Assembly (NCBI RefSeq): GCF_002075285.3
Contig: NZ_CP021983.2
Coordinates: forward strand, 1,260,001-1,292,000
Direction of reading: 5' to 3'
DNA length: 32,000 bases
Source of the DNA: Halomicronema hongdechloris C2206
Lineage (GTDB): Bacteria; Cyanobacteriota; Cyanobacteriia; Phormidesmidales; Phormidesmidaceae
Part shown: positions 1-32,000 of the stretch, one piece after another
Position numbering within the stretch: the first letter of the stretch is position 1
How the letters are laid out: each line of letters begins with the position of its first letter
Notes under the pieces: generated by a model
Told to the model about the DNA's origin: nothing
What the model saw: only the letters and a program-made list of their open reading frames with translations
Databases searched by the model: none
Made by a program: the position numbers and the translations under genes

Positions 1-172
1 AGTACAGCCACGAGGTTTGAGCTTCGCGGTGGTTGGCTAGCTGAGCCCTAACCCTGGAAGTAGAGCCTGAGTAGGCAGGACTATGGCACACGCCCATGTC
101 CTAAGATATGAGATTATGCGATCGCAACTGTGCGATCGCATTTGACTATGTCCATCGATTGCTCAGGTGACC

Positions 173-802
173 TCAAGTTTCCGCCGGGGCTAGGGCGTCT
201 AGGTAAGGGCGCACCATAAACAGACTGGCGATGGACTTGGCATCAACGGCCTCTCCCGATAGGATTGCCTTCGTCAAGGCTTCCGGGGTCATCAAGATCA
301 CCTCGATGTCCTCATCGATATCGGTCTGGGGACCGTCGTCTAGGTGTTCTAGATCCGTGGCCAGAAAGGCATAAATAATCTCATCGGAATAGCCCGGGGC
401 CAGGGGAAAATTGCCAATGGGTTGCCAGGTATGGGCCCGATAGCCGGTTTCCTCTTCTAGCTCGCGCTGAATCGTGGTGGCCGGGTGTTCATCGGGTTCC
501 ACCGTACCGGCGGGAAACTCCAACAGTCGCCCCTGCAGGGCGAAGCGGTACTGGCGTACCAGCACCAACTCGCCGCTGGGCGTCACGGGAACCGCCAGGG
601 CTCCCCCGGGATGACGAATACATTCCCAATCCCCTTCGGCCTTATTGGGCAAGCGCAGCCGATTGACTTCGAAGTTAAATTTACGACCCTCATAGAACAG
701 GCGTTGTTTTAGCAGTTGGGGCGGTTCTTGGTGGATCGGCATAGAGACCGGTTTGCGAAAAACAGTAGATAAAGTGGCGGCGGATGATTCCTGGGCCCCC
801 AC
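173..802 (-). CDS. NUDIX hydrolase (ADP-ribose pyrophosphatase-like)
   Basis: Nudix box visible in the translation (GTVEPDEHPATTIQRELEEETGY). Length is typical. The ORF-track start is a non-ATG codon, so the true start may be the internal MPIHQ. Confidence 0.85.
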   Translation of the reverse strand: MGAQESSAATLSTVFRKPVSMPIHQEPPQLLKQRLFYEGRKFNFEVNRLRLPNKAEGDWECIRHPGGALAVPVTPSGELVLVRQYRFALQGRLLEFPAGTVEPDEHPATTIQRELEEETGYRAHTWQPIGNFPLAPGYSDEIIYAFLATDLEHLDDGPQTDIDEDIEVILMTPEALTKAILSGEAVDAKSIASLFMVRPYLDALAPAET

Positions 803-961
803 CTGGCAGTACTCCCCTCATCGGTTACTAACGGCAATGCCCAGTAAGTGGGTATCCAGTCGGCCTATCGCCGCAAGAGGAGCTCAGTGGTGGGGCCTGG
901 CAGGGGTTGTCAGTATTTAACCCTAATACTGCGAAGGTTAGCCAGATGGCAGGCAGGCGAT

Positions 962-1462
962 CTAGGGGGAGGCGGCCAGAGTCAGTGGCCATACGTCTTG
1001 GGCACCAACCTGCTGGGCCAGGTCTTGAATGGTCTGACCAGAGCGGGGATCGACCCAATCGGCGGCGATCTCAGCCAGGGGCACCAGCACGAAGGCGCGT
1101 TCGTGCATGCGGGGATGGGGAATCTGCAGTGACGGCGTCTGCAGGACGATGTCATCCCAGAGTAAGAGATCGAGATCCAACTGTCGCGGTCCCCAACGCT
1201 CTCGCCGGATGCGGCCAAATCGACGCTCGATAGTGAGGAGCTGCTGTAGCAGTACCTCCGGCGTTAGCCGCGTCGTCACCAGGGCACAGCCGTTGAGGTA
1301 GTCTGGTTGGGGCGGGCCGACAGGTTTGGTGCGATACAGCCGGGACTGTCGAGCTAGCTCGGTCTGGGGCAGGGCATTTAGTGCCGCTAGGGCTCCCTGC
1401 AGAATAGCCACGGAGTCACCTAGGTTACTGCCGAGTGCGATCGCACAGGAAACAGATTCCAT
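962..1462 (-). CDS. folK: 2-amino-4-hydroxy-6-hydroxymethyldihydropteridine pyrophosphokinase (HPPK)
   Basis: Characteristic HPPK motifs: AIALGSNLGD, RWGPRQLDLDLLLWDD, PHPRMHERAFVLVPLAEI. About 166 aa. Confidence 0.9.
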   Translation of the reverse strand: MESVSCAIALGSNLGDSVAILQGALAALNALPQTELARQSRLYRTKPVGPPQPDYLNGCALVTTRLTPEVLLQQLLTIERRFGRIRRERWGPRQLDLDLLLWDDIVLQTPSLQIPHPRMHERAFVLVPLAEIAADWVDPRSGQTIQDLAQQVGAQDVWPLTLAASP

Positions 1463-1550
1463 AGATTCCTAGATTAAGGAACATGACTTACCATGCTAAC
1501 GCCAGTCGTAGCAGCCCCACGAGTGGCCCTGATCAATTTCGTCAGGGGAT

Positions 1551-1868
1551 CTAGAGATGGGGCTGGAGTCGCTCGATCAGTTGATTGGCGGCCAGCACTC
1601 CTTCAATCCGATCGACAGGCTGCCCCTGCTTAAAGAGCACCAGGGTCGGCAGGGCTTCGATGTGATGCTGAGAGGCAATCTGGGGATAGCGGTCGGTATC
1701 GATCTTGACCACTTTTAGTTGCCCCTGCAGTTGGGCATTCACCTGCTCTAGAATCCCCGTCATCATCTGGCAGGGACCACACCAGGTGGCATAGAAATCT
1801 ACCAGCAGGGGCTGTTGGGAACCGGCTAGCAGCTCAGCGAAGGATTGGAATTTCTGTTTAGTGACCAT
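1551..1868 (-). CDS. trxA: thioredoxin
   Basis: 105 aa with WCGPC active site in the context VDFYATWCGPCQMM and the conserved PT..LF.G tail. Confidence 0.9.
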   Translation of the reverse strand: MVTKQKFQSFAELLAGSQQPLLVDFYATWCGPCQMMTGILEQVNAQLQGQLKVVKIDTDRYPQIASQHHIEALPTLVLFKQGQPVDRIEGVLAANQLIERLQPHL

Positions 1869-1979
1869 GGCAGCGGGGTCTGATAGAGTCTAGGCCAATA
1901 CAATATGTTTCGATCCTAGACCAACAGCACTTTAAACTAGCCGCTGATCCGAATTCCTTAAGGCAATAGGGCTTCCTGA

Positions 1980-4560
<2,581 letters not shown>

Positions 4561-4602
4561 CGTCGCGGGGCCTCCAGAAACGCATCCAGACTTAATGAGA
4601 GG

Positions 4603-4986
4603 TCAGCGACCGCTGGCTTTGGCTGGATACCCTTGCTGGCTCAACAGCTGCACCAGCTGGTCCGCGTGGTCGCCTTGAATCTCAATGGTGTTGTCCTTGA
4701 CGGTGCCGCCGCTGCCGCATTTGCCCTTCAGGGTTTTGGCCAGGGCATTGAGGCGCTCCGGGGCCTGTTGGAATCCACTGATGACGGTGACGGTCTTGCC
4801 TTTGCGGCCCTTGCGACTGGCCTGAACCCGCAGCTGTTGCTTTTCTGGGGGTAAGTCAGGCTGAGCCCTGGCCAAGGCGGCATGGTTGGATCCCCCGAAT
4901 TCAGAGTAAACGGTGCGATCGCATGGGGAGCCTTTAGAGGAGGATTTACGCTGAGCCATGATCCTAAATACTATCTTGGGCGGCAT
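4603..4986 (-). CDS. yciH: translation initiation factor SUI1/YciH family
   Basis: SUI1 core RKGRKGKTVTVISGF...LKGKCGSGGTVKDNTIEIQGDH. The probable true start is MAQRKSS at 4959. Confidence 0.85.
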   Translation of the reverse strand: MPPKIVFRIMAQRKSSSKGSPCDRTVYSEFGGSNHAALARAQPDLPPEKQQLRVQASRKGRKGKTVTVISGFQQAPERLNALAKTLKGKCGSGGTVKDNTIEIQGDHADQLVQLLSQQGYPAKASGR

Positions 4987-5133
4987 TGTCCCATGCTATC
5001 GCCTGTCTATTGACAAAGGGGCTCGAAATTGGTTCCCTAAGAGCTAAATTCGCAGGGGAGCCCTGTAAGGGTTTTCGGAGCTAGTTTTAGTCAAGAGTAC
5101 ACGTTAAGGAACAGCGTAGGGAGCCGGTCAGCG

Positions 5134-6864
5134 ATGGGGTGGGGGAGAGTAGGCTGGGGTCTGGCGAGTAGCTGGATCGTGATCACGGCATCAGGGGCGA
5201 CTGCCGTCGCCAAGTCATCTCCGGTCCCCACGGGTGTCCAACCCGCAGCACGCTATGCCCAGGTGGATCCCAGCCAGGATCGTTTCCCCGATACAGATGT
5301 CCCGGAGCCCATGCCCTTGCAGGATGGCCCGGCCCTGCCGACGCCGAGCCAGCCGACGGCGCCCCCACTGCCTCAGGAAGAGCAACCGCCAGGGGAGCAA
5401 ACGGTCTATGTGGAGCAGATTCGCGTCTTGGGTAGCACCGTCTTCAGCCCAGCAGAGTTGCAGGCGGTGGTGGCCCCCTTTGCGGGCCAGACTCTGACCT
5501 TGGAGGGATTGACCCAGGCGGCCAATGCCGTGACTCAGCTCTACCTCAACCGGGGATACATTACCTCCCAGGCGGTGGTGAGCGACCAGGTGGTAGCAGA
5601 TGGCATCCTCGAGATCCAGGTGATCGAGGGGGCCCTAGAGGCGATCCAGGTGGAGGGCACCGAGCGCCTAGACGACTATGTGCGCAGTCGCATTGCCCTG
5701 GCTGGTCTGCAGCCCCTGAACCAGTTTCGCCTGGAAGACCAGTTACGCCTGTTGCAGGCCGATCCCCTCTTCGCGGACATTACCGCTCGCCTGCGGGCGG
5801 GCAGTGGCCAGGGCCAGAGCATACTGGTGGTGCAAGTAACGGAAGCCCCTGCCTTTGCCGCCAACCTGGTGGCGGATAATTATTCGCCCCGCAGTGTGGG
5901 GCAAGAACGCATCGGAGCGGTGCTGCAATATCGCAATCCGGTGGGCTGGGGCGATACCCTGTTGGCCTCCGCCTATTACTCCAGTGAGGGGGGCTCTAAG
6001 CTCTACGAACTCAGCTATCGGGTGCCCCTGAATCCCATGAATGGCACCCTGCAGCTGCGGGCCGCCCCCAATGAGTTTCGCATCGTCGATGAGGCCTTTA
6101 CTGGTCCTGGCCTGAATATCGAGGGCAGCACCGAGATCTATGAGGCCATCGTGCGGCAGCCCCTGATTCGTACCCCGCGGCAAGAGCTGGCCCTATCCCT
6201 GGGGTTCCGCTACCGGGATGGAGAAACGCTGATTAATAATTTGATCACCGGTGAGAACCGCACCAGTGTGGTCAGTTTCGGCCAGGATTATTTGCGGCGG
6301 GATCCCCAGGGGGCCTGGGCGGTGCGATCGCAATTCCGCTTCGGCACCGGGCTGTTCGATGCCACCGATGGGGCCGAACCCGACGGCCAATTTTTCAGTT
6401 GGTTGGGGCAACTGCAGCGGCTGCAGGTCCTCAGTCCCGATCAGGTGCTGCTGCTGCAGGCCGACCTGCAGTTAGCCAATGATAGTCTGCTGGGATCCGA
6501 GCAGTTCTTCGTCGGCGGTGGCCAATCGGTGCGGGGCTATTTCCAGAATCAGCGCTCCGGCGACAACGGCGTGCGATTTTCCATAGAAGACCGGATCACC
6601 CTAGTGCGGGAAGATGACGGTAGAGTGCTCCTACAGACAACCCCATTTCTGGACTTAGGCTACGTCTGGGCCAAGGATGCCGATATCAACCAATTGACCG
6701 ACGATAATCTATTACTGGGCACTGGCGTCGGCTTCATCCTCAATATGACGCCCGATTTAACCACCCGCTTAGATATAGGCGTGCCCCTGATTACCCTGGA
6801 CGAACAGGCCGGCGATCGCCCCTCTAGGGTGCAGGTTCATTTCAATGTCAACTATCGCCTCTAG
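5134..6864 (+). CDS. ShlB/FhaC/HecB-family two-partner-secretion outer-membrane transporter (TpsB)
   Basis: Signal-like N-terminus and a Pro-rich linker. POTRA-type segment (IRVLGSTVFSPAELQAVVAPFAGQTLTLEGLTQAANAVTQLYLNRGYITSQAVV). Long beta-barrel-like C-terminus ending in an aromatic-rich strand (VHFNVNYRL). Confidence 0.75.
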   Translation: MGWGRVGWGLASSWIVITASGATAVAKSSPVPTGVQPAARYAQVDPSQDRFPDTDVPEPMPLQDGPALPTPSQPTAPPLPQEEQPPGEQTVYVEQIRVLGSTVFSPAELQAVVAPFAGQTLTLEGLTQAANAVTQLYLNRGYITSQAVVSDQVVADGILEIQVIEGALEAIQVEGTERLDDYVRSRIALAGLQPLNQFRLEDQLRLLQADPLFADITARLRAGSGQGQSILVVQVTEAPAFAANLVADNYSPRSVGQERIGAVLQYRNPVGWGDTLLASAYYSSEGGSKLYELSYRVPLNPMNGTLQLRAAPNEFRIVDEAFTGPGLNIEGSTEIYEAIVRQPLIRTPRQELALSLGFRYRDGETLINNLITGENRTSVVSFGQDYLRRDPQGAWAVRSQFRFGTGLFDATDGAEPDGQFFSWLGQLQRLQVLSPDQVLLLQADLQLANDSLLGSEQFFVGGGQSVRGYFQNQRSGDNGVRFSIEDRITLVREDDGRVLLQTTPFLDLGYVWAKDADINQLTDDNLLLGTGVGFILNMTPDLTTRLDIGVPLITLDEQAGDRPSRVQVHFNVNYRL

Positions 6865-6914
6865 CCTGCGGCCATGCATAGTCACCGACCTGACGCTAGC
6901 GTCTCCTAGACTCT

Positions 6915-9038
6915 ATGGCCCCCTCCTCACGCTGGATCTCTGGAGTTAGCCACAGTGGTAAGACCACCCGGCTGACAGACACCCTCAGCCACTACGGTGA
7001 GGTCATGGCTCCTGCCCTGGACCAGGGGCGTACTCTGCTGGTGTTTGCCGCCAATGGCGATAATCGTATTACTCTGGCCCAGCGGTTAATCCAGGCCACT
7101 CAGGGTCGCTATCCGATGCAGACGACGACGCCTAGCGGCTTCCTGATGGAAGAAGTCAGCCTCTTCTGGCCGCTGCTGGTGACTCAACTAGAGCTGCCCA
7201 CCCAATTTCCCCTGCGCCTGCGTCCGGAAACGGAACAGGACTTGGCCATGGCCCTATGGCAACCGCAATTACAGACGGGAGCCCTGCAGGTGGAGGGCTG
7301 GTTACCCGATCAAACCGTGCGGCGGGGCCTCGATTTCCTGCAACTGGCCGCCGCCGCTGCCATCGCCCCGGAAGACATCGGCCCCATGCTGGCCGATGGC
7401 ATTCCCCCGGGGTTTGCCCCTCCGACAGTATGGCAGACCCTGGCCCAAGCCTTAATAACGTGGCGGAACTGGTGTCTACAGCGAGGACTGCTCACCTACG
7501 GCATCATCGGCGAGTTGTACTGGCGTTACCTACTGCCCCATCCTGACTATATCGCTCGACTACCTCAACGCTTTTGTGGAGTCTTGGCCGACGATGTGGA
7601 TGAATACCCGGCCGTGGCCAGTCTTTGGTTCGAGACCCTGCTAGCCCAGGGCATCCCCGGATGCTTCACCTGGAATCCAGATGGTCAGGTGCGATTGGGG
7701 GTGGGGGCCGACCCGGAGCGCCTGCAGCAGCTACAAACCCACTGTCAGCAGCACGAGTCACTGCCCCAGCCGGTCCCGCCAACCCTAGCCTATGACTGGG
7801 GACCAACCATCGTGCAATGGGTCATGGATCCCCTGGCCTTACCGGTCCCACCGCCGGCAATCCAGACGCTACAGGTGACCTCCCGGGGCGATCTGTTGCG
7901 GCGTACGGCCGAAACTATCGTCGCCGCCATCCAGGCCGGACGGGTAGCGCCAACGGAGGTGGCCATCATTGCTCCGGGCCTCGACGCCATTGCCCGCTAT
8001 ACCCTGGCCGATATTTTAGTGAGTCGGGGCATCCCGGTTGAGCCCCTGAATGAGCAACGGCCTCTGGCGGCCTCACCCCTGGTGAGAGCCCTGTTAACCT
8101 TGCTCACCTTCGTCTATCCGGGCTTAGGCCGATTAATGCCCCGAGAAGCCGTGGCGGAAATGCTGGTGGTGTTGAGCCAGACCCCAGAGGCCGAGGTAGG
8201 CCAGGCTTGGTTCGACCGGGTCCAGATCGATCCGGTGCGGGCAGAGCTGATTGTCGATCATTGCTTTGTGCCCCATCCAGAGCAGCCCCAGCTCCTGCCG
8301 GTCAGCCATTTTCCCCGGTGGGATCGCCTGGGCTACCGGGCCACCCAAGCCTATGAAGCCCTGCTGAGTTGGCTGCAGGACCAACAACAACAGCGGCAGC
8401 AGCGGTTGATTCCCAGCGTGGTGGCCTTTCTCGATCGAGCCATCCAGCAGTTTCTCTGGCGGGGCAATGCCCTGCCCTACGACCAATTGGCAGCCCTGCG
8501 GGAGTTGATGGAAACAGCCCAGCATTTCTGGGAGGTGGACGAGCAGTTGCGACGCTTAGATCCGACCTCGCGCCAGCCTCCGCAGGAGGCCATTGCCCGC
8601 TTCATTCAGTTACTGCAGCGGGACACGGTGACGGCTAACCCGTTTCCAGCCGATGCCCTGGGCACGGGGCCACAGGGAGTGACCCTGGCAACGGTGTTTC
8701 AGTATCGGCTGCAGCGCCTCAGCCATCGCTGGCAGTTCTGGTTGGATGCCGGCTCGCCCCGCTGGTTGACCGGCACCGATGCCCTATTTGGCTATCCCCT
8801 GTTTCTCAGTACCTGGTCGGGGCGGTCCTGGACGGCGGTGGACATTGAGCAGGCCCATGAGCAACGCCTAGAGAGAATTCTGCGGGATTTGCTCAGTCGG
8901 GCCAGCGAGCGGGTGGTGCTGTGCCACAGTGACCTGGCCGTCAGTGGCCAGGAGCAGACTGGGCCGCTGCTGGGTCTGGTAAATACGGCCCAGCCCTGGG
9001 GCGATGAGGCCGATAATCTGGCTCACCTATCCACCTGA
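6915..9038 (+). CDS. UvrD/AddB-like P-loop protein (possibly degenerate helicase)
   Basis: N-terminal P-loop GVSHSGKTT, a DExx-like VLADDVDEYP, and a late TLATVFQYR...WQFWLD segment resembling the UvrD-family C-terminal motif. Assignment is by weak motif resemblance only. Confidence 0.4.
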   Translation: MAPSSRWISGVSHSGKTTRLTDTLSHYGEVMAPALDQGRTLLVFAANGDNRITLAQRLIQATQGRYPMQTTTPSGFLMEEVSLFWPLLVTQLELPTQFPLRLRPETEQDLAMALWQPQLQTGALQVEGWLPDQTVRRGLDFLQLAAAAAIAPEDIGPMLADGIPPGFAPPTVWQTLAQALITWRNWCLQRGLLTYGIIGELYWRYLLPHPDYIARLPQRFCGVLADDVDEYPAVASLWFETLLAQGIPGCFTWNPDGQVRLGVGADPERLQQLQTHCQQHESLPQPVPPTLAYDWGPTIVQWVMDPLALPVPPPAIQTLQVTSRGDLLRRTAETIVAAIQAGRVAPTEVAIIAPGLDAIARYTLADILVSRGIPVEPLNEQRPLAASPLVRALLTLLTFVYPGLGRLMPREAVAEMLVVLSQTPEAEVGQAWFDRVQIDPVRAELIVDHCFVPHPEQPQLLPVSHFPRWDRLGYRATQAYEALLSWLQDQQQQRQQRLIPSVVAFLDRAIQQFLWRGNALPYDQLAALRELMETAQHFWEVDEQLRRLDPTSRQPPQEAIARFIQLLQRDTVTANPFPADALGTGPQGVTLATVFQYRLQRLSHRWQFWLDAGSPRWLTGTDALFGYPLFLSTWSGRSWTAVDIEQAHEQRLERILRDLLSRASERVVLCHSDLAVSGQEQTGPLLGLVNTAQPWGDEADNLAHLST

Positions 9039-9183
9039 AAGTGGTGTCGTAGGGTGGCCAGGGGCAGCTGCTCTAGATCGACGATGGGGTCAACGCTACG
9101 CCCCAAGTAATCCGATAGCCACAGACTGCCCTGGAGCAGCCACTGCACTCGGGGGAAATCCTGGGTTTGCATGGCTAGGGCTC

Positions 9184-9450
9184 CTAGCCAGCGGGACGAG
9201 AACGCAGCTGCTGTTGCTCGTCGGTGAGAACGGCGGCCACTGAGGTGCGAGTGTCTGCCAGGATGGACCAAATGGCCGTCTTTTGACTGTCGCTGAGGTC
9301 AAGGGATGCGATCGCATCTCGCATGGCCTGGCCCGATTGCATAATCACCTGCAATTCACTCTGTTGCTCCGGGGTCAGCAGCGCTTCAATAGCGGCTCGA
9401 GTAGCGGCAAAAACACTCTGGAGCTGGGAGCGTTGTTCAGTTGGAATCCT
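9184..9450 (-). pseudogene. start-less LTXXQ-repeat (Spy/CpxP-like) ORF fragment
   Basis: Open frame on the minus strand reads RIPTEQRSQLQSVFAATRAAIEALLTPEQQSELQVIMQSGQAMRDAIASLDLSDSQKTAIWSILADTRTSVAAVLTDEQQQLRSRPAG*. It has an in-frame stop immediately upstream, no signal peptide and no convincing start. It abuts the tRNA-fragment repeat. Confidence 0.3.
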
Positions 9451-9486
9451 CTAGCTCCACAAATGGTTAGCAACCTCGTACAGGTT

Positions 9487-9537
9487 GATGGACGTAACTG
9501 GACTCGAACCAGTGACCTCCACGATGTCAACGTGGCG
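9487..9537 (-). repeat. attL-type direct repeat: orphan 3' fragment of tRNA-Val (51 bp)
   Basis: Exact 51/51 identity to 31094-31144, which is nt 26-74 of the intact tRNA-Val plus 2 downstream nt. Identity breaks at 9486 and 9538. Confidence 0.95.
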
Positions 9538-9666
9538 TTCTTAACGCTCATAACTAGCTGCTGGCAAGCATTTTGGAAGCTGGACTAGTACACCGCGGCA
9601 CCATCCCGCACCCATCTGTAATGATCAGAATTTTATTTTTTTTCAACCCTGACCTATATAGAAAAA

Positions 9667-9795
9667 CCCCTACACACCCTACACAACTCCTACACTGCTT
9701 AGGTTTCAGCCCTACACGCATCCCTACACGGTTTTTCCCAACCCCTACACACCCTACACAACTCCTACACTACTTAGGTTTCAGCCCTACACGCA
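9667..9795 (+). repeat. CTACAC repeat array (9 copies) organised as two 54-bp near-identical units 75 bp apart; candidate arm-type integrase/Xis sites
   Basis: Units at 9667-9720 and 9742-9795 (CCCCTACACACCCTACACAACTCCTACACT[G/A]CTTAGGTTTCAGCCCTACACGCA). Same motif in inverse orientation at 29708-29814. Confidence 0.7.
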
Positions 9796-10185
9796 CGGCA
9801 AACCTACCGGCACATCTGATGGATGGTTGCTCAACATGCTCAACAAATACTCAACAACATGGCGTTTCAATGATTCTCGCTATCATTTGGGCAGAGCAGG
9901 GGTTGGCTATTCGACCGTCAGGGATTGGGTTGCTATTGGCGAGGGGAGGCATTCAACCCGAAGAAGAACTGGAGAGTATGCGGAGTTTGCGGACCCACAG
10001 AGCGCGATCGCACCCTGCAGGAATGCCGGGCACTGCTCCAGCATCTCTACCGCCAGAGCTACAGCGCCAAACGGCTGAGGATGGCTAGGGATGCGCTCAC
10101 AGCCATCAGCCAATACAAGCCACCACGGCAGCACCAGCGCAACTGAGCAGCTAAGTACAATTGACCTAACGGGAGTATCCGAACT

Positions 10186-10425
10186 ATGAACCCAGCACTA
10201 GCCGCAAAATTCCTGTACGGCACCGAACCGCTCACCGGGGCCGAATATAACGATCTGACGGCTAACCCTGAGATGGCCCGGCTGCTGAGCCAGGCGCGGG
10301 AACTACGTCCCCAGGCGCAACCGCCAGCACAGCCCCAGCCAGCCCCACAGCAGCAGTACACCTCAGAGCAACTGCAGCAGATGGATCAAACCGAGCTGGC
10401 TGCGATCGCGTTTAAGAGTAATTAG
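10186..10425 (+). CDS. hypothetical small protein (Q/P-rich linker)
   Basis: ATG start preceded by GGGAG. 79 aa. First of four same-strand, closely spaced small genes. No recognisable domain. Confidence 0.5.
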   Translation: MNPALAAKFLYGTEPLTGAEYNDLTANPEMARLLSQARELRPQAQPPAQPQPAPQQQYTSEQLQQMDQTELAAIAFKSN

Positions 10426-10436
10426 GAGCCCTGGGA

Positions 10437-10844
10437 TTGAGGCGCACGATGGCGCAAAATGGCGACAATTTAACGCCTAAACAGCTGGCCGCGGTGGCAG
10501 AGTTGGCCCGAGGCAGCAGCCACCAGGCCACCGTGGACGCCACCGGCGTGAGCCATCGGCAGCTGAGCAGGTGGAAAGCTCAGCCCGATTTTAAGGAGGC
10601 CATCCTGGAGGCTCAGAGGGCGATCTATGGGCAGTCCATCGCGGCAATAGTGACCGCCATGAATACAGCCACCACCACACTGGTGGAGATATGCGAAAAC
10701 CAGGAGGCCTCAGATGCCTCAAGAGTAAGCGCCGCCAGGAGCATCCTGGAGAACGGCCTCAAGGCCTTTGGCCAAGCTGACTTGGATCGCCGCGTGGAAG
10801 AAATCGAGGAGCTATTCAAAAGTGAATCTGCTGAAACGACTTGA
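10437..10844 (+). CDS. HTH DNA-binding protein (phage/plasmid small-terminase-like or regulator-like HTH)
   Basis: LTPKQLAAVAELARGSSHQATVDATGVSHRQLSRWKAQPDFKEAI is a classic N-terminal HTH of small phage/plasmid proteins. The probable ATG start is 10449. Confidence 0.6.
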   Translation: MRRTMAQNGDNLTPKQLAAVAELARGSSHQATVDATGVSHRQLSRWKAQPDFKEAILEAQRAIYGQSIAAIVTAMNTATTTLVEICENQEASDASRVSAARSILENGLKAFGQADLDRRVEEIEELFKSESAETT

Positions 10845-10998
10845 ACGGCTGCAGCAGCAGGCGGCTATTAACCGGCTGCCATCCATGAGTGATGCTGAGC
10901 TGGAGGAGCTGGTGGGCCATGACGAGATCGGCCAAAAGCTCAAGAGCTGCAGCGATTTTGAATTGCAGAGAATAGCCAGGTCAGGCAAGTGGAATTAA
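10822..10998 (+). CDS. hypothetical small protein
   Basis: In-frame GTG at 10822 (VNLLKRLERLQQQ...) overlaps the stop of the upstream gene. The ORF-track version starts at 10768. No domain recognised. Confidence 0.4.
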   Translation: MNLLKRLERLQQQAAINRLPSMSDAELEELVGHDEIGQKLKSCSDFELQRIARSGKWN

Positions 10999-11303
10999 CT
11001 ACGCGGATCGAGCAATTGCGCCAGCTAAAGGCAGCCTCCAGGCGTAAACGTGAGGCCATGGCCACCGGCGATCGCGAACGTATCCAGCAGGCAATACGGG
11101 TATTAAGGGCACAGCTACCCATAGCCCCGGTGAGGTCCGTGGAATCGGCAGCAGTGGCCATGGCTCAGCTAATGAGGTTAGAGAGGGAACTGTACCCCCA
11201 TAATGCTGATGAGGTGGCAGAGCTGGCGGTGAGGTATGGTGTCGACCCAGGTGAATTTATCCAGGTGCTCCAGGAAAAGTGGCACGAAAAAAAGGGTTTT
11301 TAA
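10989..11303 (+). CDS. hypothetical coiled-coil protein
   Basis: 104-aa ORF overlapping the previous stop. Helical, charged sequence. No domain recognised. Confidence 0.45.
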   Translation: MELTTRIEQLRQLKAASRRKREAMATGDRERIQQAIRVLRAQLPIAPVRSVESAAVAMAQLMRLERELYPHNADEVAELAVRYGVDPGEFIQVLQEKWHEKKGF

Positions 11304-11450
11304 GGCTGGCTGAGCTGACCTGAGCTGTCTTGTCACGATCAACCGCTGAAAGCATTGTCCTATAGCTATCGTGGCGTTTTTACGGTCGGCAGAGTTGACC
11401 TGAAAATACTAACAAATCACAACATTTTGACCCCTGAAAATGAGGGTTTT

Positions 11451-11996
11451 TCAAGCCTCAGGCTGTTTACCGCTTACCCGCTTCCATGCTGCAGCTGGAG
11501 CCATCCCGCGCCGGTATTCCACCCATGAGCTGAGTAAGGCCTCCCGCGCCATGCTGGCCATCTGTACCTTGGGATTGCCATGGACCATCGTGAACAGAAC
11601 CCGATAGTGATCACCGCCAATCTCTTTGAGGAGATCAATCGTTTGGACCAGCGCATCCACGGCCATGGCCTCAGGAGTGGTAGGCAGTATCAGCAGGTCG
11701 CACCCTTCCACCAGTGGCTCCAAGTCCTCCCGCGATGGCCGCGCGCCGGTGTCGATCACCACGTGCTTAAACTTTGGGATATGCCTAAAGGCAGCATCCA
11801 CGGCCACCACCTTAAACGGCAGCTCACCGCGCTTACTCCAGGAGGTGGCGCTCCTGTTTTCATCCCCATCCACCAGGAGGACACTCTCACCACCGTCCAG
11901 GCCAGCTAGAAACGCGGCCAAGTGGATGGTACTGGTGGTTTTGCCCACTCCTCCCTCGAAGGAGCTGACGGTTAAAAACATTGGATTACACCTCAC
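11451..11996 (-). CDS. ParA/Soj-family ATPase, small, with atypical Walker A (FEGGVGKTT)
   Basis: MFLTVSSFEGGVGKTTSTIHLAAFLA...VLLVDGDENRS...VVIDTGARPS...LLILPTTPE match the ParA deviant Walker A, A' and B layout. The likely start is 11981. The signature Lys is replaced by Glu. Confidence 0.75.
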   Translation of the reverse strand: MRCNPMFLTVSSFEGGVGKTTSTIHLAAFLAGLDGGESVLLVDGDENRSATSWSKRGELPFKVVAVDAAFRHIPKFKHVVIDTGARPSREDLEPLVEGCDLLILPTTPEAMAVDALVQTIDLLKEIGGDHYRVLFTMVHGNPKVQMASMAREALLSSWVEYRRGMAPAAAWKRVSGKQPEA

Positions 11997-12352
11997 CTAT
12001 GCCGGATACGGTAAGCCAGCGTGGTGGCCTGGTCAATTGGTGCCAAGTCAGCTTGGTCAATTAGTCAAAGGCTTTGAGTATCACCTGGGTAAAATATTCA
12101 AGAGTCTTAAGTCAATAATCCGGAAAGTTTTAGCACCGAAGCTGTAAGGCTTACAGGGCAGGCACTCTAAAAATTGCCTATTTAAACCAATATCAGCTTT
12201 CGGGCTAACTTGGATCTAAATAGCTCGAACTACGTAGGCTCTGGCTTACAGCCAATGGAGAGGGCAGAATTTTGTCCGGAGTATTGTTAAGTTCAATCCT
12301 GATGCGTCTTTTCAGAATAGAATGATCAATCAGTCTATGAGCGATTAGTAAT

Positions 12353-13015
12353 ATGTCTAAGTCAAATAAGGTTCTTATTATTGGCGCTTCTGTAGCGCTT
12401 GGAGTTATTGCTGTTGTTGCCTTAGGTGTTGGTTGGATGCAGTTTGTCTCGTTTAGGAACGAGCAAGCGGAAAGAGCAGAAGCTGAGGAGCGAGAAGCCC
12501 GTCAGGAGGCGCTTAATGCTATATCAGCAGAGTGTCGAGATTTAAGGAGAATTGTGAATCAGACAGGAGATTTTATGCAAGAGTTTGAAGCTGAGATTCA
12601 AGTCTTTAGTGACAATGCTTCTCAAGTTGAAACACTTCAAGATATTAAGTCTGCTGCGACTGAATATACGGATGCAGTCGATACGGTAGTTGTCAGGCTG
12701 GATGGATTAACAAGTGAATTAGAGTCAAAAACTTATCAAGATGAGACTCTAAAAGGTTTTCAATCTGAATATACCAAAGTAGTTAAAGGTTTTAGAACTT
12801 CTTTGCTTGAGGCCGGTCAGGCAATGAATATCATTATCTCAACTCCATCAGAGGCAGAACTTCCAAGTAGGATAGATAAGTCTCAAGAGCAAACAATGGC
12901 AGCCGTATCTTCGATAGAGGAGCTTTCTAATACCGAAGACAAACTAATATCTGATGTGAACGCTTACTGCGAAGAAACTAATATAGAAAGAAACGAATTA
13001 CAAACTACTAATTAA
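12353..13015 (+). CDS. membrane-anchored coiled-coil protein, unknown function
   Basis: N-terminal TM helix (VLIIGASVALGVIAVVALGVGW) then a charged helical region. AT-rich codon usage unlike its surroundings. Confidence 0.6.
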   Translation: MSKSNKVLIIGASVALGVIAVVALGVGWMQFVSFRNEQAERAEAEEREARQEALNAISAECRDLRRIVNQTGDFMQEFEAEIQVFSDNASQVETLQDIKSAATEYTDAVDTVVVRLDGLTSELESKTYQDETLKGFQSEYTKVVKGFRTSLLEAGQAMNIIISTPSEAELPSRIDKSQEQTMAAVSSIEELSNTEDKLISDVNAYCEETNIERNELQTTN

Positions 13016-13440
13016 GCTACCAAGTGGAGGCCGCTGGAGTCCTGAGGATTGGCCTTGAGGTAATTAGAGGTAACCGCCAGAGATGAGTGTCCTAAGGTCT
13101 GTTTTACCAAGTCAAGATCAGTGGACTTGGCCAGCGCCTCCAGCTCCACCTGGCTCCTGAGAAAGGCGGCATATTCATCCACCGCGCCAGTATCACCCGG
13201 TGATAGGCCGATGTCTCCCTGATACTGGAGCTGCAGAAATGAGCGGTAGTGGCTAAGGTCACGGCCATAAGCCGCGCGCGTGTTGGCTGAGTTCTTTCCC
13301 TTGTAGTCCAGGAACTCAGCCACCAGCTCATCTTCACTCCACAGCTGAGAGCGGTCTATGGTTGCCATCGCAGTGGCGATCCTCATGGCCTCACTGAATA
13401 CCTCAGGATCGAAAACAGTTGTATTGGCTAAACTGGTCAT
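13012..13440 (-). pseudogene. internally deleted tyrosine recombinase remnant
   Basis: The N-terminal core-binding/SAM-like motif (NTRAAYGRDLSHYRSFL) is joined directly to the extreme C-terminal motif (LVKQTLGHSSLAVTSNYL, His plus catalytic Tyr). The segment that should hold the Arg/His-x-x-Arg catalytic residues is absent. Confidence 0.65.
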
Positions 13441-13575
13441 GGATTAAACCTCATATAGCAAGCCTAACCGAATTTAGAATGAGAATCGCTTACAAAGCCT
13501 ATAGTCTATGGAATGCTGTTCGAAATTCAACTGTGATTGCTATAGCCCACGTCAGGAGCCTCTCACCTTTCCCTG

Positions 13576-14388
13576 GTGTGGGCTAATATGTTGAGCGGAA
13601 CTATCGGCATAATCATTATCATGAAGTCCCCTAAACTTTTGATTGCCAGTTGCTCTCTATTGATGCTGGCTTTAACTTCTTGTGGTCTCGTCCCTTTTAG
13701 TAAAACCTCTTCATCTCAGGAAACACCAGCAGCTGTTGCAGAAGAGGCATCAAGTGATGAAGATCAGCCAATAGACGATTCCTTTGGAGAAGCTGTCAAT
13801 ACAGCTATGGCAGCCGCAGAAGCCGCGCAAACTGCGCAAACTGCTGATGAATGGGGCAATGTGGCCGAGCTGTGGACCAAAGCGATTGAGCTGATGAAGG
13901 CTGTTCCAGAGTCGAGCGAGAATTATCAGACGGCTCAGCAGAAGGTTGAAGAATATCAGAGAAACGTAGATTACGCAGCAGATGCTGCTTTCGCTGAGAA
14001 AAAAGTCTCTTCAAAATACAGTGAAATTCACCGCTTTTATGGCCAGCCGTTGATGAACGTTGCAGAGAACTTTGGGGCTTCACTTGCTCAGAGTGGTGAC
14101 CGCTTCACCAGTGAGGATGAAACAGCCGAGTTTTATGCAGAAAGTAGCAATGGTGAATCGATTAGTTATGTCGAAGTAGGTGTAAAGTCACTCGGCCCAT
14201 GTCAACCCAATGAAGCTATTGGACTTAGTAAGACGATAATGGCTCTCGGTGACGTACCTTCCACAAACAAAGTCCGGGAAACGGAATCATCAGGGTATGT
14301 AACTTATCGGGTAGAAGGTTTAACGGTCAAAACCTCATGTTTGTATGATGGCGACTGGTACACAATAAGTGTGTCAGCTGATGATTAA
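13576..14388 (+). CDS. lipoprotein, unknown function
   Basis: Probable start is 13621 (MKSPKLLIASCSLLMLALTSCG, a lipobox LTSC). AT-rich. Contains a W..A...W..AI.LM..VP..S..Y..AQ.KV..Y helical motif. Confidence 0.65.
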   Translation: MWANMLSGTIGIIIIMKSPKLLIASCSLLMLALTSCGLVPFSKTSSSQETPAAVAEEASSDEDQPIDDSFGEAVNTAMAAAEAAQTAQTADEWGNVAELWTKAIELMKAVPESSENYQTAQQKVEEYQRNVDYAADAAFAEKKVSSKYSEIHRFYGQPLMNVAENFGASLAQSGDRFTSEDETAEFYAESSNGESISYVEVGVKSLGPCQPNEAIGLSKTIMALGDVPSTNKVRETESSGYVTYRVEGLTVKTSCLYDGDWYTISVSADD

Positions 14389-14715
14389 GGCTTAACGGTT
14401 CTATGGGTGCGGTCATGACCAGCGGCAACCGTCTGCACTTTGGTGTCTTGCCGCCCCCTGGTAAGGCGGTGCTCTAGATAGCCCAGCCCTGTTCCTCTGA
14501 ACGCACGGCTAAAGCGCCTCCATCCAGCAAGACACCACTAAACAAAGCTGAGATAGATGCGTGGGAGAGGGCATACGGGCAATAGACGTTAGTTCATCTG
14601 GGTTGAGAGCTACATCTTGCCAATATGAAAGCCCTTATAAAGATTTTGTGAGCATCATGGCAACTTCTCTGGCTTCAATAAAGAGTTAGGTAGGCTTGTA
14701 AAAGCTTGTATTCTT

Positions 14716-15279
14716 TTGAAGTCTGTTCTAATGAAATCTTCGATTATCCCAGCCTCTCTCTTTTTGACTGTTGCCGTTATAGGATCTTCCGCGCCTGGGA
14801 TTGCCCAAGTTTGTTATGAGGATGGGAGTGGCAACGTAGTTGATTTAGGGGGGCTTTGCGATAGTTATGAAGACCGCAGCAGCTCTTCTAGCCAGGCACC
14901 TGAGCCTTCATCTAATAGCGCTCCATACGGGAATAGCTTTGTATATGATTCATCTCAAACACCTTTCCCGTCGTATCTGTTTGATAGCGATTTAGATAAC
15001 GAGGATGCTCATCAAACAGACCAGGTGAGCTATGGGAATAGCGCGCTATTTGTTTATGAAAATCGGTACATAGAAGATTTCTCGCAGTGGCCTTATACAG
15101 CCAGTGCTACCAATCATGCTGAATGGAGCTATATAGACTGTAGGACAGGCTGGAGAGGTCTTAAGTCTTCCCCTATGGCTGGTACATCACGGACGTTCTT
15201 TATCCCCCCAAGCCAGACAGAACGGCCTGATCTCTATCGCAATATTTGTAGAGAGGCAGGGCTATCCCCTCAGTTTTGA
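14716..15279 (+). CDS. secreted protein, unknown function
   Basis: Signal peptide (probable start 14731, MKSSIIPASLFLTVAVIGSSAPGIAQV). Ser-rich linker. Several Cys. No recognisable domain. Confidence 0.55.
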   Translation: MKSVLMKSSIIPASLFLTVAVIGSSAPGIAQVCYEDGSGNVVDLGGLCDSYEDRSSSSSQAPEPSSNSAPYGNSFVYDSSQTPFPSYLFDSDLDNEDAHQTDQVSYGNSALFVYENRYIEDFSQWPYTASATNHAEWSYIDCRTGWRGLKSSPMAGTSRTFFIPPSQTERPDLYRNICREAGLSPQF

Positions 15280-15320
15280 AAAATCGCATCAGCTAGGGCG
15301 CGGCTAACCATCGTCGTTGT

Positions 15321-15572
15321 TCAGGCGGCGACGCTCGACTTTCCCAAGCGGCGATCCAGATCCTTCACCTGCTCCGACAGCGCTGCGATCGCATCGGCCA
15401 GCGTTTCACCCTGGCTCTCAACCAGCCCGTCGAGCTTGCCATCGAGATAGTCGTAGACCAGTGACTTAAGGACGGCAGAGGCGTTGCTATTGCGACTCTT
15501 GGCCCGTGCCTTGAACTGGTGCCAGGTGTCCTTATCAATCTTAAATGTCGCCAGAATGGTCTCATCAGCCAT
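15321..15572 (-). CDS. ribbon-helix-helix (CopG/Arc/MetJ-type) protein
   Basis: ILATFKIDKDTWHQFKARAKSRNSNASAVLKSLVYDYL fits the beta-strand/helix/helix RHH pattern. Lies immediately downstream of the recombinase gene. Confidence 0.7.
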   Translation of the reverse strand: MADETILATFKIDKDTWHQFKARAKSRNSNASAVLKSLVYDYLDGKLDGLVESQGETLADAIAALSEQVKDLDRRLGKSSVAA

Positions 15573-15582
15573 GGCTGTCGCC

Positions 15583-15610
15583 TCTATACTGCGTCTAGGC
15601 CAAGTATAGA
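15583..15610. promoter_or_regulatory. 28-bp palindromic site TCTATAC-N14-GTATAGA with central TCTAGG
   Basis: TCTATACTGCGTCTAGGCCAAGTATAGA. Same architecture and length as the site at 16381-16408. Lies between the recombinase stop and the RHH start. Confidence 0.6.
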
Positions 15611-15612
15611 CA

Positions 15613-16311
15613 TTAAGACCAGAGCCCCTTAAACTGGGTGGGACTCATGGCGGTGTAGTGGGCCGTATGGCGGATGTTGGCGTGGCCCAGCCAGGCTTGG
15701 ATTGTGCGGGTATCGACGCCCTTATTCGCCAGGTAATAGCCGCAGCTATGGCGAAGCATGTGGGCATGGATGGGAAAACGGAATAGACCCTTGCCGGTGC
15801 GCTTGATCATGGCTGAAATCGCACTGCTGGCCAGGGGAGCCCCGGTGCTGCTGCAGAATATAAAAGGACTGTCGGCGTTTTCCCGTTCCAGCCGTCGCAG
15901 CCCCCTCAGCTCATCCCCCTCTAGGTAATGGGTGGAGTCGTGAGAGCCCTTGAGCCGACGGATCAAGATAGTGCCCTGCTGAAAATCCACATCAGCCCAG
16001 CGCAGATCGGCTATTTCTGAGACCCTGAGCCCGTGCCGATAGCCCATCAGCACAATCATGTGGTTGCGGTGACCGTTGCGGGCCGTGCGCTTAGCCGCCG
16101 TCAACAGCTGGTCTATTTCAGCCGGGGTCAGATACTCGCGCGTCCGCCCCGTCGCCTCGTGGCCTTTGTTAGGACTGGTGCCTGCCTTGGCCAACCGAGG
16201 GCGGACACCAGGGAAGGGCAGCACTGAGCCCTTTTGTTCAACTTTCGGTTCTTGGGCGTCTAGATTCATGGTGGCTCGATCTCCTGTCGCAGCGATACTG
16301 GGCGGGGCCAT
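15613..16311 (-). CDS. small tyrosine recombinase (FimB/FimE-like size, catalytic domain only)
   Basis: Catalytic signature present: GLRVSEIADLRWADV (Arg), HAHMLRHSCGYYL (His-x-x-Arg), WLGHANIRHTAHYT (His...Tyr). No separate arm-binding domain. Confidence 0.85.
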   Translation of the reverse strand: MAPPSIAATGDRATMNLDAQEPKVEQKGSVLPFPGVRPRLAKAGTSPNKGHEATGRTREYLTPAEIDQLLTAAKRTARNGHRNHMIVLMGYRHGLRVSEIADLRWADVDFQQGTILIRRLKGSHDSTHYLEGDELRGLRRLERENADSPFIFCSSTGAPLASSAISAMIKRTGKGLFRFPIHAHMLRHSCGYYLANKGVDTRTIQAWLGHANIRHTAHYTAMSPTQFKGLWS

Positions 16312-16380
16312 TTGTTCAACTTTTGGGTCAGAAGTTAAACAAAACCTCTATACCTAATCTAGACGCCCTGAGCTTATATG

Positions 16381-16408
16381 TCTATACAATTTCTAGAATC
16401 TGTATAGA
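16381..16408. promoter_or_regulatory. 28-bp palindromic site TCTATACA-N12-TGTATAGA with central TCTAGA
   Basis: TCTATACAATTTCTAGAATCTGTATAGA upstream of the recombinase gene. An extra half-site-like CCTCTATACCTAATCTAGACG lies at 16345-16365, and CCTCTATAC also precedes the 15583 site. Confidence 0.6.
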
Positions 16409-16421
16409 TAATTTGTCTAGA

Positions 16422-17468
16422 CTAGGGCTCAGCGCCGATAATCATGGGTTTGATCCAGATCAGCCTTCGCGACCTGCGACCGGCCCCGACCGGCTGATTT
16501 CGCCAATGCCCCCGTCGCCAATGCTCCCGCTTCCCACTTCCGCCACCCGCGCGCTTGCCCTCGCGGGGGGAACGAAGCTCCGATTTGGGCATGGATATAA
16601 CACGCGGCTGCCAATAGCGAGTCTGAGATCTCCTTGGTGGATTGCCTTTGGGCGTTGCTGGGGGATTCCCCTCCCCCGATATCAGTGAGGGCTGGTAGCT
16701 AGCGATTAGCAGTAGCTGCAACAGGATATTACGCACATGGTGCGTGAATTCGAGGTCTGCCCCGGTTAGCTCACTTGTGCCAAGGGTCGGAGGCCCTTGG
16801 ATGAGCGAGCCATCATTAGCGATGTCGAAGCCGCTAAACAGGGTACTGCAACGGGTATCCAGGGTGCTCCATTGCCAGTTGTACCGATAGTCGTTTTGGT
16901 GGGGGAGCCACGGGAAACGATAGGTGTTGCCCGCTAACTCATACTCACCCTGACTTAGTTCGGGATGTTCGCGATCCGATATATGCACCACTGCCCAGTC
17001 CACGCATCCTCCATCTGGGGCAATAAGGGCGTTGCTAGGCAGCAGAAATAGGGCTGTGCGAATAGGCGGTTCATTCAAGCCCGCCAGTAGTTTGTTGTCA
17101 GCGGCGAAATCAATGTCTGTATGCTCGCAGGCCCGTAACACTGCCGTGCGTACCAGATACAGAGGGGCATTCTGAGATAGCCACAAACCGCATCGATGCC
17201 CATGCAGGAGGGTGGCGCGATCTACTCCCTCCACCGCATTGATGAGTACTGCCATTGCAGTGCATAGCTCATCCCACCGCGCAAACCCTTTGGGAATCCG
17301 GTAGGGGCGACATTGCTTAATGGCGGCTGCCACTGTGCCGTATTTGCTAGTTAGCGCTTTTGCGGCTTGCGATCGCGAGTGCCATACATCCATCTTTGAC
17401 GCTCTCCGTGTATAGCTGGAGACCCCCGTGCGGGGGCAATAAAGGGGGTGGGAGAATCTCCCAGTCAA
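16422..17468 (-). CDS. orphan protein with Arg/Gly/Trp-rich basic C-terminal tail
   Basis: The probable start is MDVWHS at 17393 (GGAGAG about 9 nt upstream). C-terminus reads ...GKREHWRRGHWRNQPVGAGRRSRRLIWIKPMIIG. No family recognised. Confidence 0.6.
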   Translation of the reverse strand: MTGRFSHPLYCPRTGVSSYTRRASKMDVWHSRSQAAKALTSKYGTVAAAIKQCRPYRIPKGFARWDELCTAMAVLINAVEGVDRATLLHGHRCGLWLSQNAPLYLVRTAVLRACEHTDIDFAADNKLLAGLNEPPIRTALFLLPSNALIAPDGGCVDWAVVHISDREHPELSQGEYELAGNTYRFPWLPHQNDYRYNWQWSTLDTRCSTLFSGFDIANDGSLIQGPPTLGTSELTGADLEFTHHVRNILLQLLLIASYQPSLISGEGNPPATPKGNPPRRSQTRYWQPRVISMPKSELRSPREGKRAGGGSGKREHWRRGHWRNQPVGAGRRSRRLIWIKPMIIGAEP

Positions 17469-17627
17469 TCTCGCAAAGTCACTCCCCCCCGCAGGTCGGG
17501 GGCGGGCAAGTCATGAGCAAGCCTGGGGCAAGTCAGGTCCACTCCCCCCCGCAGGTCGGGGGCGGGGGCGCAGTACGGGCTCAACACAGGCTCACAAAAC
17601 ACACTCCCCCCGCAGGTCGGGGGCGGG
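17420..17627. repeat. CRISPR-like mini-array / GC-hairpin repeat array (3 conserved + 1 degenerate repeat)
   Basis: CACTCCCCCC(C)GCAGGTCGGGGGCGGG at 17480-17506, 17540-17566 and 17602-17627. Degenerate hairpin CCCCCGTGCGGGGG at 17422-17437. Period 58-62 bp. The intervening ~33-42 bp segments are mutually unrelated. No cas genes in the window. Confidence 0.5.
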
Positions 17628-17666
17628 GGTTAGGTCCGCGATATTGCGGATATTGCGGACCTAACC
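17628..17666 (-). terminator. strong hairpin (12-bp perfect stem, 15-nt loop) after the long operon
   Basis: GGTTAGGTCCGC-GATATTGCGGATATT-GCGGACCTAACC, 13 nt beyond the stop of the 81-aa gene. No clear U-tract, so the terminator role is inferred. Confidence 0.45.
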
Positions 17667-17678
17667 AAGAATGGTTAG

Positions 17679-17924
17679 TCACCACTCCATCAGGGTGCCG
17701 ATCACGTTGCCACCCCAGCCCTGCTGGCCAGGCGCGCGGCTGAGCAGCGTTATAACGCCGTTGCCATCAACGTGGGTATCGGTAATCTTCTGCCCGCCGA
17801 ACCAATAATCAGCGGCCATCTGCAACGCCTGCTTATAGCTAGGAGCTTCAAAAGTGCGTCGCCAGTCGATATCGTCCGGTAGGTTGTGGGTACGTCGCGC
17901 GAATGTGTAGCTAGTAGTTGTCAT
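17679..17924 (-). CDS. hypothetical protein (81 aa), last gene of the long operon
   Basis: ATG-initiated ORF 12 nt downstream of the GIY-YIG gene. No domain recognised. Confidence 0.5.
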   Translation of the reverse strand: MTTTSYTFARRTHNLPDDIDWRRTFEAPSYKQALQMAADYWFGGQKITDTHVDGNGVITLLSRAPGQQGWGGNVIGTLMEW

Positions 17925-17936
17925 TGTCTATGTCTA

Positions 17937-18251
17937 TTACTCCATTACGCCCCGGTGTTTACCCGGGTCAGCGGTCTGCAGCTTGCAGCACCAACAGAGC
18001 CGTGGTGCGTTCTTTTGTGCCTTCAGTGCTCGCTCAAAATCCCTCCCCATATTTGGCCAGGTGCAGACGACATCGAACTCAATACCGCGCTCATGAGCCA
18101 CAGCACAGAAGCGACTCCCTCGCCCCTTACGGTGTTGTTTAATCCGCTTGTCGATGTCAGTTGCGTAGCCGATATAATGCCTCGCTCGATTCGGTGTGGA
18201 AGGATCGAGCGGCTGCCTGAAGTGCAACAGGTAACAGCCCCTCATCATCAA
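17937..18251 (-). CDS. GIY-YIG domain nuclease-like protein
   Basis: CYLLHF...ARHYIGYATDIDKRIKQHRKGRGSRF...ERGIEFDVV...FERALK... fits the GIY...YIG...R...E layout. C-terminal CWCC. The start ATG overlaps the stop of the upstream micro-ORF. Confidence 0.65.
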   Translation of the reverse strand: MMMRGCYLLHFRQPLDPSTPNRARHYIGYATDIDKRIKQHRKGRGSRFCAVAHERGIEFDVVCTWPNMGRDFERALKAQKNAPRLCWCCKLQTADPGKHRGVME

Positions 18252-18424
18252 AATTCCCCTCCATCGGCACGGCCAAAGGCAAACGCCTGGTTGACGTGCT
18301 GCTGCCCTGGGGATGGCTGATCCAACTGCCAGAGCCGGTTAATGACGGCTATCCGATAGGCAGAGTCACTGTCGATGCGGCCCCACTGCAGTCGGTTGGC
18401 TTGGCGAATGTCGGTTAGGTGCAT
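18248..18424 (-). CDS. micro-ORF (58 aa), below ORF-track cutoff
   Basis: Hand translation: MHLTDIRQANRLQWGRIDSDSAYRIAVINRLWQLDQPSPGQQHVNQAFAFGRADGGEF*. Its TGA overlaps the ATG codons of the GIY-YIG gene. Confidence 0.45.
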   Translation of the reverse strand: MHLTDIRQANRLQWGRIDSDSAYRIAVINRLWQLDQPSPGQQHVNQAFAFGRADGGEF

Positions 18425-18440
18425 GAGTGGAGTCCTTTAG

Positions 18441-18617
18441 TCAAAACTGGGGGGCGCTCATCTGCAGCAAACTAGGCGCTTCAGCCTCGAAGTTTGAGAT
18501 CGCAGCTCCCCGCGTTGGGTGACCGTCTTCGCTGCAGAAGTCCTCGGTCTCCCAGTGCCAACCGTGGCCGGGAATCTCGTAGACCTGCAGCTGGTCTCTC
18601 AGTTCATCGATCGTCAT
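18441..18617 (-). CDS. micro-ORF (58 aa), below ORF-track cutoff
   Basis: Hand translation: MTIDELRDQLQVYEIPGHGWHWETEDFCSEDGHPTRGAAISNFEAEAPSLLQMSAPQF*. Its ATG overlaps the last 14 nt of the hydrolase gene. Confidence 0.45.
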   Translation of the reverse strand: MTIDELRDQLQVYEIPGHGWHWETEDFCSEDGHPTRGAAISNFEAEAPSLLQMSAPQF

Positions 18618-19812
18618 CTCTTATATGCTTCAGTAGCTGATCTACTCGTCTTCTCTGATCAGCGGGGACATTCATGGGGGCCCCGCCCAACTCCCTGCGC
18701 GATTCATTCAGGGCAGCAATGCGGGCGGCGACAAGCTGCTCAGGTGTGGGCGCGTGCGTTGGCAAGTGTTTGATCAGGCGACTCCCGGCATCCGGAGACT
18801 GATTCCAAATATCCAGGGCAGCTGCGATCGCAGGCTTAGACAGTGGCTGCCCCCATTTTTCTAGAGCCCGCTTCTGAAGGTCCCGTTCAGCCTGTTGTAG
18901 TCGCGCTAGTTGTTTCTGGTCGGCTTCCTCTGGAGTGCTGGCCCCGTGTTGATACGAAAAACTGCCCATGTTACGGGCACCATTGCCGGGGTCCCTGTGG
19001 CCGTAGTAGGCGCTTGTGGGGTCACAGTTGTCATCTCTGGTTCCCTCTGCTGCACCGATGGCACAGGTTTTCTCAGTGTTACTGAGTTCACTAAAGGGAG
19101 CTACCGGCTTGCTGCCGGTTAGCGCCCAGATCAGTGGTCCATTGGCAGGGTGATAATGCGCTCCGGATGCATCCCGCTCACGCCAGTCTAGATGGGGGCC
19201 AGTACCGTTCCCGGTCGCCCCGGTTTTGGCAATGATTTGCCCGCCACGGTGCCAACCGTCGGCGCAGCGGGAGAGGTGTAGAGCCTGGAATTTGCGGGCT
19301 GGCAGCGACTCGCTCTCGATATCAGCTACCAATCCTCCGCCATTGCCATCACGCCAGCATCGCACTCTGACCCGTTTGTCTTTATCCGCTGGAGCGTAGA
19401 TGGTGGTGCCGCTAGGGGTAGCGAGATCTACGCCACGGTGCTGATTGCTGCAGCCCTCACACGGTGCCTTGCGTGGCCCATAGCCACTGGTGACGGGATG
19501 CCCAGCAATCTTCTCCCCCGCCTGAATGGGCTCACCGAAATCAGGCGCGATCGCGTCACCCACCGCGTCAGCTGATTCGGTGACCCGGGTCACCATATTG
19601 AGCCCCTGGGCGATTCTGTCATTGAGGGAGGGGACCAGCACCGGAGCCAGCAGCAGGGATGATAGGCCTACACAGATAGCCGTGATAGACCAGTCCCTTC
19701 TTTGCCATTGATTAACCAAGCTCCACTGCAGATCGGGCGATAGTTCCTCAAAGGTTGGTCTAATTGGTCTAACGGGTGAGCCTTGCATCCTGCACCTCCC
19801 CGTCGTCGGCAT
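18604..19812 (-). CDS. bifunctional cell-wall hydrolase: M23 peptidase domain + lambda-lysozyme-like (lytic transglycosylase/GH104-like) domain
   Basis: N-terminal TM. M23 motifs HRGVDL (HxxxD) and GATGNGTGPHLDW. C-terminal IGAAEGT...GSFSYQ...LDIWNQSPDAG parallels phage lambda R (LAWSEGT...GAGRYQ...SNIWASLPGAG). Confidence 0.7.
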   Translation of the reverse strand: MPTTGRCRMQGSPVRPIRPTFEELSPDLQWSLVNQWQRRDWSITAICVGLSSLLLAPVLVPSLNDRIAQGLNMVTRVTESADAVGDAIAPDFGEPIQAGEKIAGHPVTSGYGPRKAPCEGCSNQHRGVDLATPSGTTIYAPADKDKRVRVRCWRDGNGGGLVADIESESLPARKFQALHLSRCADGWHRGGQIIAKTGATGNGTGPHLDWRERDASGAHYHPANGPLIWALTGSKPVAPFSELSNTEKTCAIGAAEGTRDDNCDPTSAYYGHRDPGNGARNMGSFSYQHGASTPEEADQKQLARLQQAERDLQKRALEKWGQPLSKPAIAAALDIWNQSPDAGSRLIKHLPTHAPTPEQLVAARIAALNESRRELGGAPMNVPADQRRRVDQLLKHIRDDDR

Positions 19813-20185
19813 AAATTACATCAATGCTCAGGCCTGATTCGGTGAGCCAACGGTAGGTGTCGTTGGCCAGCTGGCAGGTGGGAGGCCCTAACCATTGCAC
19901 GGCGATCTGTTCAGTCTCGCCGGTGAGGGCTCCCCGTAATTGCTCCTGGGTATTGCCAACGGTATTCTCGCTGAGCACTTGCTGGCAGGCCTCGAGTCGC
20001 GGATCATCCTCACCAGGGGGCTGTAGTTCCCGCCAACCCCGATCGAGTTTGGCGATCTGTGCCTTGGCCAGCCAGACAGGATTGATAAACCGTCCCCATC
20101 CTGGGGCGGCCATATCGGCTATCAGGATGAGGAGTGCTGCCGGCACAGATGAGATCGCAATGTTTCTGGCTTTGGCTCGGTTCAT
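19769..20185 (-). CDS. membrane-anchored hypothetical protein
   Basis: N-terminal TM (IAISSVPAALLILIADMAA). Its ATG overlaps the upstream stop (ATGA). Confidence 0.5.
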   Translation of the reverse strand: MNRAKARNIAISSVPAALLILIADMAAPGWGRFINPVWLAKAQIAKLDRGWRELQPPGEDDPRLEACQQVLSENTVGNTQEQLRGALTGETEQIAVQWLGPPTCQLANDTYRWLTESGLSIDVIYADDGEVQDARLTR

Positions 20186-20706
20186 TGGTCTACTGGGACG
20201 GCGCGGATCACTGGTCGGGATTCGACCGGGGTTCCCATTTCCTCAGTGCCCAGCATTACGTCATGAATTCCACCGGCTGCTGCCCGAGTAGGGGGAGCCA
20301 CAATCGCGGCCAGGTTACAGCCACTAACGACGGGGTTCCAAATATCGCCTCGACATTGCAGCACATCACCCCGCATTAGATTGAGTCCTCCAGATGCTCC
20401 GGCTAGGCCCAGCCAGACCGATGCACCGGTGACAGCCATGGTCTGTAGTGGGCGATGCCTGAGGCACGATAACCAGGCTCTGATAGCCATCAGAGAGCCC
20501 ATGTCGTCAGTGGCGGTATCAATAAAAAACAGCGGTTTCCGCTTATTTGTCGCATCAAAATACCCGCCATCTGCGATATTGCTTCTAGGAGCATTGCGAC
20601 GCCTTCCAATACCACCGCCACTCTGGTAGGGCGCTAGGCCACCACCGGTGCCGCCAACTGTGCTGAATTCTACGTCGATAACATCGTTATTTTTCGGACC
20701 AACCAT
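20182..20706 (-). CDS. hypothetical Gly-rich protein
   Basis: 174-aa ORF overlapping both neighbours. No domain recognised. Confidence 0.45.
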   Translation of the reverse strand: MVGPKNNDVIDVEFSTVGGTGGGLAPYQSGGGIGRRRNAPRSNIADGGYFDATNKRKPLFFIDTATDDMGSLMAIRAWLSCLRHRPLQTMAVTGASVWLGLAGASGGLNLMRGDVLQCRGDIWNPVVSGCNLAAIVAPPTRAAAGGIHDVMLGTEEMGTPVESRPVIRAVPVDQ

Positions 20707-22000
20707 TGTCTTGAGCCTCCAAGATATCGATCATGGTTTTGTATTGGTCTAGAGCGTCTTTGTAGGCCTGAGACCCCCCTTTCTTAACGCCCCATAGGGC
20801 GAGTAGGATTTGAGCCTGGTTGAGGCCCATCTCACGGCAGTCTCTGACCCGGTTCAGAATCTCAGGGGTAGAAAAAGGGGGGTCTGAACCGCCTGAACCG
20901 AACCGGTTCAGACCTGAACCCTGACTCGTGTATCCCTTGCCATATAGTCGGTTCAGCGTTTGAACCATATCTGAACCTCGGTTCAGATCCTGAACCGTCC
21001 CCCCCACTGTCACACTTGGAACCTTGTAGCTCAGTAGGGGCATCCACTCCCCTAGATCTGAGTGATAAAAGATGGCTTTTTTAGGGCTGAGAGATTGCTG
21101 AAATACCAAAGCATCCGGTTTCGTTTCGATGCTGCGATACGACTTCATCAAACTATGCAGATGCTCAGTCGATTCCGGTGTCTCAATCGCCAAAAGTCGA
21201 AGCGGGGCGCGGTTGCCACCAGTAAGGCCTAAATCAGCTACAAGTGGCGATTGGGTAATCATCCATAGGTGCCGGTCATCGGTCTCGCCGCTGCTCATTT
21301 CTACCTTGATGGTGGGGATGAGGAAATCCCGATACCACTTTGGCTGCATGGCATCTAATTTGATGCCCTCATCGATGACCAGTACAGTGGGTCTCGTCGG
21401 TTGCCGTCGCCATTCATGGATGAAGTCGGTCAGCTGCTGGGCGATAGTTTCGTCATTGGGCGCGTGGTCTTCCAGCATTACCGGCAAAATGCGATCACAT
21501 CCATCCCAGTAGCCCATCTCATTCTTGTGTGGCTTCGGCTGAATTACCCAGATCGTTGCCTCGGGGCGGATTTGCTTCACATAGCGCCAGGCCTGAGCAA
21601 TGACGACGCCTTTACCGGTGCGAGGATTGCCGGTGATCAGTGTCGGGTGTAGGTTATTGGCCAACACTCCGGCCACGTCGATATACCGTTTCGGTGGCTC
21701 CACACCGGGCGGTGCCTCGATGGTTTGCCCTGATGGTTGTGCCTGGCTATCGTCAGCAATGGTCACCGGCTTGGGCTGTTGGTCCATCAGCCACCAGCCC
21801 AGGAAACCTAAGGCAGTCAACCCTAGGGCTACCGCAGGAAGGCGGCCAGGGCGCTGATACTGCACCTCTACCGCCTGACCATTGGCAAAGGCGGCCAGGT
21901 CGTCAGCCGTCAGTGTGGATAGCTGTGGCGCTGTAGTAGCAATCCCTAGGGACGCCACCCCGCAGCCTGCAGCAGTTGCCAGGCGATAGATCGGCTTCAT
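20687..22000 (-). CDS. membrane-anchored P-loop NTPase with C-terminal HTH-like domain
   Basis: Two N-terminal hydrophobic segments. Walker A-like ITGNPRTGKGV. Walker B-like PTVLVIDEG. G/S-rich linker. C-terminal helical GLNQAQILLALWGVKKGGSQAYKDALDQY. Architecture, not demonstrable homology, resembles FtsK/TraB. Confidence 0.6.
   Translation of the reverse strand: MKPIYRLATAAGCGVASLGIATTAPQLSTLTADDLAAFANGQAVEVQYQRPGRLPAVALGLTALGFLGWWLMDQQPKPVTIADDSQAQPSGQTIEAPPGVEPPKRYIDVAGVLANNLHPTLITGNPRTGKGVVIAQAWRYVKQIRPEATIWVIQPKPHKNEMGYWDGCDRILPVMLEDHAPNDETIAQQLTDFIHEWRRQPTRPTVLVIDEGIKLDAMQPKWYRDFLIPTIKVEMSSGETDDRHLWMITQSPLVADLGLTGGNRAPLRLLAIETPESTEHLHSLMKSYRSIETKPDALVFQQSLSPKKAIFYHSDLGEWMPLLSYKVPSVTVGGTVQDLNRGSDMVQTLNRLYGKGYTSQGSGLNRFGSGGSDPPFSTPEILNRVRDCREMGLNQAQILLALWGVKKGGSQAYKDALDQYKTMIDILEAQDNGWSEK
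20884..20996. repeat. cluster of ~10 GGTTCAG/CTGAACC 7-mers inside the ATPase coding sequence
   Basis: ggTCTGAACCgcCTGAACCGAACCGGTTCAGacCTGAACC...cGGTTCAGcgtTTGAACCatatCTGAACCtcGGTTCAGatcCTGAACC. Includes the palindrome GAACCGGTTC. Confidence 0.8.
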
Positions 22001-22644
22001 GGTTGCTCTCTAACCTCCCATGCCTTGGATTCAGCCTCAGCACTCCGTAGGCGCTGACGGCTTTCGACTAGGTTCTGAATGGCTAGCTGGCTGAGGTTGG
22101 CTTCAGGCTCAACCGGGGCAACTGATTGTCGGGCCAGCTCGATGGCCTGAACCCGACTGACAGCGCCTAGCATCTGCTGCCAATCGCGATCCGCTTTGGC
22201 CCGCTCGATGGATGCGATCGCATCTCTAGCAAACTGGTCTAGGGCGCAATGAACCGATTGACTGAAGCAGGACGCTTCCGGGTCTGTGGCCTGGCGTTCG
22301 GCCTCTAGCAAATAGCGCCTAGCTTCCTGGCTGAGTAGCTGTTCCCTAAAAGCCTGCAGCTGCTCTGAGGATTGATAGATCAGCTCTTCAGTGCTGCTCT
22401 CAGCCCCGGCCACAATCGCATCTTTATCCAGCTCCATCGATGGTTCTGGCTGGTAGGTCTGGCCACCGGTGCCGGTGAATAGGGCAATACCTAGCCCCAG
22501 GACAGCTATGCTGCCGATGCCACCGGCAATTAAGACATCCTGACGCTGCCACCATTTAGGGGCTGGCTGGTCGATGCGGACAATCTCACGGCGAAACTCA
22601 GGCGGCACGGTGAATGGGGTTTCACGAGTGTCTTTCTCTTTCAT
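21997..22644 (-). CDS. single-pass membrane coiled-coil protein
   Basis: TM helix (VLIAGGIGSIAVLGLGIALF) followed by a helical charged region. ATGA overlap with the downstream ATPase gene. Confidence 0.5.
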   Translation of the reverse strand: MKEKDTRETPFTVPPEFRREIVRIDQPAPKWWQRQDVLIAGGIGSIAVLGLGIALFTGTGGQTYQPEPSMELDKDAIVAGAESSTEELIYQSSEQLQAFREQLLSQEARRYLLEAERQATDPEASCFSQSVHCALDQFARDAIASIERAKADRDWQQMLGAVSRVQAIELARQSVAPVEPEANLSQLAIQNLVESRQRLRSAEAESKAWEVREQP

Positions 22645-22647
22645 GGC

Positions 22648-22965
22648 TTAGCCCCCCGTAGGCATCAATGAGGCGATTCCCTCAATCAACCGCACGGCAT
22701 CGCTAGCCCCGTTTAGCTCTGAGTCCAGCTGGGCCAGCAGTTGCAGCAATCGAGGGTGAGAGGTAAATGAATAGCCATTGTTCTCGGCAATGACGTGTAG
22801 GTACTCGCTATGGCCGTCCATGGTGACCATGTAGGCAGCCTCGGCCAGGATGGCAATTAGGGCAAGGCGCTCGGGCGTCGGCATCTTCTGCAGCTTCGAC
22901 CCATATAGGGTCTCTAGCTGGGCCACAGCATTGCTATGAAAGAAGCTGGTCAAACACTGCATCAT
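22648..22965 (-). CDS. hypothetical protein (105 aa)
   Basis: ATG ORF 3 nt from both neighbours. No domain recognised. Confidence 0.45.
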   Translation of the reverse strand: MMQCLTSFFHSNAVAQLETLYGSKLQKMPTPERLALIAILAEAAYMVTMDGHSEYLHVIAENNGYSFTSHPRLLQLLAQLDSELNGASDAVRLIEGIASLMPTGG

Positions 22966-22968
22966 GGC

Positions 22969-23268
22969 TTAGCCCTCCACAGCAGATACGTGACCAGAGC
23001 CACCACAGCGGCCACAGGACAGCCGCTTCAGGTAGTGCCCGCTGCACTGAGGGCACAGCGGATTAGCTCGGCCATAGGCGGCAAGCGCGGTCTCTAGGTT
23101 GGCCAACATATCAACAGCCTGAACTAGGGCGGCATCCCGACTGAGCTCTGGGCTATTGCCCTGAATGCGGGCAGCGAATTCTCGGATATCGTGGGCAGTT
23201 AGCATTGGAAAAGCTCCTATCTGATGGGCTAGACGGGGGAGTTGGCTTGGCGGCGGCTCCCCCGCCAT
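22969..23268 (-). CDS. small zinc-ribbon protein
   Basis: C-terminal CPQCSGHYLKRLSCGRCGGSGH (CxxC...CxxC). The likely start is MLTAHD at 23205, which has AGGAG 8 nt upstream. Confidence 0.5.
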   Translation of the reverse strand: MAGEPPPSQLPRLAHQIGAFPMLTAHDIREFAARIQGNSPELSRDAALVQAVDMLANLETALAAYGRANPLCPQCSGHYLKRLSCGRCGGSGHVSAVEG

Positions 23269-23280
23269 CGAGGATGGTCT

Positions 23281-23499
23281 CTAGCGGTGAAGGCTCTCGA
23301 CAAGCGCGATTCGGTCGTCGATCACCGGGTGGTAGCTGGGCAACGTTTGGGGCTTCAGCGTTGCCCAGGCCCGCTTCAATGCGGCCCATTCGCTGGGGCT
23401 TGGAGCAGGTGCCCCAAACTCAGTCAAGTCTTCCAGGCGGCGGCGAATTTCGATCAGTTGCATAATGATTTCAGTCCTTTCCTTGAGTGGTTTGGGCAA
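23281..23499 (-). CDS. hypothetical small protein
   Basis: The ORF-track start is TTG. The likely ATG start is 23463 (MQLIEIRRRLEDL...). No domain recognised. Confidence 0.4.
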   Translation of the reverse strand: MPKPLKERTEIIMQLIEIRRRLEDLTEFGAPAPSPSEWAALKRAWATLKPQTLPSYHPVIDDRIALVESLHR

Positions 23500-23541
23500 T
23501 GGGGGGAGTGAAGCTGTCCAGGCGGCTCCCCCGTCATCGGC

Positions 23542-23685
23542 TTATTCGTAGCAGTATTCTTTTGCGCTGACGTAGGCCGTAATATCGCGGGAATCGTGGA
23601 TCTCGAGCAGGGCATCGAGGATAGTTTCCAGGTCGTACTCCGAACAGATTTCGCGTAACAGCTGTTTCTGGCAGTCAATGGTCAT
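23542..23685 (-). CDS. micro-ORF (47 aa, acidic), below ORF-track cutoff
   Basis: Hand translation: MTIDCQKQLLREICSEYDLETILDALLEIHDSRDITAYVSAKEYCYE*. AGGAG lies 7 nt upstream. It is preferred over the overlapping 23454..23678 track ORF, whose sequence looks non-protein-like. Confidence 0.45.
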   Translation of the reverse strand: MTIDCQKQLLREICSEYDLETILDALLEIHDSRDITAYVSAKEYCYE

Positions 23686-23716
23686 CGTCGGGTCTCCTGA
23701 GTAGGACAGTAGGACG

Positions 23717-23947
23717 TTAGAGCGTTACGTCGGCCCAGTCTCCCGATAGGGCAACCCCATCAGAGTCGGGCATTGACGCGGTCGGCGCTGGGGGCGTAGG
23801 TGCGTTCCCGGCAGGGGCACCACAGATGTAGTCCTGAGCGATGAGTGTCTGCATGTAGACGTCGACAGGAACCCCAGCAGCTGCAGCCCGTTCGGCAATC
23901 AATTGGGCATATTCGGCAGACAAGTAGAAGCGTTGTTTCATCTCCAT
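23717..23947 (-). CDS. small RHH-like protein (ParR/ParG-like adaptor candidate)
   Basis: KQRFYLSAEYAQLIAERAAAAGVPVDVYMQTLIAQ fits strand-helix-helix. Lies 12 nt downstream of the actin-like ATPase gene. Confidence 0.5.
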   Translation of the reverse strand: MEMKQRFYLSAEYAQLIAERAAAAGVPVDVYMQTLIAQDYICGAPAGNAPTPPAPTASMPDSDGVALSGDWADVTL

Positions 23948-23959
23948 CTATGAGCCCTC

Positions 23960-25030
23960 CTATAGGCGATAGATGCCTTTCAGCTCCATTTCTTGGGGCT
24001 CCTGGCAGAGGGCCACTCCCAGCTGGTGAGCCACTGAGGCCACCCCTGGCAGCAGTGCGCCACCGCCAGCAATCACCTTCACTGGGCATTTCTGGAAAAT
24101 ATGAGCCCCTTCGACCTTGGCCGCGTGAATGCGGCCCTTGAGCCAAGGCTCGAAACACTGCAGATAGGCATCCCTGAAGCTGTCGCCAGAGTGCCCCCAC
24201 AGCTCAAACGTGCGAGCCTCAACCCCTAGGCGGATTGCTTCAGGACTAGGGCGAGTGCCGGTAGTGTTGGCCAGAGTGGCAATGGATTCGAATAGCTCTG
24301 CCACCCCTCCATTGAGGCTGAGGCTGTCGATCATGGCCCGGCTGCTGGGGTCAAAGCCGCTGATAGTGCTGTTCTGATAGCCCAAATCCAACACGGCAAC
24401 GGGGCGATCGGTTGCGATCGCAACGGCAGTCCCCAGGGACTCAGGCACCGGCTTAACACCAGTCACGTTGATGGTGATGCGGCGGCCAGCATTGACGGCG
24501 ACATCGTGCAGTCCCACCAGAGGCTTTAGCTCACCTGCCATCTGTGGAGTAGGCACAGACGCGGTCAAGGTGACGGTAAAAAGCTCCACATCGTCAGGGG
24601 CGATTTGAGCCAGCATGGCTAGGGCTAGCGGGCCATACCACTTAGGCTTGAGGCCATGGGCTAGCGATTCCAGCGTGGTGGCCGACTCGAGATTCTCGCC
24701 GGCGGCAAACTCACCCGCGTAGGGACTGTTCGTGATTTTTACCCGTAGCTGAGTAGCAGAACCAGCGCCAGTTAGGGGGATTTGGGGTGCTACCAGCGAT
24801 CGCAGCCGGTAGAATTGCCCGCCATCGAACACCTTCGCAAACCCGGCCCCGACCGCGATCGCAACCTTGTTCGCATCCGCCCCAATTGGGGCGGTATCGG
24901 CCGCTTTCGGCAGGACACTAGGGGGAGACAGTTGGGGGTCTGAAGTGGCTGTAAGCATTGTCGTTTCTGGGATAGGAGTGCATCTGGCCGCGAAACTTCT
25001 TTTTCCGGTATCGACCGAAAAGGTTCGCAA
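23960..25030 (-). CDS. actin-like (ASKHA fold) ParM/Alp-type ATPase
   Basis: Phosphate-2-like VAVLDLGYQNSTISG and adenosine-motif-like KVIAGGGALLPG. N-terminal FSVDTGKRS or AIAVGAGFAKV as phosphate-1 candidates. The start is uncertain (TTG 25030 or ATG 24958). Confidence 0.6.
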   Translation of the reverse strand: MRTFSVDTGKRSFAARCTPIPETTMLTATSDPQLSPPSVLPKAADTAPIGADANKVAIAVGAGFAKVFDGGQFYRLRSLVAPQIPLTGAGSATQLRVKITNSPYAGEFAAGENLESATTLESLAHGLKPKWYGPLALAMLAQIAPDDVELFTVTLTASVPTPQMAGELKPLVGLHDVAVNAGRRITINVTGVKPVPESLGTAVAIATDRPVAVLDLGYQNSTISGFDPSSRAMIDSLSLNGGVAELFESIATLANTTGTRPSPEAIRLGVEARTFELWGHSGDSFRDAYLQCFEPWLKGRIHAAKVEGAHIFQKCPVKVIAGGGALLPGVASVAHQLGVALCQEPQEMELKGIYRL

Positions 25031-25074
25031 CCGTTCTCCACCTGTGATAGCATGAGGTCGCTACGGTTCGCAAC
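25022..25074. promoter_or_regulatory. two direct GGTTCGCAAC(C/T)GT repeats 43 bp apart in the divergent control region
   Basis: Copies at 25022-25031 and 25065-25074, between the actin-like ATPase gene (-) and the RHH gene (+). Candidate centromere (parC-like) or operator. Confidence 0.4.
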
Positions 25075-25101
25075 TGTAATGAACGATTTCTAACTGTACA
25101 G

Positions 25102-25323
25102 ATGAGGAATTACCCTATGAATGAAGCGTTGCTAGGCGATGTGCCAACTAAGAAGCCCAAGGTATCAGTGGTGATGGATGAGTCTCTCAAGGCTGCTTTA
25201 GAAAAGTGGGCAGAGAAGGAAAGCCGCACTGTCTCCAACCTTTGCGAGCTGATACTGAAGGGTGCTGCTCGAGACGCTGGATATCTGGACGCTAGTGGCG
25301 ACGACGAGGAAGGAAATGACTGA
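25102..25323 (+). CDS. ribbon-helix-helix (CopG-family) protein
   Basis: KVSVVMDESLKAALEKWAEKESRTVSNLCELILKGA is a textbook RHH. Acidic tail. Confidence 0.75.
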   Translation: MRNYPMNEALLGDVPTKKPKVSVVMDESLKAALEKWAEKESRTVSNLCELILKGAARDAGYLDASGDDEEGND

Positions 25324-25525
25324 CCCTAGAGCGCGCACCACAAGCCATTGGGCCGTCAGCGAGGAATGCTGCAAGCAGATGGCCAGAAAATATGGTTGGA
25401 CCTTGCGAGAGGCGAGGCGACGACTGGAGGCCAATGATCCATTAACTTGGGAGTGCATCTATTCTGGTGATGCCGAATTTCCTAAAAGCGCCATGGACTA
25501 TTCAGGAGGGGCAGACGATGACTAG
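25316..25525 (+). CDS. hypothetical small protein (69 aa)
   Basis: ATG at 25316 overlaps the RHH stop (MTDPRARTTSHWAVSEECCKQMARKYGW...). The track ORF 25262..25525 has the same frame with an upstream alternative start. Confidence 0.45.
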   Translation: MTDPRARTTSHWAVSEECCKQMARKYGWTLREARRRLEANDPLTWECIYSGDAEFPKSAMDYSGGADDD

Positions 25526-25961
25526 GCAAATCCTTTTCTATCCTGAAGCTGGGTACAGCAGTTTGCCTGACTGGCAATATGGCCATCATGCTGGCGATTC
25601 GGAAAGCGTTACTACCCTGCTGCGTGAATACTATGACGGCGCTGGGAATGAGCCCATCAGCGTAGGACACCGGCCCTTCGACTTCAAACGTGATAACGAC
25701 GCGGCAACATTCGATCATCGTGGTGGCGTTACCCACCGACGGCTATCGCCCTGGCGCGTAACCAAGGTGGATGAGTATGTCGGCAATACCGGGCAAGAGG
25801 ATATGGACGGCATCGTGGTGGCCTACTGCACCTACGACCCTCTGCCCGAAGAGCAGAACCCTTGGGTTGAAGTCGAGCCCGCGATTGTCTCTGTCGAGTC
25901 CTTCGACGGCGATAGGGCCGCCTACGAGGCCTGGAAGAAAACGCAGGTCGTGACAGCCTGA
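25518..25961 (+). CDS. hypothetical protein (147 aa)
   Basis: ATG at 25518 with AGGAGGGG upstream, overlapping the previous stop. No domain recognised. Confidence 0.5.
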   Translation: MTRQILFYPEAGYSSLPDWQYGHHAGDSESVTTLLREYYDGAGNEPISVGHRPFDFKRDNDAATFDHRGGVTHRRLSPWRVTKVDEYVGNTGQEDMDGIVVAYCTYDPLPEEQNPWVEVEPAIVSVESFDGDRAAYEAWKKTQVVTA

Positions 25962-26102
25962 ATTAACCGACTACTCAGATCTGGGTAGTCTGGAGAGCTC
26001 CCCACCGATGCCGACCAGGGGGAGAGAGTTGGGCTATGCCTTCAGCAAGGAAACGGCTTCCAACTGGGTAAAACCAGGGGCAGCAGAACTTTCAGGCAAT
26101 TC

Positions 26103-26143
26103 GTGACAGGTTTTGCACAGGCTTTGTACAGGGGTGTGCACAG
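26103..26143. promoter_or_regulatory. four helically phased TG(N)ACAG(G) repeats (about 11-bp period)
   Basis: GTGACAGG, TGCACAGG, TGTACAGG and TGCACAG start at about 26103, 26114, 26125 and 26137. Iteron/operator-like, upstream of the RHH-primase module. Confidence 0.45.
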
Positions 26144-26204
26144 TTTTACCACAATGTCGGGAAGCCTTTAATAGATAGCATCTCAGCGCATTTTCCTGGT
26201 TTTG

Positions 26205-26256
26205 TGTACTAAAAATAGAACATTTATAGAACATTTTTTGTACTAAAAATAGAACA
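26205..26256. repeat. AT-rich direct repeats TGTACTAAAAATAGAACA x2 (34-bp period) plus extra ATAGAACA
   Basis: Exact 18-mers at 26205-26222 and 26239-26256. ATAGAACA at 26226-26233. This is the most AT-rich patch of the GC-rich part of the element. Confidence 0.6.
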
Positions 26257-26340
26257 CGGAACACCTGGTGCGCATCGGTTTTAGCGATCCAAATCGCAAA
26301 TTTTGCGCTATGGTATGTTCGTATTGCAGGGGTTGGTGAG

Positions 26341-26493
26341 ATGGCAAAACCCGTTATTAGTTTTCGTCTGCCGGATTCGTTAATTGACCAGGTGCGATCG
26401 CATTCGCAGATTTCGGGATGTACCCGAACGGATTTGGTGATCACCGCTCTGCGAGAATACCTGGCCAAAAAACAACCCCCGGTCGCGAGTTGA
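26341..26493 (+). CDS. ribbon-helix-helix protein (50 aa), below ORF-track cutoff
   Basis: Hand translation: MAKPVISFRLPDSLIDQVRSHSQISGCTRTDLVITALREYLAKKQPPVAS*. Classic RHH pattern, immediately upstream of the primase gene. Confidence 0.65.
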   Translation: MAKPVISFRLPDSLIDQVRSHSQISGCTRTDLVITALREYLAKKQPPVAS

Positions 26494-26558
26494 GCGGCGG
26501 GGGTTCGCATTTAAAGCAAAAACACTGACCCGGCAGCCAGTGTTTGAGGAGTTAAAAA

Positions 26559-26730
26559 ATGTCGTACCAAAATGATAGCGCATTTTTGCGTGACGAACAC
26601 CGCCAGCACTTCATTGATGAGGGGTGGAGCGACGCTGAGATCGAGCAGGCGATCGCCTGGGGTGTCCATTCAATCGACCGGGATGAGGCGGCCCAGCAAC
26701 TAGGCTACACACCCCCCGTCTGGCGGCATC
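26559..26730 (+). pseudogene. N-terminal fragment of the primase-helicase, in a different frame from the main ORF
   Basis: MSYQNDSAFLRDEHRQHFIDEGWSDAEIEQAIAWGVHSIDRDEAAQQLGY... looks like the usual N-terminus of DUF3854-type primases. The rest of this track ORF (to 27002) looks like out-of-frame noise. The main frame is open from 26687. Confidence 0.55.
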
Positions 26731-26761
26731 TGGTTCCCCACACAGCGATAAATGGGGGCAG

Positions 26762-29167
26762 TTGCGACCTGATAACCGCCACTGGACGGATGGGCAGGAA
26801 TCGCCAAAATATTGCAGCCCGCGCGGCGATATTGACCGGCAGGCACTGTGGGTGCCACCCGGTGCAACGCTTAGCGACCTGGCCGCCGTCACCGAGGGGT
26901 GGAAGGACGCGGCGATCGCCACCATCCGCACCGGGCGGCCCGTTGGTGCAATTGCGGGGGTTTCCCATATCGCCAAAACGCTGCCTGCAGGTGTTGGGGT
27001 AACAACCGTTTTTGACAGCGATGGCCTGACCAACGCCAACGTCATGCAGGCCCTGATCAGGGGGGGGCTGCACCTGGGCGGCAAAATTACGCTCATCCCT
27101 CGGGATATTGGGGAGAAATGTGGGGCCACTGAATTTTTTGGCAGTGGCCGGACACAGTCTGATTTTGACCAATTGTTGGCGGGCGCGCGAAACCCCCGAG
27201 CGTTTTTCCTGCAATGGTTGGGGTATCTCAGCGATGCTCCCCTGCCCAAAAACTGCGACACGCTGACGGCCCTGTATCAGCGGCTGTGGCGGATCGCCTG
27301 GCATCTCGACAGAGACTGCCATGAACTGCGGAGTCGGGTTGAGGCGTTCATCCAGGCCCATTCTCGGGCCAATGGCGTCAAATTGAATAAACCCGATGTG
27401 CGAGCCATTCGCAGTGCGGCCACAAAACCACTCTGGGAGCGGGAATCGCAACGGCAACTGGCAGAGCGCAGGGCGGCGGCGACAACTCAAACAGATTCAT
27501 CCTGGACTGTCAAACGCTGTTTCGATGATGCGATCACCCTCACCCCCGACGGGGTCCGACTGCCTCCAACGGGCAAATTGGCGGCCCTGATGGAGCAGAG
27601 CTGGTCGAAACATTTGAAATGGCGGCTCGATTTTTCCAGTTTTTATGCATACGGCAGGACGACACCTGGGCTGTGGGAGCGGGTCAGCGATCGCGAGGTG
27701 AAGGAACTCGTGCAGCGGGAGCTAGATGCTGCTGGAACTGATGGGGAATATGGTTTGACCGTGGTTGATAATACTGTGGCCCTGTTGAGCCAACGGGTCT
27801 CGGTGCGGCAGCTGCCACAGGCCCACGGCTACATTCCATTCCGCAATGGGGTGTTGCGGGTTTCGGACAGGACCCTGCTGGAGCACAGTCCTGACTACGG
27901 GTTCACCTGGCAATTGCCCTATGATTACATCCCCGGGGCAGAGTGTGGCCCGGTTGTGGACTGGCTGGGGTGGGCGGTGAACGGAGACAAAACAGTTGTC
28001 CAACTCATTCGCGCCTGTCTCAAAGCGATGATTTTGGGACGTACAGATTTTCAGCGTTATCTCGAAATCGTTGGGCCTGGTGGAACAGGGAAGGGCGTGT
28101 TAATTCGTCTAATTCAGGCCCTGCTGGGGAGGTCGAACACCGTCAGTACCTCTCTATCACGCATCGCCAACAGTAGGTTTGAGACAGGGCGATTCATGGG
28201 GAAACGATTGATTTTCATCCCTGATGCGGACTACAACCCCACGGCCGTCGACACGCTCAAACAATTGACCGGTGAGGATTTTATTCCGTGGGAGCGCAAA
28301 AACGAGAACTCTGATTATTGCGATGGGTTCACCCTGGAGGGGTGGGTGATGGTGGCGACCAACAGGGAAATTGTTGCCAGCGATCATACGAATGCACTAT
28401 TCCGGAGGCGAATTCCAATCTATTTCAACCACGTGGTTCCTGATGGCGAGCGGCGGGATCTAATTAGTTTTTGCCCCGATGGCAGTCTACGAGGCGAGTT
28501 TGCCGACCTCCTGCCGGGGGTGTTCAACTGGGTGCTCGACATGCCGGATAAATTGATGGAACGGTATATCAAAAACCCGCGAGAGTACGTGCGCTCGATG
28601 GGTGAGTTCCAGGCCGAGACATTACTCGAAACCAACAGTGTGGCGGCATGGGTGGACGAAAATGTTGTTTATCAACCGGGCGAATTTGCAAAAATCGGTG
28701 GCAAAAACAACCCCGCAGACAGCTGTCTATACCCGAACTATGTGGCATGGTGCGAGGCTACGGGCAGCAAGACCGTGGGTCTCAGGACATTTGTGAAAGA
28801 CTTCAAAAATTTGTTTTGTAATGAATTGGGGTTGGATGTCTCGAAACGGCGCGATCGGAACCGAGGCTCTGGGTTTGACAATATTCGCCTGCGGATTTGT
28901 GGGGGCGATGGGGAGCCCCGAGAGGATGAGCCCTGCACGGTTGAGCGGGCATTGGGCGGCTCAACCCAAAACGATACCAACGGTGATGGCGATGGCATTT
29001 CATTGTCGAAACAGGATTTAAAACAACTTCTAAACCTCTATTCTGATGACCCACCAGTTTTTGAATCCGAGCTGCAGCGATTGTCAGGGCTGCAACGGGA
29101 TCATCTCTACCAGGAGTTGCCTGAACTCAGGCCCATGGCGGGGGAGGTGAATGGGCATGTTAGGTGA
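26762..29167 (+). CDS. replicative primase-helicase: Toprim-like (DUF3854-type) domain + D5_N-like + P4/D5-type SF3 helicase
   Basis: QLRPDN...KYCSPRG, then VTEGWKDAAI...GVTTVFDSDG (Toprim-like). Then YIPFRNGVL..., Walker A GPGGTGKGV, Walker B RLIFIPDAD, motif C VMVATN. Confidence 0.8.
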   Translation: MRPDNRHWTDGQESPKYCSPRGDIDRQALWVPPGATLSDLAAVTEGWKDAAIATIRTGRPVGAIAGVSHIAKTLPAGVGVTTVFDSDGLTNANVMQALIRGGLHLGGKITLIPRDIGEKCGATEFFGSGRTQSDFDQLLAGARNPRAFFLQWLGYLSDAPLPKNCDTLTALYQRLWRIAWHLDRDCHELRSRVEAFIQAHSRANGVKLNKPDVRAIRSAATKPLWERESQRQLAERRAAATTQTDSSWTVKRCFDDAITLTPDGVRLPPTGKLAALMEQSWSKHLKWRLDFSSFYAYGRTTPGLWERVSDREVKELVQRELDAAGTDGEYGLTVVDNTVALLSQRVSVRQLPQAHGYIPFRNGVLRVSDRTLLEHSPDYGFTWQLPYDYIPGAECGPVVDWLGWAVNGDKTVVQLIRACLKAMILGRTDFQRYLEIVGPGGTGKGVLIRLIQALLGRSNTVSTSLSRIANSRFETGRFMGKRLIFIPDADYNPTAVDTLKQLTGEDFIPWERKNENSDYCDGFTLEGWVMVATNREIVASDHTNALFRRRIPIYFNHVVPDGERRDLISFCPDGSLRGEFADLLPGVFNWVLDMPDKLMERYIKNPREYVRSMGEFQAETLLETNSVAAWVDENVVYQPGEFAKIGGKNNPADSCLYPNYVAWCEATGSKTVGLRTFVKDFKNLFCNELGLDVSKRRDRNRGSGFDNIRLRICGGDGEPREDEPCTVERALGGSTQNDTNGDGDGISLSKQDLKQLLNLYSDDPPVFESELQRLSGLQRDHLYQELPELRPMAGEVNGHVR

Positions 29168-29423
29168 GAGCGAGTTGAGAGATTTGGTGATCATCTGCAA
29201 AGCGGCACTCGTGGGGGGCCAGGATTCTCTATCAGACCTGTTCAGTCTGCTGGGCTACCTCACCCAGGAGGACAAGCGGCAGTTTTGGCAATGGCTGAAA
29301 ACCAATGACGAGCTGTTGGTTACCCGCCTGAAACGGGCGAAACAGCGCCTAGAGGCTAATCCGCCACAGCCACAGCCACAGTCCTGGTATTCAGATCGCC
29401 TGAAGCGGGCAAGGGGGATGTAG
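29151..29423 (+). CDS. hypothetical protein (90 aa)
   Basis: ORF overlapping the primase stop. No domain recognised. Confidence 0.45.
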   Translation: MGMLGESELRDLVIICKAALVGGQDSLSDLFSLLGYLTQEDKRQFWQWLKTNDELLVTRLKRAKQRLEANPPQPQPQSWYSDRLKRARGM

Positions 29424-29699
29424 ATGCAGATGACCCTGCTGACCACTGATGAGGCGTGTGAACTCCTGCGCTGTAAGCCAGACTCCCTTAAGACCCTGCG
29501 CGATAGCTGGATTCACGGCGTCCACTACGTTAAACGCGGTCGCGGCCCCACGGCCCCAGTGCTCTACAACCGAGAATTGATTCTCGACTGGCTGGTCAAC
29601 CAGGATGCTCCCGAAACCCACCAGGCTGCAATCGAACACTTCAGACGCAGCCTGCCCAGTGGCCAAAAACGAACCATTTCACGAAAACCGAAAGGCTGA
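29424..29699 (+). CDS. xis: excisionase / AlpA-type HTH (MerR-like HTH_17) protein
   Basis: LLTTDEACELLRCKPDSLKTLRDSWIHGVHYVKRGRGPTAPVLYNRELILDWL matches the Xis/AlpA helix-turn-helix pattern. Adjacent to the arm-type repeats and the integrase. Confidence 0.7.
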   Translation: MQMTLLTTDEACELLRCKPDSLKTLRDSWIHGVHYVKRGRGPTAPVLYNRELILDWLVNQDAPETHQAAIEHFRRSLPSGQKRTISRKPKG

Positions 29700-29707
29700 C
29701 CCCCTTG

Positions 29708-29814
29708 CTGTGTAGGGGTGTGTAGGGGTCCTGTGTAGGGGGCAATCTCAACCCCTACACGCTGAAACCCTTGCTGTGTGGGGCTTGTGTAGGGCGTGTA
29801 GGGGTGTGTAGGGG
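29708..29814 (-). repeat. GTGTAGG(GG) repeat array (6 good + 1 degenerate copy, plus one CCCCTACAC in the opposite sense); candidate arm-type sites
   Basis: GTGTAGGGG at 29710, 29720, 29733, 29796 and 29806. GTGTAGGG at 29787. CCCCTACAC at 29752. This is the inverse complement of the motif at 9667-9795, and the GGTTTCAGC neighbour motif is also shared in inverse orientation. Confidence 0.7.
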
Positions 29815-29853
29815 TTATCCCTATACTCATAGGGGACACGCAAAAAAAAATAT

Positions 29854-30951
29854 TTAGAACAGGTTCGGTGTTTCTGGATGACTTTTGATGAGGCCGGCAT
29901 AGTTTTCGTAGAGTGTTTTGACGTTATGGCCCGTGATTGCGGCAACCTCTACCGGGTTCATGCCAGACGCTAGGGCATGGCTCACAAACGTGTGGCGGGT
30001 GTGATAGGCCGACCGATACTCTATGCCAGCGGCGGCCAGCACCTTAGCCCATCCCCGAGCACTGAAATTCTTGGCGTCCATCGGTCCCCCCTCTGGAGCC
30101 GGGAACACCAGATCGTCGCCCTCGACGCCTGCAGACATTCGCGATCGCAACATCTCAGCCAGGGAAGCACTCAGCTTCACTTCCCTGGGTTTCTTGGTTT
30201 TGGTGTCCTTAAACTCTCCATGGCTGTAGGCTTCACCAAGCCAGACCACGGTGCAATCTTCATTCAGGTGGCGCCACCGGAGCCCATTTACCTCCCCAGT
30301 TCGGCATCCCGTCGCAAACTTGAACTGGACATAGTCGGCATAGTGGCAATAGTAGGGAGAGTCCCTGAACCCTTGAATGATTCGTTTGACCTCATCCCTG
30401 CTGAATGCTCTAGGCTTCTGCTTTGGCGACTTGCGGATTGTCAATTCTGACCAGGGGTTAGCCGTCACCAATTCCTGCTCTATGCCCCAATCCCATGCAG
30501 CCTTGAGCAGGCCCAACCGCTCAAACACTGTGGACGGCTCTAGGTTTTCCATAAGCCATTGCAGGAAGTCGTCAGCAGTGTCTTCGCTCCCCACAGCACC
30601 GTCGCCAAAATATTCTCGAAGCCAGGTCACCAGGCCGTAGTACTTCTCTAAGGTGCGAGCCTGGACCCGCTTCGCTTTCCACTCAATGAACCGCTCGAAC
30701 AAGTCAACAGCGGTTATGATCTGCGGTTGCTGGCTGGGGTCTGTGCGGTATTTCCCCAACGTTGCGTCAAAGTTATTGGAGAGCATATCCAGCCGAATTT
30801 CTGAGGCCCGGCGCTTTGCAACCTCAACGTTGATCGGGTCATACCGTAACCCAAGGCTGAGGTAGTAGCGCTTCCCATGGTGGCGCCACCGGAGCTGTAT
30901 CCATCCCTCTTTGTTCGCGATCGCAACTTCGCCTTTAGGTGTCCTGGGCAT
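29854..30951 (-). CDS. int: tyrosine integrase with N-terminal Arm-type DNA-binding domain
   Basis: N-terminus KGEVAIANKEGWIQLRWRHHGKRYYLSLGL (Arm-binding, DUF3596-like). Catalytic ATGCRTGEVNGLRWRHL (Arg), AYHTRHTF (His-x-x-Arg), ITGHNVKTLYENY (His...Tyr). Lies 144 bp from the tRNA 3' end. Confidence 0.9.
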   Translation of the reverse strand: MPRTPKGEVAIANKEGWIQLRWRHHGKRYYLSLGLRYDPINVEVAKRRASEIRLDMLSNNFDATLGKYRTDPSQQPQIITAVDLFERFIEWKAKRVQARTLEKYYGLVTWLREYFGDGAVGSEDTADDFLQWLMENLEPSTVFERLGLLKAAWDWGIEQELVTANPWSELTIRKSPKQKPRAFSRDEVKRIIQGFRDSPYYCHYADYVQFKFATGCRTGEVNGLRWRHLNEDCTVVWLGEAYSHGEFKDTKTKKPREVKLSASLAEMLRSRMSAGVEGDDLVFPAPEGGPMDAKNFSARGWAKVLAAAGIEYRSAYHTRHTFVSHALASGMNPVEVAAITGHNVKTLYENYAGLIKSHPETPNLF

Positions 30952-31093
30952 AATTCACGGCACCATTCCGCACCCATTAAACAGCCAAAAGCCCCATTCT
31001 TTCGTCAAATTCCGGGAAGCTTCCGCACCCATTTCCCCGTTTTGCCAGCCCTATGCAATCGTTGAAATGCCTTGAAGCTACGGGTTTTCAGGG

Positions 31094-31144
31094 GATGGAC
31101 GTAACTGGACTCGAACCAGTGACCTCCACGATGTCAACGTGGCG
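31094..31144 (-). repeat. attR-type direct repeat within tRNA-Val
   Basis: Exact copy of 9487-9537. Spans tRNA nt 26-74 (anticodon arm to discriminator) plus 2 nt. Confidence 0.95.
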
Positions 31145-31169
31145 CTCTAACCAACTGAGCTATACGTCC
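31096..31169 (-). tRNA. trnV-GAC: tRNA-Val (anticodon GAC)
   Basis: Hand-folded cloverleaf: acceptor GGACGTA/TACGTCC, D stem GCTC/GAGC, anticodon stem CCACG/CGTGG with loop TTGACAT, T stem ACTGG/CCAGT with loop TTCGAGT, discriminator A. 74 nt. CCA is not encoded. Confidence 0.92.
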
Positions 31170-31309
31170 AAGCGAGATATCACAGTAGCACAGGAGCTTT
31201 ATCCGGTGCAATAGTTGACCCCACAGGGGCCTGAGCTATTGTCACCATGGCGGAGTAAACCCCTTTAGGATAGAGAAGGTTGATTTGAAGTTTTGTAAAG
31301 GTTGCCCCC

Positions 31310-32000
31310 ATGGCAATTGACTGGCAGGAAGTCTCTGGCAACTGGTTGTGGGTTCCCCCTCGTCCCAAGGCCATCATTCATTTTTTGGGCGGAGCGTTTG
31401 TAGCGGCAGCCCCTCATCTCACCTACCAGTGGCTGCTAGAACAGTTAGGGCGACAAGGATACGCGGTTGTGGCCACGCCGTTTGTCAATACCTTCGACCA
31501 TGCCACCATCGCCAAAGAAGTCGCGATTACCTTCGAGCAGGGGTGGCATTATCTCCACCGACAACGGGGGCTAGGTTATCTACCGATTTACGGGTTAGGT
31601 CACAGTATGGGTTGCAAAGTTCATCTGCTAATCAATAGCCTGCCCCTGAAGCATTCCCAGAGTACCGAGCGGGCTGGCAATATCCTCATGTGTTTCAATA
31701 ATTATCCGGCTCGGCGGTCTATCCCGCTGCTGGATCAGGTGATGCAGTTTTCTCCCAATCTGGCGGTGGAATTTACCCCATCTCCTCAACAAACCCTGGA
31801 GATTGCTGCCGAGCAATACTCCGTGCGCCGCAATCTTCTAATTAAATTTCGCCGGGATGAGATCGATCAAACCCACTCCCTAGCCGATGTGCTGGTGTCT
31901 CGGTTCCCTGAGTTAACCACAGTGCAGATTCTACCTGGCACCCATACGACTCCTGTCGCCCAGGACATCTCCTGGCAACCAGGCCAGTCCTACAGCCCAT
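31310..32000 (+). CDS. DUF1350-like alpha/beta-fold hydrolase (partial, runs off window)
   Basis: Hand translation: MAIDWQEVSGNWLWVPPRPKAIIHFLGGAFVAAAPHLTYQWLLEQLGRQGYAVVATPF...IYGLGHSMGCKVHLL... (GxSxG nucleophile elbow), open to the window end. Absent from the ORF track, presumably because no stop is reached. Confidence 0.7.
   Translation, partial: MAIDWQEVSGNWLWVPPRPKAIIHFLGGAFVAAAPHLTYQWLLEQLGRQGYAVVATPFVNTFDHATIAKEVAITFEQGWHYLHRQRGLGYLPIYGLGHSMGCKVHLLINSLPLKHSQSTERAGNILMCFNNYPARRSIPLLDQVMQFSPNLAVEFTPSPQQTLEIAAEQYSVRRNLLIKFRRDEIDQTHSLADVLVSRFPELTTVQILPGTHTTPVAQDISWQPGQSYSP

Follow-up and report, generated by a model that had tools for sequence, protein, structure and literature searches.

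A tRNA-Val-integrated element of a filamentous-type cyanobacterium carries a portable five-gene envelope operon with a possible role in DNA transfer

A five-gene envelope operon in an integrated element

In the window (the whole 32,000-nucleotide stretch of the Halomicronema hongdechloris C2206 genome analysed here), we delimited a 21.6-kb element that lies in a tRNA-Val gene of this filamentous-type cyanobacterium and carries an operon of five genes (18604–22644) encoding an ATPase, three small membrane-associated proteins and an M23 hydrolase. The operon is conserved in related cyanobacteria and is found on plasmids and tRNA-integrated elements with other backbones. We tentatively interpret the element as an integrated plasmid and the operon as a DNA-transfer module lacking a relaxase and VirB4, which, judging from a structural model and from analogy, might work in the manner of actinomycete integrative conjugative elements (AICEs). 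The operon, which may represent a previously undescribed mode of cell-to-cell DNA movement, is the new part of the element, as the Int-Xis-primase backbone is already known in cyanobacteria from the tycheposons.

Boundaries and recombination genes

The element is flanked by a 55-nt direct repeat (9487–9541 and 31094–31148) with 54 of 55 positions identical and a single mismatch. Since this repeat is the 3' part of tRNA-Val(GAC), the element extends from 9542 to 31093, in agreement with the boundaries of an earlier reading of the same DNA (the sequence-only reading), whose integrase and excisionase calls were also borne out. The features involved are as follows.

9487–9541, minus strand: distal att copy, displaced 3' part of tRNA-Val (repeat; partial Rfam tRNA at 9497–9556)
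9665–9795, plus strand: candidate arm-type integrase sites of one arm, with nine CCTACAC motifs and two 56-nt repeats (motif count)
15613–16311, minus strand: second tyrosine recombinase of the FimB/E invertase type, catalytic domain only (Phage_integrase 3.4e-39; NF007370 2.6e-43)
29424–29699, plus strand: excisionase-like HTH protein of the AlpA/HTH_17 type (HTH_17 and excisionase PHROG)
29688–29815, no strand: candidate arm-type sites of the other arm, seven CCTACAC motifs between xis and int (motif count)
29854–30951, minus strand: tyrosine integrase with an arm-binding N-terminal domain, ORF intact (Pfam Phage_integrase 5.5e-20 and Arm-DNA-bind_2)
31093–31170, minus strand: tRNA-Val(GAC), the integration target, containing the att copy 31094–31148 (tRNA and repeat evidence)

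CCTACAC was matched 20 times in the window against 2.6 expected, and 16 of these matches fell within the two end clusters. Orthologs of the integrase (65–69% identical) adjoin tRNA-Val in three related loci (L013, L018 and L035), in which the Xis-like protein is 77–90% identical; L013 and L018 have a CCTACAC cluster in the equivalent position and L035 a CCCTTCAC variant. A search of metagenomes for the circular attP junction, which is a weak test, found none. The FimB/E-type recombinase, whose relatives adjoin ParA on plasmid-type loci, likely serves multimer resolution or inversion.

Replication and partition genes

The sequence-only reading credited the element with a full plasmid-style maintenance kit. 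Replication and partition genes were indeed present, but the primase is frameshifted and the ParA-like protein truncated.

11451–11996, minus strand: ParA-like P-loop ATPase without the conserved C-terminal ~50 residues (CbiA, ParA_partition, PHROG 164)
23717–23947, minus strand: 76-aa protein in the ParR position, directly downstream of the actin-like gene (position)
23960–25030, minus strand: ParM/Alp-type actin-like ATPase (ALP_N, weak by itself at 4.8e-4; homolog profile)
25102–25323, plus strand: RHH (Arc/CopG-like) regulator, oriented divergently to the ParM-like gene (RHH_5 8e-6; Arc-like PHROG)
25467–25961, plus strand: 164-aa protein kept beside the primase in related integrated elements (55–59% identity in L013, L017, L018 and L030)
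26100–26260, no strand: AT-rich repeat region upstream of the primase, with a 23-nt repeat twice, ATAGAACATTT twice and GGnTTTGnACAG three times (repeat analysis)
26341–26493, plus strand: 50-aa RHH (CopG/Arc-like) gene with a hairpin after it (HMM)
26559–29167, plus strand: Toprim (DUF3854-like)/D5_N/SF3 primase-helicase with two +1 frameshifts (HMM and ortholog alignment)

The primase-helicase ORF (26762–29167, plus strand) matched D5_N, DUF5906, P4 primase_Cterm and primase PHROGs down to 4e-51. Close to the 5' end of the gene, the frame passes from 0 to +1 to +2 inside ~40 nt, at a C6 run (26712–26717) and a C4 run (26736–26739), and deletion of one base from each run restores an ORF of 869 aa that is collinear with the ortholog in L013, which is intact and 855 aa long. 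The SF3 part is 33–37% identical to 'DUF3854/P4 primase' proteins of 25–55 kb cyanobacterial plasmids, and small cyanobacterial plasmids commonly carry the same primase type. The AT-rich repeats in front of it, also named in the sequence-only reading, are a candidate origin or operator, and a 158-aa minus-strand ORF overlapping 26341–26493 is probably spurious.

The actin-like ATPase probably starts at 24958 (332 aa); its homologs (55–65% identical) carry PF17989, and the family profile matched the ParM structure 3js6 in the PDB at 6.7e-5. The RHH partner claimed for it was found, but the claimed upstream repeats between the two genes are modest (GGTTCGCAAC, two to three copies). A 73-aa gene follows the actin-like gene in an equivalent arrangement in L046 and L047, and in the latter this RHH/ParM/73-aa cassette adjoins a DUF3854+DEAD replicase, the domain pair of CyRepA, which is a plasmid Rep (PMC10079941). 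Among the four RHH proteins claimed, those at 25102–25323 and 26341–26493 had HMM support, while those at 15321–15572 and 23717–23947 were called by appearance or position only. The separate ParA-like ATPase, relatives of which were found on plasmid-type loci, aligns to its homologs over residues 1–146 of ~199 only (alignment and tblastn). Given the frameshifted primase and the truncated ParA, this copy of the element may no longer replicate by itself; from its sequence it looks partly decayed. These signs of decay, like the conserved five-gene operon, had escaped the sequence-only reading.

Other genes, and searches for virion and conjugation genes

Outside these modules and the operon, we annotated the following features.

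10437–10844, plus strand: 135-aa HTH protein, weakly terminase-small-subunit (TerS)-like (PHROG 2538 E 3e-7; Pfam HTH_23 weak)
12000–15300, no strand: low-GC island (GC 0.41–0.49) without HIP1 sites (composition)
12353–13015, 13576–14388 and 14716–15279: three secreted or membrane ORFs in the low-GC island
13012–13440, minus strand: integrase fragment in the low-GC island
15321–15572, minus strand: 83-aa RHH-like protein without HMM support (called from its sequence appearance; 41% identical to the product of a small gene of the Fischerella plasmid L007)
16422–17468, minus strand: 348-aa protein with homologs, described as hypothetical proteins, on plasmids of cyanobacteria and on other plasmids
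17480–17627, no strand: 27-nt G/C hairpin repeat, three copies with 60-nt spacing
17937–18251, minus strand: GIY-YIG-like small nuclease (Pfam GIY-YIG 1.4e-4, just below the cutoff)

The low-GC island is probably either secondary cargo or what remains of an insertion. In the backbone of the element, HIP1 sites are as dense as in the host flank. No counterpart of the hairpin repeat was found in the related loci. Searches of the ~35 ORFs against Pfam, PHROGs and NCBIfam gave no match to capsid, portal, large terminase or tail proteins, nor to relaxase, VirB4 or VirD4, just as the sequence-only reading had stated.

Components of the operon

21997–22644, minus strand: gene 1, 215-aa bitopic membrane protein whose long ectodomain is helical (found in 33 loci)
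20687–22000, minus strand: gene 2, 437-aa P-loop ATPase, two TM helices predicted at the N-terminus (structure prediction)
20182–20706, minus strand: gene 3, 174 aa, highly conserved; the N-terminus is Gly-rich and disordered, and residues 68–136 form a helical hairpin (31 loci)
19769–20185, minus strand: gene 4, 138-aa bitopic membrane protein (30 loci)
18604–19812, minus strand: gene 5, membrane-anchored peptidoglycan hydrolase with one TM helix and an M23 endopeptidase domain

Gene 2 encodes the single membrane ATPase that had already been recognised in the sequence-only reading. It had no match in HMM searches of Pfam (FtsK_SpoIIIE included), PHROGs and NCBIfam. In its AF2 model (pLDDT 81), two N-terminal helices precede the P-loop core, predicted to be an ASCE core with a small C-terminal helical domain. 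The best PDB matches of the model were the FtsK motor (E 2e-5) and TcpA, the coupling protein of pCW3, followed by STIV2 B204, EccC and VirB4, with Foldseek TM-scores of only ~0.3 and similar values for the RecA-like KaiC and FlaH; the best viral fold match was a Nodularia phage protein. Structure prediction for the gene 3 product yielded no usable model. In the hydrolase orthologs the TM and M23 half is constant and the second domain variable (SLT or Phage_lysozyme), so pairing endopeptidase with glycan-cleaving activity as in conjugation hydrolases, and domain searches gave no assignment for the C-terminal domain of the window copy. No operon component was found to be a sequence-level member of any conjugation family, and the operon had no holin/endolysin-type or defence-system match.

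Distribution of the operon

Of 41 related loci, ~30 have all five genes together; the loci with the operon are from Leptolyngbya/Nodosilinea-type cyanobacteria. On a 158-kb Leptolyngbya plasmid the operon lies beside CyRepA1 and ParAB, and it also occurs in elements at tRNA-Val, tRNA-Pro and tRNA-Arg with differing integrases and primases. Several genomes hold two to five copies that are mutually 86–98% identical, some of them on contigs with ~2–2.5x chromosomal coverage. All named hosts are filamentous cyanobacteria, and the ATPase family was found neither in 50,697 phage records nor in IMG/VR. Three contigs (L003, L026 and L027) that carry tail-like genes (tape measure, ERF) have the ATPase without the hydrolase.

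Interpretation and alternatives

For the integrated plasmid that we tentatively favour, the boundaries, the gene identities, the fold class of the ATPase and the conservation and portability of the operon come directly from the analysis, and we infer excision, episomal replication and, above all, transfer. The lambda-type tyrosine integrase would insert the element at the 3' end of tRNA-Val(GAC), and Int with Xis would use the CCTACAC arm sites at its two ends to excise it as a 21.6-kb circle. The Toprim/SF3 primase-helicase would replicate this circle, starting in the AT-rich repeat region, the ParM-type actin-like cassette would segregate it, and the small FimB/E-type recombinase would resolve its multimers. 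The envelope operon would most likely serve cell-to-cell DNA transfer, with the two-TM FtsK/TcpA-fold ATPase as a putative DNA pump, the membrane-anchored M23 hydrolase as the opener of peptidoglycan and the three small membrane proteins as the passage or its anchor. Five small proteins seem too few for crossing a diderm envelope, which counts against transfer.

Alternatively, the plasmid may not transfer itself but rely on transformation, on vesicles or on being mobilised by other elements, and the operon may serve, for example, controlled lysis or vesicle release, entry exclusion of related elements or septal peptidoglycan remodelling. We consider this unlikely, though worth serious attention, as neither a relaxase nor VirB4 nor an oriT-like feature was found, ATPase homologs occur without the hydrolase in other contexts, phage-like contigs included, and movement in vesicles has been proposed for tycheposons (bioRxiv 10.1101/2020.12.28.424599). 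That co-resident replicons each hold their own operon copy fits exclusion or incompatibility too. On the other hand, a membrane-anchored FtsK/TcpA-fold ATPase with a two-domain peptidoglycan hydrolase is a combination known from DNA-transfer systems (PMC3548315), the operon shifts among unrelated backbones like a mobility module, and the absent holin/endolysin-type and defence-system matches also speak against such roles.

A phage satellite of the P4, PICI or PICI-like tycheposon type, with excision and replication upon infection by a helper phage and a TerS-like protein redirecting packaging into the helper's capsids, appears improbable. The P4-like satellite proposed in the sequence-only reading has its Int, AlpA-type Xis and P4-family primase in the element, and most of the 135-aa HTH protein was covered by matches to terminase-small-subunit PHROGs (3e-7 and 5.5e-4), so that a statement of 'no packaging gene' is not strictly true. 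The gene lies at the int-distal end; in SaPI-type islands, terS likewise stands at the end distant from int. PICI-like tycheposons with terS exist in cyanobacteria (bioRxiv 10.1101/2020.12.28.424599). However, PHROG and HMM searches of the element found no Psu, Sid, Delta, capsid or capsid-remodelling genes, and the TerS-like protein had no Pfam terminase match (weak HTH_23 only), no tblastn match in the 50,697 phages and no counterpart in the related loci, although these stop short of the corresponding element end. Moreover, 21.6 kb exceeds typical PICIs or P4, and real plasmids also have the plasmid traits of the element, its ParM/ParA partition genes and envelope operon. That the element is a provirus, either defective or unrecognised, of a tailless membrane-containing virus, its genome packaged by an FtsK-HerA-type ATPase, is very improbable: the fold matches include packaging ATPases of STIV2 (B204), NCLDV, virophages and corticoviruses, and the element encodes a lytic enzyme and several small membrane proteins, but no capsid candidate, whether jelly-roll or other, was detected, the ATPase family is missing from IMG/VR and phage isolates, its T4CP-like N-terminal two-TM anchor is unlike compact soluble packaging ATPases, and the operon occurs on plasmids that measure 158 kb or more.

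Comparison with known systems

The combination of a membrane-anchored FtsK/TcpA-type ATPase with a peptidoglycan hydrolase is that of DNA-transfer systems (Guglielmini et al., PMC3548315). The AICE likeness drawn in the sequence-only reading is fair as a functional analogy: the operon, with its membrane ATPase and hydrolase, may play a role similar to TraB/Spd transfer, but the element is not an AICE member, because it has no FtsK_SpoIIIE Pfam match, no Spd, Pif or Kor gene was detected in it, and the phylum is wrong. By the same kind of analogy, the proposed module would resemble a stripped-down Tcp system without relaxase and VirB4. Tycheposons of Prochlorococcus are Int-Xis-primase elements integrated at tRNA genes; some of them carry terS or MCP, and vesicle movement has been proposed for tycheposons (bioRxiv 10.1101/2020.12.28.424599). 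Since they share this backbone, and the primase is common on small plasmids, the description as an unusual element type for the phylum was overstated for the backbone; what sets the element apart is its operon.

Element ends and integration module

A single tRNA gene, tRNA-Val(GAC) at 31093-31170 on the minus strand, was found in the window by ARAGORN, and the 55 nt at its 3' end (31094-31148) were repeated with one mismatch at 9487-9541. The tRNA and this partial copy were the sole Rfam matches, and together they bear out the extent of 9542-31093 (21.6 kb) that had been proposed for the element from the sequence. The genes of the integration and partition modules referred to below are as follows.

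Integration and partition genes with HMM support
29854-30951 (-): integrase (Int) adjoining the intact tRNA, with a Phage_integrase catalytic domain and an Arm-DNA-bind_2 N-terminus
Int-associated gene: excisionase-like HTH protein (Xis)
25102-25323: RHH protein
26341-26493: RHH protein, 50 aa

In the window the heptamer CCTACAC was counted 20 times (2.6 expected), with clusters just inside both ends, nine copies at 9669-9792 and seven at 29710-29812. Two related elements have the same heptamer in the int-xis interval, and a third has a variant, CCCTTCAC, there. We consider the clusters candidate arm-type integrase sites; ORFs predicted across these repeats at 9573-10088 were dismissed as spurious. 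The integration module and its tRNA target are intact, and the attP of a circular form was predicted as CTACGGGTTTTCAGGG-core-TAACGCTCATAACTAG. This junction had no match in metagenomes, in which the source population was probably not sampled.

HIP1 (GCGATCGC) was 37-fold over-represented in the window (25 sites against 0.67 expected). Its density was similar in the element (17 sites) and the flank (8 sites), which points to an element adapted to cyanobacteria. Taken with all the relatives, the enrichment suggests a Leptolyngbya/Nodosilinea-like source. The host flank at 1-9486, which holds these 8 GCGATCGC sites, is HIP1-rich with a GC content of about 60%.

Replication and partition genes

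The element carries plasmid-type replication and partition genes. The sequence-only reading had listed a primase-helicase, a Xis-like HTH protein, a ParA-like ATPase and four RHH regulators, and HMM support was obtained for the first three and for two RHH proteins. A 158-aa ORF at 26034-26510 (-) overlapping a real RHH gene was dismissed as spurious. The primase-helicase matched D5_N, DUF5906 and primase PHROGs with E-values down to 4e-51, and TIGR01613 at 111.4 bits (cutoff 108.7). Its N-terminus is read successively in frame 0 (26559 on), frame +1 ('SGGIWFP') and frame +2 (an 801-aa ORF), and an intact 855-aa ortholog from L013, a related tRNA-Val element, aligned through all three. Removing one base from the C6 run at ~26710-26717 and one from the C4 run at 26736-26739 gave an 869-aa collinear ORF. 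The gene is interrupted at 26712-26739 by two insertions of one base each, both in C-runs and some 25 nt from each other. The frameshifts reflect either decay or homopolymer sequencing error, and the window copy may be incapable of its own replication. Two homopolymer changes lying this near to each other may have arisen in sequencing and not in the genome.

The ParA-like ATPase aligned to its homologs through residue 146 of about 199 and no further. The actin-like protein by itself matched ALP_N at 4.8e-4 and the ParM structure 3js6 at 0.045, while its homologs (55-65% identical) bear PF17989 and a 15-sequence profile of the family matched the ParM structures 3js6 (6.7e-5) and 7x54 (1e-3). 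The element therefore has the actin-like ParM ATPase of type II (ParMRC) partition, as had been claimed; of the upstream repeats claimed with it, we found a 10-nt repeat in two to three copies and no more. The ParR position is taken by a 76-aa gene, conserved in position and without an HMM match. The order of a divergent RHH gene, the ParM-like gene and a ~73-aa gene was the same in two related loci (L046 and L047), in the latter next to a replicase with the CyRepA domain pair, DUF3854+DEAD. To judge from its genes and their order, this set is a predicted type II partition cassette.

Element interior and genes for virions, conjugation and defence

The following features were found between the left end of the element and the operon described below.

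Features of the element interior
10437-10844: TerS-like 135-aa protein, matching terminase-small-subunit PHROGs (E 3e-7)
12000-15300: low-GC island (GC 0.41-0.49 vs ~0.57) with three signal- or TM-bearing ORFs and an integrase fragment
13012-13440 (-): tyrosine-integrase fragment, 142 aa, inside the low-GC island
15613-16311: FimB/E-type tyrosine recombinase (3.4e-39; NF007370, 2.6e-43)
17480-17627: 27-nt G/C-rich hairpin repeat (CACTCCCCCCCGCAGGTCGGGGGCGGG) in three copies spaced 60-61 nt, between the 348-aa and 81-aa genes
17628-17666: 17-nt inverted repeat adjoining the hairpin repeats

The low-GC island lies within a HIP1-free stretch (11076-15384) and looks like a later insertion or cargo within the element. 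Relatives of the FimB/E-type recombinase adjoin ParA on plasmid-type loci, which fits multimer resolution. None of the related loci contained the 27-nt hairpin repeat. The TerS-like protein had no Pfam terminase domain (a weak HTH_23 match at most), no tblastn match in the phage collection and no match in the related loci, whose sequence stops short of that element end.

In Pfam, NCBIfam and PHROGs, no ORF matched families of capsid, portal, large terminase, tail, relaxase, VirB4 or VirD4 proteins, and no element protein matched AAA_10, T4SS-DNA_transf or TraG in Pfam. The TerS-like match was the sole head, packaging or tail assignment at a meaningful E-value; matches of the M23 protein to tape-measure or endolysin PHROGs reflect its peptidase domain. 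Virion and T4SS genes are absent from the element at the sensitivity of these HMMs, in agreement with what had been read from the sequence. Searches for the helper-exploitation genes Psu, Sid, Delta and Epsilon (PHROGs and Pfam) and for Spd, Pif (NUDIX) and Kor (GntR) among the element ORFs (Pfam) gave no match, and PADLOC assigned no defence system in the element.

A portable five-gene envelope operon

We collected 45 related loci, of which the first 41 were covered by tblastn of all element proteins. Across these 41, five adjacent genes were found to travel together.

The envelope operon, 18604-22644 (-), with the number of loci (of 41) holding a homolog
21997-22644: 215-aa bitopic membrane protein, 33
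20687-22000: ATPase, 437 aa, 41
20182-20706: 174-aa protein, 31
19769-20185: 138-aa bitopic protein, 30
18604-19812: TM-anchored M23 hydrolase (M23 HMM-supported), 31

The operon was joined to unrelated backbones in different loci. Three of these loci were Int-Xis-primase elements at tRNA-Val (L013, L018 and L035), with Int 65-69% and Xis 77-90% identical to those of the window. It was also found on a tRNA-Pro element whose primase is of another kind (DUF3987), at a locus beside tRNA-Arg with a XisA-type recombinase, on plasmid-type loci with ParA and unknown genes, and on CyRepA1 plasmids, one of which is the complete 158-kb plasmid of Leptolyngbya sp. BL0902. Individual genomes held two to five copies that were 86-98% mutually identical, and several operon-bearing contigs had about 2-2.5 times the chromosomal coverage, as given in the contig names. 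Such copies on differing backbones, some of them at this coverage, suggest cassette exchange among co-resident replicons. The operon is a portable envelope set built around a membrane ATPase of FtsK/TcpA fold and a peptidoglycan hydrolase, and no description of it was found in the open-access full-text literature.

Four or five copies on differing backbones, with ATPases 88-98% mutually identical, were seen in Leptolyngbya sp. CCNP1308 (L010, L013, L015, L022 and L036) and Nodosilinea sp. AN01ver1 (L016, L018, L025 and L033). Two large 'AAA-like domain' proteins, one of ~620-740 aa and the other of ~1180-1230 aa (L021 13645-19540 and L005 16825-22230), stand together after the operon in a tRNA-Pro element, and the same two are present on a 39-kb Tolypothrix plasmid typed MOBP.

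Among the orthologous hydrolases compared (window 18604-19812, L013 12220-13347 and L002 12091-13422), the N-terminal 236 residues, comprising the TM segment and M23, were conserved and the C-terminal domain was variable. The 375-aa form has SLT as this second domain and L002 has Phage_lysozyme (2e-33), and the window hydrolase has a different one of about 165 aa. A lambda-lysozyme identity, considered for the latter from an AEGT...FSYQ motif, was not supported, as there was no Pfam or PDB profile match and hhalign against an approximate lambda R sequence gave a probability of 0.4%. The AF2 model of the 174-aa protein (pLDDT 61) contained a helical hairpin only.

The 437-aa ATPase

The ATPase had no match in Pfam, PHROGs, NCBIfam or PADLOC. 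A word-indexed search returned 35 relatives, each of them a hypothetical protein and those with a named source all cyanobacterial, and an exhaustive profile search gave about 500 clusters at 50% identity. The invariant motifs of the family include NPRxGKG (Walker A), IQPK, hhhDE (Walker B) and SSGETDxR. In the AF2 model (pLDDT 81), helices at 3-23 and 53-73 precede a P-loop core (~110-330) and a three-helix C-terminal domain; hydropathy supported a TM segment for the second helix (54-72) only. Two N-terminal helices followed by a P-loop core are the architecture of TcpA and T4CPs, and in Foldseek searches of the PDB with the predicted model the FtsK motor ranked top (E 2e-5) and pCW3 TcpA was in the top ten, further matches being FlaH/KaiC, STIV2 B204, EccC and VirB4, with TM-scores of about 0.3. 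Searches of the PDB by sequence with the ATPase and family profiles returned generic P-loop matches and nothing further. Among 46 diverse members searched against Pfam, a few distant relatives weakly matched AAA_10 or FtsK_SpoIIIE, the latter (PF01580) in two. The ATPase is thus like TraB (PF01580) at the fold level only, it belongs to neither the TcpA nor the T4CP sequence family and is not co-located with VirB4 and a relaxase, and no clt-like target repeats were identified for it. As modelled, the protein is an FtsK-HerA-class ATPase with a coupling-protein-like membrane anchor, and by sequence it lies outside every described family.

All named hosts of ATPase carriers were filamentous cyanobacteria, and plasmids of unicellular cyanobacteria in the same database were matched by the primase and not by the ATPase; a restriction to filamentous hosts is suggestive only. 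Longer relatives (~600 aa) without the hydrolase were found on Nostocales plasmids. Three metagenome or MAG contigs (L003, L026 and L027) carried an ATPase homolog with about 48% identity in the core region and lacked the hydrolase operon. The element on these contigs also held ERF, a STIV_B116-like gene, a tape-measure protein and, encoded next to the latter, proteins of ~900 aa, and may be a Leptolyngbyaceae prophage or phage-plasmid.

Proposed mechanism and alternative readings

We regard the element as very probably an integrated plasmid-like mobile genetic element. It would excise to a circle, replicate from the AT-rich repeats at 26100-26260 and be segregated by ParM, and the operon would transfer its DNA. 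This combined model, with the operon as transfer module of an integrated plasmid-like element, is a tentative one that we place just short of even probability. Taken alone, DNA transfer by the operon is proposed by analogy and is possible, if on balance somewhat doubtful. The component logic recalls TraB/Spd, TcpA/TcpG and ConQ/CwlT, in which a pump-like membrane ATPase, a wall hydrolase and small membrane proteins are combined, and the operon behaves as a mobility cassette passed among replicons. Against this, no component belongs by sequence to any family of conjugation proteins, the structural matches score low, a diderm envelope would have to be spanned by five small proteins, and the window copy may fail to replicate.

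The ATPase might instead package viral DNA. Its best Foldseek match in BFVD was a Nodularia phage protein that is itself uncharacterised, with FtsK-HerA packaging ATPases next in rank, and the three contigs on which it stands alone with tail-like genes count against transfer. However, the phage collection contained no tblastn match to the ATPase or two divergent relatives and IMG/VR contained no relative of it, which down-weights virus packaging and favours transfer. The element is described here as an integrative plasmid or AICE-like element (AICE, actinomycete integrative conjugative element), with the uncharacterised, widely shared operon as a candidate transfer mechanism. A more far-reaching proposal, which we consider unlikely as it stands, is that the operon would be a minimal, undescribed DNA-transfer system of filamentous cyanobacteria that works without relaxase and VirB4, comprises a new FtsK/TcpA/TraB-like translocase branch and a two-domain hydrolase, is carried by plasmids and tRNA-integrated elements, and forms the counterpart of actinomycete TraB/Spd conjugation, possibly across septa within filaments.

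Non-phage natural gene transfer in cyanobacteria is poorly understood; MPF_C, defined by VirB4, is the sole cyanobacteria-specific conjugation type on record, with no experimental study as of 2012 (PMC3548315). If the operon moves DNA, it would explain the spread of many 'non-mobilizable' cyanobacterial plasmids and islands, show by what means dsDNA-pump-style conjugation could operate in diderm cells of this phylum, and offer a small portable cassette for engineering filamentous cyanobacteria, Leptolyngbya BL0902 among them. Should it not do so, the element remains a clearly bounded case of plasmid-chromosome exchange and adds tRNA-Val integrative plasmids to the known tycheposon-type backbone of the phylum.

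Comparison with known systems

The element shares with P4 satellites and PICIs an Int, an excisionase of AlpA type, a primase-helicase of the P4 family and, possibly, a small terminase, and the P4-satellite set of Int, AlpA-type regulator/excisionase and P4 alpha-type primase is present. It differs in its larger size, its plasmid partition genes and membrane operon, and its lack of Psu/Sid/Delta/Eps and capsid-morphogenesis genes. Tycheposons of Prochlorococcus likewise combine tRNA insertion, a tyrosine recombinase, an excisionase, a primase/helicase and cargo, and some carry terS (Hackl et al., bioRxiv 10.1101/2020.12.28.424599). Their hosts are marine picocyanobacteria, whereas the host group here is filamentous and high-GC, and neither ParM/ParA nor the operon is listed among their hallmark genes (bioRxiv 10.1101/2020.12.28.424599). 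CyRepA1/CyRepA2 plasmids (DUF3854; PMC10079941) also have a Toprim-like N-terminal domain and a helicase in the replication protein, and DUF3854-type cyanobacterial plasmids share ParA, ParM cassettes and the operon with the element. In contrast to them, the element is integrated via Int/Xis and its helicase is P4/D5 SF3 rather than the DEXDc of CyRepA. Tycheposons and DUF3854-replicon plasmids have a backbone of this kind, which is therefore not new for the phylum, and the earlier view of an unusual element type is overstated where the backbone is concerned.

The operon invites comparison with three transfer systems. In ICETh1 of the diderm Thermus thermophilus, a single membrane-associated FtsK/HerA-type ATPase, TdtA, expels DNA without a T4SS, and the recipient imports it by its competence system ('transjugation'); the partner genes of TdtA differ from those of the operon. 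With the Tcp locus of C. perfringens pCW3 and with ICEBs1/Tn916, the likeness lies in the two-TM FtsK-like ATPase fold (TcpA) and a two-domain membrane-associated peptidoglycan hydrolase (TcpG). It is a likeness of fold only (12-13% identity to TcpA chains, TM-score ~0.3), and the element has no VirB4-like (TcpF), VirB6-like (TcpH) or relaxase (TcpM/MOBT) counterparts; TcpA homologs are on record in Firmicutes only and TraB homologs in Actinobacteria only (PMC3548315).

AICEs are alike in size (10-25 kb), in the site-specific Int, Xis and tRNA attachment site, all present here, together with an autonomous-replication gene, in a single FtsK-like membrane-associated ATPase with small membrane proteins and neither relaxase nor VirB4, and in hosts that grow as filaments. 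They are unlike in that the ATPase of the element is not PF01580/TraB, Spd, Pif and Kor were not detected, the replication gene is a Toprim/SF3 primase-helicase rather than RepSA/RepAM, and the host is a diderm cyanobacterium whose element devotes a dedicated peptidoglycan hydrolase to the operon. The sequence-only reading was largely correct in what it observed and in part in how it interpreted this: the AICE comparison stands as a functional analogy and not as membership, given the TraB family, Spd/Pif/Kor and the host phylum, and among the systems compared the element would work most like an AICE.

Follow-up and report, generated by a model that had tools for sequence, protein, structure and literature searches.

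A cas-less repeat-spacer array beside an 81-aa acidic-protein gene in a mobile element of Halomicronema hongdechloris

Small CRISPR arrays without cas genes have been described on viruses and mobile elements (Faure et al. 2019; Medvedeva et al. 2019; PMC11656645). The repeats of these mini-arrays are identical to those of the host CRISPR system, and most of their spacers match related viruses (PMC11656645). RNA anti-CRISPRs (Racrs; Camara-Wilpert et al. 2023, PMC10651486) are defined by sequence and structure similarity to the repeats of a CRISPR subtype together with a promoter within 250 bp. Genes for protein anti-CRISPRs (acr) are enriched within 1 kb of Racr candidates, and a transcript on which a racr comes after an acr gene has been published (PMC10651486). 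In the genome of the present host, H. hongdechloris C2206, there are cas operons of types I and III, and ten repeat regions are annotated (PMC6416890).

The array considered here lies within a window of 32 kb (the whole stretch of DNA that was analysed), inside a 21.6-kb element integrated at tRNA-Val, between the genes of an 81-aa acidic protein and a 323-aa AcrVA2/FinQ-family protein. Like the known mini-arrays, it sits on a mobile element, lacks cas genes and has one to three spacers; it also has in common with them hairpin repeats 27-29 nt long, spacers that are unique and measure about 33-37 nt, a terminal copy that is degenerate, and a content that varies between close relatives. Unlike them, it gave neither a repeat match in the genome, metagenome, IMG/VR and Rfam searches nor a spacer match in the phage, plasmid and IMG/VR searches. 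With the Racrs it shares a repeat-like hairpin on a cas-less mobile element, beside a small acidic-protein gene and an AcrVA2-family member. However, a Racr is as a rule a solitary unit; here up to three or four units occur, with spacers, and neither an Rfam CRISPR match nor a predicted promoter was found. The array is not filed under any CRISPR family, and is best explained as a cas-less repeat-spacer module of a cyanobacterial mobile-element family, positioned just downstream of the 81-aa gene. The features are as follows.

15613-16311, minus strand: gene of a 232-aa recombinase similar to DNA invertases of the tyrosine type, neighbouring the array
16422-17393, minus strand: gene of the 323-aa AcrVA2/FinQ-family protein (XM38_012290), which comes directly after the array when the minus strand is read
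17421-17437: degenerate distal hairpin (R0), GACCCCCGTGCGGGGGC, from sequence reading and fold
17444-17452: GGGGGTGGG, a copy of a motif conserved in all repeats, overlapping the next feature
17450-17462: 13-bp palindrome, GGGAGAATCTCCC
17480-17506: repeat 1, CACTCCCCCCCGCAGGTCGGGGGCGGG, from sequence reading and covariance model
17507-17539: spacer 1, 33 nt, unique
17540-17568: repeat 2, equal to repeat 1 over 27/27 nt, plus GG, from sequence reading and covariance model
17569-17601: spacer 2, unique, with a length of 33 nt (repeat 2 counted as 29 nt) or 35 nt (start at 17567)
17602-17629: repeat 3, with a core at 17602-17627 that has one C fewer, plus GG, from sequence reading and covariance model
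17628-17666: palindrome of 39 nt with 17-bp arms (-28.4 kcal/mol, z = -8.4), directly adjoining repeat 3 and lying between it and the stop codon of the 81-aa gene
17679-17924, minus strand: gene of the 81-aa acidic protein (XM38_012300)

The three near-identical repeats starting at 17480, 17540 and 17602 were confirmed as reported in the preliminary description, with lengths of 26-27 bp and copies 1 and 2 identical. The period of about 60 bp was likewise reproduced, the start-to-start spacing being 60 and 62 and the hairpin-to-hairpin spacing 60 and 61. When the 32 kb were searched with a 22-mer of the repeat at up to 3 mismatches, only the three array sites were returned, and 0/100 shuffles gave a match; no further copy was detected in the window by this search, by a loose stem pattern or by the covariance model. 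The intervening segments of 42, 33 and 35 nt and the 39-nt palindrome were mutually unrelated (pairwise local alignments, shuffle p >= 0.1 each), which agrees with the earlier statement that the 33-42-bp spacers share no similarity. All copies are direct and evenly spaced, with sharp boundaries. The arrangement is that of a CRISPR array, with near-identical direct repeats in the range of about 23-50 nt and unique spacers of similar length, and the same geometry was found in two related loci (L149 and L143, below). Plain tandem duplication was rejected: the spacers are unrelated, no period of about 60 nt was reported by Tandem Repeats Finder, and the array differs from four control hairpin arrays from metagenomes with the same stem and period, which proved to be plain tandem repeats in which the whole 60-64-nt unit, ‘spacer’ included, was repeated. 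The three-repeat feature is real and recurrent, and neither plain tandem repetition nor, within the DNA searched, dispersal describes it.

A fourth, degenerate copy had been proposed at 17421-17437. A hairpin with the same C5G/CG5 stem as the repeats does occur there, 63 nt before the hairpin of repeat 1. Its loop, however, is shorter (2-4 nt) and it was missed by the covariance model of the repeats, for which reasons R0 is regarded only as a weak fourth copy.

Each repeat had also been described as a hairpin flanked by conserved handles. The hairpin was borne out by folding, but on the plus strand the ‘handles’ pair with each other, such that the whole repeat becomes a 10-bp bulged hairpin (-18.4 kcal/mol). 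A repeat that is almost fully paired in this way counts against a CRISPR-like reading. The minus strand counts for it, since the repeat there folds into a 6-bp stem with a 5-nt loop and short unpaired flanks. The likeness to type I-E/I-F repeats that had been suggested holds for this shape of flank, stem, loop and flank, but did not extend to any Rfam CRISPR sequence match. A further point against a CRISPR-like reading is that the repeat is without the TTGAAAC/G-type 3' tag, which we take to be typical of cyanobacterial type I-D and type III repeats.

A consensus scan, of a kind that cyanobacterial promoters often escape, found no sigma-70-like promoter on either strand of the window or of L149, a result that was counted against a CRISPR-like reading. 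At the distal end of the array, the palindrome GGGAGAATCTCCC may serve as the operator of a putative promoter formed by the minus-strand hexamers TTGACT (17468-17463) and TTTATT (17443-17438) on either side of it, a site at which the consensus scan made no call.

Metagenome contigs with homologues of the 81-aa gene (65-84% identity) carry related 28-bp repeats after that gene; these share the pattern C5-loop-CGGGGGYGGG and occur in one to three copies with unique spacers of 34-37 bp. The recurrence of the array after 81-aa gene homologues in cyanobacterial elements is newly found here. Two of the variants are given below.

L149: repeat GTCGCCCCCATGCGCTCGGGGGYGGGCT, 28 nt, with spacers of 37 and 36 nt
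L143: repeat GTCGGTCCCATGCGGGGGTGGGGGCTAC, 28 nt, with a spacer of 34 nt

Across the window and its relatives the array spacing is 60-65 bp. Between near-identical relatives, similarity ends exactly at the repeats. Two of them, L147 and L149, have 97% identity as far as repeat 1 extends and 87% identity again from the last repeat on, with nothing in common between; a hypervariable array between conserved flanks was counted in favour of a CRISPR-like reading. So was the polarity of the loci: in the window (R0) and in L147 alike, the degenerate copy is at the end distant from the 81-aa gene, the last repeat of L147 being partial or altered. Three observations on the relatives point the other way: one L143 ‘spacer’ is itself a palindrome, the variant shared by L147 and L148 has lost the hairpin, and an intrinsic terminator separates the 81-aa gene from the array. 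The 81-aa gene is the only gene common to all related array-carrying loci, among which no shared recombinase, DNA-binding, replication or partition gene was found. A covariance model built from nine repeats and run against 538 kb of loci recovered only the repeats used to build it, and searches of IMG/VR with the 437-aa, 232-aa and 81-aa proteins found no relatives.

Proteins of the window were scanned against Pfam, PHROGs, PADLOC or NCBIfam for the open reading frames at 13576-22965, and against Pfam, with some also against PADLOC or PHROGs, for most other large open reading frames. No convincing match to a cas or other defence family was obtained among the proteins scanned, consistent with the earlier remark that cas genes are lacking nearby. 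The members of the 81-aa family are small and acidic (pI 4.6-6.0), like many anti-CRISPR proteins, which was counted for a CRISPR-like reading. A fold search with the 81-aa protein returned nothing significant; the best match was AcrIE2 (E 0.5, TM about 0.5, model pLDDT 67), and a sequence search of the PDB indicated only a weak SH3-like resemblance.

The gene on the other side of the array had been described as a 348-aa gene beginning at 17393. That reading was corrected: the 348-aa open reading frame starts at a TTG at 17468, and the ATG at 17393 gives the 323-aa protein XM38_012290. Judged by its sequence, this protein belongs to the AcrVA2/FinQ anti-CRISPR family. It matched PF26125 (AcrVA2-like), its sole PDB match was AcrVA2 (7ci1), and its HWRRGHWRNQ motif is invariant. 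Within the C-terminal H-x-R-x-x-H motif of the family, residues H291, R293 and H296 are invariant in 17 homologues and align with HIRRGHW of AcrVA2 7ci1. AcrVA2 itself targets Cas12a, whose repeats are AT-rich, unlike the GC-rich repeat here. According to the AcrVA2 paper, the substitutions H286A, R288A and H291A abolish AcrVA2 function, and most AcrVA2 homologues occur where Cas12a is absent. By family annotation of this neighbour, the array shows the co-location with an anti-CRISPR-family gene that is seen for RNA anti-CRISPRs. A role of the repeats as 5' leader or iterons of the AcrVA2-like gene, the former raised in the preliminary description, was rejected, as four homologue loci (30-45% identity) were without upstream repeats, one of these contigs showing only 77 nt upstream.

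The 20-nt core of the repeat was searched for exactly in 185,579 species-representative genomes, among which the host chromosome outside the window is possibly not included. Neither an array nor dispersed copies were found. There were 13 single matches, all but two of them (in unclassified MAGs) in named non-cyanobacterial taxa, and we estimate this number to be about the level expected by chance in GC-rich genomes. Exact matching also gave 0 metagenome contigs with a two-copy core pattern and 0 occurrences of the core in IMG/VR, in which an L149-type repeat matched only two coding regions, by chance. The CRISPR-DR families of Rfam matched neither the window nor the related arrays, even at E <= 10. 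The exact genome, metagenome and IMG/VR scans and Rfam thus linked the repeat to no real CRISPR-Cas system, the host's ten arrays not being in the comparison.

The spacers were compared by BLASTN (E <= 10) with 50,697 phage and 72,556 plasmid records, as had been proposed at the outset, and gave chance matches only in these databases, which hold few relatives of the element. Spacer 22-23-mers were absent from IMG/VR in exact searches, and the spacers had no match in 0.9 Mb of loci that included related elements; in these comparisons no spacer matched foreign DNA. The whole region and the L149 array, searched by BLASTN against phages and plasmids, likewise gave chance matches only. The earlier suggestion of an orphan mini-array on a mobile element is therefore upheld as regards the element, the geometry, the recurrence at the same relative position and the AcrVA2/FinQ neighbour, but not as regards matching CRISPR repeats or spacer targets.

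With a probability of roughly 0.3, we tentatively read the array as an RNA locus without cas genes that derives from CRISPR or mimics it, set in an anti-defence neighbourhood. What was seen here in support is the geometry, the recurrence, the hypervariable content between conserved flanks and the location in a mobile element next to an AcrVA2/FinQ-family gene. The cas operons of the host and the published acr-racr layout were counted as further context in its favour. The region would be transcribed with or after the 81-aa gene, from the minus strand of the window, and each repeat would form a GC hairpin in the RNA. These hairpins might be bound or cut by a Cas6-type enzyme of the host, and the resulting RNAs could then act either as decoys that soak up Cas proteins, in the manner of RNA anti-CRISPRs, or as guides, in the manner of a viral mini-array. 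If the array does mimic or derive from CRISPR repeats, it would be among the first RNA-level anti-CRISPR or mini-array loci in cyanobacteria; the 81-aa protein would be a new candidate small protein partner, and the locus would offer a handle on cyanobacterial conflicts between CRISPR and mobile elements.

A more specific form of this reading, which we regard as doubtful, is a so far undescribed two-part anti-CRISPR module, carried by a family of cyanobacterial mobile elements and composed of the 81-aa acidic protein and a downstream multi-unit CRISPR-mimic array. Its repeats would co-evolve with the Cas6/Cascade of the host, and its units might be added by host Cas1-Cas2. Such unit addition and co-evolution would explain why the repeats are identical and the spacers unique and of constant length.

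Nearly as likely as the CRISPR-like reading is that the repeats are double-stranded DNA sites for a tyrosine recombinase or another dimeric protein, and that the array marks a module-exchange junction at which cargo, here the AcrVA2-like gene, is swapped. Each repeat would then consist of inverted C-rich and G-rich arms of 9-11 bp around a centre of 5-8 bp. Tyrosine-recombinase core sites and dif-like sites (Xer/dif, IMEX, pdif modules) have the same build, namely an imperfect palindrome of about 28 bp with inverted arms and a 5-8-bp centre at which similarity breaks. The arms (C5 ... CGGGGGYGGG) are conserved in every variant and the centre varies, being CAGGT, ATGCGCTC or ATGC. L147 and L148 are 99% identical to the repeat end and unrelated beyond, their differences starting in the right arm, and in L148 the stop codon of a tyrosine recombinase gene adjoins the repeat, which is the classic integrase-att layout. 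The window, too, has a tyrosine recombinase gene on the variable side, at a distance of 1.1 kb; such a gene thus adjoins or is near the site in two of five loci. The 60-65-bp spacing amounts to about six helical turns.

Several observations weigh against such DNA sites. No cognate recombinase or DNA-binding protein is common to the five loci, the acidic 81-aa protein being their only common gene, and the repeat has no sequence resemblance to dif. Active direct sites 60 bp apart should delete one another, and we know of no precedent among recombinase sites for three direct copies at this distance with tiny unique spacers. The constant length of the unique spacers (33-37 nt) and the degenerate distal copy are left without an account, and no second repeat closes a ‘cassette’ beyond the AcrVA2-like and recombinase genes. 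For the recombinase of the window a separate candidate target exists in the 13-bp inverted repeat that surrounds the start codon of its gene; with no inverted repeats bracketing the array, the array as target of this invertase-like enzyme was rejected. It was also rejected as a set of arm-type sites of the element integrase, which are the CCCTACAC repeats at both element ends. Should the repeats be recombination sites after all, the locus would be a hotspot where anti-defence cargo (the AcrVA2-like gene) moves between elements.

The repeats might instead be RNA hairpins of a 3' UTR, that is, a terminator, insulator or RNA-stabilising cluster that ends a long minus-strand operon and shields the AcrVA2-like gene from read-through, although we consider this unlikely. 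On the minus strand, repeat 3 is followed by GAGTGTGTTTTGTG and was, alone among the copies, scored as terminator-like. The window has no other terminator after the 81-aa gene, at which place the relatives carry a canonical one beginning with the same CCCCCGCCCC motif, and the 285-nt intergenic gap holds six hairpins. However, copies 1 and 2 have no U-tract, and the relatives have a proper terminator and then the repeat array in addition. Nor would a terminator function call for sequence identity between copies, for sharply bounded 27-nt units or for unique spacers whose length is constant.

Less probable again is a selfish origin, in which a small palindromic element of the REP, SDR or MITE kind inserted locally several times and does nothing for the mobile element that carries it. 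Pairs of GC-rich hairpins abound in metagenomes: the loose stem pattern matched at least 120 loci there, and 4 in viral DNA. The matches listed included several recurrent REP-like families; none of the matches listed had this repeat's loop or flanks. Very small mobile repeats are also said to have been described in cyanobacteria by Elhai and colleagues in 2008. REP/BIME elements resemble the repeats in being GC-rich imperfect palindromes in small intergenic clusters. In contrast to REP-like hairpins, which had been named as an option at the outset, the repeat was not dispersed: the window contained no other copy, even degenerate, and the 20-mer core was not dispersed in any genome scanned. Similarly, a related 27-kb contig had GGGGGYGGG only once outside its array, and the covariance model found no further repeat in the 14.9 kb of it searched. 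All copies are direct and evenly spaced, and no RAYT or transposase gene is associated. The repeats of the window and L149 are without a conserved GTAG tetranucleotide (CTAC ends the L143 repeat only). Finally, the L149 spacers are not the uninterrupted sequence of the 97%-identical L147.

The least probable of these explanations is that the repeats serve replication or partition of the element, as iterons or as a centromere-like site. In its favour, the repeats are element-specific, identical, direct, intergenic and variable in copy number, and among the genes of the element are those for a D5-type primase-helicase, ParA and a ParM-like protein. Against it, a period of 60-65 bp would be unusual for iterons when the spacers are unconstrained, the loci have no replication or partition gene in common, and better candidates exist in the AT-rich 23-nt repeats at 26200-26256, upstream of the primase gene, and in L143 in 8-nt repeats directly upstream of parA.

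Whether the array is CRISPR-like or a set of DNA sites, its pairing with the 81-aa gene is conserved and easy to search for, and so marks a cyanobacterial mobile-element family about which little is known. The case also shows that three-repeat ‘CRISPR’ calls need comparative evidence before they are either believed or dismissed. The repeat is nearly palindromic, and comparison of the window repeats with those of the relatives gave 18 versus 16 matches for the two orientations. Unrelated palindromes directly adjoin a repeat in L143 and in L147, as the palindrome at 17628-17666 does in the window.

The array occupies a 285-nt gap within a long string of minus-strand genes, limited by the stop codon of the 81-aa gene (XM38_012300) and the ATG of the 323-aa gene (XM38_012290) at 17393. 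The following features were identified:

17421-17437, degenerate hairpin, GACCCCCGTGCGGGGGC, 63 nt ahead of the hairpin of repeat 1
17480-17506, plus-strand reading, repeat 1, CACTCCCCCCCGCAGGTCGGGGGCGGG
17540-17566, plus-strand reading, repeat 2, CACTCCCCCCCGCAGGTCGGGGGCGGG, identical to repeat 1
17602-17627, plus-strand reading, repeat 3, one C fewer than CACTCCCCCCCGCAGGTCGGGGGCGGG
17628-17666, 39-nt palindrome abutting repeat 3 (-28.4 kcal/mol, z = -8.4)
17679-17924, minus strand, gene for the 81-aa acidic protein

The three near-identical repeats claimed in the preliminary description, starting at 17480, 17540 and 17602, were confirmed with minor corrections by the sequence and by a mismatch search. 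A 22-mer of the repeat, with up to three mismatches allowed, matched the three array sites alone in the 32-kb window and gave zero matches in shuffled sequence. Neither the looser stem pattern (CCCCCG-N5-CGGGGG) nor the motif CGGGGGYGGG occurred outside the array in a window scan. GG directly followed copies 2 and 3. The segments between the hairpins (42, 33 and 35 nt) were mutually unrelated, as had been described (shuffle p >= 0.1 for every pair), and Tandem Repeats Finder reported no ~60-nt period in the array region. As for the supposed degenerate fourth copy, a hairpin was present at 17421-17437, weaker than the repeats. On the plus strand the repeat was predicted to be nearly all paired in a 10-bp bulged stem (-18.4 kcal/mol), and on the minus strand to form a 6-bp stem and 5-nt loop with few unpaired bases either side. 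The array is real and non-random, and it is recurrent.

A 55-nt direct repeat (9487-9541 and 31094-31148, 98% identical) corresponded to a copy of the 3' part of tRNA-Val (31093-31170, minus strand), and these repeats bound a 21.6-kb integrated element that holds the array. A partial tRNA copy at 9497-9556 was also reported by Rfam. Two of the element genes are:

26762-29167, D5-type primase-helicase gene
29854-30951, minus strand, integrase gene adjoining tRNA-Val, with an Arm-DNA-bind_2 domain

Other products are ParM-like, ParA, an M23 peptidase, a GIY-YIG protein and a 232-aa recombinase similar to DNA invertases of the tyrosine type. The ORFs flanking the array (13576-22965) were scanned with Pfam, PHROGs, PADLOC or NCBIfam, and most of the remaining large window ORFs with Pfam, some additionally with PADLOC or PHROGs. 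Among the proteins scanned there was no convincing match to cas or other defence families, in line with the earlier remark that no cas genes lie nearby.

No family was assigned to the 81-aa protein by the family scans. Its homologues (65-84% identity) were found on several cyanobacterial metagenome contigs. The protein is acidic, with a pI of 4.6-6.0 for seven of the eight homologues. By sequence, a weak SH3-like resemblance was seen. The best PDB fold match of the structure model (pLDDT 67) was AcrIE2 (E 0.5-1, TM about 0.5), which is not significant and was taken only as a lead. The 81-aa gene was the only gene common to the window and these relatives, save for a small ORF in L148 and a homologue of the GIY-YIG gene in L145. 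The cyanobacterial palindrome GCGATCGC was present in every homologue contig read except L150, the shortest stretch. Downstream of the 81-aa homologue, related repeats were observed at the following loci:

L149, GTCGCCCCCATGCGCTCGGGGG[T/C]GGGCT in three 28-nt copies, separated by 37 and 36 nt of unique spacer
L143/L144, GTCGGTCCCATGCGGGGGTGGGGGCTAC twice, the 34-nt spacer between the copies being palindromic
L147, a full copy and after it a degenerate one, with an unrelated palindrome between the two
L148, one copy

No clear copy was seen within the visible stretch of L145, L146, L150 or L151. C5-centre-CGGGGGYGGG was common to all variants and the window repeat (about 60% identity), with C5 replaced by CTCC in L147/L148 and by TCCC in L143; the hairpin was not kept in the fold prediction for the L147/L148 variant. 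In the relatives, an intrinsic terminator is followed by a ~55-nt conserved stretch and then the array, the end of which is marked by a convergent LuxR-type HTH gene. Identity between L147 and L149 was 97% as far as the end of repeat 1 and 87% from the last repeat on, with nothing in common in the stretch between. L147 and L148 were 99% identical to the repeat end and unrelated beyond. Judged from these comparisons, the array is tied to the 81-aa gene, which is the main new result. The pairing is conserved, unexpected and easily tested.

Strong palindromes directly following the G-rich end of a repeat were noted at 17628-17666, L143 5954-5987 and L147 about 985-1013. They have 10-17-bp arms, AT-rich centres and mutually unrelated sequences, and that of L143 is the array 'spacer' itself.

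The 323-aa protein downstream of the array was 100% identical to XM38_012290, with PF26125 (AcrVA2-like) as its precomputed family. Its C-terminal HWRRGHWRNQ was invariant in 17 homologues and, in the sole PDB match (AcrVA2 7ci1, E = 0.2), aligned with HIRRGHW, the motif containing the residues H286, R288 and H291 needed for AcrVA2 activity (bioRxiv 10.1101/2022.11.29.518452). The AcrVA2 family, including FinQ, is common on mobile elements, mostly in genomes without Cas12a (bioRxiv 10.1101/2022.11.29.518452). In four other contexts, homologues of 30-45% identity were not preceded by array-type repeats, with just 77 nt of upstream sequence in one of the contigs. Judged from these contexts, the array is not tied to the AcrVA2-like gene, and the suggestion of a 5' leader for that gene was not upheld. 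Some 45 nt ahead of the ATG of this gene, on the minus strand at 17438-17468, TTGACT and TTTATT flank a 19-nt stretch that contains the palindrome GGGAGAATCTCCC (17450-17462). This may be a repressible acr-type promoter, a site that the consensus scan did not call.

The array is CRISPR-like in several respects: its repeats and spacers have fitting lengths, the repeats are identical and all direct, the spacers are unrelated, one degenerate copy lies distal to the conserved flank, and the content between conserved flanks is hypervariable; it lies on a mobile element, beside an anti-CRISPR family member. One- or two-spacer mini-arrays on viruses (PMC11656645) are a published precedent. A second is given by RNA anti-CRISPRs, which imitate repeats, lie clustered with acr genes and can share a transcript with an acr gene upstream of them (PMC10651486). 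The genome paper on H. hongdechloris reports cas operons of types I and III together with ten annotated repeat regions (PMC6416890). Rfam CRISPR families did not match the window array or its relatives (E <= 10), no promoters were predicted for the array, and the two-copy repeat pattern was absent from the metagenome contigs searched. The 20-nt repeat core was absent from IMG/VR; among 185,579 species genomes it gave 13 matches, all single (two in unclassified MAGs, the rest in named non-cyanobacterial taxa), which by a back-of-envelope estimate is about the chance expectation in GC-rich genomes. The comparison of the spacers with phage and plasmid DNA, proposed earlier, was run, and no match was found there or in IMG/VR or related-locus DNA. 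The idea of a CRISPR mini-array held for the geometry and variation pattern, which are CRISPR-like, and for the mobile-element setting, and found no Rfam, genome-array or spacer match; the array was filed neither as a CRISPR array nor as an RNA anti-CRISPR. Tentatively (probability roughly 0.3), it would be an RNA locus without cas, derived from or mimicking CRISPR, in an anti-defence setting.

The main rival, nearly as probable, is that the repeats lie where modules join and would serve as DNA sites for a recombinase or another binding protein. They resemble tyrosine recombinase core sites (inverted 9-11-bp arms, variable 5-8-bp centre), and similarity between relatives stops exactly at the repeats. 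A tyrosine recombinase gene in L148 has its stop codon right against the repeat, where L147 similarity ends, and another recombinase gene lies 1.1 kb off in the window. However, no recombinase or DNA-binding protein was common to the loci, direct copies of an active site would be expected to delete each other at a distance of 60 bp, and the constant, unique 33-37-nt spacers are left unexplained. It is unlikely that the repeats are 3'-UTR or terminator hairpins, which would suit copy 3 alone; selfish palindromes are improbable, and iterons, suggested earlier, very improbable.

The REP-like alternative failed: there were no more copies in the window, the covariance model recovered solely its own training repeats in the related loci searched, and no dispersed copies of the 20-nt core were found in the genome collection. 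GGGGGYGGG occurred once outside the array in a 27-kb relative. Plain tandem duplication was excluded: the window array repeats just 27-29 nt, spacers excluded, whereas in four control metagenome arrays of equal stem and period the entire 60-64-nt unit recurs. In the control contigs L086 10144-10332, L029 1315-1575 and L069 1-195, units of 61-64 nt, all holding a CCCCCG-N5-CGGGGG hairpin, are simply repeated in tandem.

Integrase arm sites were rejected for the array and assigned instead to CCCTACAC repeats at both element ends. Clusters of CCCTACAC(A) / GTGTAGGG at 9665-9795 (plus) and 29688-29815 (complement), inverted and just inside the ends, are probably the arm-type sites of the Arm-DNA-bind_2 integrase. 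A partition site or replication origin was likewise rejected, better candidates lying elsewhere. Two AT-rich 23-nt direct repeats TTTTGTGTACTAAAAATAGAACA (26200-26256, 34 nt apart), upstream of the primase-helicase gene, are a candidate replication origin of the element. Six 8-nt AATGCAGT-like repeats lie directly upstream of parA (L143 6732-6794). They differ from the GC-rich repeats and probably serve that element as its partition operator or centromere. Conflict genes on related contigs (L145 11847-12086, L144 4605-6080, L143 10383-10727) encode a Tad2-like (anti-Thoeris) protein, a TIR_2-domain protein and HicB, which fits elements collecting defence and anti-defence cargo. Finally, a perfect 13-nt inverted repeat GGGCGTCTAGATT (16254-16266 and 16356-16368) brackets the start codon of the 232-aa recombinase (16311, minus strand) and may act as an attenuator hairpin or as an invertible switch like fimS.

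Follow-up and report, generated by a model that had tools for sequence, protein, structure and literature searches.

A tightly packed run of fifteen minus-strand genes in the filamentous cyanobacterium Halomicronema hongdechloris raises the question of what its products do together. A sequence-only reading had proposed that the whole run specifies a device, other than a T4SS, for DNA translocation or envelope crossing, made of an ATPase, a wall hydrolase, and membrane proteins, and had drawn a comparison with Streptomyces TraB. We analyzed the 32,000-nt stretch that contains the run (the window; Table 1), in which all fifteen ORFs are present, and find that the core idea stands for five of the genes but not for a fifteen-gene unit. 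This five-gene core module (18604-22644), centered on a DNA-pump-like ATPase, has the appearance of a device for DNA transfer without a relaxase that has not been described before.

The run resides on a 21.6-kb island inserted in tRNA-Val and bounded at both ends by 55-nt att repeats, with outer coordinates of 9487 (attL) and 31148 (attR). The attL direct repeat is 98% identical to positions 31094-31148 and is overlain by a partial tRNA match in Rfam (9497-9556). tRNA-Val(gac) or tRNA-Pro also adjoins related elements, and integrase orthologues (65-70% identity) adjoin tRNA-Val in related loci L008, L013, and L029. The element, which encodes a tyrosine integrase and a P4-family primase, is integrative and self-replicating, a setting that did not figure in the sequence-only reading. 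Two octamer arrays, inverted relative to one another, are candidate integrase arm-type sites or primase iterons. The RHH_5 regulator divergent to the run belongs to a cluster (c16) found in 20 of 36 clustered sequences (the window plus 35 loci); RHH_5 genes also lie upstream in L038, L041, L043, and L044 and are the commonest regulator upstream of the core module among relatives. No ORF of the complete island matched relaxase, VirB4/AAA_10, T4CP, or capsid families.

Table 1. Features of the island and its gene run, in window coordinates.
Feature	Position	Strand	Basis or remark
attL, left island end	9487..9541		displaced tRNA-Val 3' 55 nt
CCCTACAC octamer array, just inside attL	9665..9795	+	inverted counterpart at 29688-29815
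27-nt G+C-rich hairpin repeat CCCCCCGCAGGTCGGGGGCGGG, three copies	17480..17627		~60-nt spacing
Perfect 12-bp-stem hairpin GGTTAGGTCCGC / GCGGACCTAACC	17628..17666	-	directly past final stop codon; read from sequence
81-aa ORF, accessory, final gene of run	17679..17924	-	ORF only
GIY-YIG nuclease-domain protein, accessory	17937..18251	-	Pfam GIY-YIG 8e-6, 26.5 bits (cut-off 22.6)
58-aa ORF, accessory, putative coding	18248..18424	-	ORF only
58-aa ORF, accessory	18441..18617	-	tblastn homologues in L026 and L029, 45-49% identity
Core gene 5, peptidoglycan hydrolase with TM anchor (40-64) and two domains (402 aa)	18604..19812	-	Pfam M23; alignment A5
Core gene 4 (138 aa)	19769..20185	-	TM scan; alignment A4; syntenic in 28 loci
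Core gene 3, 174-aa protein	20182..20706	-	alignments A3, A6; syntenic in 29 loci, mostly 44-51% identity
Intragenic GGTTCA/TGAACC array, linker-coding part of ATPase gene	20851..20996		candidate clt-like cis recognition site
Core gene 2, membrane-anchored FtsK/HerA-like (predicted) P-loop ATPase (437 aa)	20687..22000	-	motifs, AF2, Foldseek
Core gene 1, bitopic membrane protein (215 aa)	21997..22644	-	TM scan; alignment A7; syntenic in 30/35 loci
105-aa ORF, accessory	22648..22965	-	ORF only
99-aa CxxC...CxxC zinc-ribbon protein, accessory	22969..23268	-	sequence
60-72-aa ORF, accessory, putative coding	23281..23499	-	ORF only
47-aa ORF, accessory, putative coding	23542..23685	-	ORF only
76-aa putative RHH/ParR-like partner of ParM-like gene, accessory	23717..23947	-	position and size only
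ParM/Alp-like actin-fold ATPase, accessory	23960..25030	-	Pfam ALP_N E=4.8e-4, under gathering score
RHH_5 (CopG-like) regulator, divergent to gene run	25102..25323	+	Pfam RHH_5 6.3e-7
P4-family primase / D5-type SF3 helicase, element replication	26762..29167	+	TIGR01613 3.8e-32; D5_N, DUF5906, Pox_D5
GTGTAGGG octamer array, integrase-primase intergenic	29688..29815	+	inverted relative to 9665-9795
Tyrosine integrase with arm-DNA-binding domain	29854..30951	-	Pfam Phage_integrase 5.5e-20 and Arm-DNA-bind_2
tRNA-Val(gac)	31093..31170	-	ARAGORN and Rfam; 3' 55 nt (31094-31148) = attR, right island end

Stop/start overlaps, earlier put at about half of the junctions, occur at 6 of 14 (-4, -20, -4, -44, -14, and -4 nt), the other eight having gaps of 3-42 nt; five of the six overlaps run through core genes 1-5 to the ORF that follows them. 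The hairpin said to end the run has a perfect 12-bp stem and is a probable terminator element. Upstream of the core module, the actin-like label is weakly but concordantly supported: beyond ALP_N, the sole PDB sequence match is ParM 3js6 (E=0.045), and LDLGYQNST and AGGGA motifs are seen in the sequence. Its product is probably a partition motor, and tblastn of the 35 loci returned no match to the gene. Because the neighboring 76-aa protein has no family match, its earlier RHH label is plausible only; the simplest view of the pair is that it forms a partition cassette of ParM/ParR type, separate from the core module. The Zn-ribbon cysteines are present as described in the 99-aa protein, which weakly matches phrog_3931 (8.7e-4) and the S27ae Zn-ribbon. 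The 60-72-aa and 105-aa ORFs have no family match, and the 47-aa ORF has no homologue in the fetched loci. The GIY-YIG assignment exceeds the Pfam cut-off, and the gene was not found in relatives. We class the small ORFs, together with the GIY-YIG gene and the 81-aa ORF, as variable accessories.

Conservation as a block, which the earlier reading had named as a check on its proposal, applies to five genes and not to fifteen. A TM coiled-coil protein, a two-TM P-loop ATPase with a C-terminal HTH, the 174-aa protein, the 138-aa TM protein, and a TM-anchored hydrolase that combines M23 and lysozyme-like domains are encoded in the same order at approximately 28-30 of 35 loci (33-50% identity), and the order was found again in L036-L038. 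The description of the products as mostly orphan holds only in part, since these five have homologues in approximately 35 loci and the ATPase family comprises 512 representatives. The core module occurs on at least four replicon types, with backbones that encode an integrase and P4 primase; CyRepA1; an uncharacterized 567-aa protein and ParA; RPA, ParAB, and VapE; or DUF3854. Its presence on such differing backbones indicates a portable function that is independent of the replication system. The DUF3854 clade and Nostocales homologues lack the hydrolase and core genes 3-4, leaving only the ATPase universal.

A defense module was among the earlier readings, and we considered it as a defense or exclusion system carried as cargo. 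Defense genes are frequent on islands, the GIY-YIG protein weakly matches PDC-S14, and L037 has TIR and NACHT genes near the module. PADLOC, however, gave no match for any core protein, and the module behaves as backbone rather than variable cargo, since it adjoins replication and regulator genes, is kept across replicons, and is present in several copies per cell. We therefore regard a defense role as exceedingly improbable.

The ATPase, labeled earlier as a TM P-loop protein with a C-terminal HTH-like domain, carries Walker A and B motifs and a C-terminal three-helix domain. Two N-terminal TM helices precede a core (~100-330), a disordered linker (334-372), and the HTH (378-431), and PRxGKG, hhhhDE, SSGETD..R, and TQSP motifs are invariant. 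Pfam, NCBIfam, PHROGs, and PDB profiles were all negative for membership in FtsK/SpoIIIE, TraB, VirD4, or HerA by sequence. The AF2 model (pLDDT 78.8 overall, core mostly >90) has Foldseek matches in the PDB that include FtsK (2ius), the conjugative coupling protein TcpA (6o1w), EccC/EssC, and STIV2 B204, and matches in BFVD that are mostly FtsK-HerA/A32-type ATPases. These structural matches are weak (TM 0.3-0.55), and the top PDB match is DnaA. Strands without a helical lid follow Walker B in the predicted secondary structure, which argues that the protein is not an AAA+ ATPase; the predicted fold is FtsK/HerA-like.

The DnaA match raises the question of whether the protein could be a DnaA/Orc-like replication initiator whose iterons form an origin embedded in its coding gene, at the variable linker region. 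DnaA (8btg) and ORC2 are among the top PDB matches and align across the ATPase and HTH, and RepA_N replicons offer known cases of an origin within the linker-coding part of the rep gene. The RMSD to DnaA is nevertheless 22 A, the AAA+ helical lid is missing from the prediction, and two TM helices with probably periplasmic partners would be implausible for an initiator. Where the flanks of a locus reach a replication gene, moreover, that gene specifies a dedicated replicase, distinct from the ATPase and differing in type between loci. An initiator role is thus very doubtful.

The repeats in question constitute a new finding: a hexamer array inside the ATPase gene, with arrays at the matching position in homologues. 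Within 146 nt there are 10 GGTTCA hexamers in both orientations, 9 of them exact GGTTCAG/CTGAACC 7-mers, and no copy occurs elsewhere in the gene. Neighboring copies are mostly 8-11 bp apart (phased) and use all three codon phases, and none of 300 codon shuffles reached the hexamer count. L042, L043, and L044 have a GGTTCA array at the equivalent gene position, where L015, L023, L036-L039, and L041 have different hexamers. Of 9 close homologues, 8 have a significant array, with four other motifs in use, whereas arrays are not significant in the L001/L004/L013/L025/L026/L031 clade, Nostoc alr-type genes, or phage gp140. For three homologues that share the WG(V/A)KKGG(S/T) HTH, a GGTTCA array was predicted from protein sequence alone, and the prediction was borne out by 11-13 GGTTCA copies. 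Relative to the window, these three are the most divergent in the core (45-47% identity) and the closest in the HTH (36-43%), as against 48-59% and 19-26% for genes with other motifs. The hexamer appears to track the type of C-terminal HTH, not the relatedness of the ATPase core, although co-inheritance as a cassette could mimic this co-variation because the array and HTH-coding DNA are adjacent.

The array, as a cis site linked to an ATPase that binds DNA, would also suit a segregation or anchoring device, FtsK/KOPS-like or centromere-like, in which the ATPase binds its own array as a centromere and holds or pumps copies at the membrane or the septum as it closes, with the element thereby inherited by both daughter cells of a filament. 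Short phased repeats that run in both orientations are reminiscent of the centromeres to which ParR, ParG, or omega binds. Such a function suits plasmids, islands, and phage-plasmids equally, and the universality of the ATPase alone would make the hydrolase genes, missing in several clades, a clade-specific add-on. Dedicated partition genes are already present, however (ParM-like and ParA here, ParAB in L036, ParA on type-B backbones), and no partition ATPase is known to be a bitopic FtsK/HerA-like membrane protein. Intracellular partition also poorly explains tight translational coupling to a peptidoglycan hydrolase and probably periplasmic proteins across approximately 35 loci, and we consider this explanation distinctly unlikely.

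TM segments are predicted, as previously labeled, in the 215-, 437-, 138-, and 402-aa products. The core gene 1 product has a short N-terminus, a single TM segment (~35-61), and a helical domain with conserved C126 and C133, and the core gene 4 product has an N-terminal TM segment (8-29) and a ~100-aa domain with conserved C67 and C104; both domains are probably periplasmic. The core gene 3 product, the best conserved of the core, has a disordered N-terminus with an invariant DGGYFDA, a helical hairpin (68-112), a helix (125-136), and conserved C118 and C130; its AF2 model (pLDDT 60) contains only helices, and it is a probable small membrane protein. Conserved Cys pairs thus lie outside TM segments in three partner proteins. 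The hydrolase bears out both earlier domain labels. Its M23 domain (Pfam 1.6e-7; PDB profile 6muk 2.5e-17) retains HxxxD but has HLD in place of HLH and so may be non-catalytic. Its C-terminal domain is lambda-lysozyme-like (AEGT...GSFSYQ), and the L036 orthologue matches Pfam Phage_lysozyme. An SLT-type domain replaces the lysozyme-like domain in the L004 clade (alignment A5); the alignment indicates that the second domain is swapped between these types with function kept.

The idea of a DNA-translocation device is strengthened by the predicted FtsK/HerA-like fold and five-gene synteny across replicon types, and by the co-variation of array and HTH together with the lack of a relaxase, VirB4, or T4CP family match. 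We tentatively favor, at a likelihood approaching but short of even, a TraB/clt-like apparatus for double-stranded DNA translocation. The module would combine a hexamer-type FtsK/HerA-like ATPase in the cytoplasmic membrane, a peptidoglycan hydrolase that is anchored in the membrane and has two lytic domains, and three small membrane proteins whose disulfide-containing domains are probably periplasmic, all translationally coupled. The C-terminal HTH would recognize the intragenic array on the excised or replicating double-stranded element, the ATPase would pump DNA over the cytoplasmic membrane, and the hydrolase would open peptidoglycan while the partner proteins form or stabilize the passage. 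Streptomyces TraB/clt/Spd transfer follows the same logic, which needs neither relaxase nor VirB4. TraB C-termini recognize clt regions composed of 8-bp direct repeats, and peptidoglycan is bound by TraB/Spd proteins (PMC4447253). The tRNA-integrated Thermus element ICETh1, with 47-bp flanking repeats, encodes a membrane-located hexameric DNA-donation ATPase, TdtA (PMC5365140).

DNA might pass from cell to cell across the septa of a filament, whose cells share a continuous periplasm, or between touching filaments. Such a route is the most economical because the module is without an outer-membrane component and the named hosts are all filamentous cyanobacteria. The 22 + 62 matching plasmids and the 32 genome-contig loci come without exception from filamentous genera, while the same database has Synechococcus and Acaryochloris plasmids in abundance; this signal covers named hosts, metagenome-derived relatives being without host assignment, and is confounded by phylogeny.

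Transfer could instead involve single-stranded DNA, with the module as a mobilization accessory: the ATPase would be an extremely divergent T4CP, the hydrolase a VirB1 analogue, and the intragenic inverted and direct repeats part of an oriT, served by a VirB4-type (MPF_C) T4SS and by a relaxase whose gene lies elsewhere in the cell. The ATPase has the layout of a T4CP, with an NTPase behind two N-terminal TM helices, TcpA is among the best PDB structural matches, and an oriT typically has inverted repeats. Many family-bearing Nostocales plasmids are typed with relaxases (MOB-suite called 35 of 62 mobilizable and 12 of 62 conjugative), and the L002 plasmid also bears MOBP relaxase and AAA_10-like genes. 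Yet Pfam and NCBIfam gave no T4CP match, no relaxase or VirB4 family match was found in the island or in related-loci ORFs scanned or pre-annotated, and the combination of a sequence-specific HTH at the C-terminus with phased hexamer iterons characterizes TraB/FtsK-gamma, not T4CPs. MPF_C loci, which are compact and VirB4-centered (PMC4027160), are not adjacent here. On balance a mobilization accessory is unlikely.

Remote ATPase homologues in a 146-kb Nodularia siphovirus and beside TerL/TerS genes mean that the function of the ATPase family must also suit phage. The module could belong to a temperate phage or satellite lifestyle and act in the entry or exit of DNA, in superinfection exclusion, or in lysis, which would make the island a cryptic element of prophage-like or satellite type. 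Among BFVD structures, Nodularia phage gp140 is the best match and has the same domain layout; a family member in L044 has TerL and TerS as neighbors; endolysin and tape-measure PHROGs are matched by the M23 domain; and P4-type primase with tRNA integration resembles a P4-like satellite. Capsid, portal, tail, and terminase were nevertheless without a match in the island and in 40 of 41 related loci, tblastn against 50,697 phage records returned none, and the module is common on multicopy plasmids. A separate terminase wherever phage genes occur argues against the ATPase as packaging motor. A phage-type function is therefore quite improbable.

Beyond the end of the run, the 27-nt hairpin repeat has 3 matches where 0 are expected. 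It was not found in related loci, and the copy closest to the operon has a terminator-like score.

Halomicronema hongdechloris C2206, a filamentous cyanobacterium, carries the operon on its chromosome. The 3' end of tRNA-Val(gac) recurs as a 55-nt direct repeat (98% identity between the two copies), which places the operon inside a 21.6-kb integrated element. Integrative elements are recognized by a tyrosine integrase gene beside a tRNA gene and by the tRNA 3' end repeated in direct orientation at the opposite boundary, and the island has both; its left flank consists of ordinary chromosomal genes (HPPK, SDR, GHL10, SUI1 and a ShlB-type transporter). Orthologous elements sit beside the same tRNA-Val in three other genomes (integrases 65-70% and primases 60-64% identical), and a more distant one is found at tRNA-Pro. 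No second att site was found within the fetched DNA of four loci bearing relatives (L008, L013, L029 and L016). HIP1 GCGATCGC sites are found in the window.

The sequence-only reading had proposed that a run of fifteen minus-strand ORFs (17679-25030) encodes a single DNA-transfer or envelope-crossing machine. All fifteen ORFs are present on that strand, with stop/start overlaps at 6 of the 14 junctions (-4, -20, -4, -44, -14 and -4 nt), gaps of 3-42 nt at the others and a terminal hairpin with a perfect 12-bp stem right after the last stop codon. Synteny among related loci supports such a machine for five of the genes and speaks against the fifteen-gene run as a unit. We delimited this core by tblastn and all-against-all clustering of fetched loci, comparing 32 genomic loci, 3 plasmid loci and 9 metagenomic or genomic contigs; a profile scan of genome contigs, run with a narrow alignment, reached only the Nodosilinea/Leptolyngbya clade. 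The conserved unit comprises five genes and no more, in an invariable order that is kept in about 28-30 loci with sufficient flanking DNA at identities of only 33-50%, and the genes joined by overlapping stop and start codons are these same five. Some relatives contain an extra ORF of 80 aa, very hydrophobic, between core genes 1 and 2.

The remaining genes of the run (ParM-like, 76-aa, small ORFs, GIY-YIG and 81-aa) have no counterpart in related loci, with the sole exception of a 58-aa ORF that is found in L026 and L029. Assignment of the ParM-like product relies on two weak but concordant matches (ALP_N, E=4.8e-4, below the cut-off; PDB ParM 3js6, E=0.045), and phosphate-2 and adenosine motifs are visible in it. 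With the 76-aa gene it makes a candidate ParMRC (type II) partition cassette; no parC-like repeats were found upstream. The GIY-YIG domain scores above the Pfam cut-off, and the putative ribbon-helix-helix (RHH) of the 76-aa product was detected by none of the libraries. Between the operon end and a 348-aa ORF, a 27-nt G+C-rich hairpin repeat, CCCCCCGCAGGTCGGGGGCGGG, occurs three times at intervals of about 60 nt and produces a spurious repetitive plus-strand ORF. We considered these repeats as a conserved clt and rejected them as part of the core, as they are absent from all relatives. The 348-aa ORF has an Arg/Trp-rich C-terminus that matches phrog_6160 and phrog_15934, both PHROGs of unknown function, and is not conserved in related elements.

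Coordinates of features in the element and its relatives (positions in the window unless a locus or accession is named)
Feature	Position	Remark
att repeats	9487-9541; 31094-31148	55 nt
tRNA-Val(gac)	31093-31170	duplicated 3' end is the att repeat
Tyrosine integrase	29854-30951	with arm-binding domain
P4-family primase / D5 helicase	26762-29167	TIGR01613, E=3.8e-32
RHH regulator		divergent from operon
ParM-like gene	23960-25030	
76-aa gene	23717-23947	
Core gene 1	21997-22644	TM coiled-coil protein
Core gene 2	20687-22000	ATPase
Repeat array	20851-20996	codons 335-384 of the ATPase gene
Core gene 3	20182-20706	174-aa protein
Core gene 4	19769-20185	TM 138-aa protein
Core gene 5	18604-19812	TM-anchored hydrolase
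58-aa ORF	18441-18617	
Terminal hairpin	17628-17666	
CCCCCCGCAGGTCGGGGGCGGG repeats	17480-17627	
Spurious plus-strand ORF	17360-17743	
348-aa ORF	16422-17468	downstream of operon
Second small tyrosine recombinase	15613-16311	
Cargo segment	~12-15 kb	low GC (41-49%)
ParA gene	11451-11996	
CCCTACAC array	9665-9795	just inside attL
GTGTAGGG array	29688-29815	between integrase and primase genes
A-over-T skewed stretch	10000-11200	near left end of island
Weak HTH/transposase-like ORFs	9573-10088; 10437-10844	
WYMACGACTY arrays	L008 13429-13910; L013 13395-13583; L024 ~8260-8441; L029 13366-13586; L026 13626-13881	relatives
567-aa protein (cluster c26)	L005 4805-6508	
TerL and TerS	L044 672-2472	metagenomic
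gp140 (712 aa), Nodularia phage vB_NspS-kac65v161	MK605243 87825-89963 (L046 37825-39963)	remote structural and motif-level homologue

The five-gene core is found on at least four types of backbone: an integrase with a P4 primase, as in the window; CyRepA1 or DUF3854 plasmid replicases; an uncharacterized 567-aa protein alongside ParA and a resolvase-type recombinase; and RPA with ParAB and VapE. Up to five copies of the module occur per strain, and module-bearing contigs have about twice the coverage of chromosome-size contigs. In this respect (several backbones, multiple copies per strain, raised coverage) the core behaves like a portable backbone function of mobile elements and unlike cargo. 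A defense role, which the sequence-only reading had offered as an alternative, was dropped: no PADLOC defense-system model matches any core protein, and the module acts like backbone. In the DUF3854 clade (L042 and L043) and on Nostocales plasmids, the ATPase alone is recognizable and is preceded by unrelated small proteins; hhalign comparisons of the TM coiled-coil family with proteins upstream of distant ATPases found no relationship.

Two strains exemplify the multiplicity of module copies. Leptolyngbya sp. CCNP1308 has the module on four contigs (L005, L010, L017 and L030) and Nodosilinea sp. AN01ver1 on three (L011, L020 and L027), with module-contig coverages of 34-39 or 72-82 compared to 18.5 or 30 for chromosome-size contigs. 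This suggests several co-resident multicopy plasmids per strain, each with its own copy of the module. The 567-aa protein of the "type B" backbones has no Pfam match and contains DxD and SGGLHLY motifs of a primase-polymerase-like kind; it is possibly an unusual replicase or relaxase.

The ATPase (XM38_012370, 437 aa) belongs to a family whose homologues are confined to cyanobacteria. Tblastn matched 22 plasmids and no phage, 35 further protein clusters from genomes and metagenomes contain relatives, and a profile search collected 512 representatives (clusters at 50% identity), a family for which no Pfam, NCBIfam or PHROG model exists at present. Sequence searches against Pfam, PHROGs, NCBIfam, PADLOC and the PDB (phmmer and profile) returned nothing meaningful. 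The family alignment has invariant PRxGKG (Walker A), QPKP..E..YW, hhhhDE (Walker B), SSGETD..R and TQSP motifs. The AlphaFold model (pLDDT 78.8 overall, mostly >90 in the 100-330 core) predicts that the core is preceded by two N-terminal helices and followed first by a disordered linker (334-372) and then by a three-helix domain at the C-terminus (378-431, pLDDT 85-91). Membrane association is predicted family-wide from a hydrophobic segment (54-72) and AF2 helices 3-22 and 53-73. Foldseek matches in the PDB are weak (TM 0.3-0.55) and include the FtsK motor, the FtsK-like conjugative coupling protein TcpA, EccC/EssC, STIV2 B204, FlaH/KaiC and DnaA; the FtsK motor 2ius reaches E=1.4e-5 with a TM of only 0.34-0.38. 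Matches in BFVD are mainly FtsK-HerA/A32-type ATPases. Extra beta-strands follow the sensor-1 strand of the model and a helical lid is absent, which favors a fold on the FtsK/HerA-RecA side over AAA+.

A conserved pair of cysteines lies beyond the hydrophobic segments in each of core proteins 1, 3 and 4, whose soluble parts are thus probably periplasmic. For the 174-aa protein, AF2 predicts only a helical hairpin with disorder on either side (pLDDT 60), and a PDB profile search gave no match. The hydrolase has an M23 domain that scores above the Pfam cut-off and appears genuine. Its H125-x3-D129 motif is present. At the second motif, the window and four relatives have H207-L-D209, whereas the hydrolases of L004 and L031 keep HLH, a zinc ligand; the HLD-bearing domain may be an altered or non-catalytic LytM-type domain. 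The C-terminal domain exhibits lambda-lysozyme-like motifs (AEGT/GSFSYQ), and the orthologue in L036 matches Pfam Phage_lysozyme. One clade has an SLT-type transglycosylase domain in place of the lysozyme-like domain, a functional swap that supports a glycan-cleaving role.

The linker-coding part of the ATPase gene contains an array of nine exact GGTTCAG/CTGAACC heptamers, equivalent to ten GGTTCA hexamers, with only four further copies in the whole 32-kb window. Copies occur in both orientations, partly as 7-N2/3-7 palindromes, and the spacing between neighbors is mostly 8-11 bp but widens to 34-35 bp at two places. They occupy all three codon phases (translated as VQ, GS or LN), and the repeat thus belongs to the DNA and not to the peptide; none of 300 codon shuffles reached the count. 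At the same position in the gene, significant arrays occur in eight of nine close homologues, which use four other words: GGAAGT in L015, L023, L037 and L039 (five direct copies followed, about 40 nt further on, by three inverted ones, with fewer exact copies in L039), CGTTAC in L038, CGAACG in L036 and AGTTCG in L041. Pooled over ten of the arrays, 38 of 80 neighbor spacings are 9-12 bp. Several clades lack arrays. We also considered an RNA-structure explanation, for which the score (z = -2.2) is unconvincing.

From the protein alignment alone, GGTTCA was predicted for three distant homologues that have the HTH signature of the window, (I/L/V)WG(V/A)KKGG(S/T)xxY. The prediction held: immediately 5' of the DNA that codes for the HTH, these genes have 11, 11 and 13 copies (shuffle maximum 5). 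Compared to the window, the three have the lowest core identity (45-47%) and the highest HTH identity (36-43%), whereas genes with other words are 48-59% identical in the core and 19-26% in the HTH. A Tolypothrix plasmid homologue (25% identical, HTH 'LWQCKKGGSAAW') has GGTTCA as its top linker hexamer, with only four copies. The array word thus tracks HTH type and not the motor. The array and the HTH-coding DNA are adjacent, and the two may simply move together as one cassette. Whatever the function of the module, this arrangement of linker-coding repeats of a protein-binding type, swapped with the adjacent HTH, provides a testable case of overlapping DNA and protein codes. A RepA_N-like intragenic origin at the array is a weaker rival to a role of the repeats in DNA translocation.

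A second type of array was observed in relatives just 3' of the hydrolase gene, where WYMACGACTY occurs in 10-11 copies with an 11-bp period in three clusters. We considered it as a counterpart of the cis site. Its distribution follows that of the integrase/primase backbone apart from one CyRepA locus of the same strain, and L004 has the same HTH and no such array; association with the backbone is thus stronger than association with HTH type. The array is a candidate origin, set of arm sites or transfer locus.

Relatives of the ATPase in phages bear on the question of virion packaging. FtsK-HerA (A32-like) packaging ATPases of membrane-containing viruses are the best-represented fold class among BFVD matches, but the island has no capsid genes and the module ATPase adds TM anchors and an HTH. 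A PHROGs scan of ten island proteins (nine operon products and the 348-aa ORF) returned M23-type lysin matches, one Zn-ribbon match of unknown function and two families of unknown function, and no capsid, double-jelly-roll capsid, portal or terminase. Searches of phage DNA and proteins gave no match. The protein gp140 of the 146-kb Nodularia siphovirus kac65v161 is a remote homologue of the ATPase with the same layout: Walker A/B and an SQSP...RDNFD motif follow two TM helices, and a linker rich in Pro and Glu leads to the C-terminal HTH. About 15 small ORFs precede its gene, which lies in the early/replication region, and the protein has no reported function. L044, part of an 18.5-kb metagenomic contig, encodes TerL (phrog_2, E=1e-30) and TerS, closest to those of Nodularia siphophages, together with a DUF3854 replicase and an ATPase gene with 13 GGTTCA copies; it may be a phage-plasmid or satellite. 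We rejected a packaging role because phage-borne relatives occur in genomes that have their own separate terminase. Even so, the function of the ATPase family must serve a phage as well.

Among known systems, the module most closely invites comparison with the TraB/clt/Spd system of Streptomyces plasmids and AICEs such as pSVH1 and pSAM2. In TraB, the C-terminus reads clt regions built of direct 8-bp repeats, and partner proteins bind peptidoglycan (PMC4447253). Both systems reside on small (~10-25 kb) replicating elements that are often tRNA-integrated, in filamentous, septate hosts. Both have a single membrane-associated ATPase of the ring-translocase type that ends in an HTH (predicted for the module), short repeats that vary in sequence from element to element as a cis locus (a candidate one in the module; PMC4447253), and small membrane and peptidoglycan-interacting partners without database homologues. 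Relaxase and VirB4 are absent from the Streptomyces system and were not detected in the island. The module differs in that its ATPase has no detectable sequence homology and only weak fold similarity to TraB/FtsK_SpoIIIE, its host is a diderm cyanobacterium, its partners include a predicted true enzyme (M23 and lysozyme-like/SLT) and are not limited to peptidoglycan-binding proteins such as Spd, and its repeats are 6-7 bp long, in both orientations and within the ATPase gene. We put a TraB/clt-like DNA-translocation apparatus at a little short of an even chance. Here, a membrane-anchored translocase-like ATPase would pair a sequence-reading HTH with a cognate array on its own element, and translationally coupled membrane proteins and a peptidoglycan hydrolase would complete a TraB/clt/Spd-type logic, with no relaxase, VirB4 or T4CP seen. 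To the extent of the literature searched, we found no prior description of the module.

Another example of a relevant system is ICETh1 of Thermus thermophilus, which is tRNA-integrated with 47-bp flanking repeats and encodes the membrane-located hexameric DNA-donation ATPase TdtA (PMC5365140). This "transjugation" element resembles the island in its tyrosine recombinase, in relying for DNA movement on one motor only, a hexameric FtsK/HerA-like ATPase in the membrane (a predicted one in the island), and in an operon that includes nuclease genes (PMC5365140). By contrast, TdtA mediates generalized donation of chromosomal DNA with no known cis site, and ICETh1 is reported to be apparently non-replicative and has no described peptidoglycan hydrolase or small membrane partners; we found no sequence similarity between the module and TdtA/ICETh1. 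FtsK gamma/KOPS and SpoIIIE/SRS likewise combine a membrane-anchored translocase with a C-terminal HTH that reads short repeated words, and segregation or anchoring by the ATPase is a weaker rival to transfer. KOPS and SRS words, however, are chromosome-wide and direction-setting, whereas the module words sit together in one array, about 150 bp long, within the gene of the motor.

Canonical conjugation machineries offer further comparisons. Monoderm TcpA shares an N-terminal TM region and an FtsK-like NTPase and is among the top structural matches. Monoderm systems also have membrane-anchored hydrolases (TcpG, PrgK, TraG of pIP501 and CwlT), and the module hydrolase, with its N-terminal membrane anchor and two lytic domains, is built like monoderm VirB1 analogues (PMC4027160). 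These systems differ in requiring a relaxase along with analogues of VirB4, VirB6 and VirB8; no such component was detected in the module. MPF_C, modeled on the alpha plasmid of Nostoc PCC 7120, is VirB4-centered with VirB3, 6, 8, 9 and 10 homologues and is the only cyanobacterial conjugation machinery proposed previously, defined purely in silico (PMC4027160). It shares cyanobacterial hosts with the module, from which VirB4/3/6/8/9/10 homologues are all missing. The ATPase homologue on pCC7120alpha lies at 49-51 kb, with no T4SS-annotated genes in its neighborhood.

A serious rival is that the ATPase acts as a divergent coupling protein in trans-mobilization. Many Nostocales plasmids with the ATPase family are typed as relaxase-bearing, and for this reason a coupling-protein role has to be weighed against a TraB-like pump. 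In the island, no ORF matches a relaxase family; VirB4/AAA_10/CagE models match neither the island nor pre-annotated related loci, and the ATPase is not matched by T4SS-DNA_transf, TraG-D_C or TrwB, with only weak structural resemblance to the FtsK-like TcpA.

Returning to the TraB-like reading, host range points to where such a pump might operate. All 84 plasmid matches and all 32 genomic loci are from filamentous genera, in a database where plasmids of unicellular Synechococcus and of Acaryochloris are well represented. Since the module has no outer-membrane component and its hosts are all filamentous genera, we infer a septal or filament route, for which the host-range signal is confounded by phylogeny. 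DNA passage through the septa of a single filament, or from one filament to another apposed to it, would be the most economical route.

A more specific and, in our estimation, unlikely proposal is that filamentous cyanobacteria possess a previously unrecognized relaxase- and VirB4-independent system that transfers dsDNA from cell to cell along the filament. A membrane-anchored FtsK/HerA-like pump would read a hexamer "address" in the linker-coding part of its own gene, with help from a hydrolase dedicated to the septal wall and from small membrane proteins whose domains are probably periplasmic. It would cross septa, which the outer membrane does not enter, and its cargo would be plasmids, integrative islands and perhaps even phage genomes. 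For the broader TraB-like reading, the mechanism class is already known from actinomycetes and Thermus; new would be the unrelated proteins, the wall-breaching enzyme, the intragenic address array and the diderm filamentous host. Native DNA transfer in cyanobacteria is an almost unexplored field. If true, the proposal would describe an independently evolved diderm counterpart of intramycelial spreading in Streptomyces. More generally, a relaxase-free TraB-like pump in a diderm phylum would extend dsDNA conjugation beyond actinomycetes. Such a pump would also tie horizontal transfer to multicellular architecture, could explain the spread of many co-resident plasmids and islands in filamentous cyanobacteria and would offer the motor and its hexamer "address" as genetic-tool parts for hard-to-transform filamentous strains.

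Additional repeats were observed toward the ends of the island. The octamer CCCTACAC occurs in about eight copies within two 56-nt units at one end, and its inverted form GTGTAGGG recurs near the other; the two arrays may serve as arm-type sites for the integrase or as P4 ori/crr-like iterons for the primase. The stretch of strong A-over-T skew (0.2-0.4) has a GC content of about 60% and spans weak HTH/transposase-like ORFs.

Follow-up and report, generated by a model that had tools for sequence, protein, structure and literature searches.

In Streptomyces, TraB binds the short repeats of the clt locus through its C-terminus (PMC4447253, PMC3583192, PMC3429521). This locus is a cluster of short (5–9 bp), element-specific repeats located at or beside the translocase gene (PMC3583192, PMC4447253), and in pWTY27 it overlaps the 3′ end of traA, taking in 16 bp of that gene (PMC4447253, PMC3583192, PMC3429521). 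The locus analysed here, from a window of 32,000 nucleotides of Halomicronema hongdechloris C2206 (the whole stretch of DNA studied, to which all positions refer), is comparable in several respects to the TraB/TraA–clt systems of pSVH1, pJV1, pIJ101, pWTY27 and AICEs. In both cases, one membrane-anchored ATPase combines a motor with a C-terminal recognition domain (here a candidate), and the cis locus, putative in our case, is made of clustered 5–9-bp repeats, direct and inverted, that differ between elements and are found at the 3′ end of the translocase gene or overlap it. The carriers are also alike: plasmids, or elements integrated at tRNA genes, in bacteria that are filamentous and multicellular, along with small membrane proteins. 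By contrast, the window ATPase falls outside FtsK_SpoIIIE by sequence, its motor is much smaller (~230 aa), and its C-terminal domain is without a detectable winged helix. Moreover, the window array lies entirely within coding sequence, dictates the linker peptide and uses both orientations heavily. Its host is a cyanobacterium, from a phylum without described transfer of this kind, and its role is putative. In the literature searched, nothing was found on a cyanobacterial TraB-like system or on transfer of such elements; to our knowledge, the movement of plasmids and islands in filamentous cyanobacteria is poorly understood.

Other systems share part of this arrangement. KOPS and SRS are scattered over the whole chromosome with a bias in orientation, and guide direction. 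They are 8-bp words, each read by a small C-terminal domain (the gamma domain in FtsK) on a linker to a hexameric, membrane-anchored dsDNA pump. The window protein likewise has a small C-terminal domain (again, a candidate reader) tethered by a linker to a membrane-anchored motor, and the best PDB fold match of its core is the FtsK motor. Unlike KOPS and SRS, the window words are clustered at a single place, in either orientation, and are not enriched in the rest of the window; no gamma-type winged helix was found in the window protein.

Sites inside the gene of their own reader are known as well, for instance P1 pac in pacA, the pac sites of the P22 and SPP1 small terminases, and Bacillus subtilis parS in spo0J. 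The window array is similarly placed within the coding sequence of its candidate reader, which keeps both linked, and the hexamer clusters that flank a central segment in P1 pac recall the forward-then-reverse layout of some arrays described below. Nevertheless, the coding regions that contain those sites are structured, and copies are few, whereas the window array fills and defines a disordered linker, and the protein families involved are different. Finally, the alpha protein of phage P4, a primase-helicase, has type I iterons in ori and crr, which are octamers with a GTTCA core, direct and inverted. The window element encodes a P4-family primase (TIGR01613), but other elements with GGTTCA arrays are without a P4-type primase, and the array follows the ATPase C-terminal domain.

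The host element and its conserved module

The array belongs to an element of 21.6 kb integrated at tRNA-Val(GAC). Its 55-nt att repeats lie at 9487–9541 (left end, a copy of the tRNA-Val 3′ part) and 31094–31148 (right end, inside the tRNA-Val(GAC) gene at 31093–31170 on the minus strand), and a tyrosine integrase is encoded next to the latter (29854–30951, minus). Thus, with a tRNA gene, a tyrosine integrase and att repeats, integration is of the AICE type. The element also encodes an ALP/ParM-like protein and a ParA-like protein, and AT-rich repeats are present at 26200–26256, upstream of the primase gene. The element ORFs that were scanned include no relaxase, VirB4 or other marker of transfer, and the 21.6 kb yielded no capsid, portal or tail genes. 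A phage origin was rejected because homologues of the ATPase are absent from INPHARED (50,697 phage genomes) and IMG/VR.

The ATPase gene (20687–22000, minus) encodes 437 aa, and the translation given in the initial annotation matches this ORF. It stands in a module of genes on the same strand. Upstream is a 215-aa conserved-module gene (21997–22644), assigned by synteny; downstream are a 174-aa gene that overlaps the ATPase stop codon (20182–20706), a 138-aa gene (19769–20185) and a 402-aa cell-wall hydrolase with an M23 peptidase domain (18604–19812), whose homologue in locus L038 matches Phage_lysozyme. The small neighbours of the ATPase match no family in Pfam, PHROGs or NCBIfam. A module with the ATPase and an M23/lysozyme hydrolase is conserved on plasmids and integrated elements, and ATPase homologues are present on large cyanobacterial plasmids; the DNA of the window gene itself gave no similarity match in PLSDB plasmids.

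The ATPase and its C-terminal domain

The ATPase is a P-loop protein and belongs to an unnamed family of at least 426 representative clusters at 50% identity, carried by plasmids and integrated elements of Leptolyngbya, Nodosilinea, Nostoc, Tolypothrix and similar genera. A putative membrane anchor (aa 1–73; 21782–22000, minus) has two predicted hydrophobic helices, aa 3–23 and 53–73, which would insert in the membrane. It is followed by the ATPase core (aa ~100–330; 21011–21703, minus), with a RecA/ASCE fold according to the AlphaFold2 model (pLDDT >85) and Foldseek. Its Walker A motif is GNPRTGKG (about 21608–31) and its Walker B motif VLVIDE (about 21368–85); the GK and DE of these motifs, together with Q250 and R264, are invariant in the family. 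The linker that comes next (aa ~330–377; 20870–21010, minus) is predicted to be disordered (AlphaFold2 pLDDT <50), is hypervariable in both sequence and length across the family, and in the window gene has its codons built from the repeat array. A three-helix C-terminal domain completes the protein. The order of anchor, motor, linker and C-terminal domain is thus that of a translocase, as architecture only.

An analogy with FtsK had been proposed for this protein. At the level of fold there is a likeness, since the top PDB match of the core in Foldseek was the FtsK motor 6t8g_A (E 1.4e-5), with further matches of the ATPase to 2ius, TcpA, VirB4 and STIV2 B204 (TMt 0.51). This likeness is weak, with whole-chain TM-scores of ~0.3, and KaiC, Rho and FlaH are comparable, so that it stands alongside a likeness to generic RecA-type hexamers. 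Membership in the sequence family was not found: the window ATPase has no Pfam, NCBIfam or PHROG match, and searches of the PDB by phmmer and by profile, using the whole protein and the family alignment, gave nothing relevant, with no sequence match to FtsK, SpoIIIE or TcpA. A distant family member (P0170) matched PF01580 (FtsK_SpoIIIE) with E 0.004, short of the cut-off.

The C-terminal domain (20690–20869, minus) is of the subtype that we call T1, with the loop WGVKKGGSQAY, and is the candidate reader of the array. Modelled alone (pLDDT 85), it has three helices without a beta wing, a loop of 7 residues between helices 2 and 3 as against the tight turn of an HTH, and a net charge of about zero. 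Its helix 1 includes one copy of the motif (ILNRV, 20851). The domain had been described as HTH-like, by analogy with winged-helix readers. However, no significant structural or sequence match to HTH, wHTH or FtsK-gamma was obtained; Foldseek with the domain alone returned nothing significant from the PDB (best E 2.8), for which the winged-helix label was dropped, and a profile search of the PDB with the C-terminal alignment also returned nothing.

A dense repeat array in the linker codons

GGTTCR sites form an array at 20851–20996, on both strands, with 11 sites of which nine are exact GGTTCAG/CTGAACC. The plus-strand GGTTCR starts are 20851, 20905, 20950 and 20980, and the minus-strand sites, read as YGAACC, start at 20885, 20894, 20899, 20915, 20961, 20972 and 20991; for most sites, the spacing between neighbours is 8–11 bp. 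The initial annotation had counted about ten copies of the 7-mer in 20884–20996, which is a fair estimate, as this span holds eight exact copies (20884−, 20893−, 20905+, 20914−, 20950+, 20971−, 20980+ and 20990−), one with a single mismatch (TTGAACC, 20960–20966) and a half-site (CGAACC, 20899–20904). The ninth exact copy, 20851–20857, is slightly beyond this span, and 20900–20909 is the palindrome GAACCGGTTC. In effect, 11 GGTTCR sites in 146 bp within the gene amount to a clt-type cluster, and other subtypes have clusters of other words.

Chance was said to be a negligible explanation for such clustering, and both shuffles and background windows bear this out. Over the 32-kb window there are 13 copies of GGTTCAG/CTGAACC, against 4.4 expected, and 13 was reached in none of 100 shuffles; the four copies beyond the array are at the chance level. 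Ten or more copies of any 6-mer occurred in only 0.12% of background 180-nt windows (n=8319; 60+ related loci), and similarly dense arrays are rare elsewhere in the ~0.8 Mb of related loci. The array region also folds far better than shuffled sequences (-32.3 kcal/mol, z = -4.65). An internal promoter or terminator was considered and rejected, as consensus scans gave chance-level scores.

The constraint on the array is at the level of DNA. When the window linker was recoded synonymously with the gene's own codon usage, the mean was 0.5 copies and the maximum 4 in 5000 trials, compared with 9 observed, and this null was rejected in all five genes to which it was applied (the window gene and four homologues). 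Within the array segment, the four Gly-Ser dipeptides are all encoded by GGT-TCA, codons whose usage elsewhere is 0.17 x 0.11, and the four Leu-Asn dipeptides are all CTG-AAC followed by C. The recoding test thus upholds the earlier suggestion that the LNR and GS(D/G) repeats of the protein are dictated by the DNA. It had also been proposed that conservation of these peptides with different codons in homologues would speak for a protein-level constraint; the opposite was found, with the DNA motif kept while linker peptides and reading frames differ. A DNA-level feature, rather than a protein repeat, is further supported by locus L063, where the identical 7-mer (GGTTCAG/CTGAACC) is arrayed between genes, in a spacer of 146 nt that is 2.7 kb away from the sequence encoding the C-terminal domain.

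Conservation of the motif with the C-terminal domain

All seven other T1 loci examined (L036/P0017, L062/P0011, L022, L066/P0105, L067/P0147, L068/P0023 and L063/P0009) have a GGTTC-type array, with 9–17 sites in both orientations, while L058, whose loop is altered, has a variant array. A profile built from the domain (62 aa) was used to look for further T1 members and returned only two fragments. The T1 arrays use all three frames and encode unrelated peptides (VQ/GS/LN, SEP/GSN/LNP, GS/VQ/EP and ETIS); the same 6–7-mer thus recurs in 8 loci, despite linker peptides too different to be aligned and core identities down to 26%. Over 87 sites, the family consensus is V-GGTTCA-R and, past the GGTTC core used for the search, position +5 is A in 95% and +6 a purine in 87%. 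Sites are most often spaced 11 bp apart, and many of the spacings are not divisible by 3. For one and the same motif, both the order and the ratio of orientations vary (6+/4-, 8+/5-, 9+/4-, 11+/2- and 4+/6-). T2 arrays, associated with another C-terminal subtype, have a convergent layout of five forward copies and then three reverse. Between L049 (GGAAC) and L012 (GAAAC), copies in both orientations differ in step. The position of the array may also change, being in another low-complexity part of the ATPase gene in L061. Arrays are weak or absent in large Nodosilinea groups, the BL0902 plasmid, Nostoc pCC7120alpha and the long-C-terminus subtype. Within the family, the array is not universal.

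Across these loci, the motif is found to be conserved together with the subtype of the C-terminal domain, as far as sequence comparison can tell. P0105 and P0147 have the same motif as the window protein with cores that are only 28% and 26% identical to it, and C-terminal domains that are 51% and 45% identical. Conversely, P0002, P0004 and P0008 have cores 54–59% identical to that of the window, yet they carry a T2 C-terminal domain and the motifs GTTAC, CGAACG and GGAAGT. The loop between helices 2 and 3 varies with the motif as well: VKKGG[ST] goes with GGTTCA, ATKGGG with GGTTC[CG] and VKAGGS with [AG]TTTCA, and a KGRKF loop is paired with GGAAGT in two backgrounds with 51% identical cores. 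Such combinations point firmly to exchange of the cassette between elements. This covariation of repeat word and C-terminal subtype is a correlation that is partly confounded by linkage, since the array and the domain are physically adjacent and linkage could explain part of their co-inheritance; they are separated only in L063, and still inside one module.

The genes for replication and partition do not follow the motif. The replication protein is the P4-family primase in the window element and DUF3854, with no similarity to it (E >= 0.6), in L036, L062 and L068, while the partition system of L067 is ParAB. The array thus appears, from this gene content, to be clearly independent of replication and partition genes.

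A candidate recognition locus for the ATPase

Since it is the DNA word, rather than the peptide, that is conserved among relatives, the array most likely serves for recognition by a protein that handles DNA. This protein is probably the ATPase itself, as had been suggested when the array was first noticed: the prediction that the motif tracks the C-terminal subtype, and not the core, the neighbours or the replication protein, agrees with the comparisons above. With moderate confidence, we favour the view that an FtsK-like translocase encoded by the element itself recognises this array, in the manner of clt and its TRS, and that site and reader would form an exchangeable cassette. We infer that the C-terminal domain binds DNA and that the ATPase oligomerises, translocates DNA and transfers it, as follows. 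The array would be a cis-acting, double-stranded DNA recognition locus of the 21.6-kb integrative element, in which a word of 7–8 bp, (C/G)GGTTCA(G/A), is repeated in ~11 copies of either orientation, with roughly one helical turn between most of them. It would occupy the disordered linker as the one segment of the ATPase gene in which nearly any peptide can be accepted. The most likely reader would be the three-helix domain, encoded just downstream and tethered via the same linker to the motor, a membrane-anchored, FtsK-like ATPase of presumed hexameric type. Several C-terminal domains of one ATPase oligomer could then occupy the clustered sites, and their binding would load the motor on element DNA, so that the element, and not the chromosome, would be translocated. 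The outcome would be transfer from cell to cell or spread along the filament, perhaps with the help of small membrane proteins and of the cell-wall hydrolase encoded nearby. Array and reader would constitute a specificity cassette of ~320 bp that is swapped between elements.

An alternative that we consider unlikely is that another protein binds the array, as an operator for the module genes, an ALP/ParA centromere or iterons of the P4 primase, and that its location in the ATPase gene is incidental. The element does encode ALP/ParM-like and ParA-like proteins and a P4-family primase, the spacer that holds the L063 array is upstream of an operon, a typical position for an operator or centromere, and the C-terminal domain is not demonstrably DNA-binding, given its charge and the absence of a fold match. 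In addition, the GTTCA core of P4 iterons resembles GGTTCA, and the phage P4 relative of the window primase binds TGTTCACC-type iterons. Nevertheless, replication proteins are unrelated, and partition systems different, among elements that share the motif, which also occurs beside DUF3854 proteins and is thus not specific to a P4 primase, as P4-type iterons would be; the AT-rich repeats at 26200–26256 are a better ori candidate than the array. As an operator, the array would be hard to place in P0017-type loci, which have no co-oriented downstream gene to regulate. The motif also follows the C-terminal domain across cores that are 26–59% identical. Besides this domain, no protein family specific to T1 loci was found, and the module neighbours of the window cluster with those of T2 elements. 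The T1 contigs are short (4.5–11 kb), which leaves room for a distant T1-specific reader that may be encoded beyond them.

It is very unlikely that the array is a pac-like packaging signal, where an ATPase of FtsK/HerA type would load DNA for an unrecognised virus-like or vesicle-borne particle. The logic of recognition would be the same as in our favoured explanation, with a different destination for the DNA. Pac sites made of hexamer clusters within the gene of the recognition subunit are known, e.g., in P1 pacA, and there is a weak Terminase_6C match near L062, in addition to the fold match with the STIV2 B204 packaging NTPase. By contrast, the element is devoid of the structural genes sought, the family is missing from the phage collections searched, its homologues are found on large cyanobacterial plasmids, and the ATPase has predicted N-terminal membrane helices.

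Secondary structure of nucleic acid, either a DNA cruciform or hairpin, or an mRNA structure that makes ribosomes pause or governs how stable the downstream message is, is likewise a very unlikely basis for the array. The folding energy of the region is compatible with it, the convergent T2 layout could pair, and in L049 and L012 both orientations change together. However, the variable ratios and order of orientations conserve no pairing scheme, many copies are direct repeats that are unable to pair mutually, and the GGTTCAR word is conserved across very divergent elements, including positions that a hairpin would leave unconstrained. Lastly, a functionless array, as a by-product of selection for a flexible G/S/N/Q/P-rich linker or of slippage or template switching in an unconstrained segment, is strongly disfavoured: cryptic repeats are common in low-complexity linkers, this linker is disordered and hypervariable and many family members are without a clear array, but recoding, the use of three frames and both orientations, the recurrence of the word in 8 loci with divergent cores, the non-coding array of L063 and the rarity of equally dense arrays all stand against it.

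Implications of the array and minor observations

If the ATPase does read the array, this would give an unnamed family, for which neither Pfam nor NCBIfam has a model, a function that can be tested and a cis site of known extent, and cyanobacteria would have, in a TraB/clt-like route, a mechanism new to their phylum. More tentatively, filamentous cyanobacteria may possess an unrecognised, Streptomyces-like single-ATPase system that moves double-stranded elements from cell to cell or along the filament, with a swappable cassette of ~320 bp whose address array lies in linker codons immediately upstream of a reader of novel fold; we regard this broader view as possible rather than probable. The locus would also be an unusually clear natural case of overlapping codes, in which a protein-binding array, used in three frames and in either orientation, appears to set the residues of a disordered linker, and the low complexity of a linker could thus be the shadow of a DNA signal. 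Likewise, the covariation of motif and loop (VKKGG with GGTTCA, KGRKF with GGAAGT, and others) would provide a ready specificity code for a small recognition domain of apparently new fold, and mobilisable cassettes would become available as parts for cyanobacterial genetics. Even as an operator or centromere, the array would still be a well-defined and portable cis element.

Two further ideas on these repeats were discarded. A GAAC core for the whole family is enriched in T1 and some T2 linkers and is missing from the GGAAGT, GAAAC and GTTAC classes; therefore, no universal core is claimed. Likewise, the intergenic ACGACT iterons of Nodosilinea were examined as displaced arrays. Only 6 of ~30 such loci have them, and all copies are direct repeats; therefore, it is more likely that they belong to a variable rep or par module.

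The repeat array and its constraint

The array, at 20851-20996, contains nine exact copies of GGTTCAG/CTGAACC and lies inside the ORF at 20687-22000(-), which encodes a 437-aa membrane P-loop ATPase. Eight of these copies fall within 20884-20996, accompanied by a one-mismatch copy (TTGAACC at 20960), a half-site (CGAACC at 20899) and the palindrome GAACCGGTTC at 20900-20909. The initial annotation had counted about ten copies, which is in keeping with these numbers, and its translation of the region agrees with the ORF. Counted as the 6-mer GGTTCR, the array has 11 sites. Over the whole window, the 7-mer occurs 13 times versus 4.4 expected, a total of at least 13 being reached in 0 of 100 shuffles, and the four copies outside the array represent chance level. 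Comparably dense arrays are rare in the background, as at least 10 copies of any 6-mer were present in just 0.12% of 8319 windows.

Three independent tests (recoding, frames and spacing, and comparison) agree in pointing to a DNA-level feature. When the gene was recoded synonymously from its own codon usage, GGTTCAG appeared 0.5 times on average and at most four times in 5000 trials, versus nine observed; the same outcome was obtained in four homologues. All four Gly-Ser pairs are written GGT-TCA, two codons used elsewhere at frequencies of 0.17 and 0.11. In the window, the word translates as GS, VQ, (R)F and LN(R), and in relatives as SEP, GSN, LNP, EP and GT. Over eight arrays, sites lie most often 11 bp apart, and the spacing is in many cases not divisible by 3. 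Among 87 GGTTC sites from seven loci of the window's C-terminal subtype (T1, see below), the position after this core is A in 95% and the one beyond it a purine in 87%, giving the word (C/G)GGTTCA(G/A). Finally, an intergenic spacer of 146 nt in the related locus L063 is occupied by 7-mers identical to those of the window; it lies 2.7 kb upstream of the C-terminal coding sequence. The earlier proposal that the DNA dictates the peptide is well supported by comparative evidence; as to whether homologues keep the motif where the linker diverges, relatives do carry the same word with differing peptides.

Covariation with the C-terminal domain

Across 69 related loci, the C-terminal domain of the ATPase occurs as subtype T1 (loop WGxKKGGxxxY), to which the window belongs, as T2 (loop LGYKGxKYxEG), or in a third subtype with longer C-terminal domains. 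A GGTTC-type array is present in each of the other T1 loci examined (7/7), with forward and reverse copies as follows: L036 (protein P0017), 8+/5-; L062 (P0011), 9+/4-; L022, 9+/8- of GGTTC[CG]; L066 (P0105), 11+/2-; L067 (P0147), 7+/4-; L068 (P0023), 9+/4-; and L063 (P0009), 4+/6-. Variants of the T1 loop have altered words: ATKGGG in L022, and VKAGGS in L058, where the word is [AG]TTTCA. P0105 and P0147 are 28% and 26% identical to the window ATPase in the core, versus 51% and 45% in the C-terminal domain. P0002, P0004 and P0008 match the window ATPase at 54-59% identity in the core, yet carry T2 domains, and their words are GTTAC, CGAACG(AC) and GGAAGT. GGAAGT arrays, five forward then three reverse, are common to the T2 loci L039, L001, L041, L014 and L023. 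In its core, L014 is 90% identical to L003 and L012, which are without this array, and only 51% to L039, with which it has the loop KGRKF in common.

The window gene is itself a natural domain swap: its core and all four module neighbours cluster with those of T2-type elements, and T1 character is confined to the final ~320 bp, which cover the array and the C-terminal domain. No other protein family specific to T1 loci was found on the T1 contigs, which are short. Because word, domain subtype and loop correlate across loci, the comparison points to the C-terminal domain, and to the loop between its helices 2 and 3, as the putative reader, in what is a small sample. Linkage contributes to this correlation, since array and domain are adjacent everywhere but in L063. 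Comparative evidence lends good support to the idea that the array is a cis-acting site coupled to the protein that reads it.

Other readings of the array fare less well. A nucleic-acid structure is supported by the folding of the region (z = -4.65), but orientation patterns vary between loci instead of being conserved. A site for another protein, such as an operator, centromere or origin, is disfavoured, as the word is independent of neighbours and of replication and partition genes: the window has a P4-family primase, whereas L036, L062 and L068 encode DUF3854 proteins that show no similarity to it, and partition systems also vary among elements with the same word. Likewise disfavoured is a pac-like signal for a particle, given that no capsid genes were found in the element and no ATPase homologues in 50,697 phage genomes or IMG/VR. 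A neutral or protein-level by-product is rejected on the strength of the recoding test, the occurrence of the word in every reading frame and the intergenic copy in L063.

The array is not universal in the ATPase family. Large Nodosilinea groups have just three weak copies (p ~0.4), and none was found in the BL0902 plasmid, in Nostoc pCC7120alpha or in the long-C-terminus subtype. Intergenic iterons of ~11-12 bp with the core ACGACT(T) were observed in some of the Nodosilinea/Phormidium elements in which the ATPase linker has no clear array, for instance in L007 (13366-13710), immediately downstream of the lysozyme-like gene. L012, L024, L026, L029 and L055 also have them; the arrays comprise 7-11 iterons, mostly direct, those of L026 and L029 being in inverse orientation. 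They might belong to a variable rep or par module, or else represent a recognition array that has been displaced.

Words also differ between close elements. At homologous linker positions, ~150 nt after a conserved W..P..Y motif, L049 has GGAAC/GTTCC, L012 has GAAAC/GTTTC, and L003 has CGAAC/GTTCG plus GTAAC/GTTAC; their cores are ~90% identical and forward and reverse copies have changed jointly, which suggests that the word switches rapidly and in concert. In L061 (5251-5565), nine GTTCCA/TGGAAC copies fill an N-terminal low-complexity segment ahead of the membrane helix; this 585-aa distant homologue almost lacks the C-terminal linker, and its array is within the same ATPase gene.

The ATPase

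The ATPase matches no family in Pfam, PHROG or NCBIfam, and no sequence relatives were found in the PDB. A profile search gave 426 representative clusters, and tblastn placed homologues on 22 plasmids; all hosts are filamentous cyanobacteria. An AlphaFold2 model built with 19 homologues has two hydrophobic N-terminal helices, a confident core (aa ~100-330), a disordered linker (aa 330-373, pLDDT <50) and a three-helix C-terminal domain. Walker A (GNPRTGKG) and Walker B (VLVIDE) are invariant family-wide. With the whole model as query, Foldseek ranks the FtsK motor 6t8g_A first (E 1.4e-5), followed by more FtsK entries, TcpA, VirB4 and STIV2 B204. Because KaiC, Rho and FlaH score similarly, the modelled protein is FtsK-like in architecture and fold class only. 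Assignment to the FtsK family is not supported. Neither is a winged helix: modelled alone (pLDDT 85), the C-terminal domain is without a wing, its helices 2 and 3 are joined by a loop of seven residues, and it finds no significant structural neighbour (best match E 2.8). Its net charge is about zero, and it is not recognisably DNA-binding.

Proposed role

In Streptomyces, TraB recognises short repeats of clt through its C-terminus, and the clt locus sometimes overlaps the 3′ end of the tra gene (PMC4447253, PMC3583192, PMC3429521). The arrangement proposed here mirrors that one. The array would be a recognition array of clt/KOPS type, written into a coding linker and belonging to a protein family and a phylum new for such sites. 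It would act as a clt/TRS-like loading site: at the membrane, an ATPase oligomer would be recruited through several of its C-terminal domains by the clustered words, which lie about one helical turn from each other. Once loaded, the motor would translocate the double-stranded DNA of the element, with the M23/lysozyme hydrolase and small membrane proteins clearing a path through the wall. Placing the site within linker codons would keep site and reader inseparable, which would explain their joint movement as a cassette. Beyond the DNA-level constraint and the covariation, we infer this mechanism throughout. No reported transfer of such elements was found in the searchable literature.

The integrated element

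The ATPase gene is carried by a 21.6-kb element inserted in tRNA-Val(GAC) (31093-31170(-)). It is delimited by a 55-nt att direct repeat, 98% identical, at 9487-9541 and 31094-31148, a duplicate of the tRNA's 3′ portion; Rfam likewise detects a partial tRNA at 9497-9556. A tyrosine integrase (29854-30951) adjoins the tRNA, and the element also encodes the P4-family primase (26762-29167), an actin-like protein (23960-25030) and a ParA-like protein (11451-11996). The module order is conserved (215-aa gene, ATPase, ~175-aa gene, ~137-aa gene, ~400-aa M23/lysozyme hydrolase), and a Leptolyngbya plasmid and integrated elements of related cyanobacteria also carry this module. A short second tyrosine recombinase (15613-16311(-)) most resembles FimB/FimE-type DNA invertases and Xer recombinases. 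It might act in multimer resolution or provide an inversion switch; a target site for it was not identified.

A second 7-mer, CCTACAC, is also clustered (20 in the window versus 2.6 expected). Nine forward copies in two 56-nt units lie at 9669-9792, just inside the left att site, and six reverse copies plus one forward at 29710-29812, just inside the integrase end. These are probably arm-type sites for the integrase or an excisionase, inverted between the element ends. Two AT-rich 23-nt direct repeats, TTTTGTGTACTAAAAATAGAACA, 34 nt apart at 26200-26256 and ~500 nt upstream of the primase gene, are a candidate origin or operator. Between genes at 17480-17627, a 27-nt GC-rich, internally palindromic repeat, CACTCCCCCCCGCAGGTCGGGGGCGGG, is present in three copies at 60-61-nt intervals, and may represent either a mini-CRISPR-like array or hairpin repeats of REP-like or terminator type. 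The low-GC block at 12000-15000 (0.41-0.49 versus ~0.57 elsewhere), with ORFs without family matches, is probably acquired cargo. In L039 (16806-21305), TIR, NACHT and TPR genes, defence- or signalling-like in appearance, adjoin one homologous element, and the variable cargo of such elements may include defence systems.
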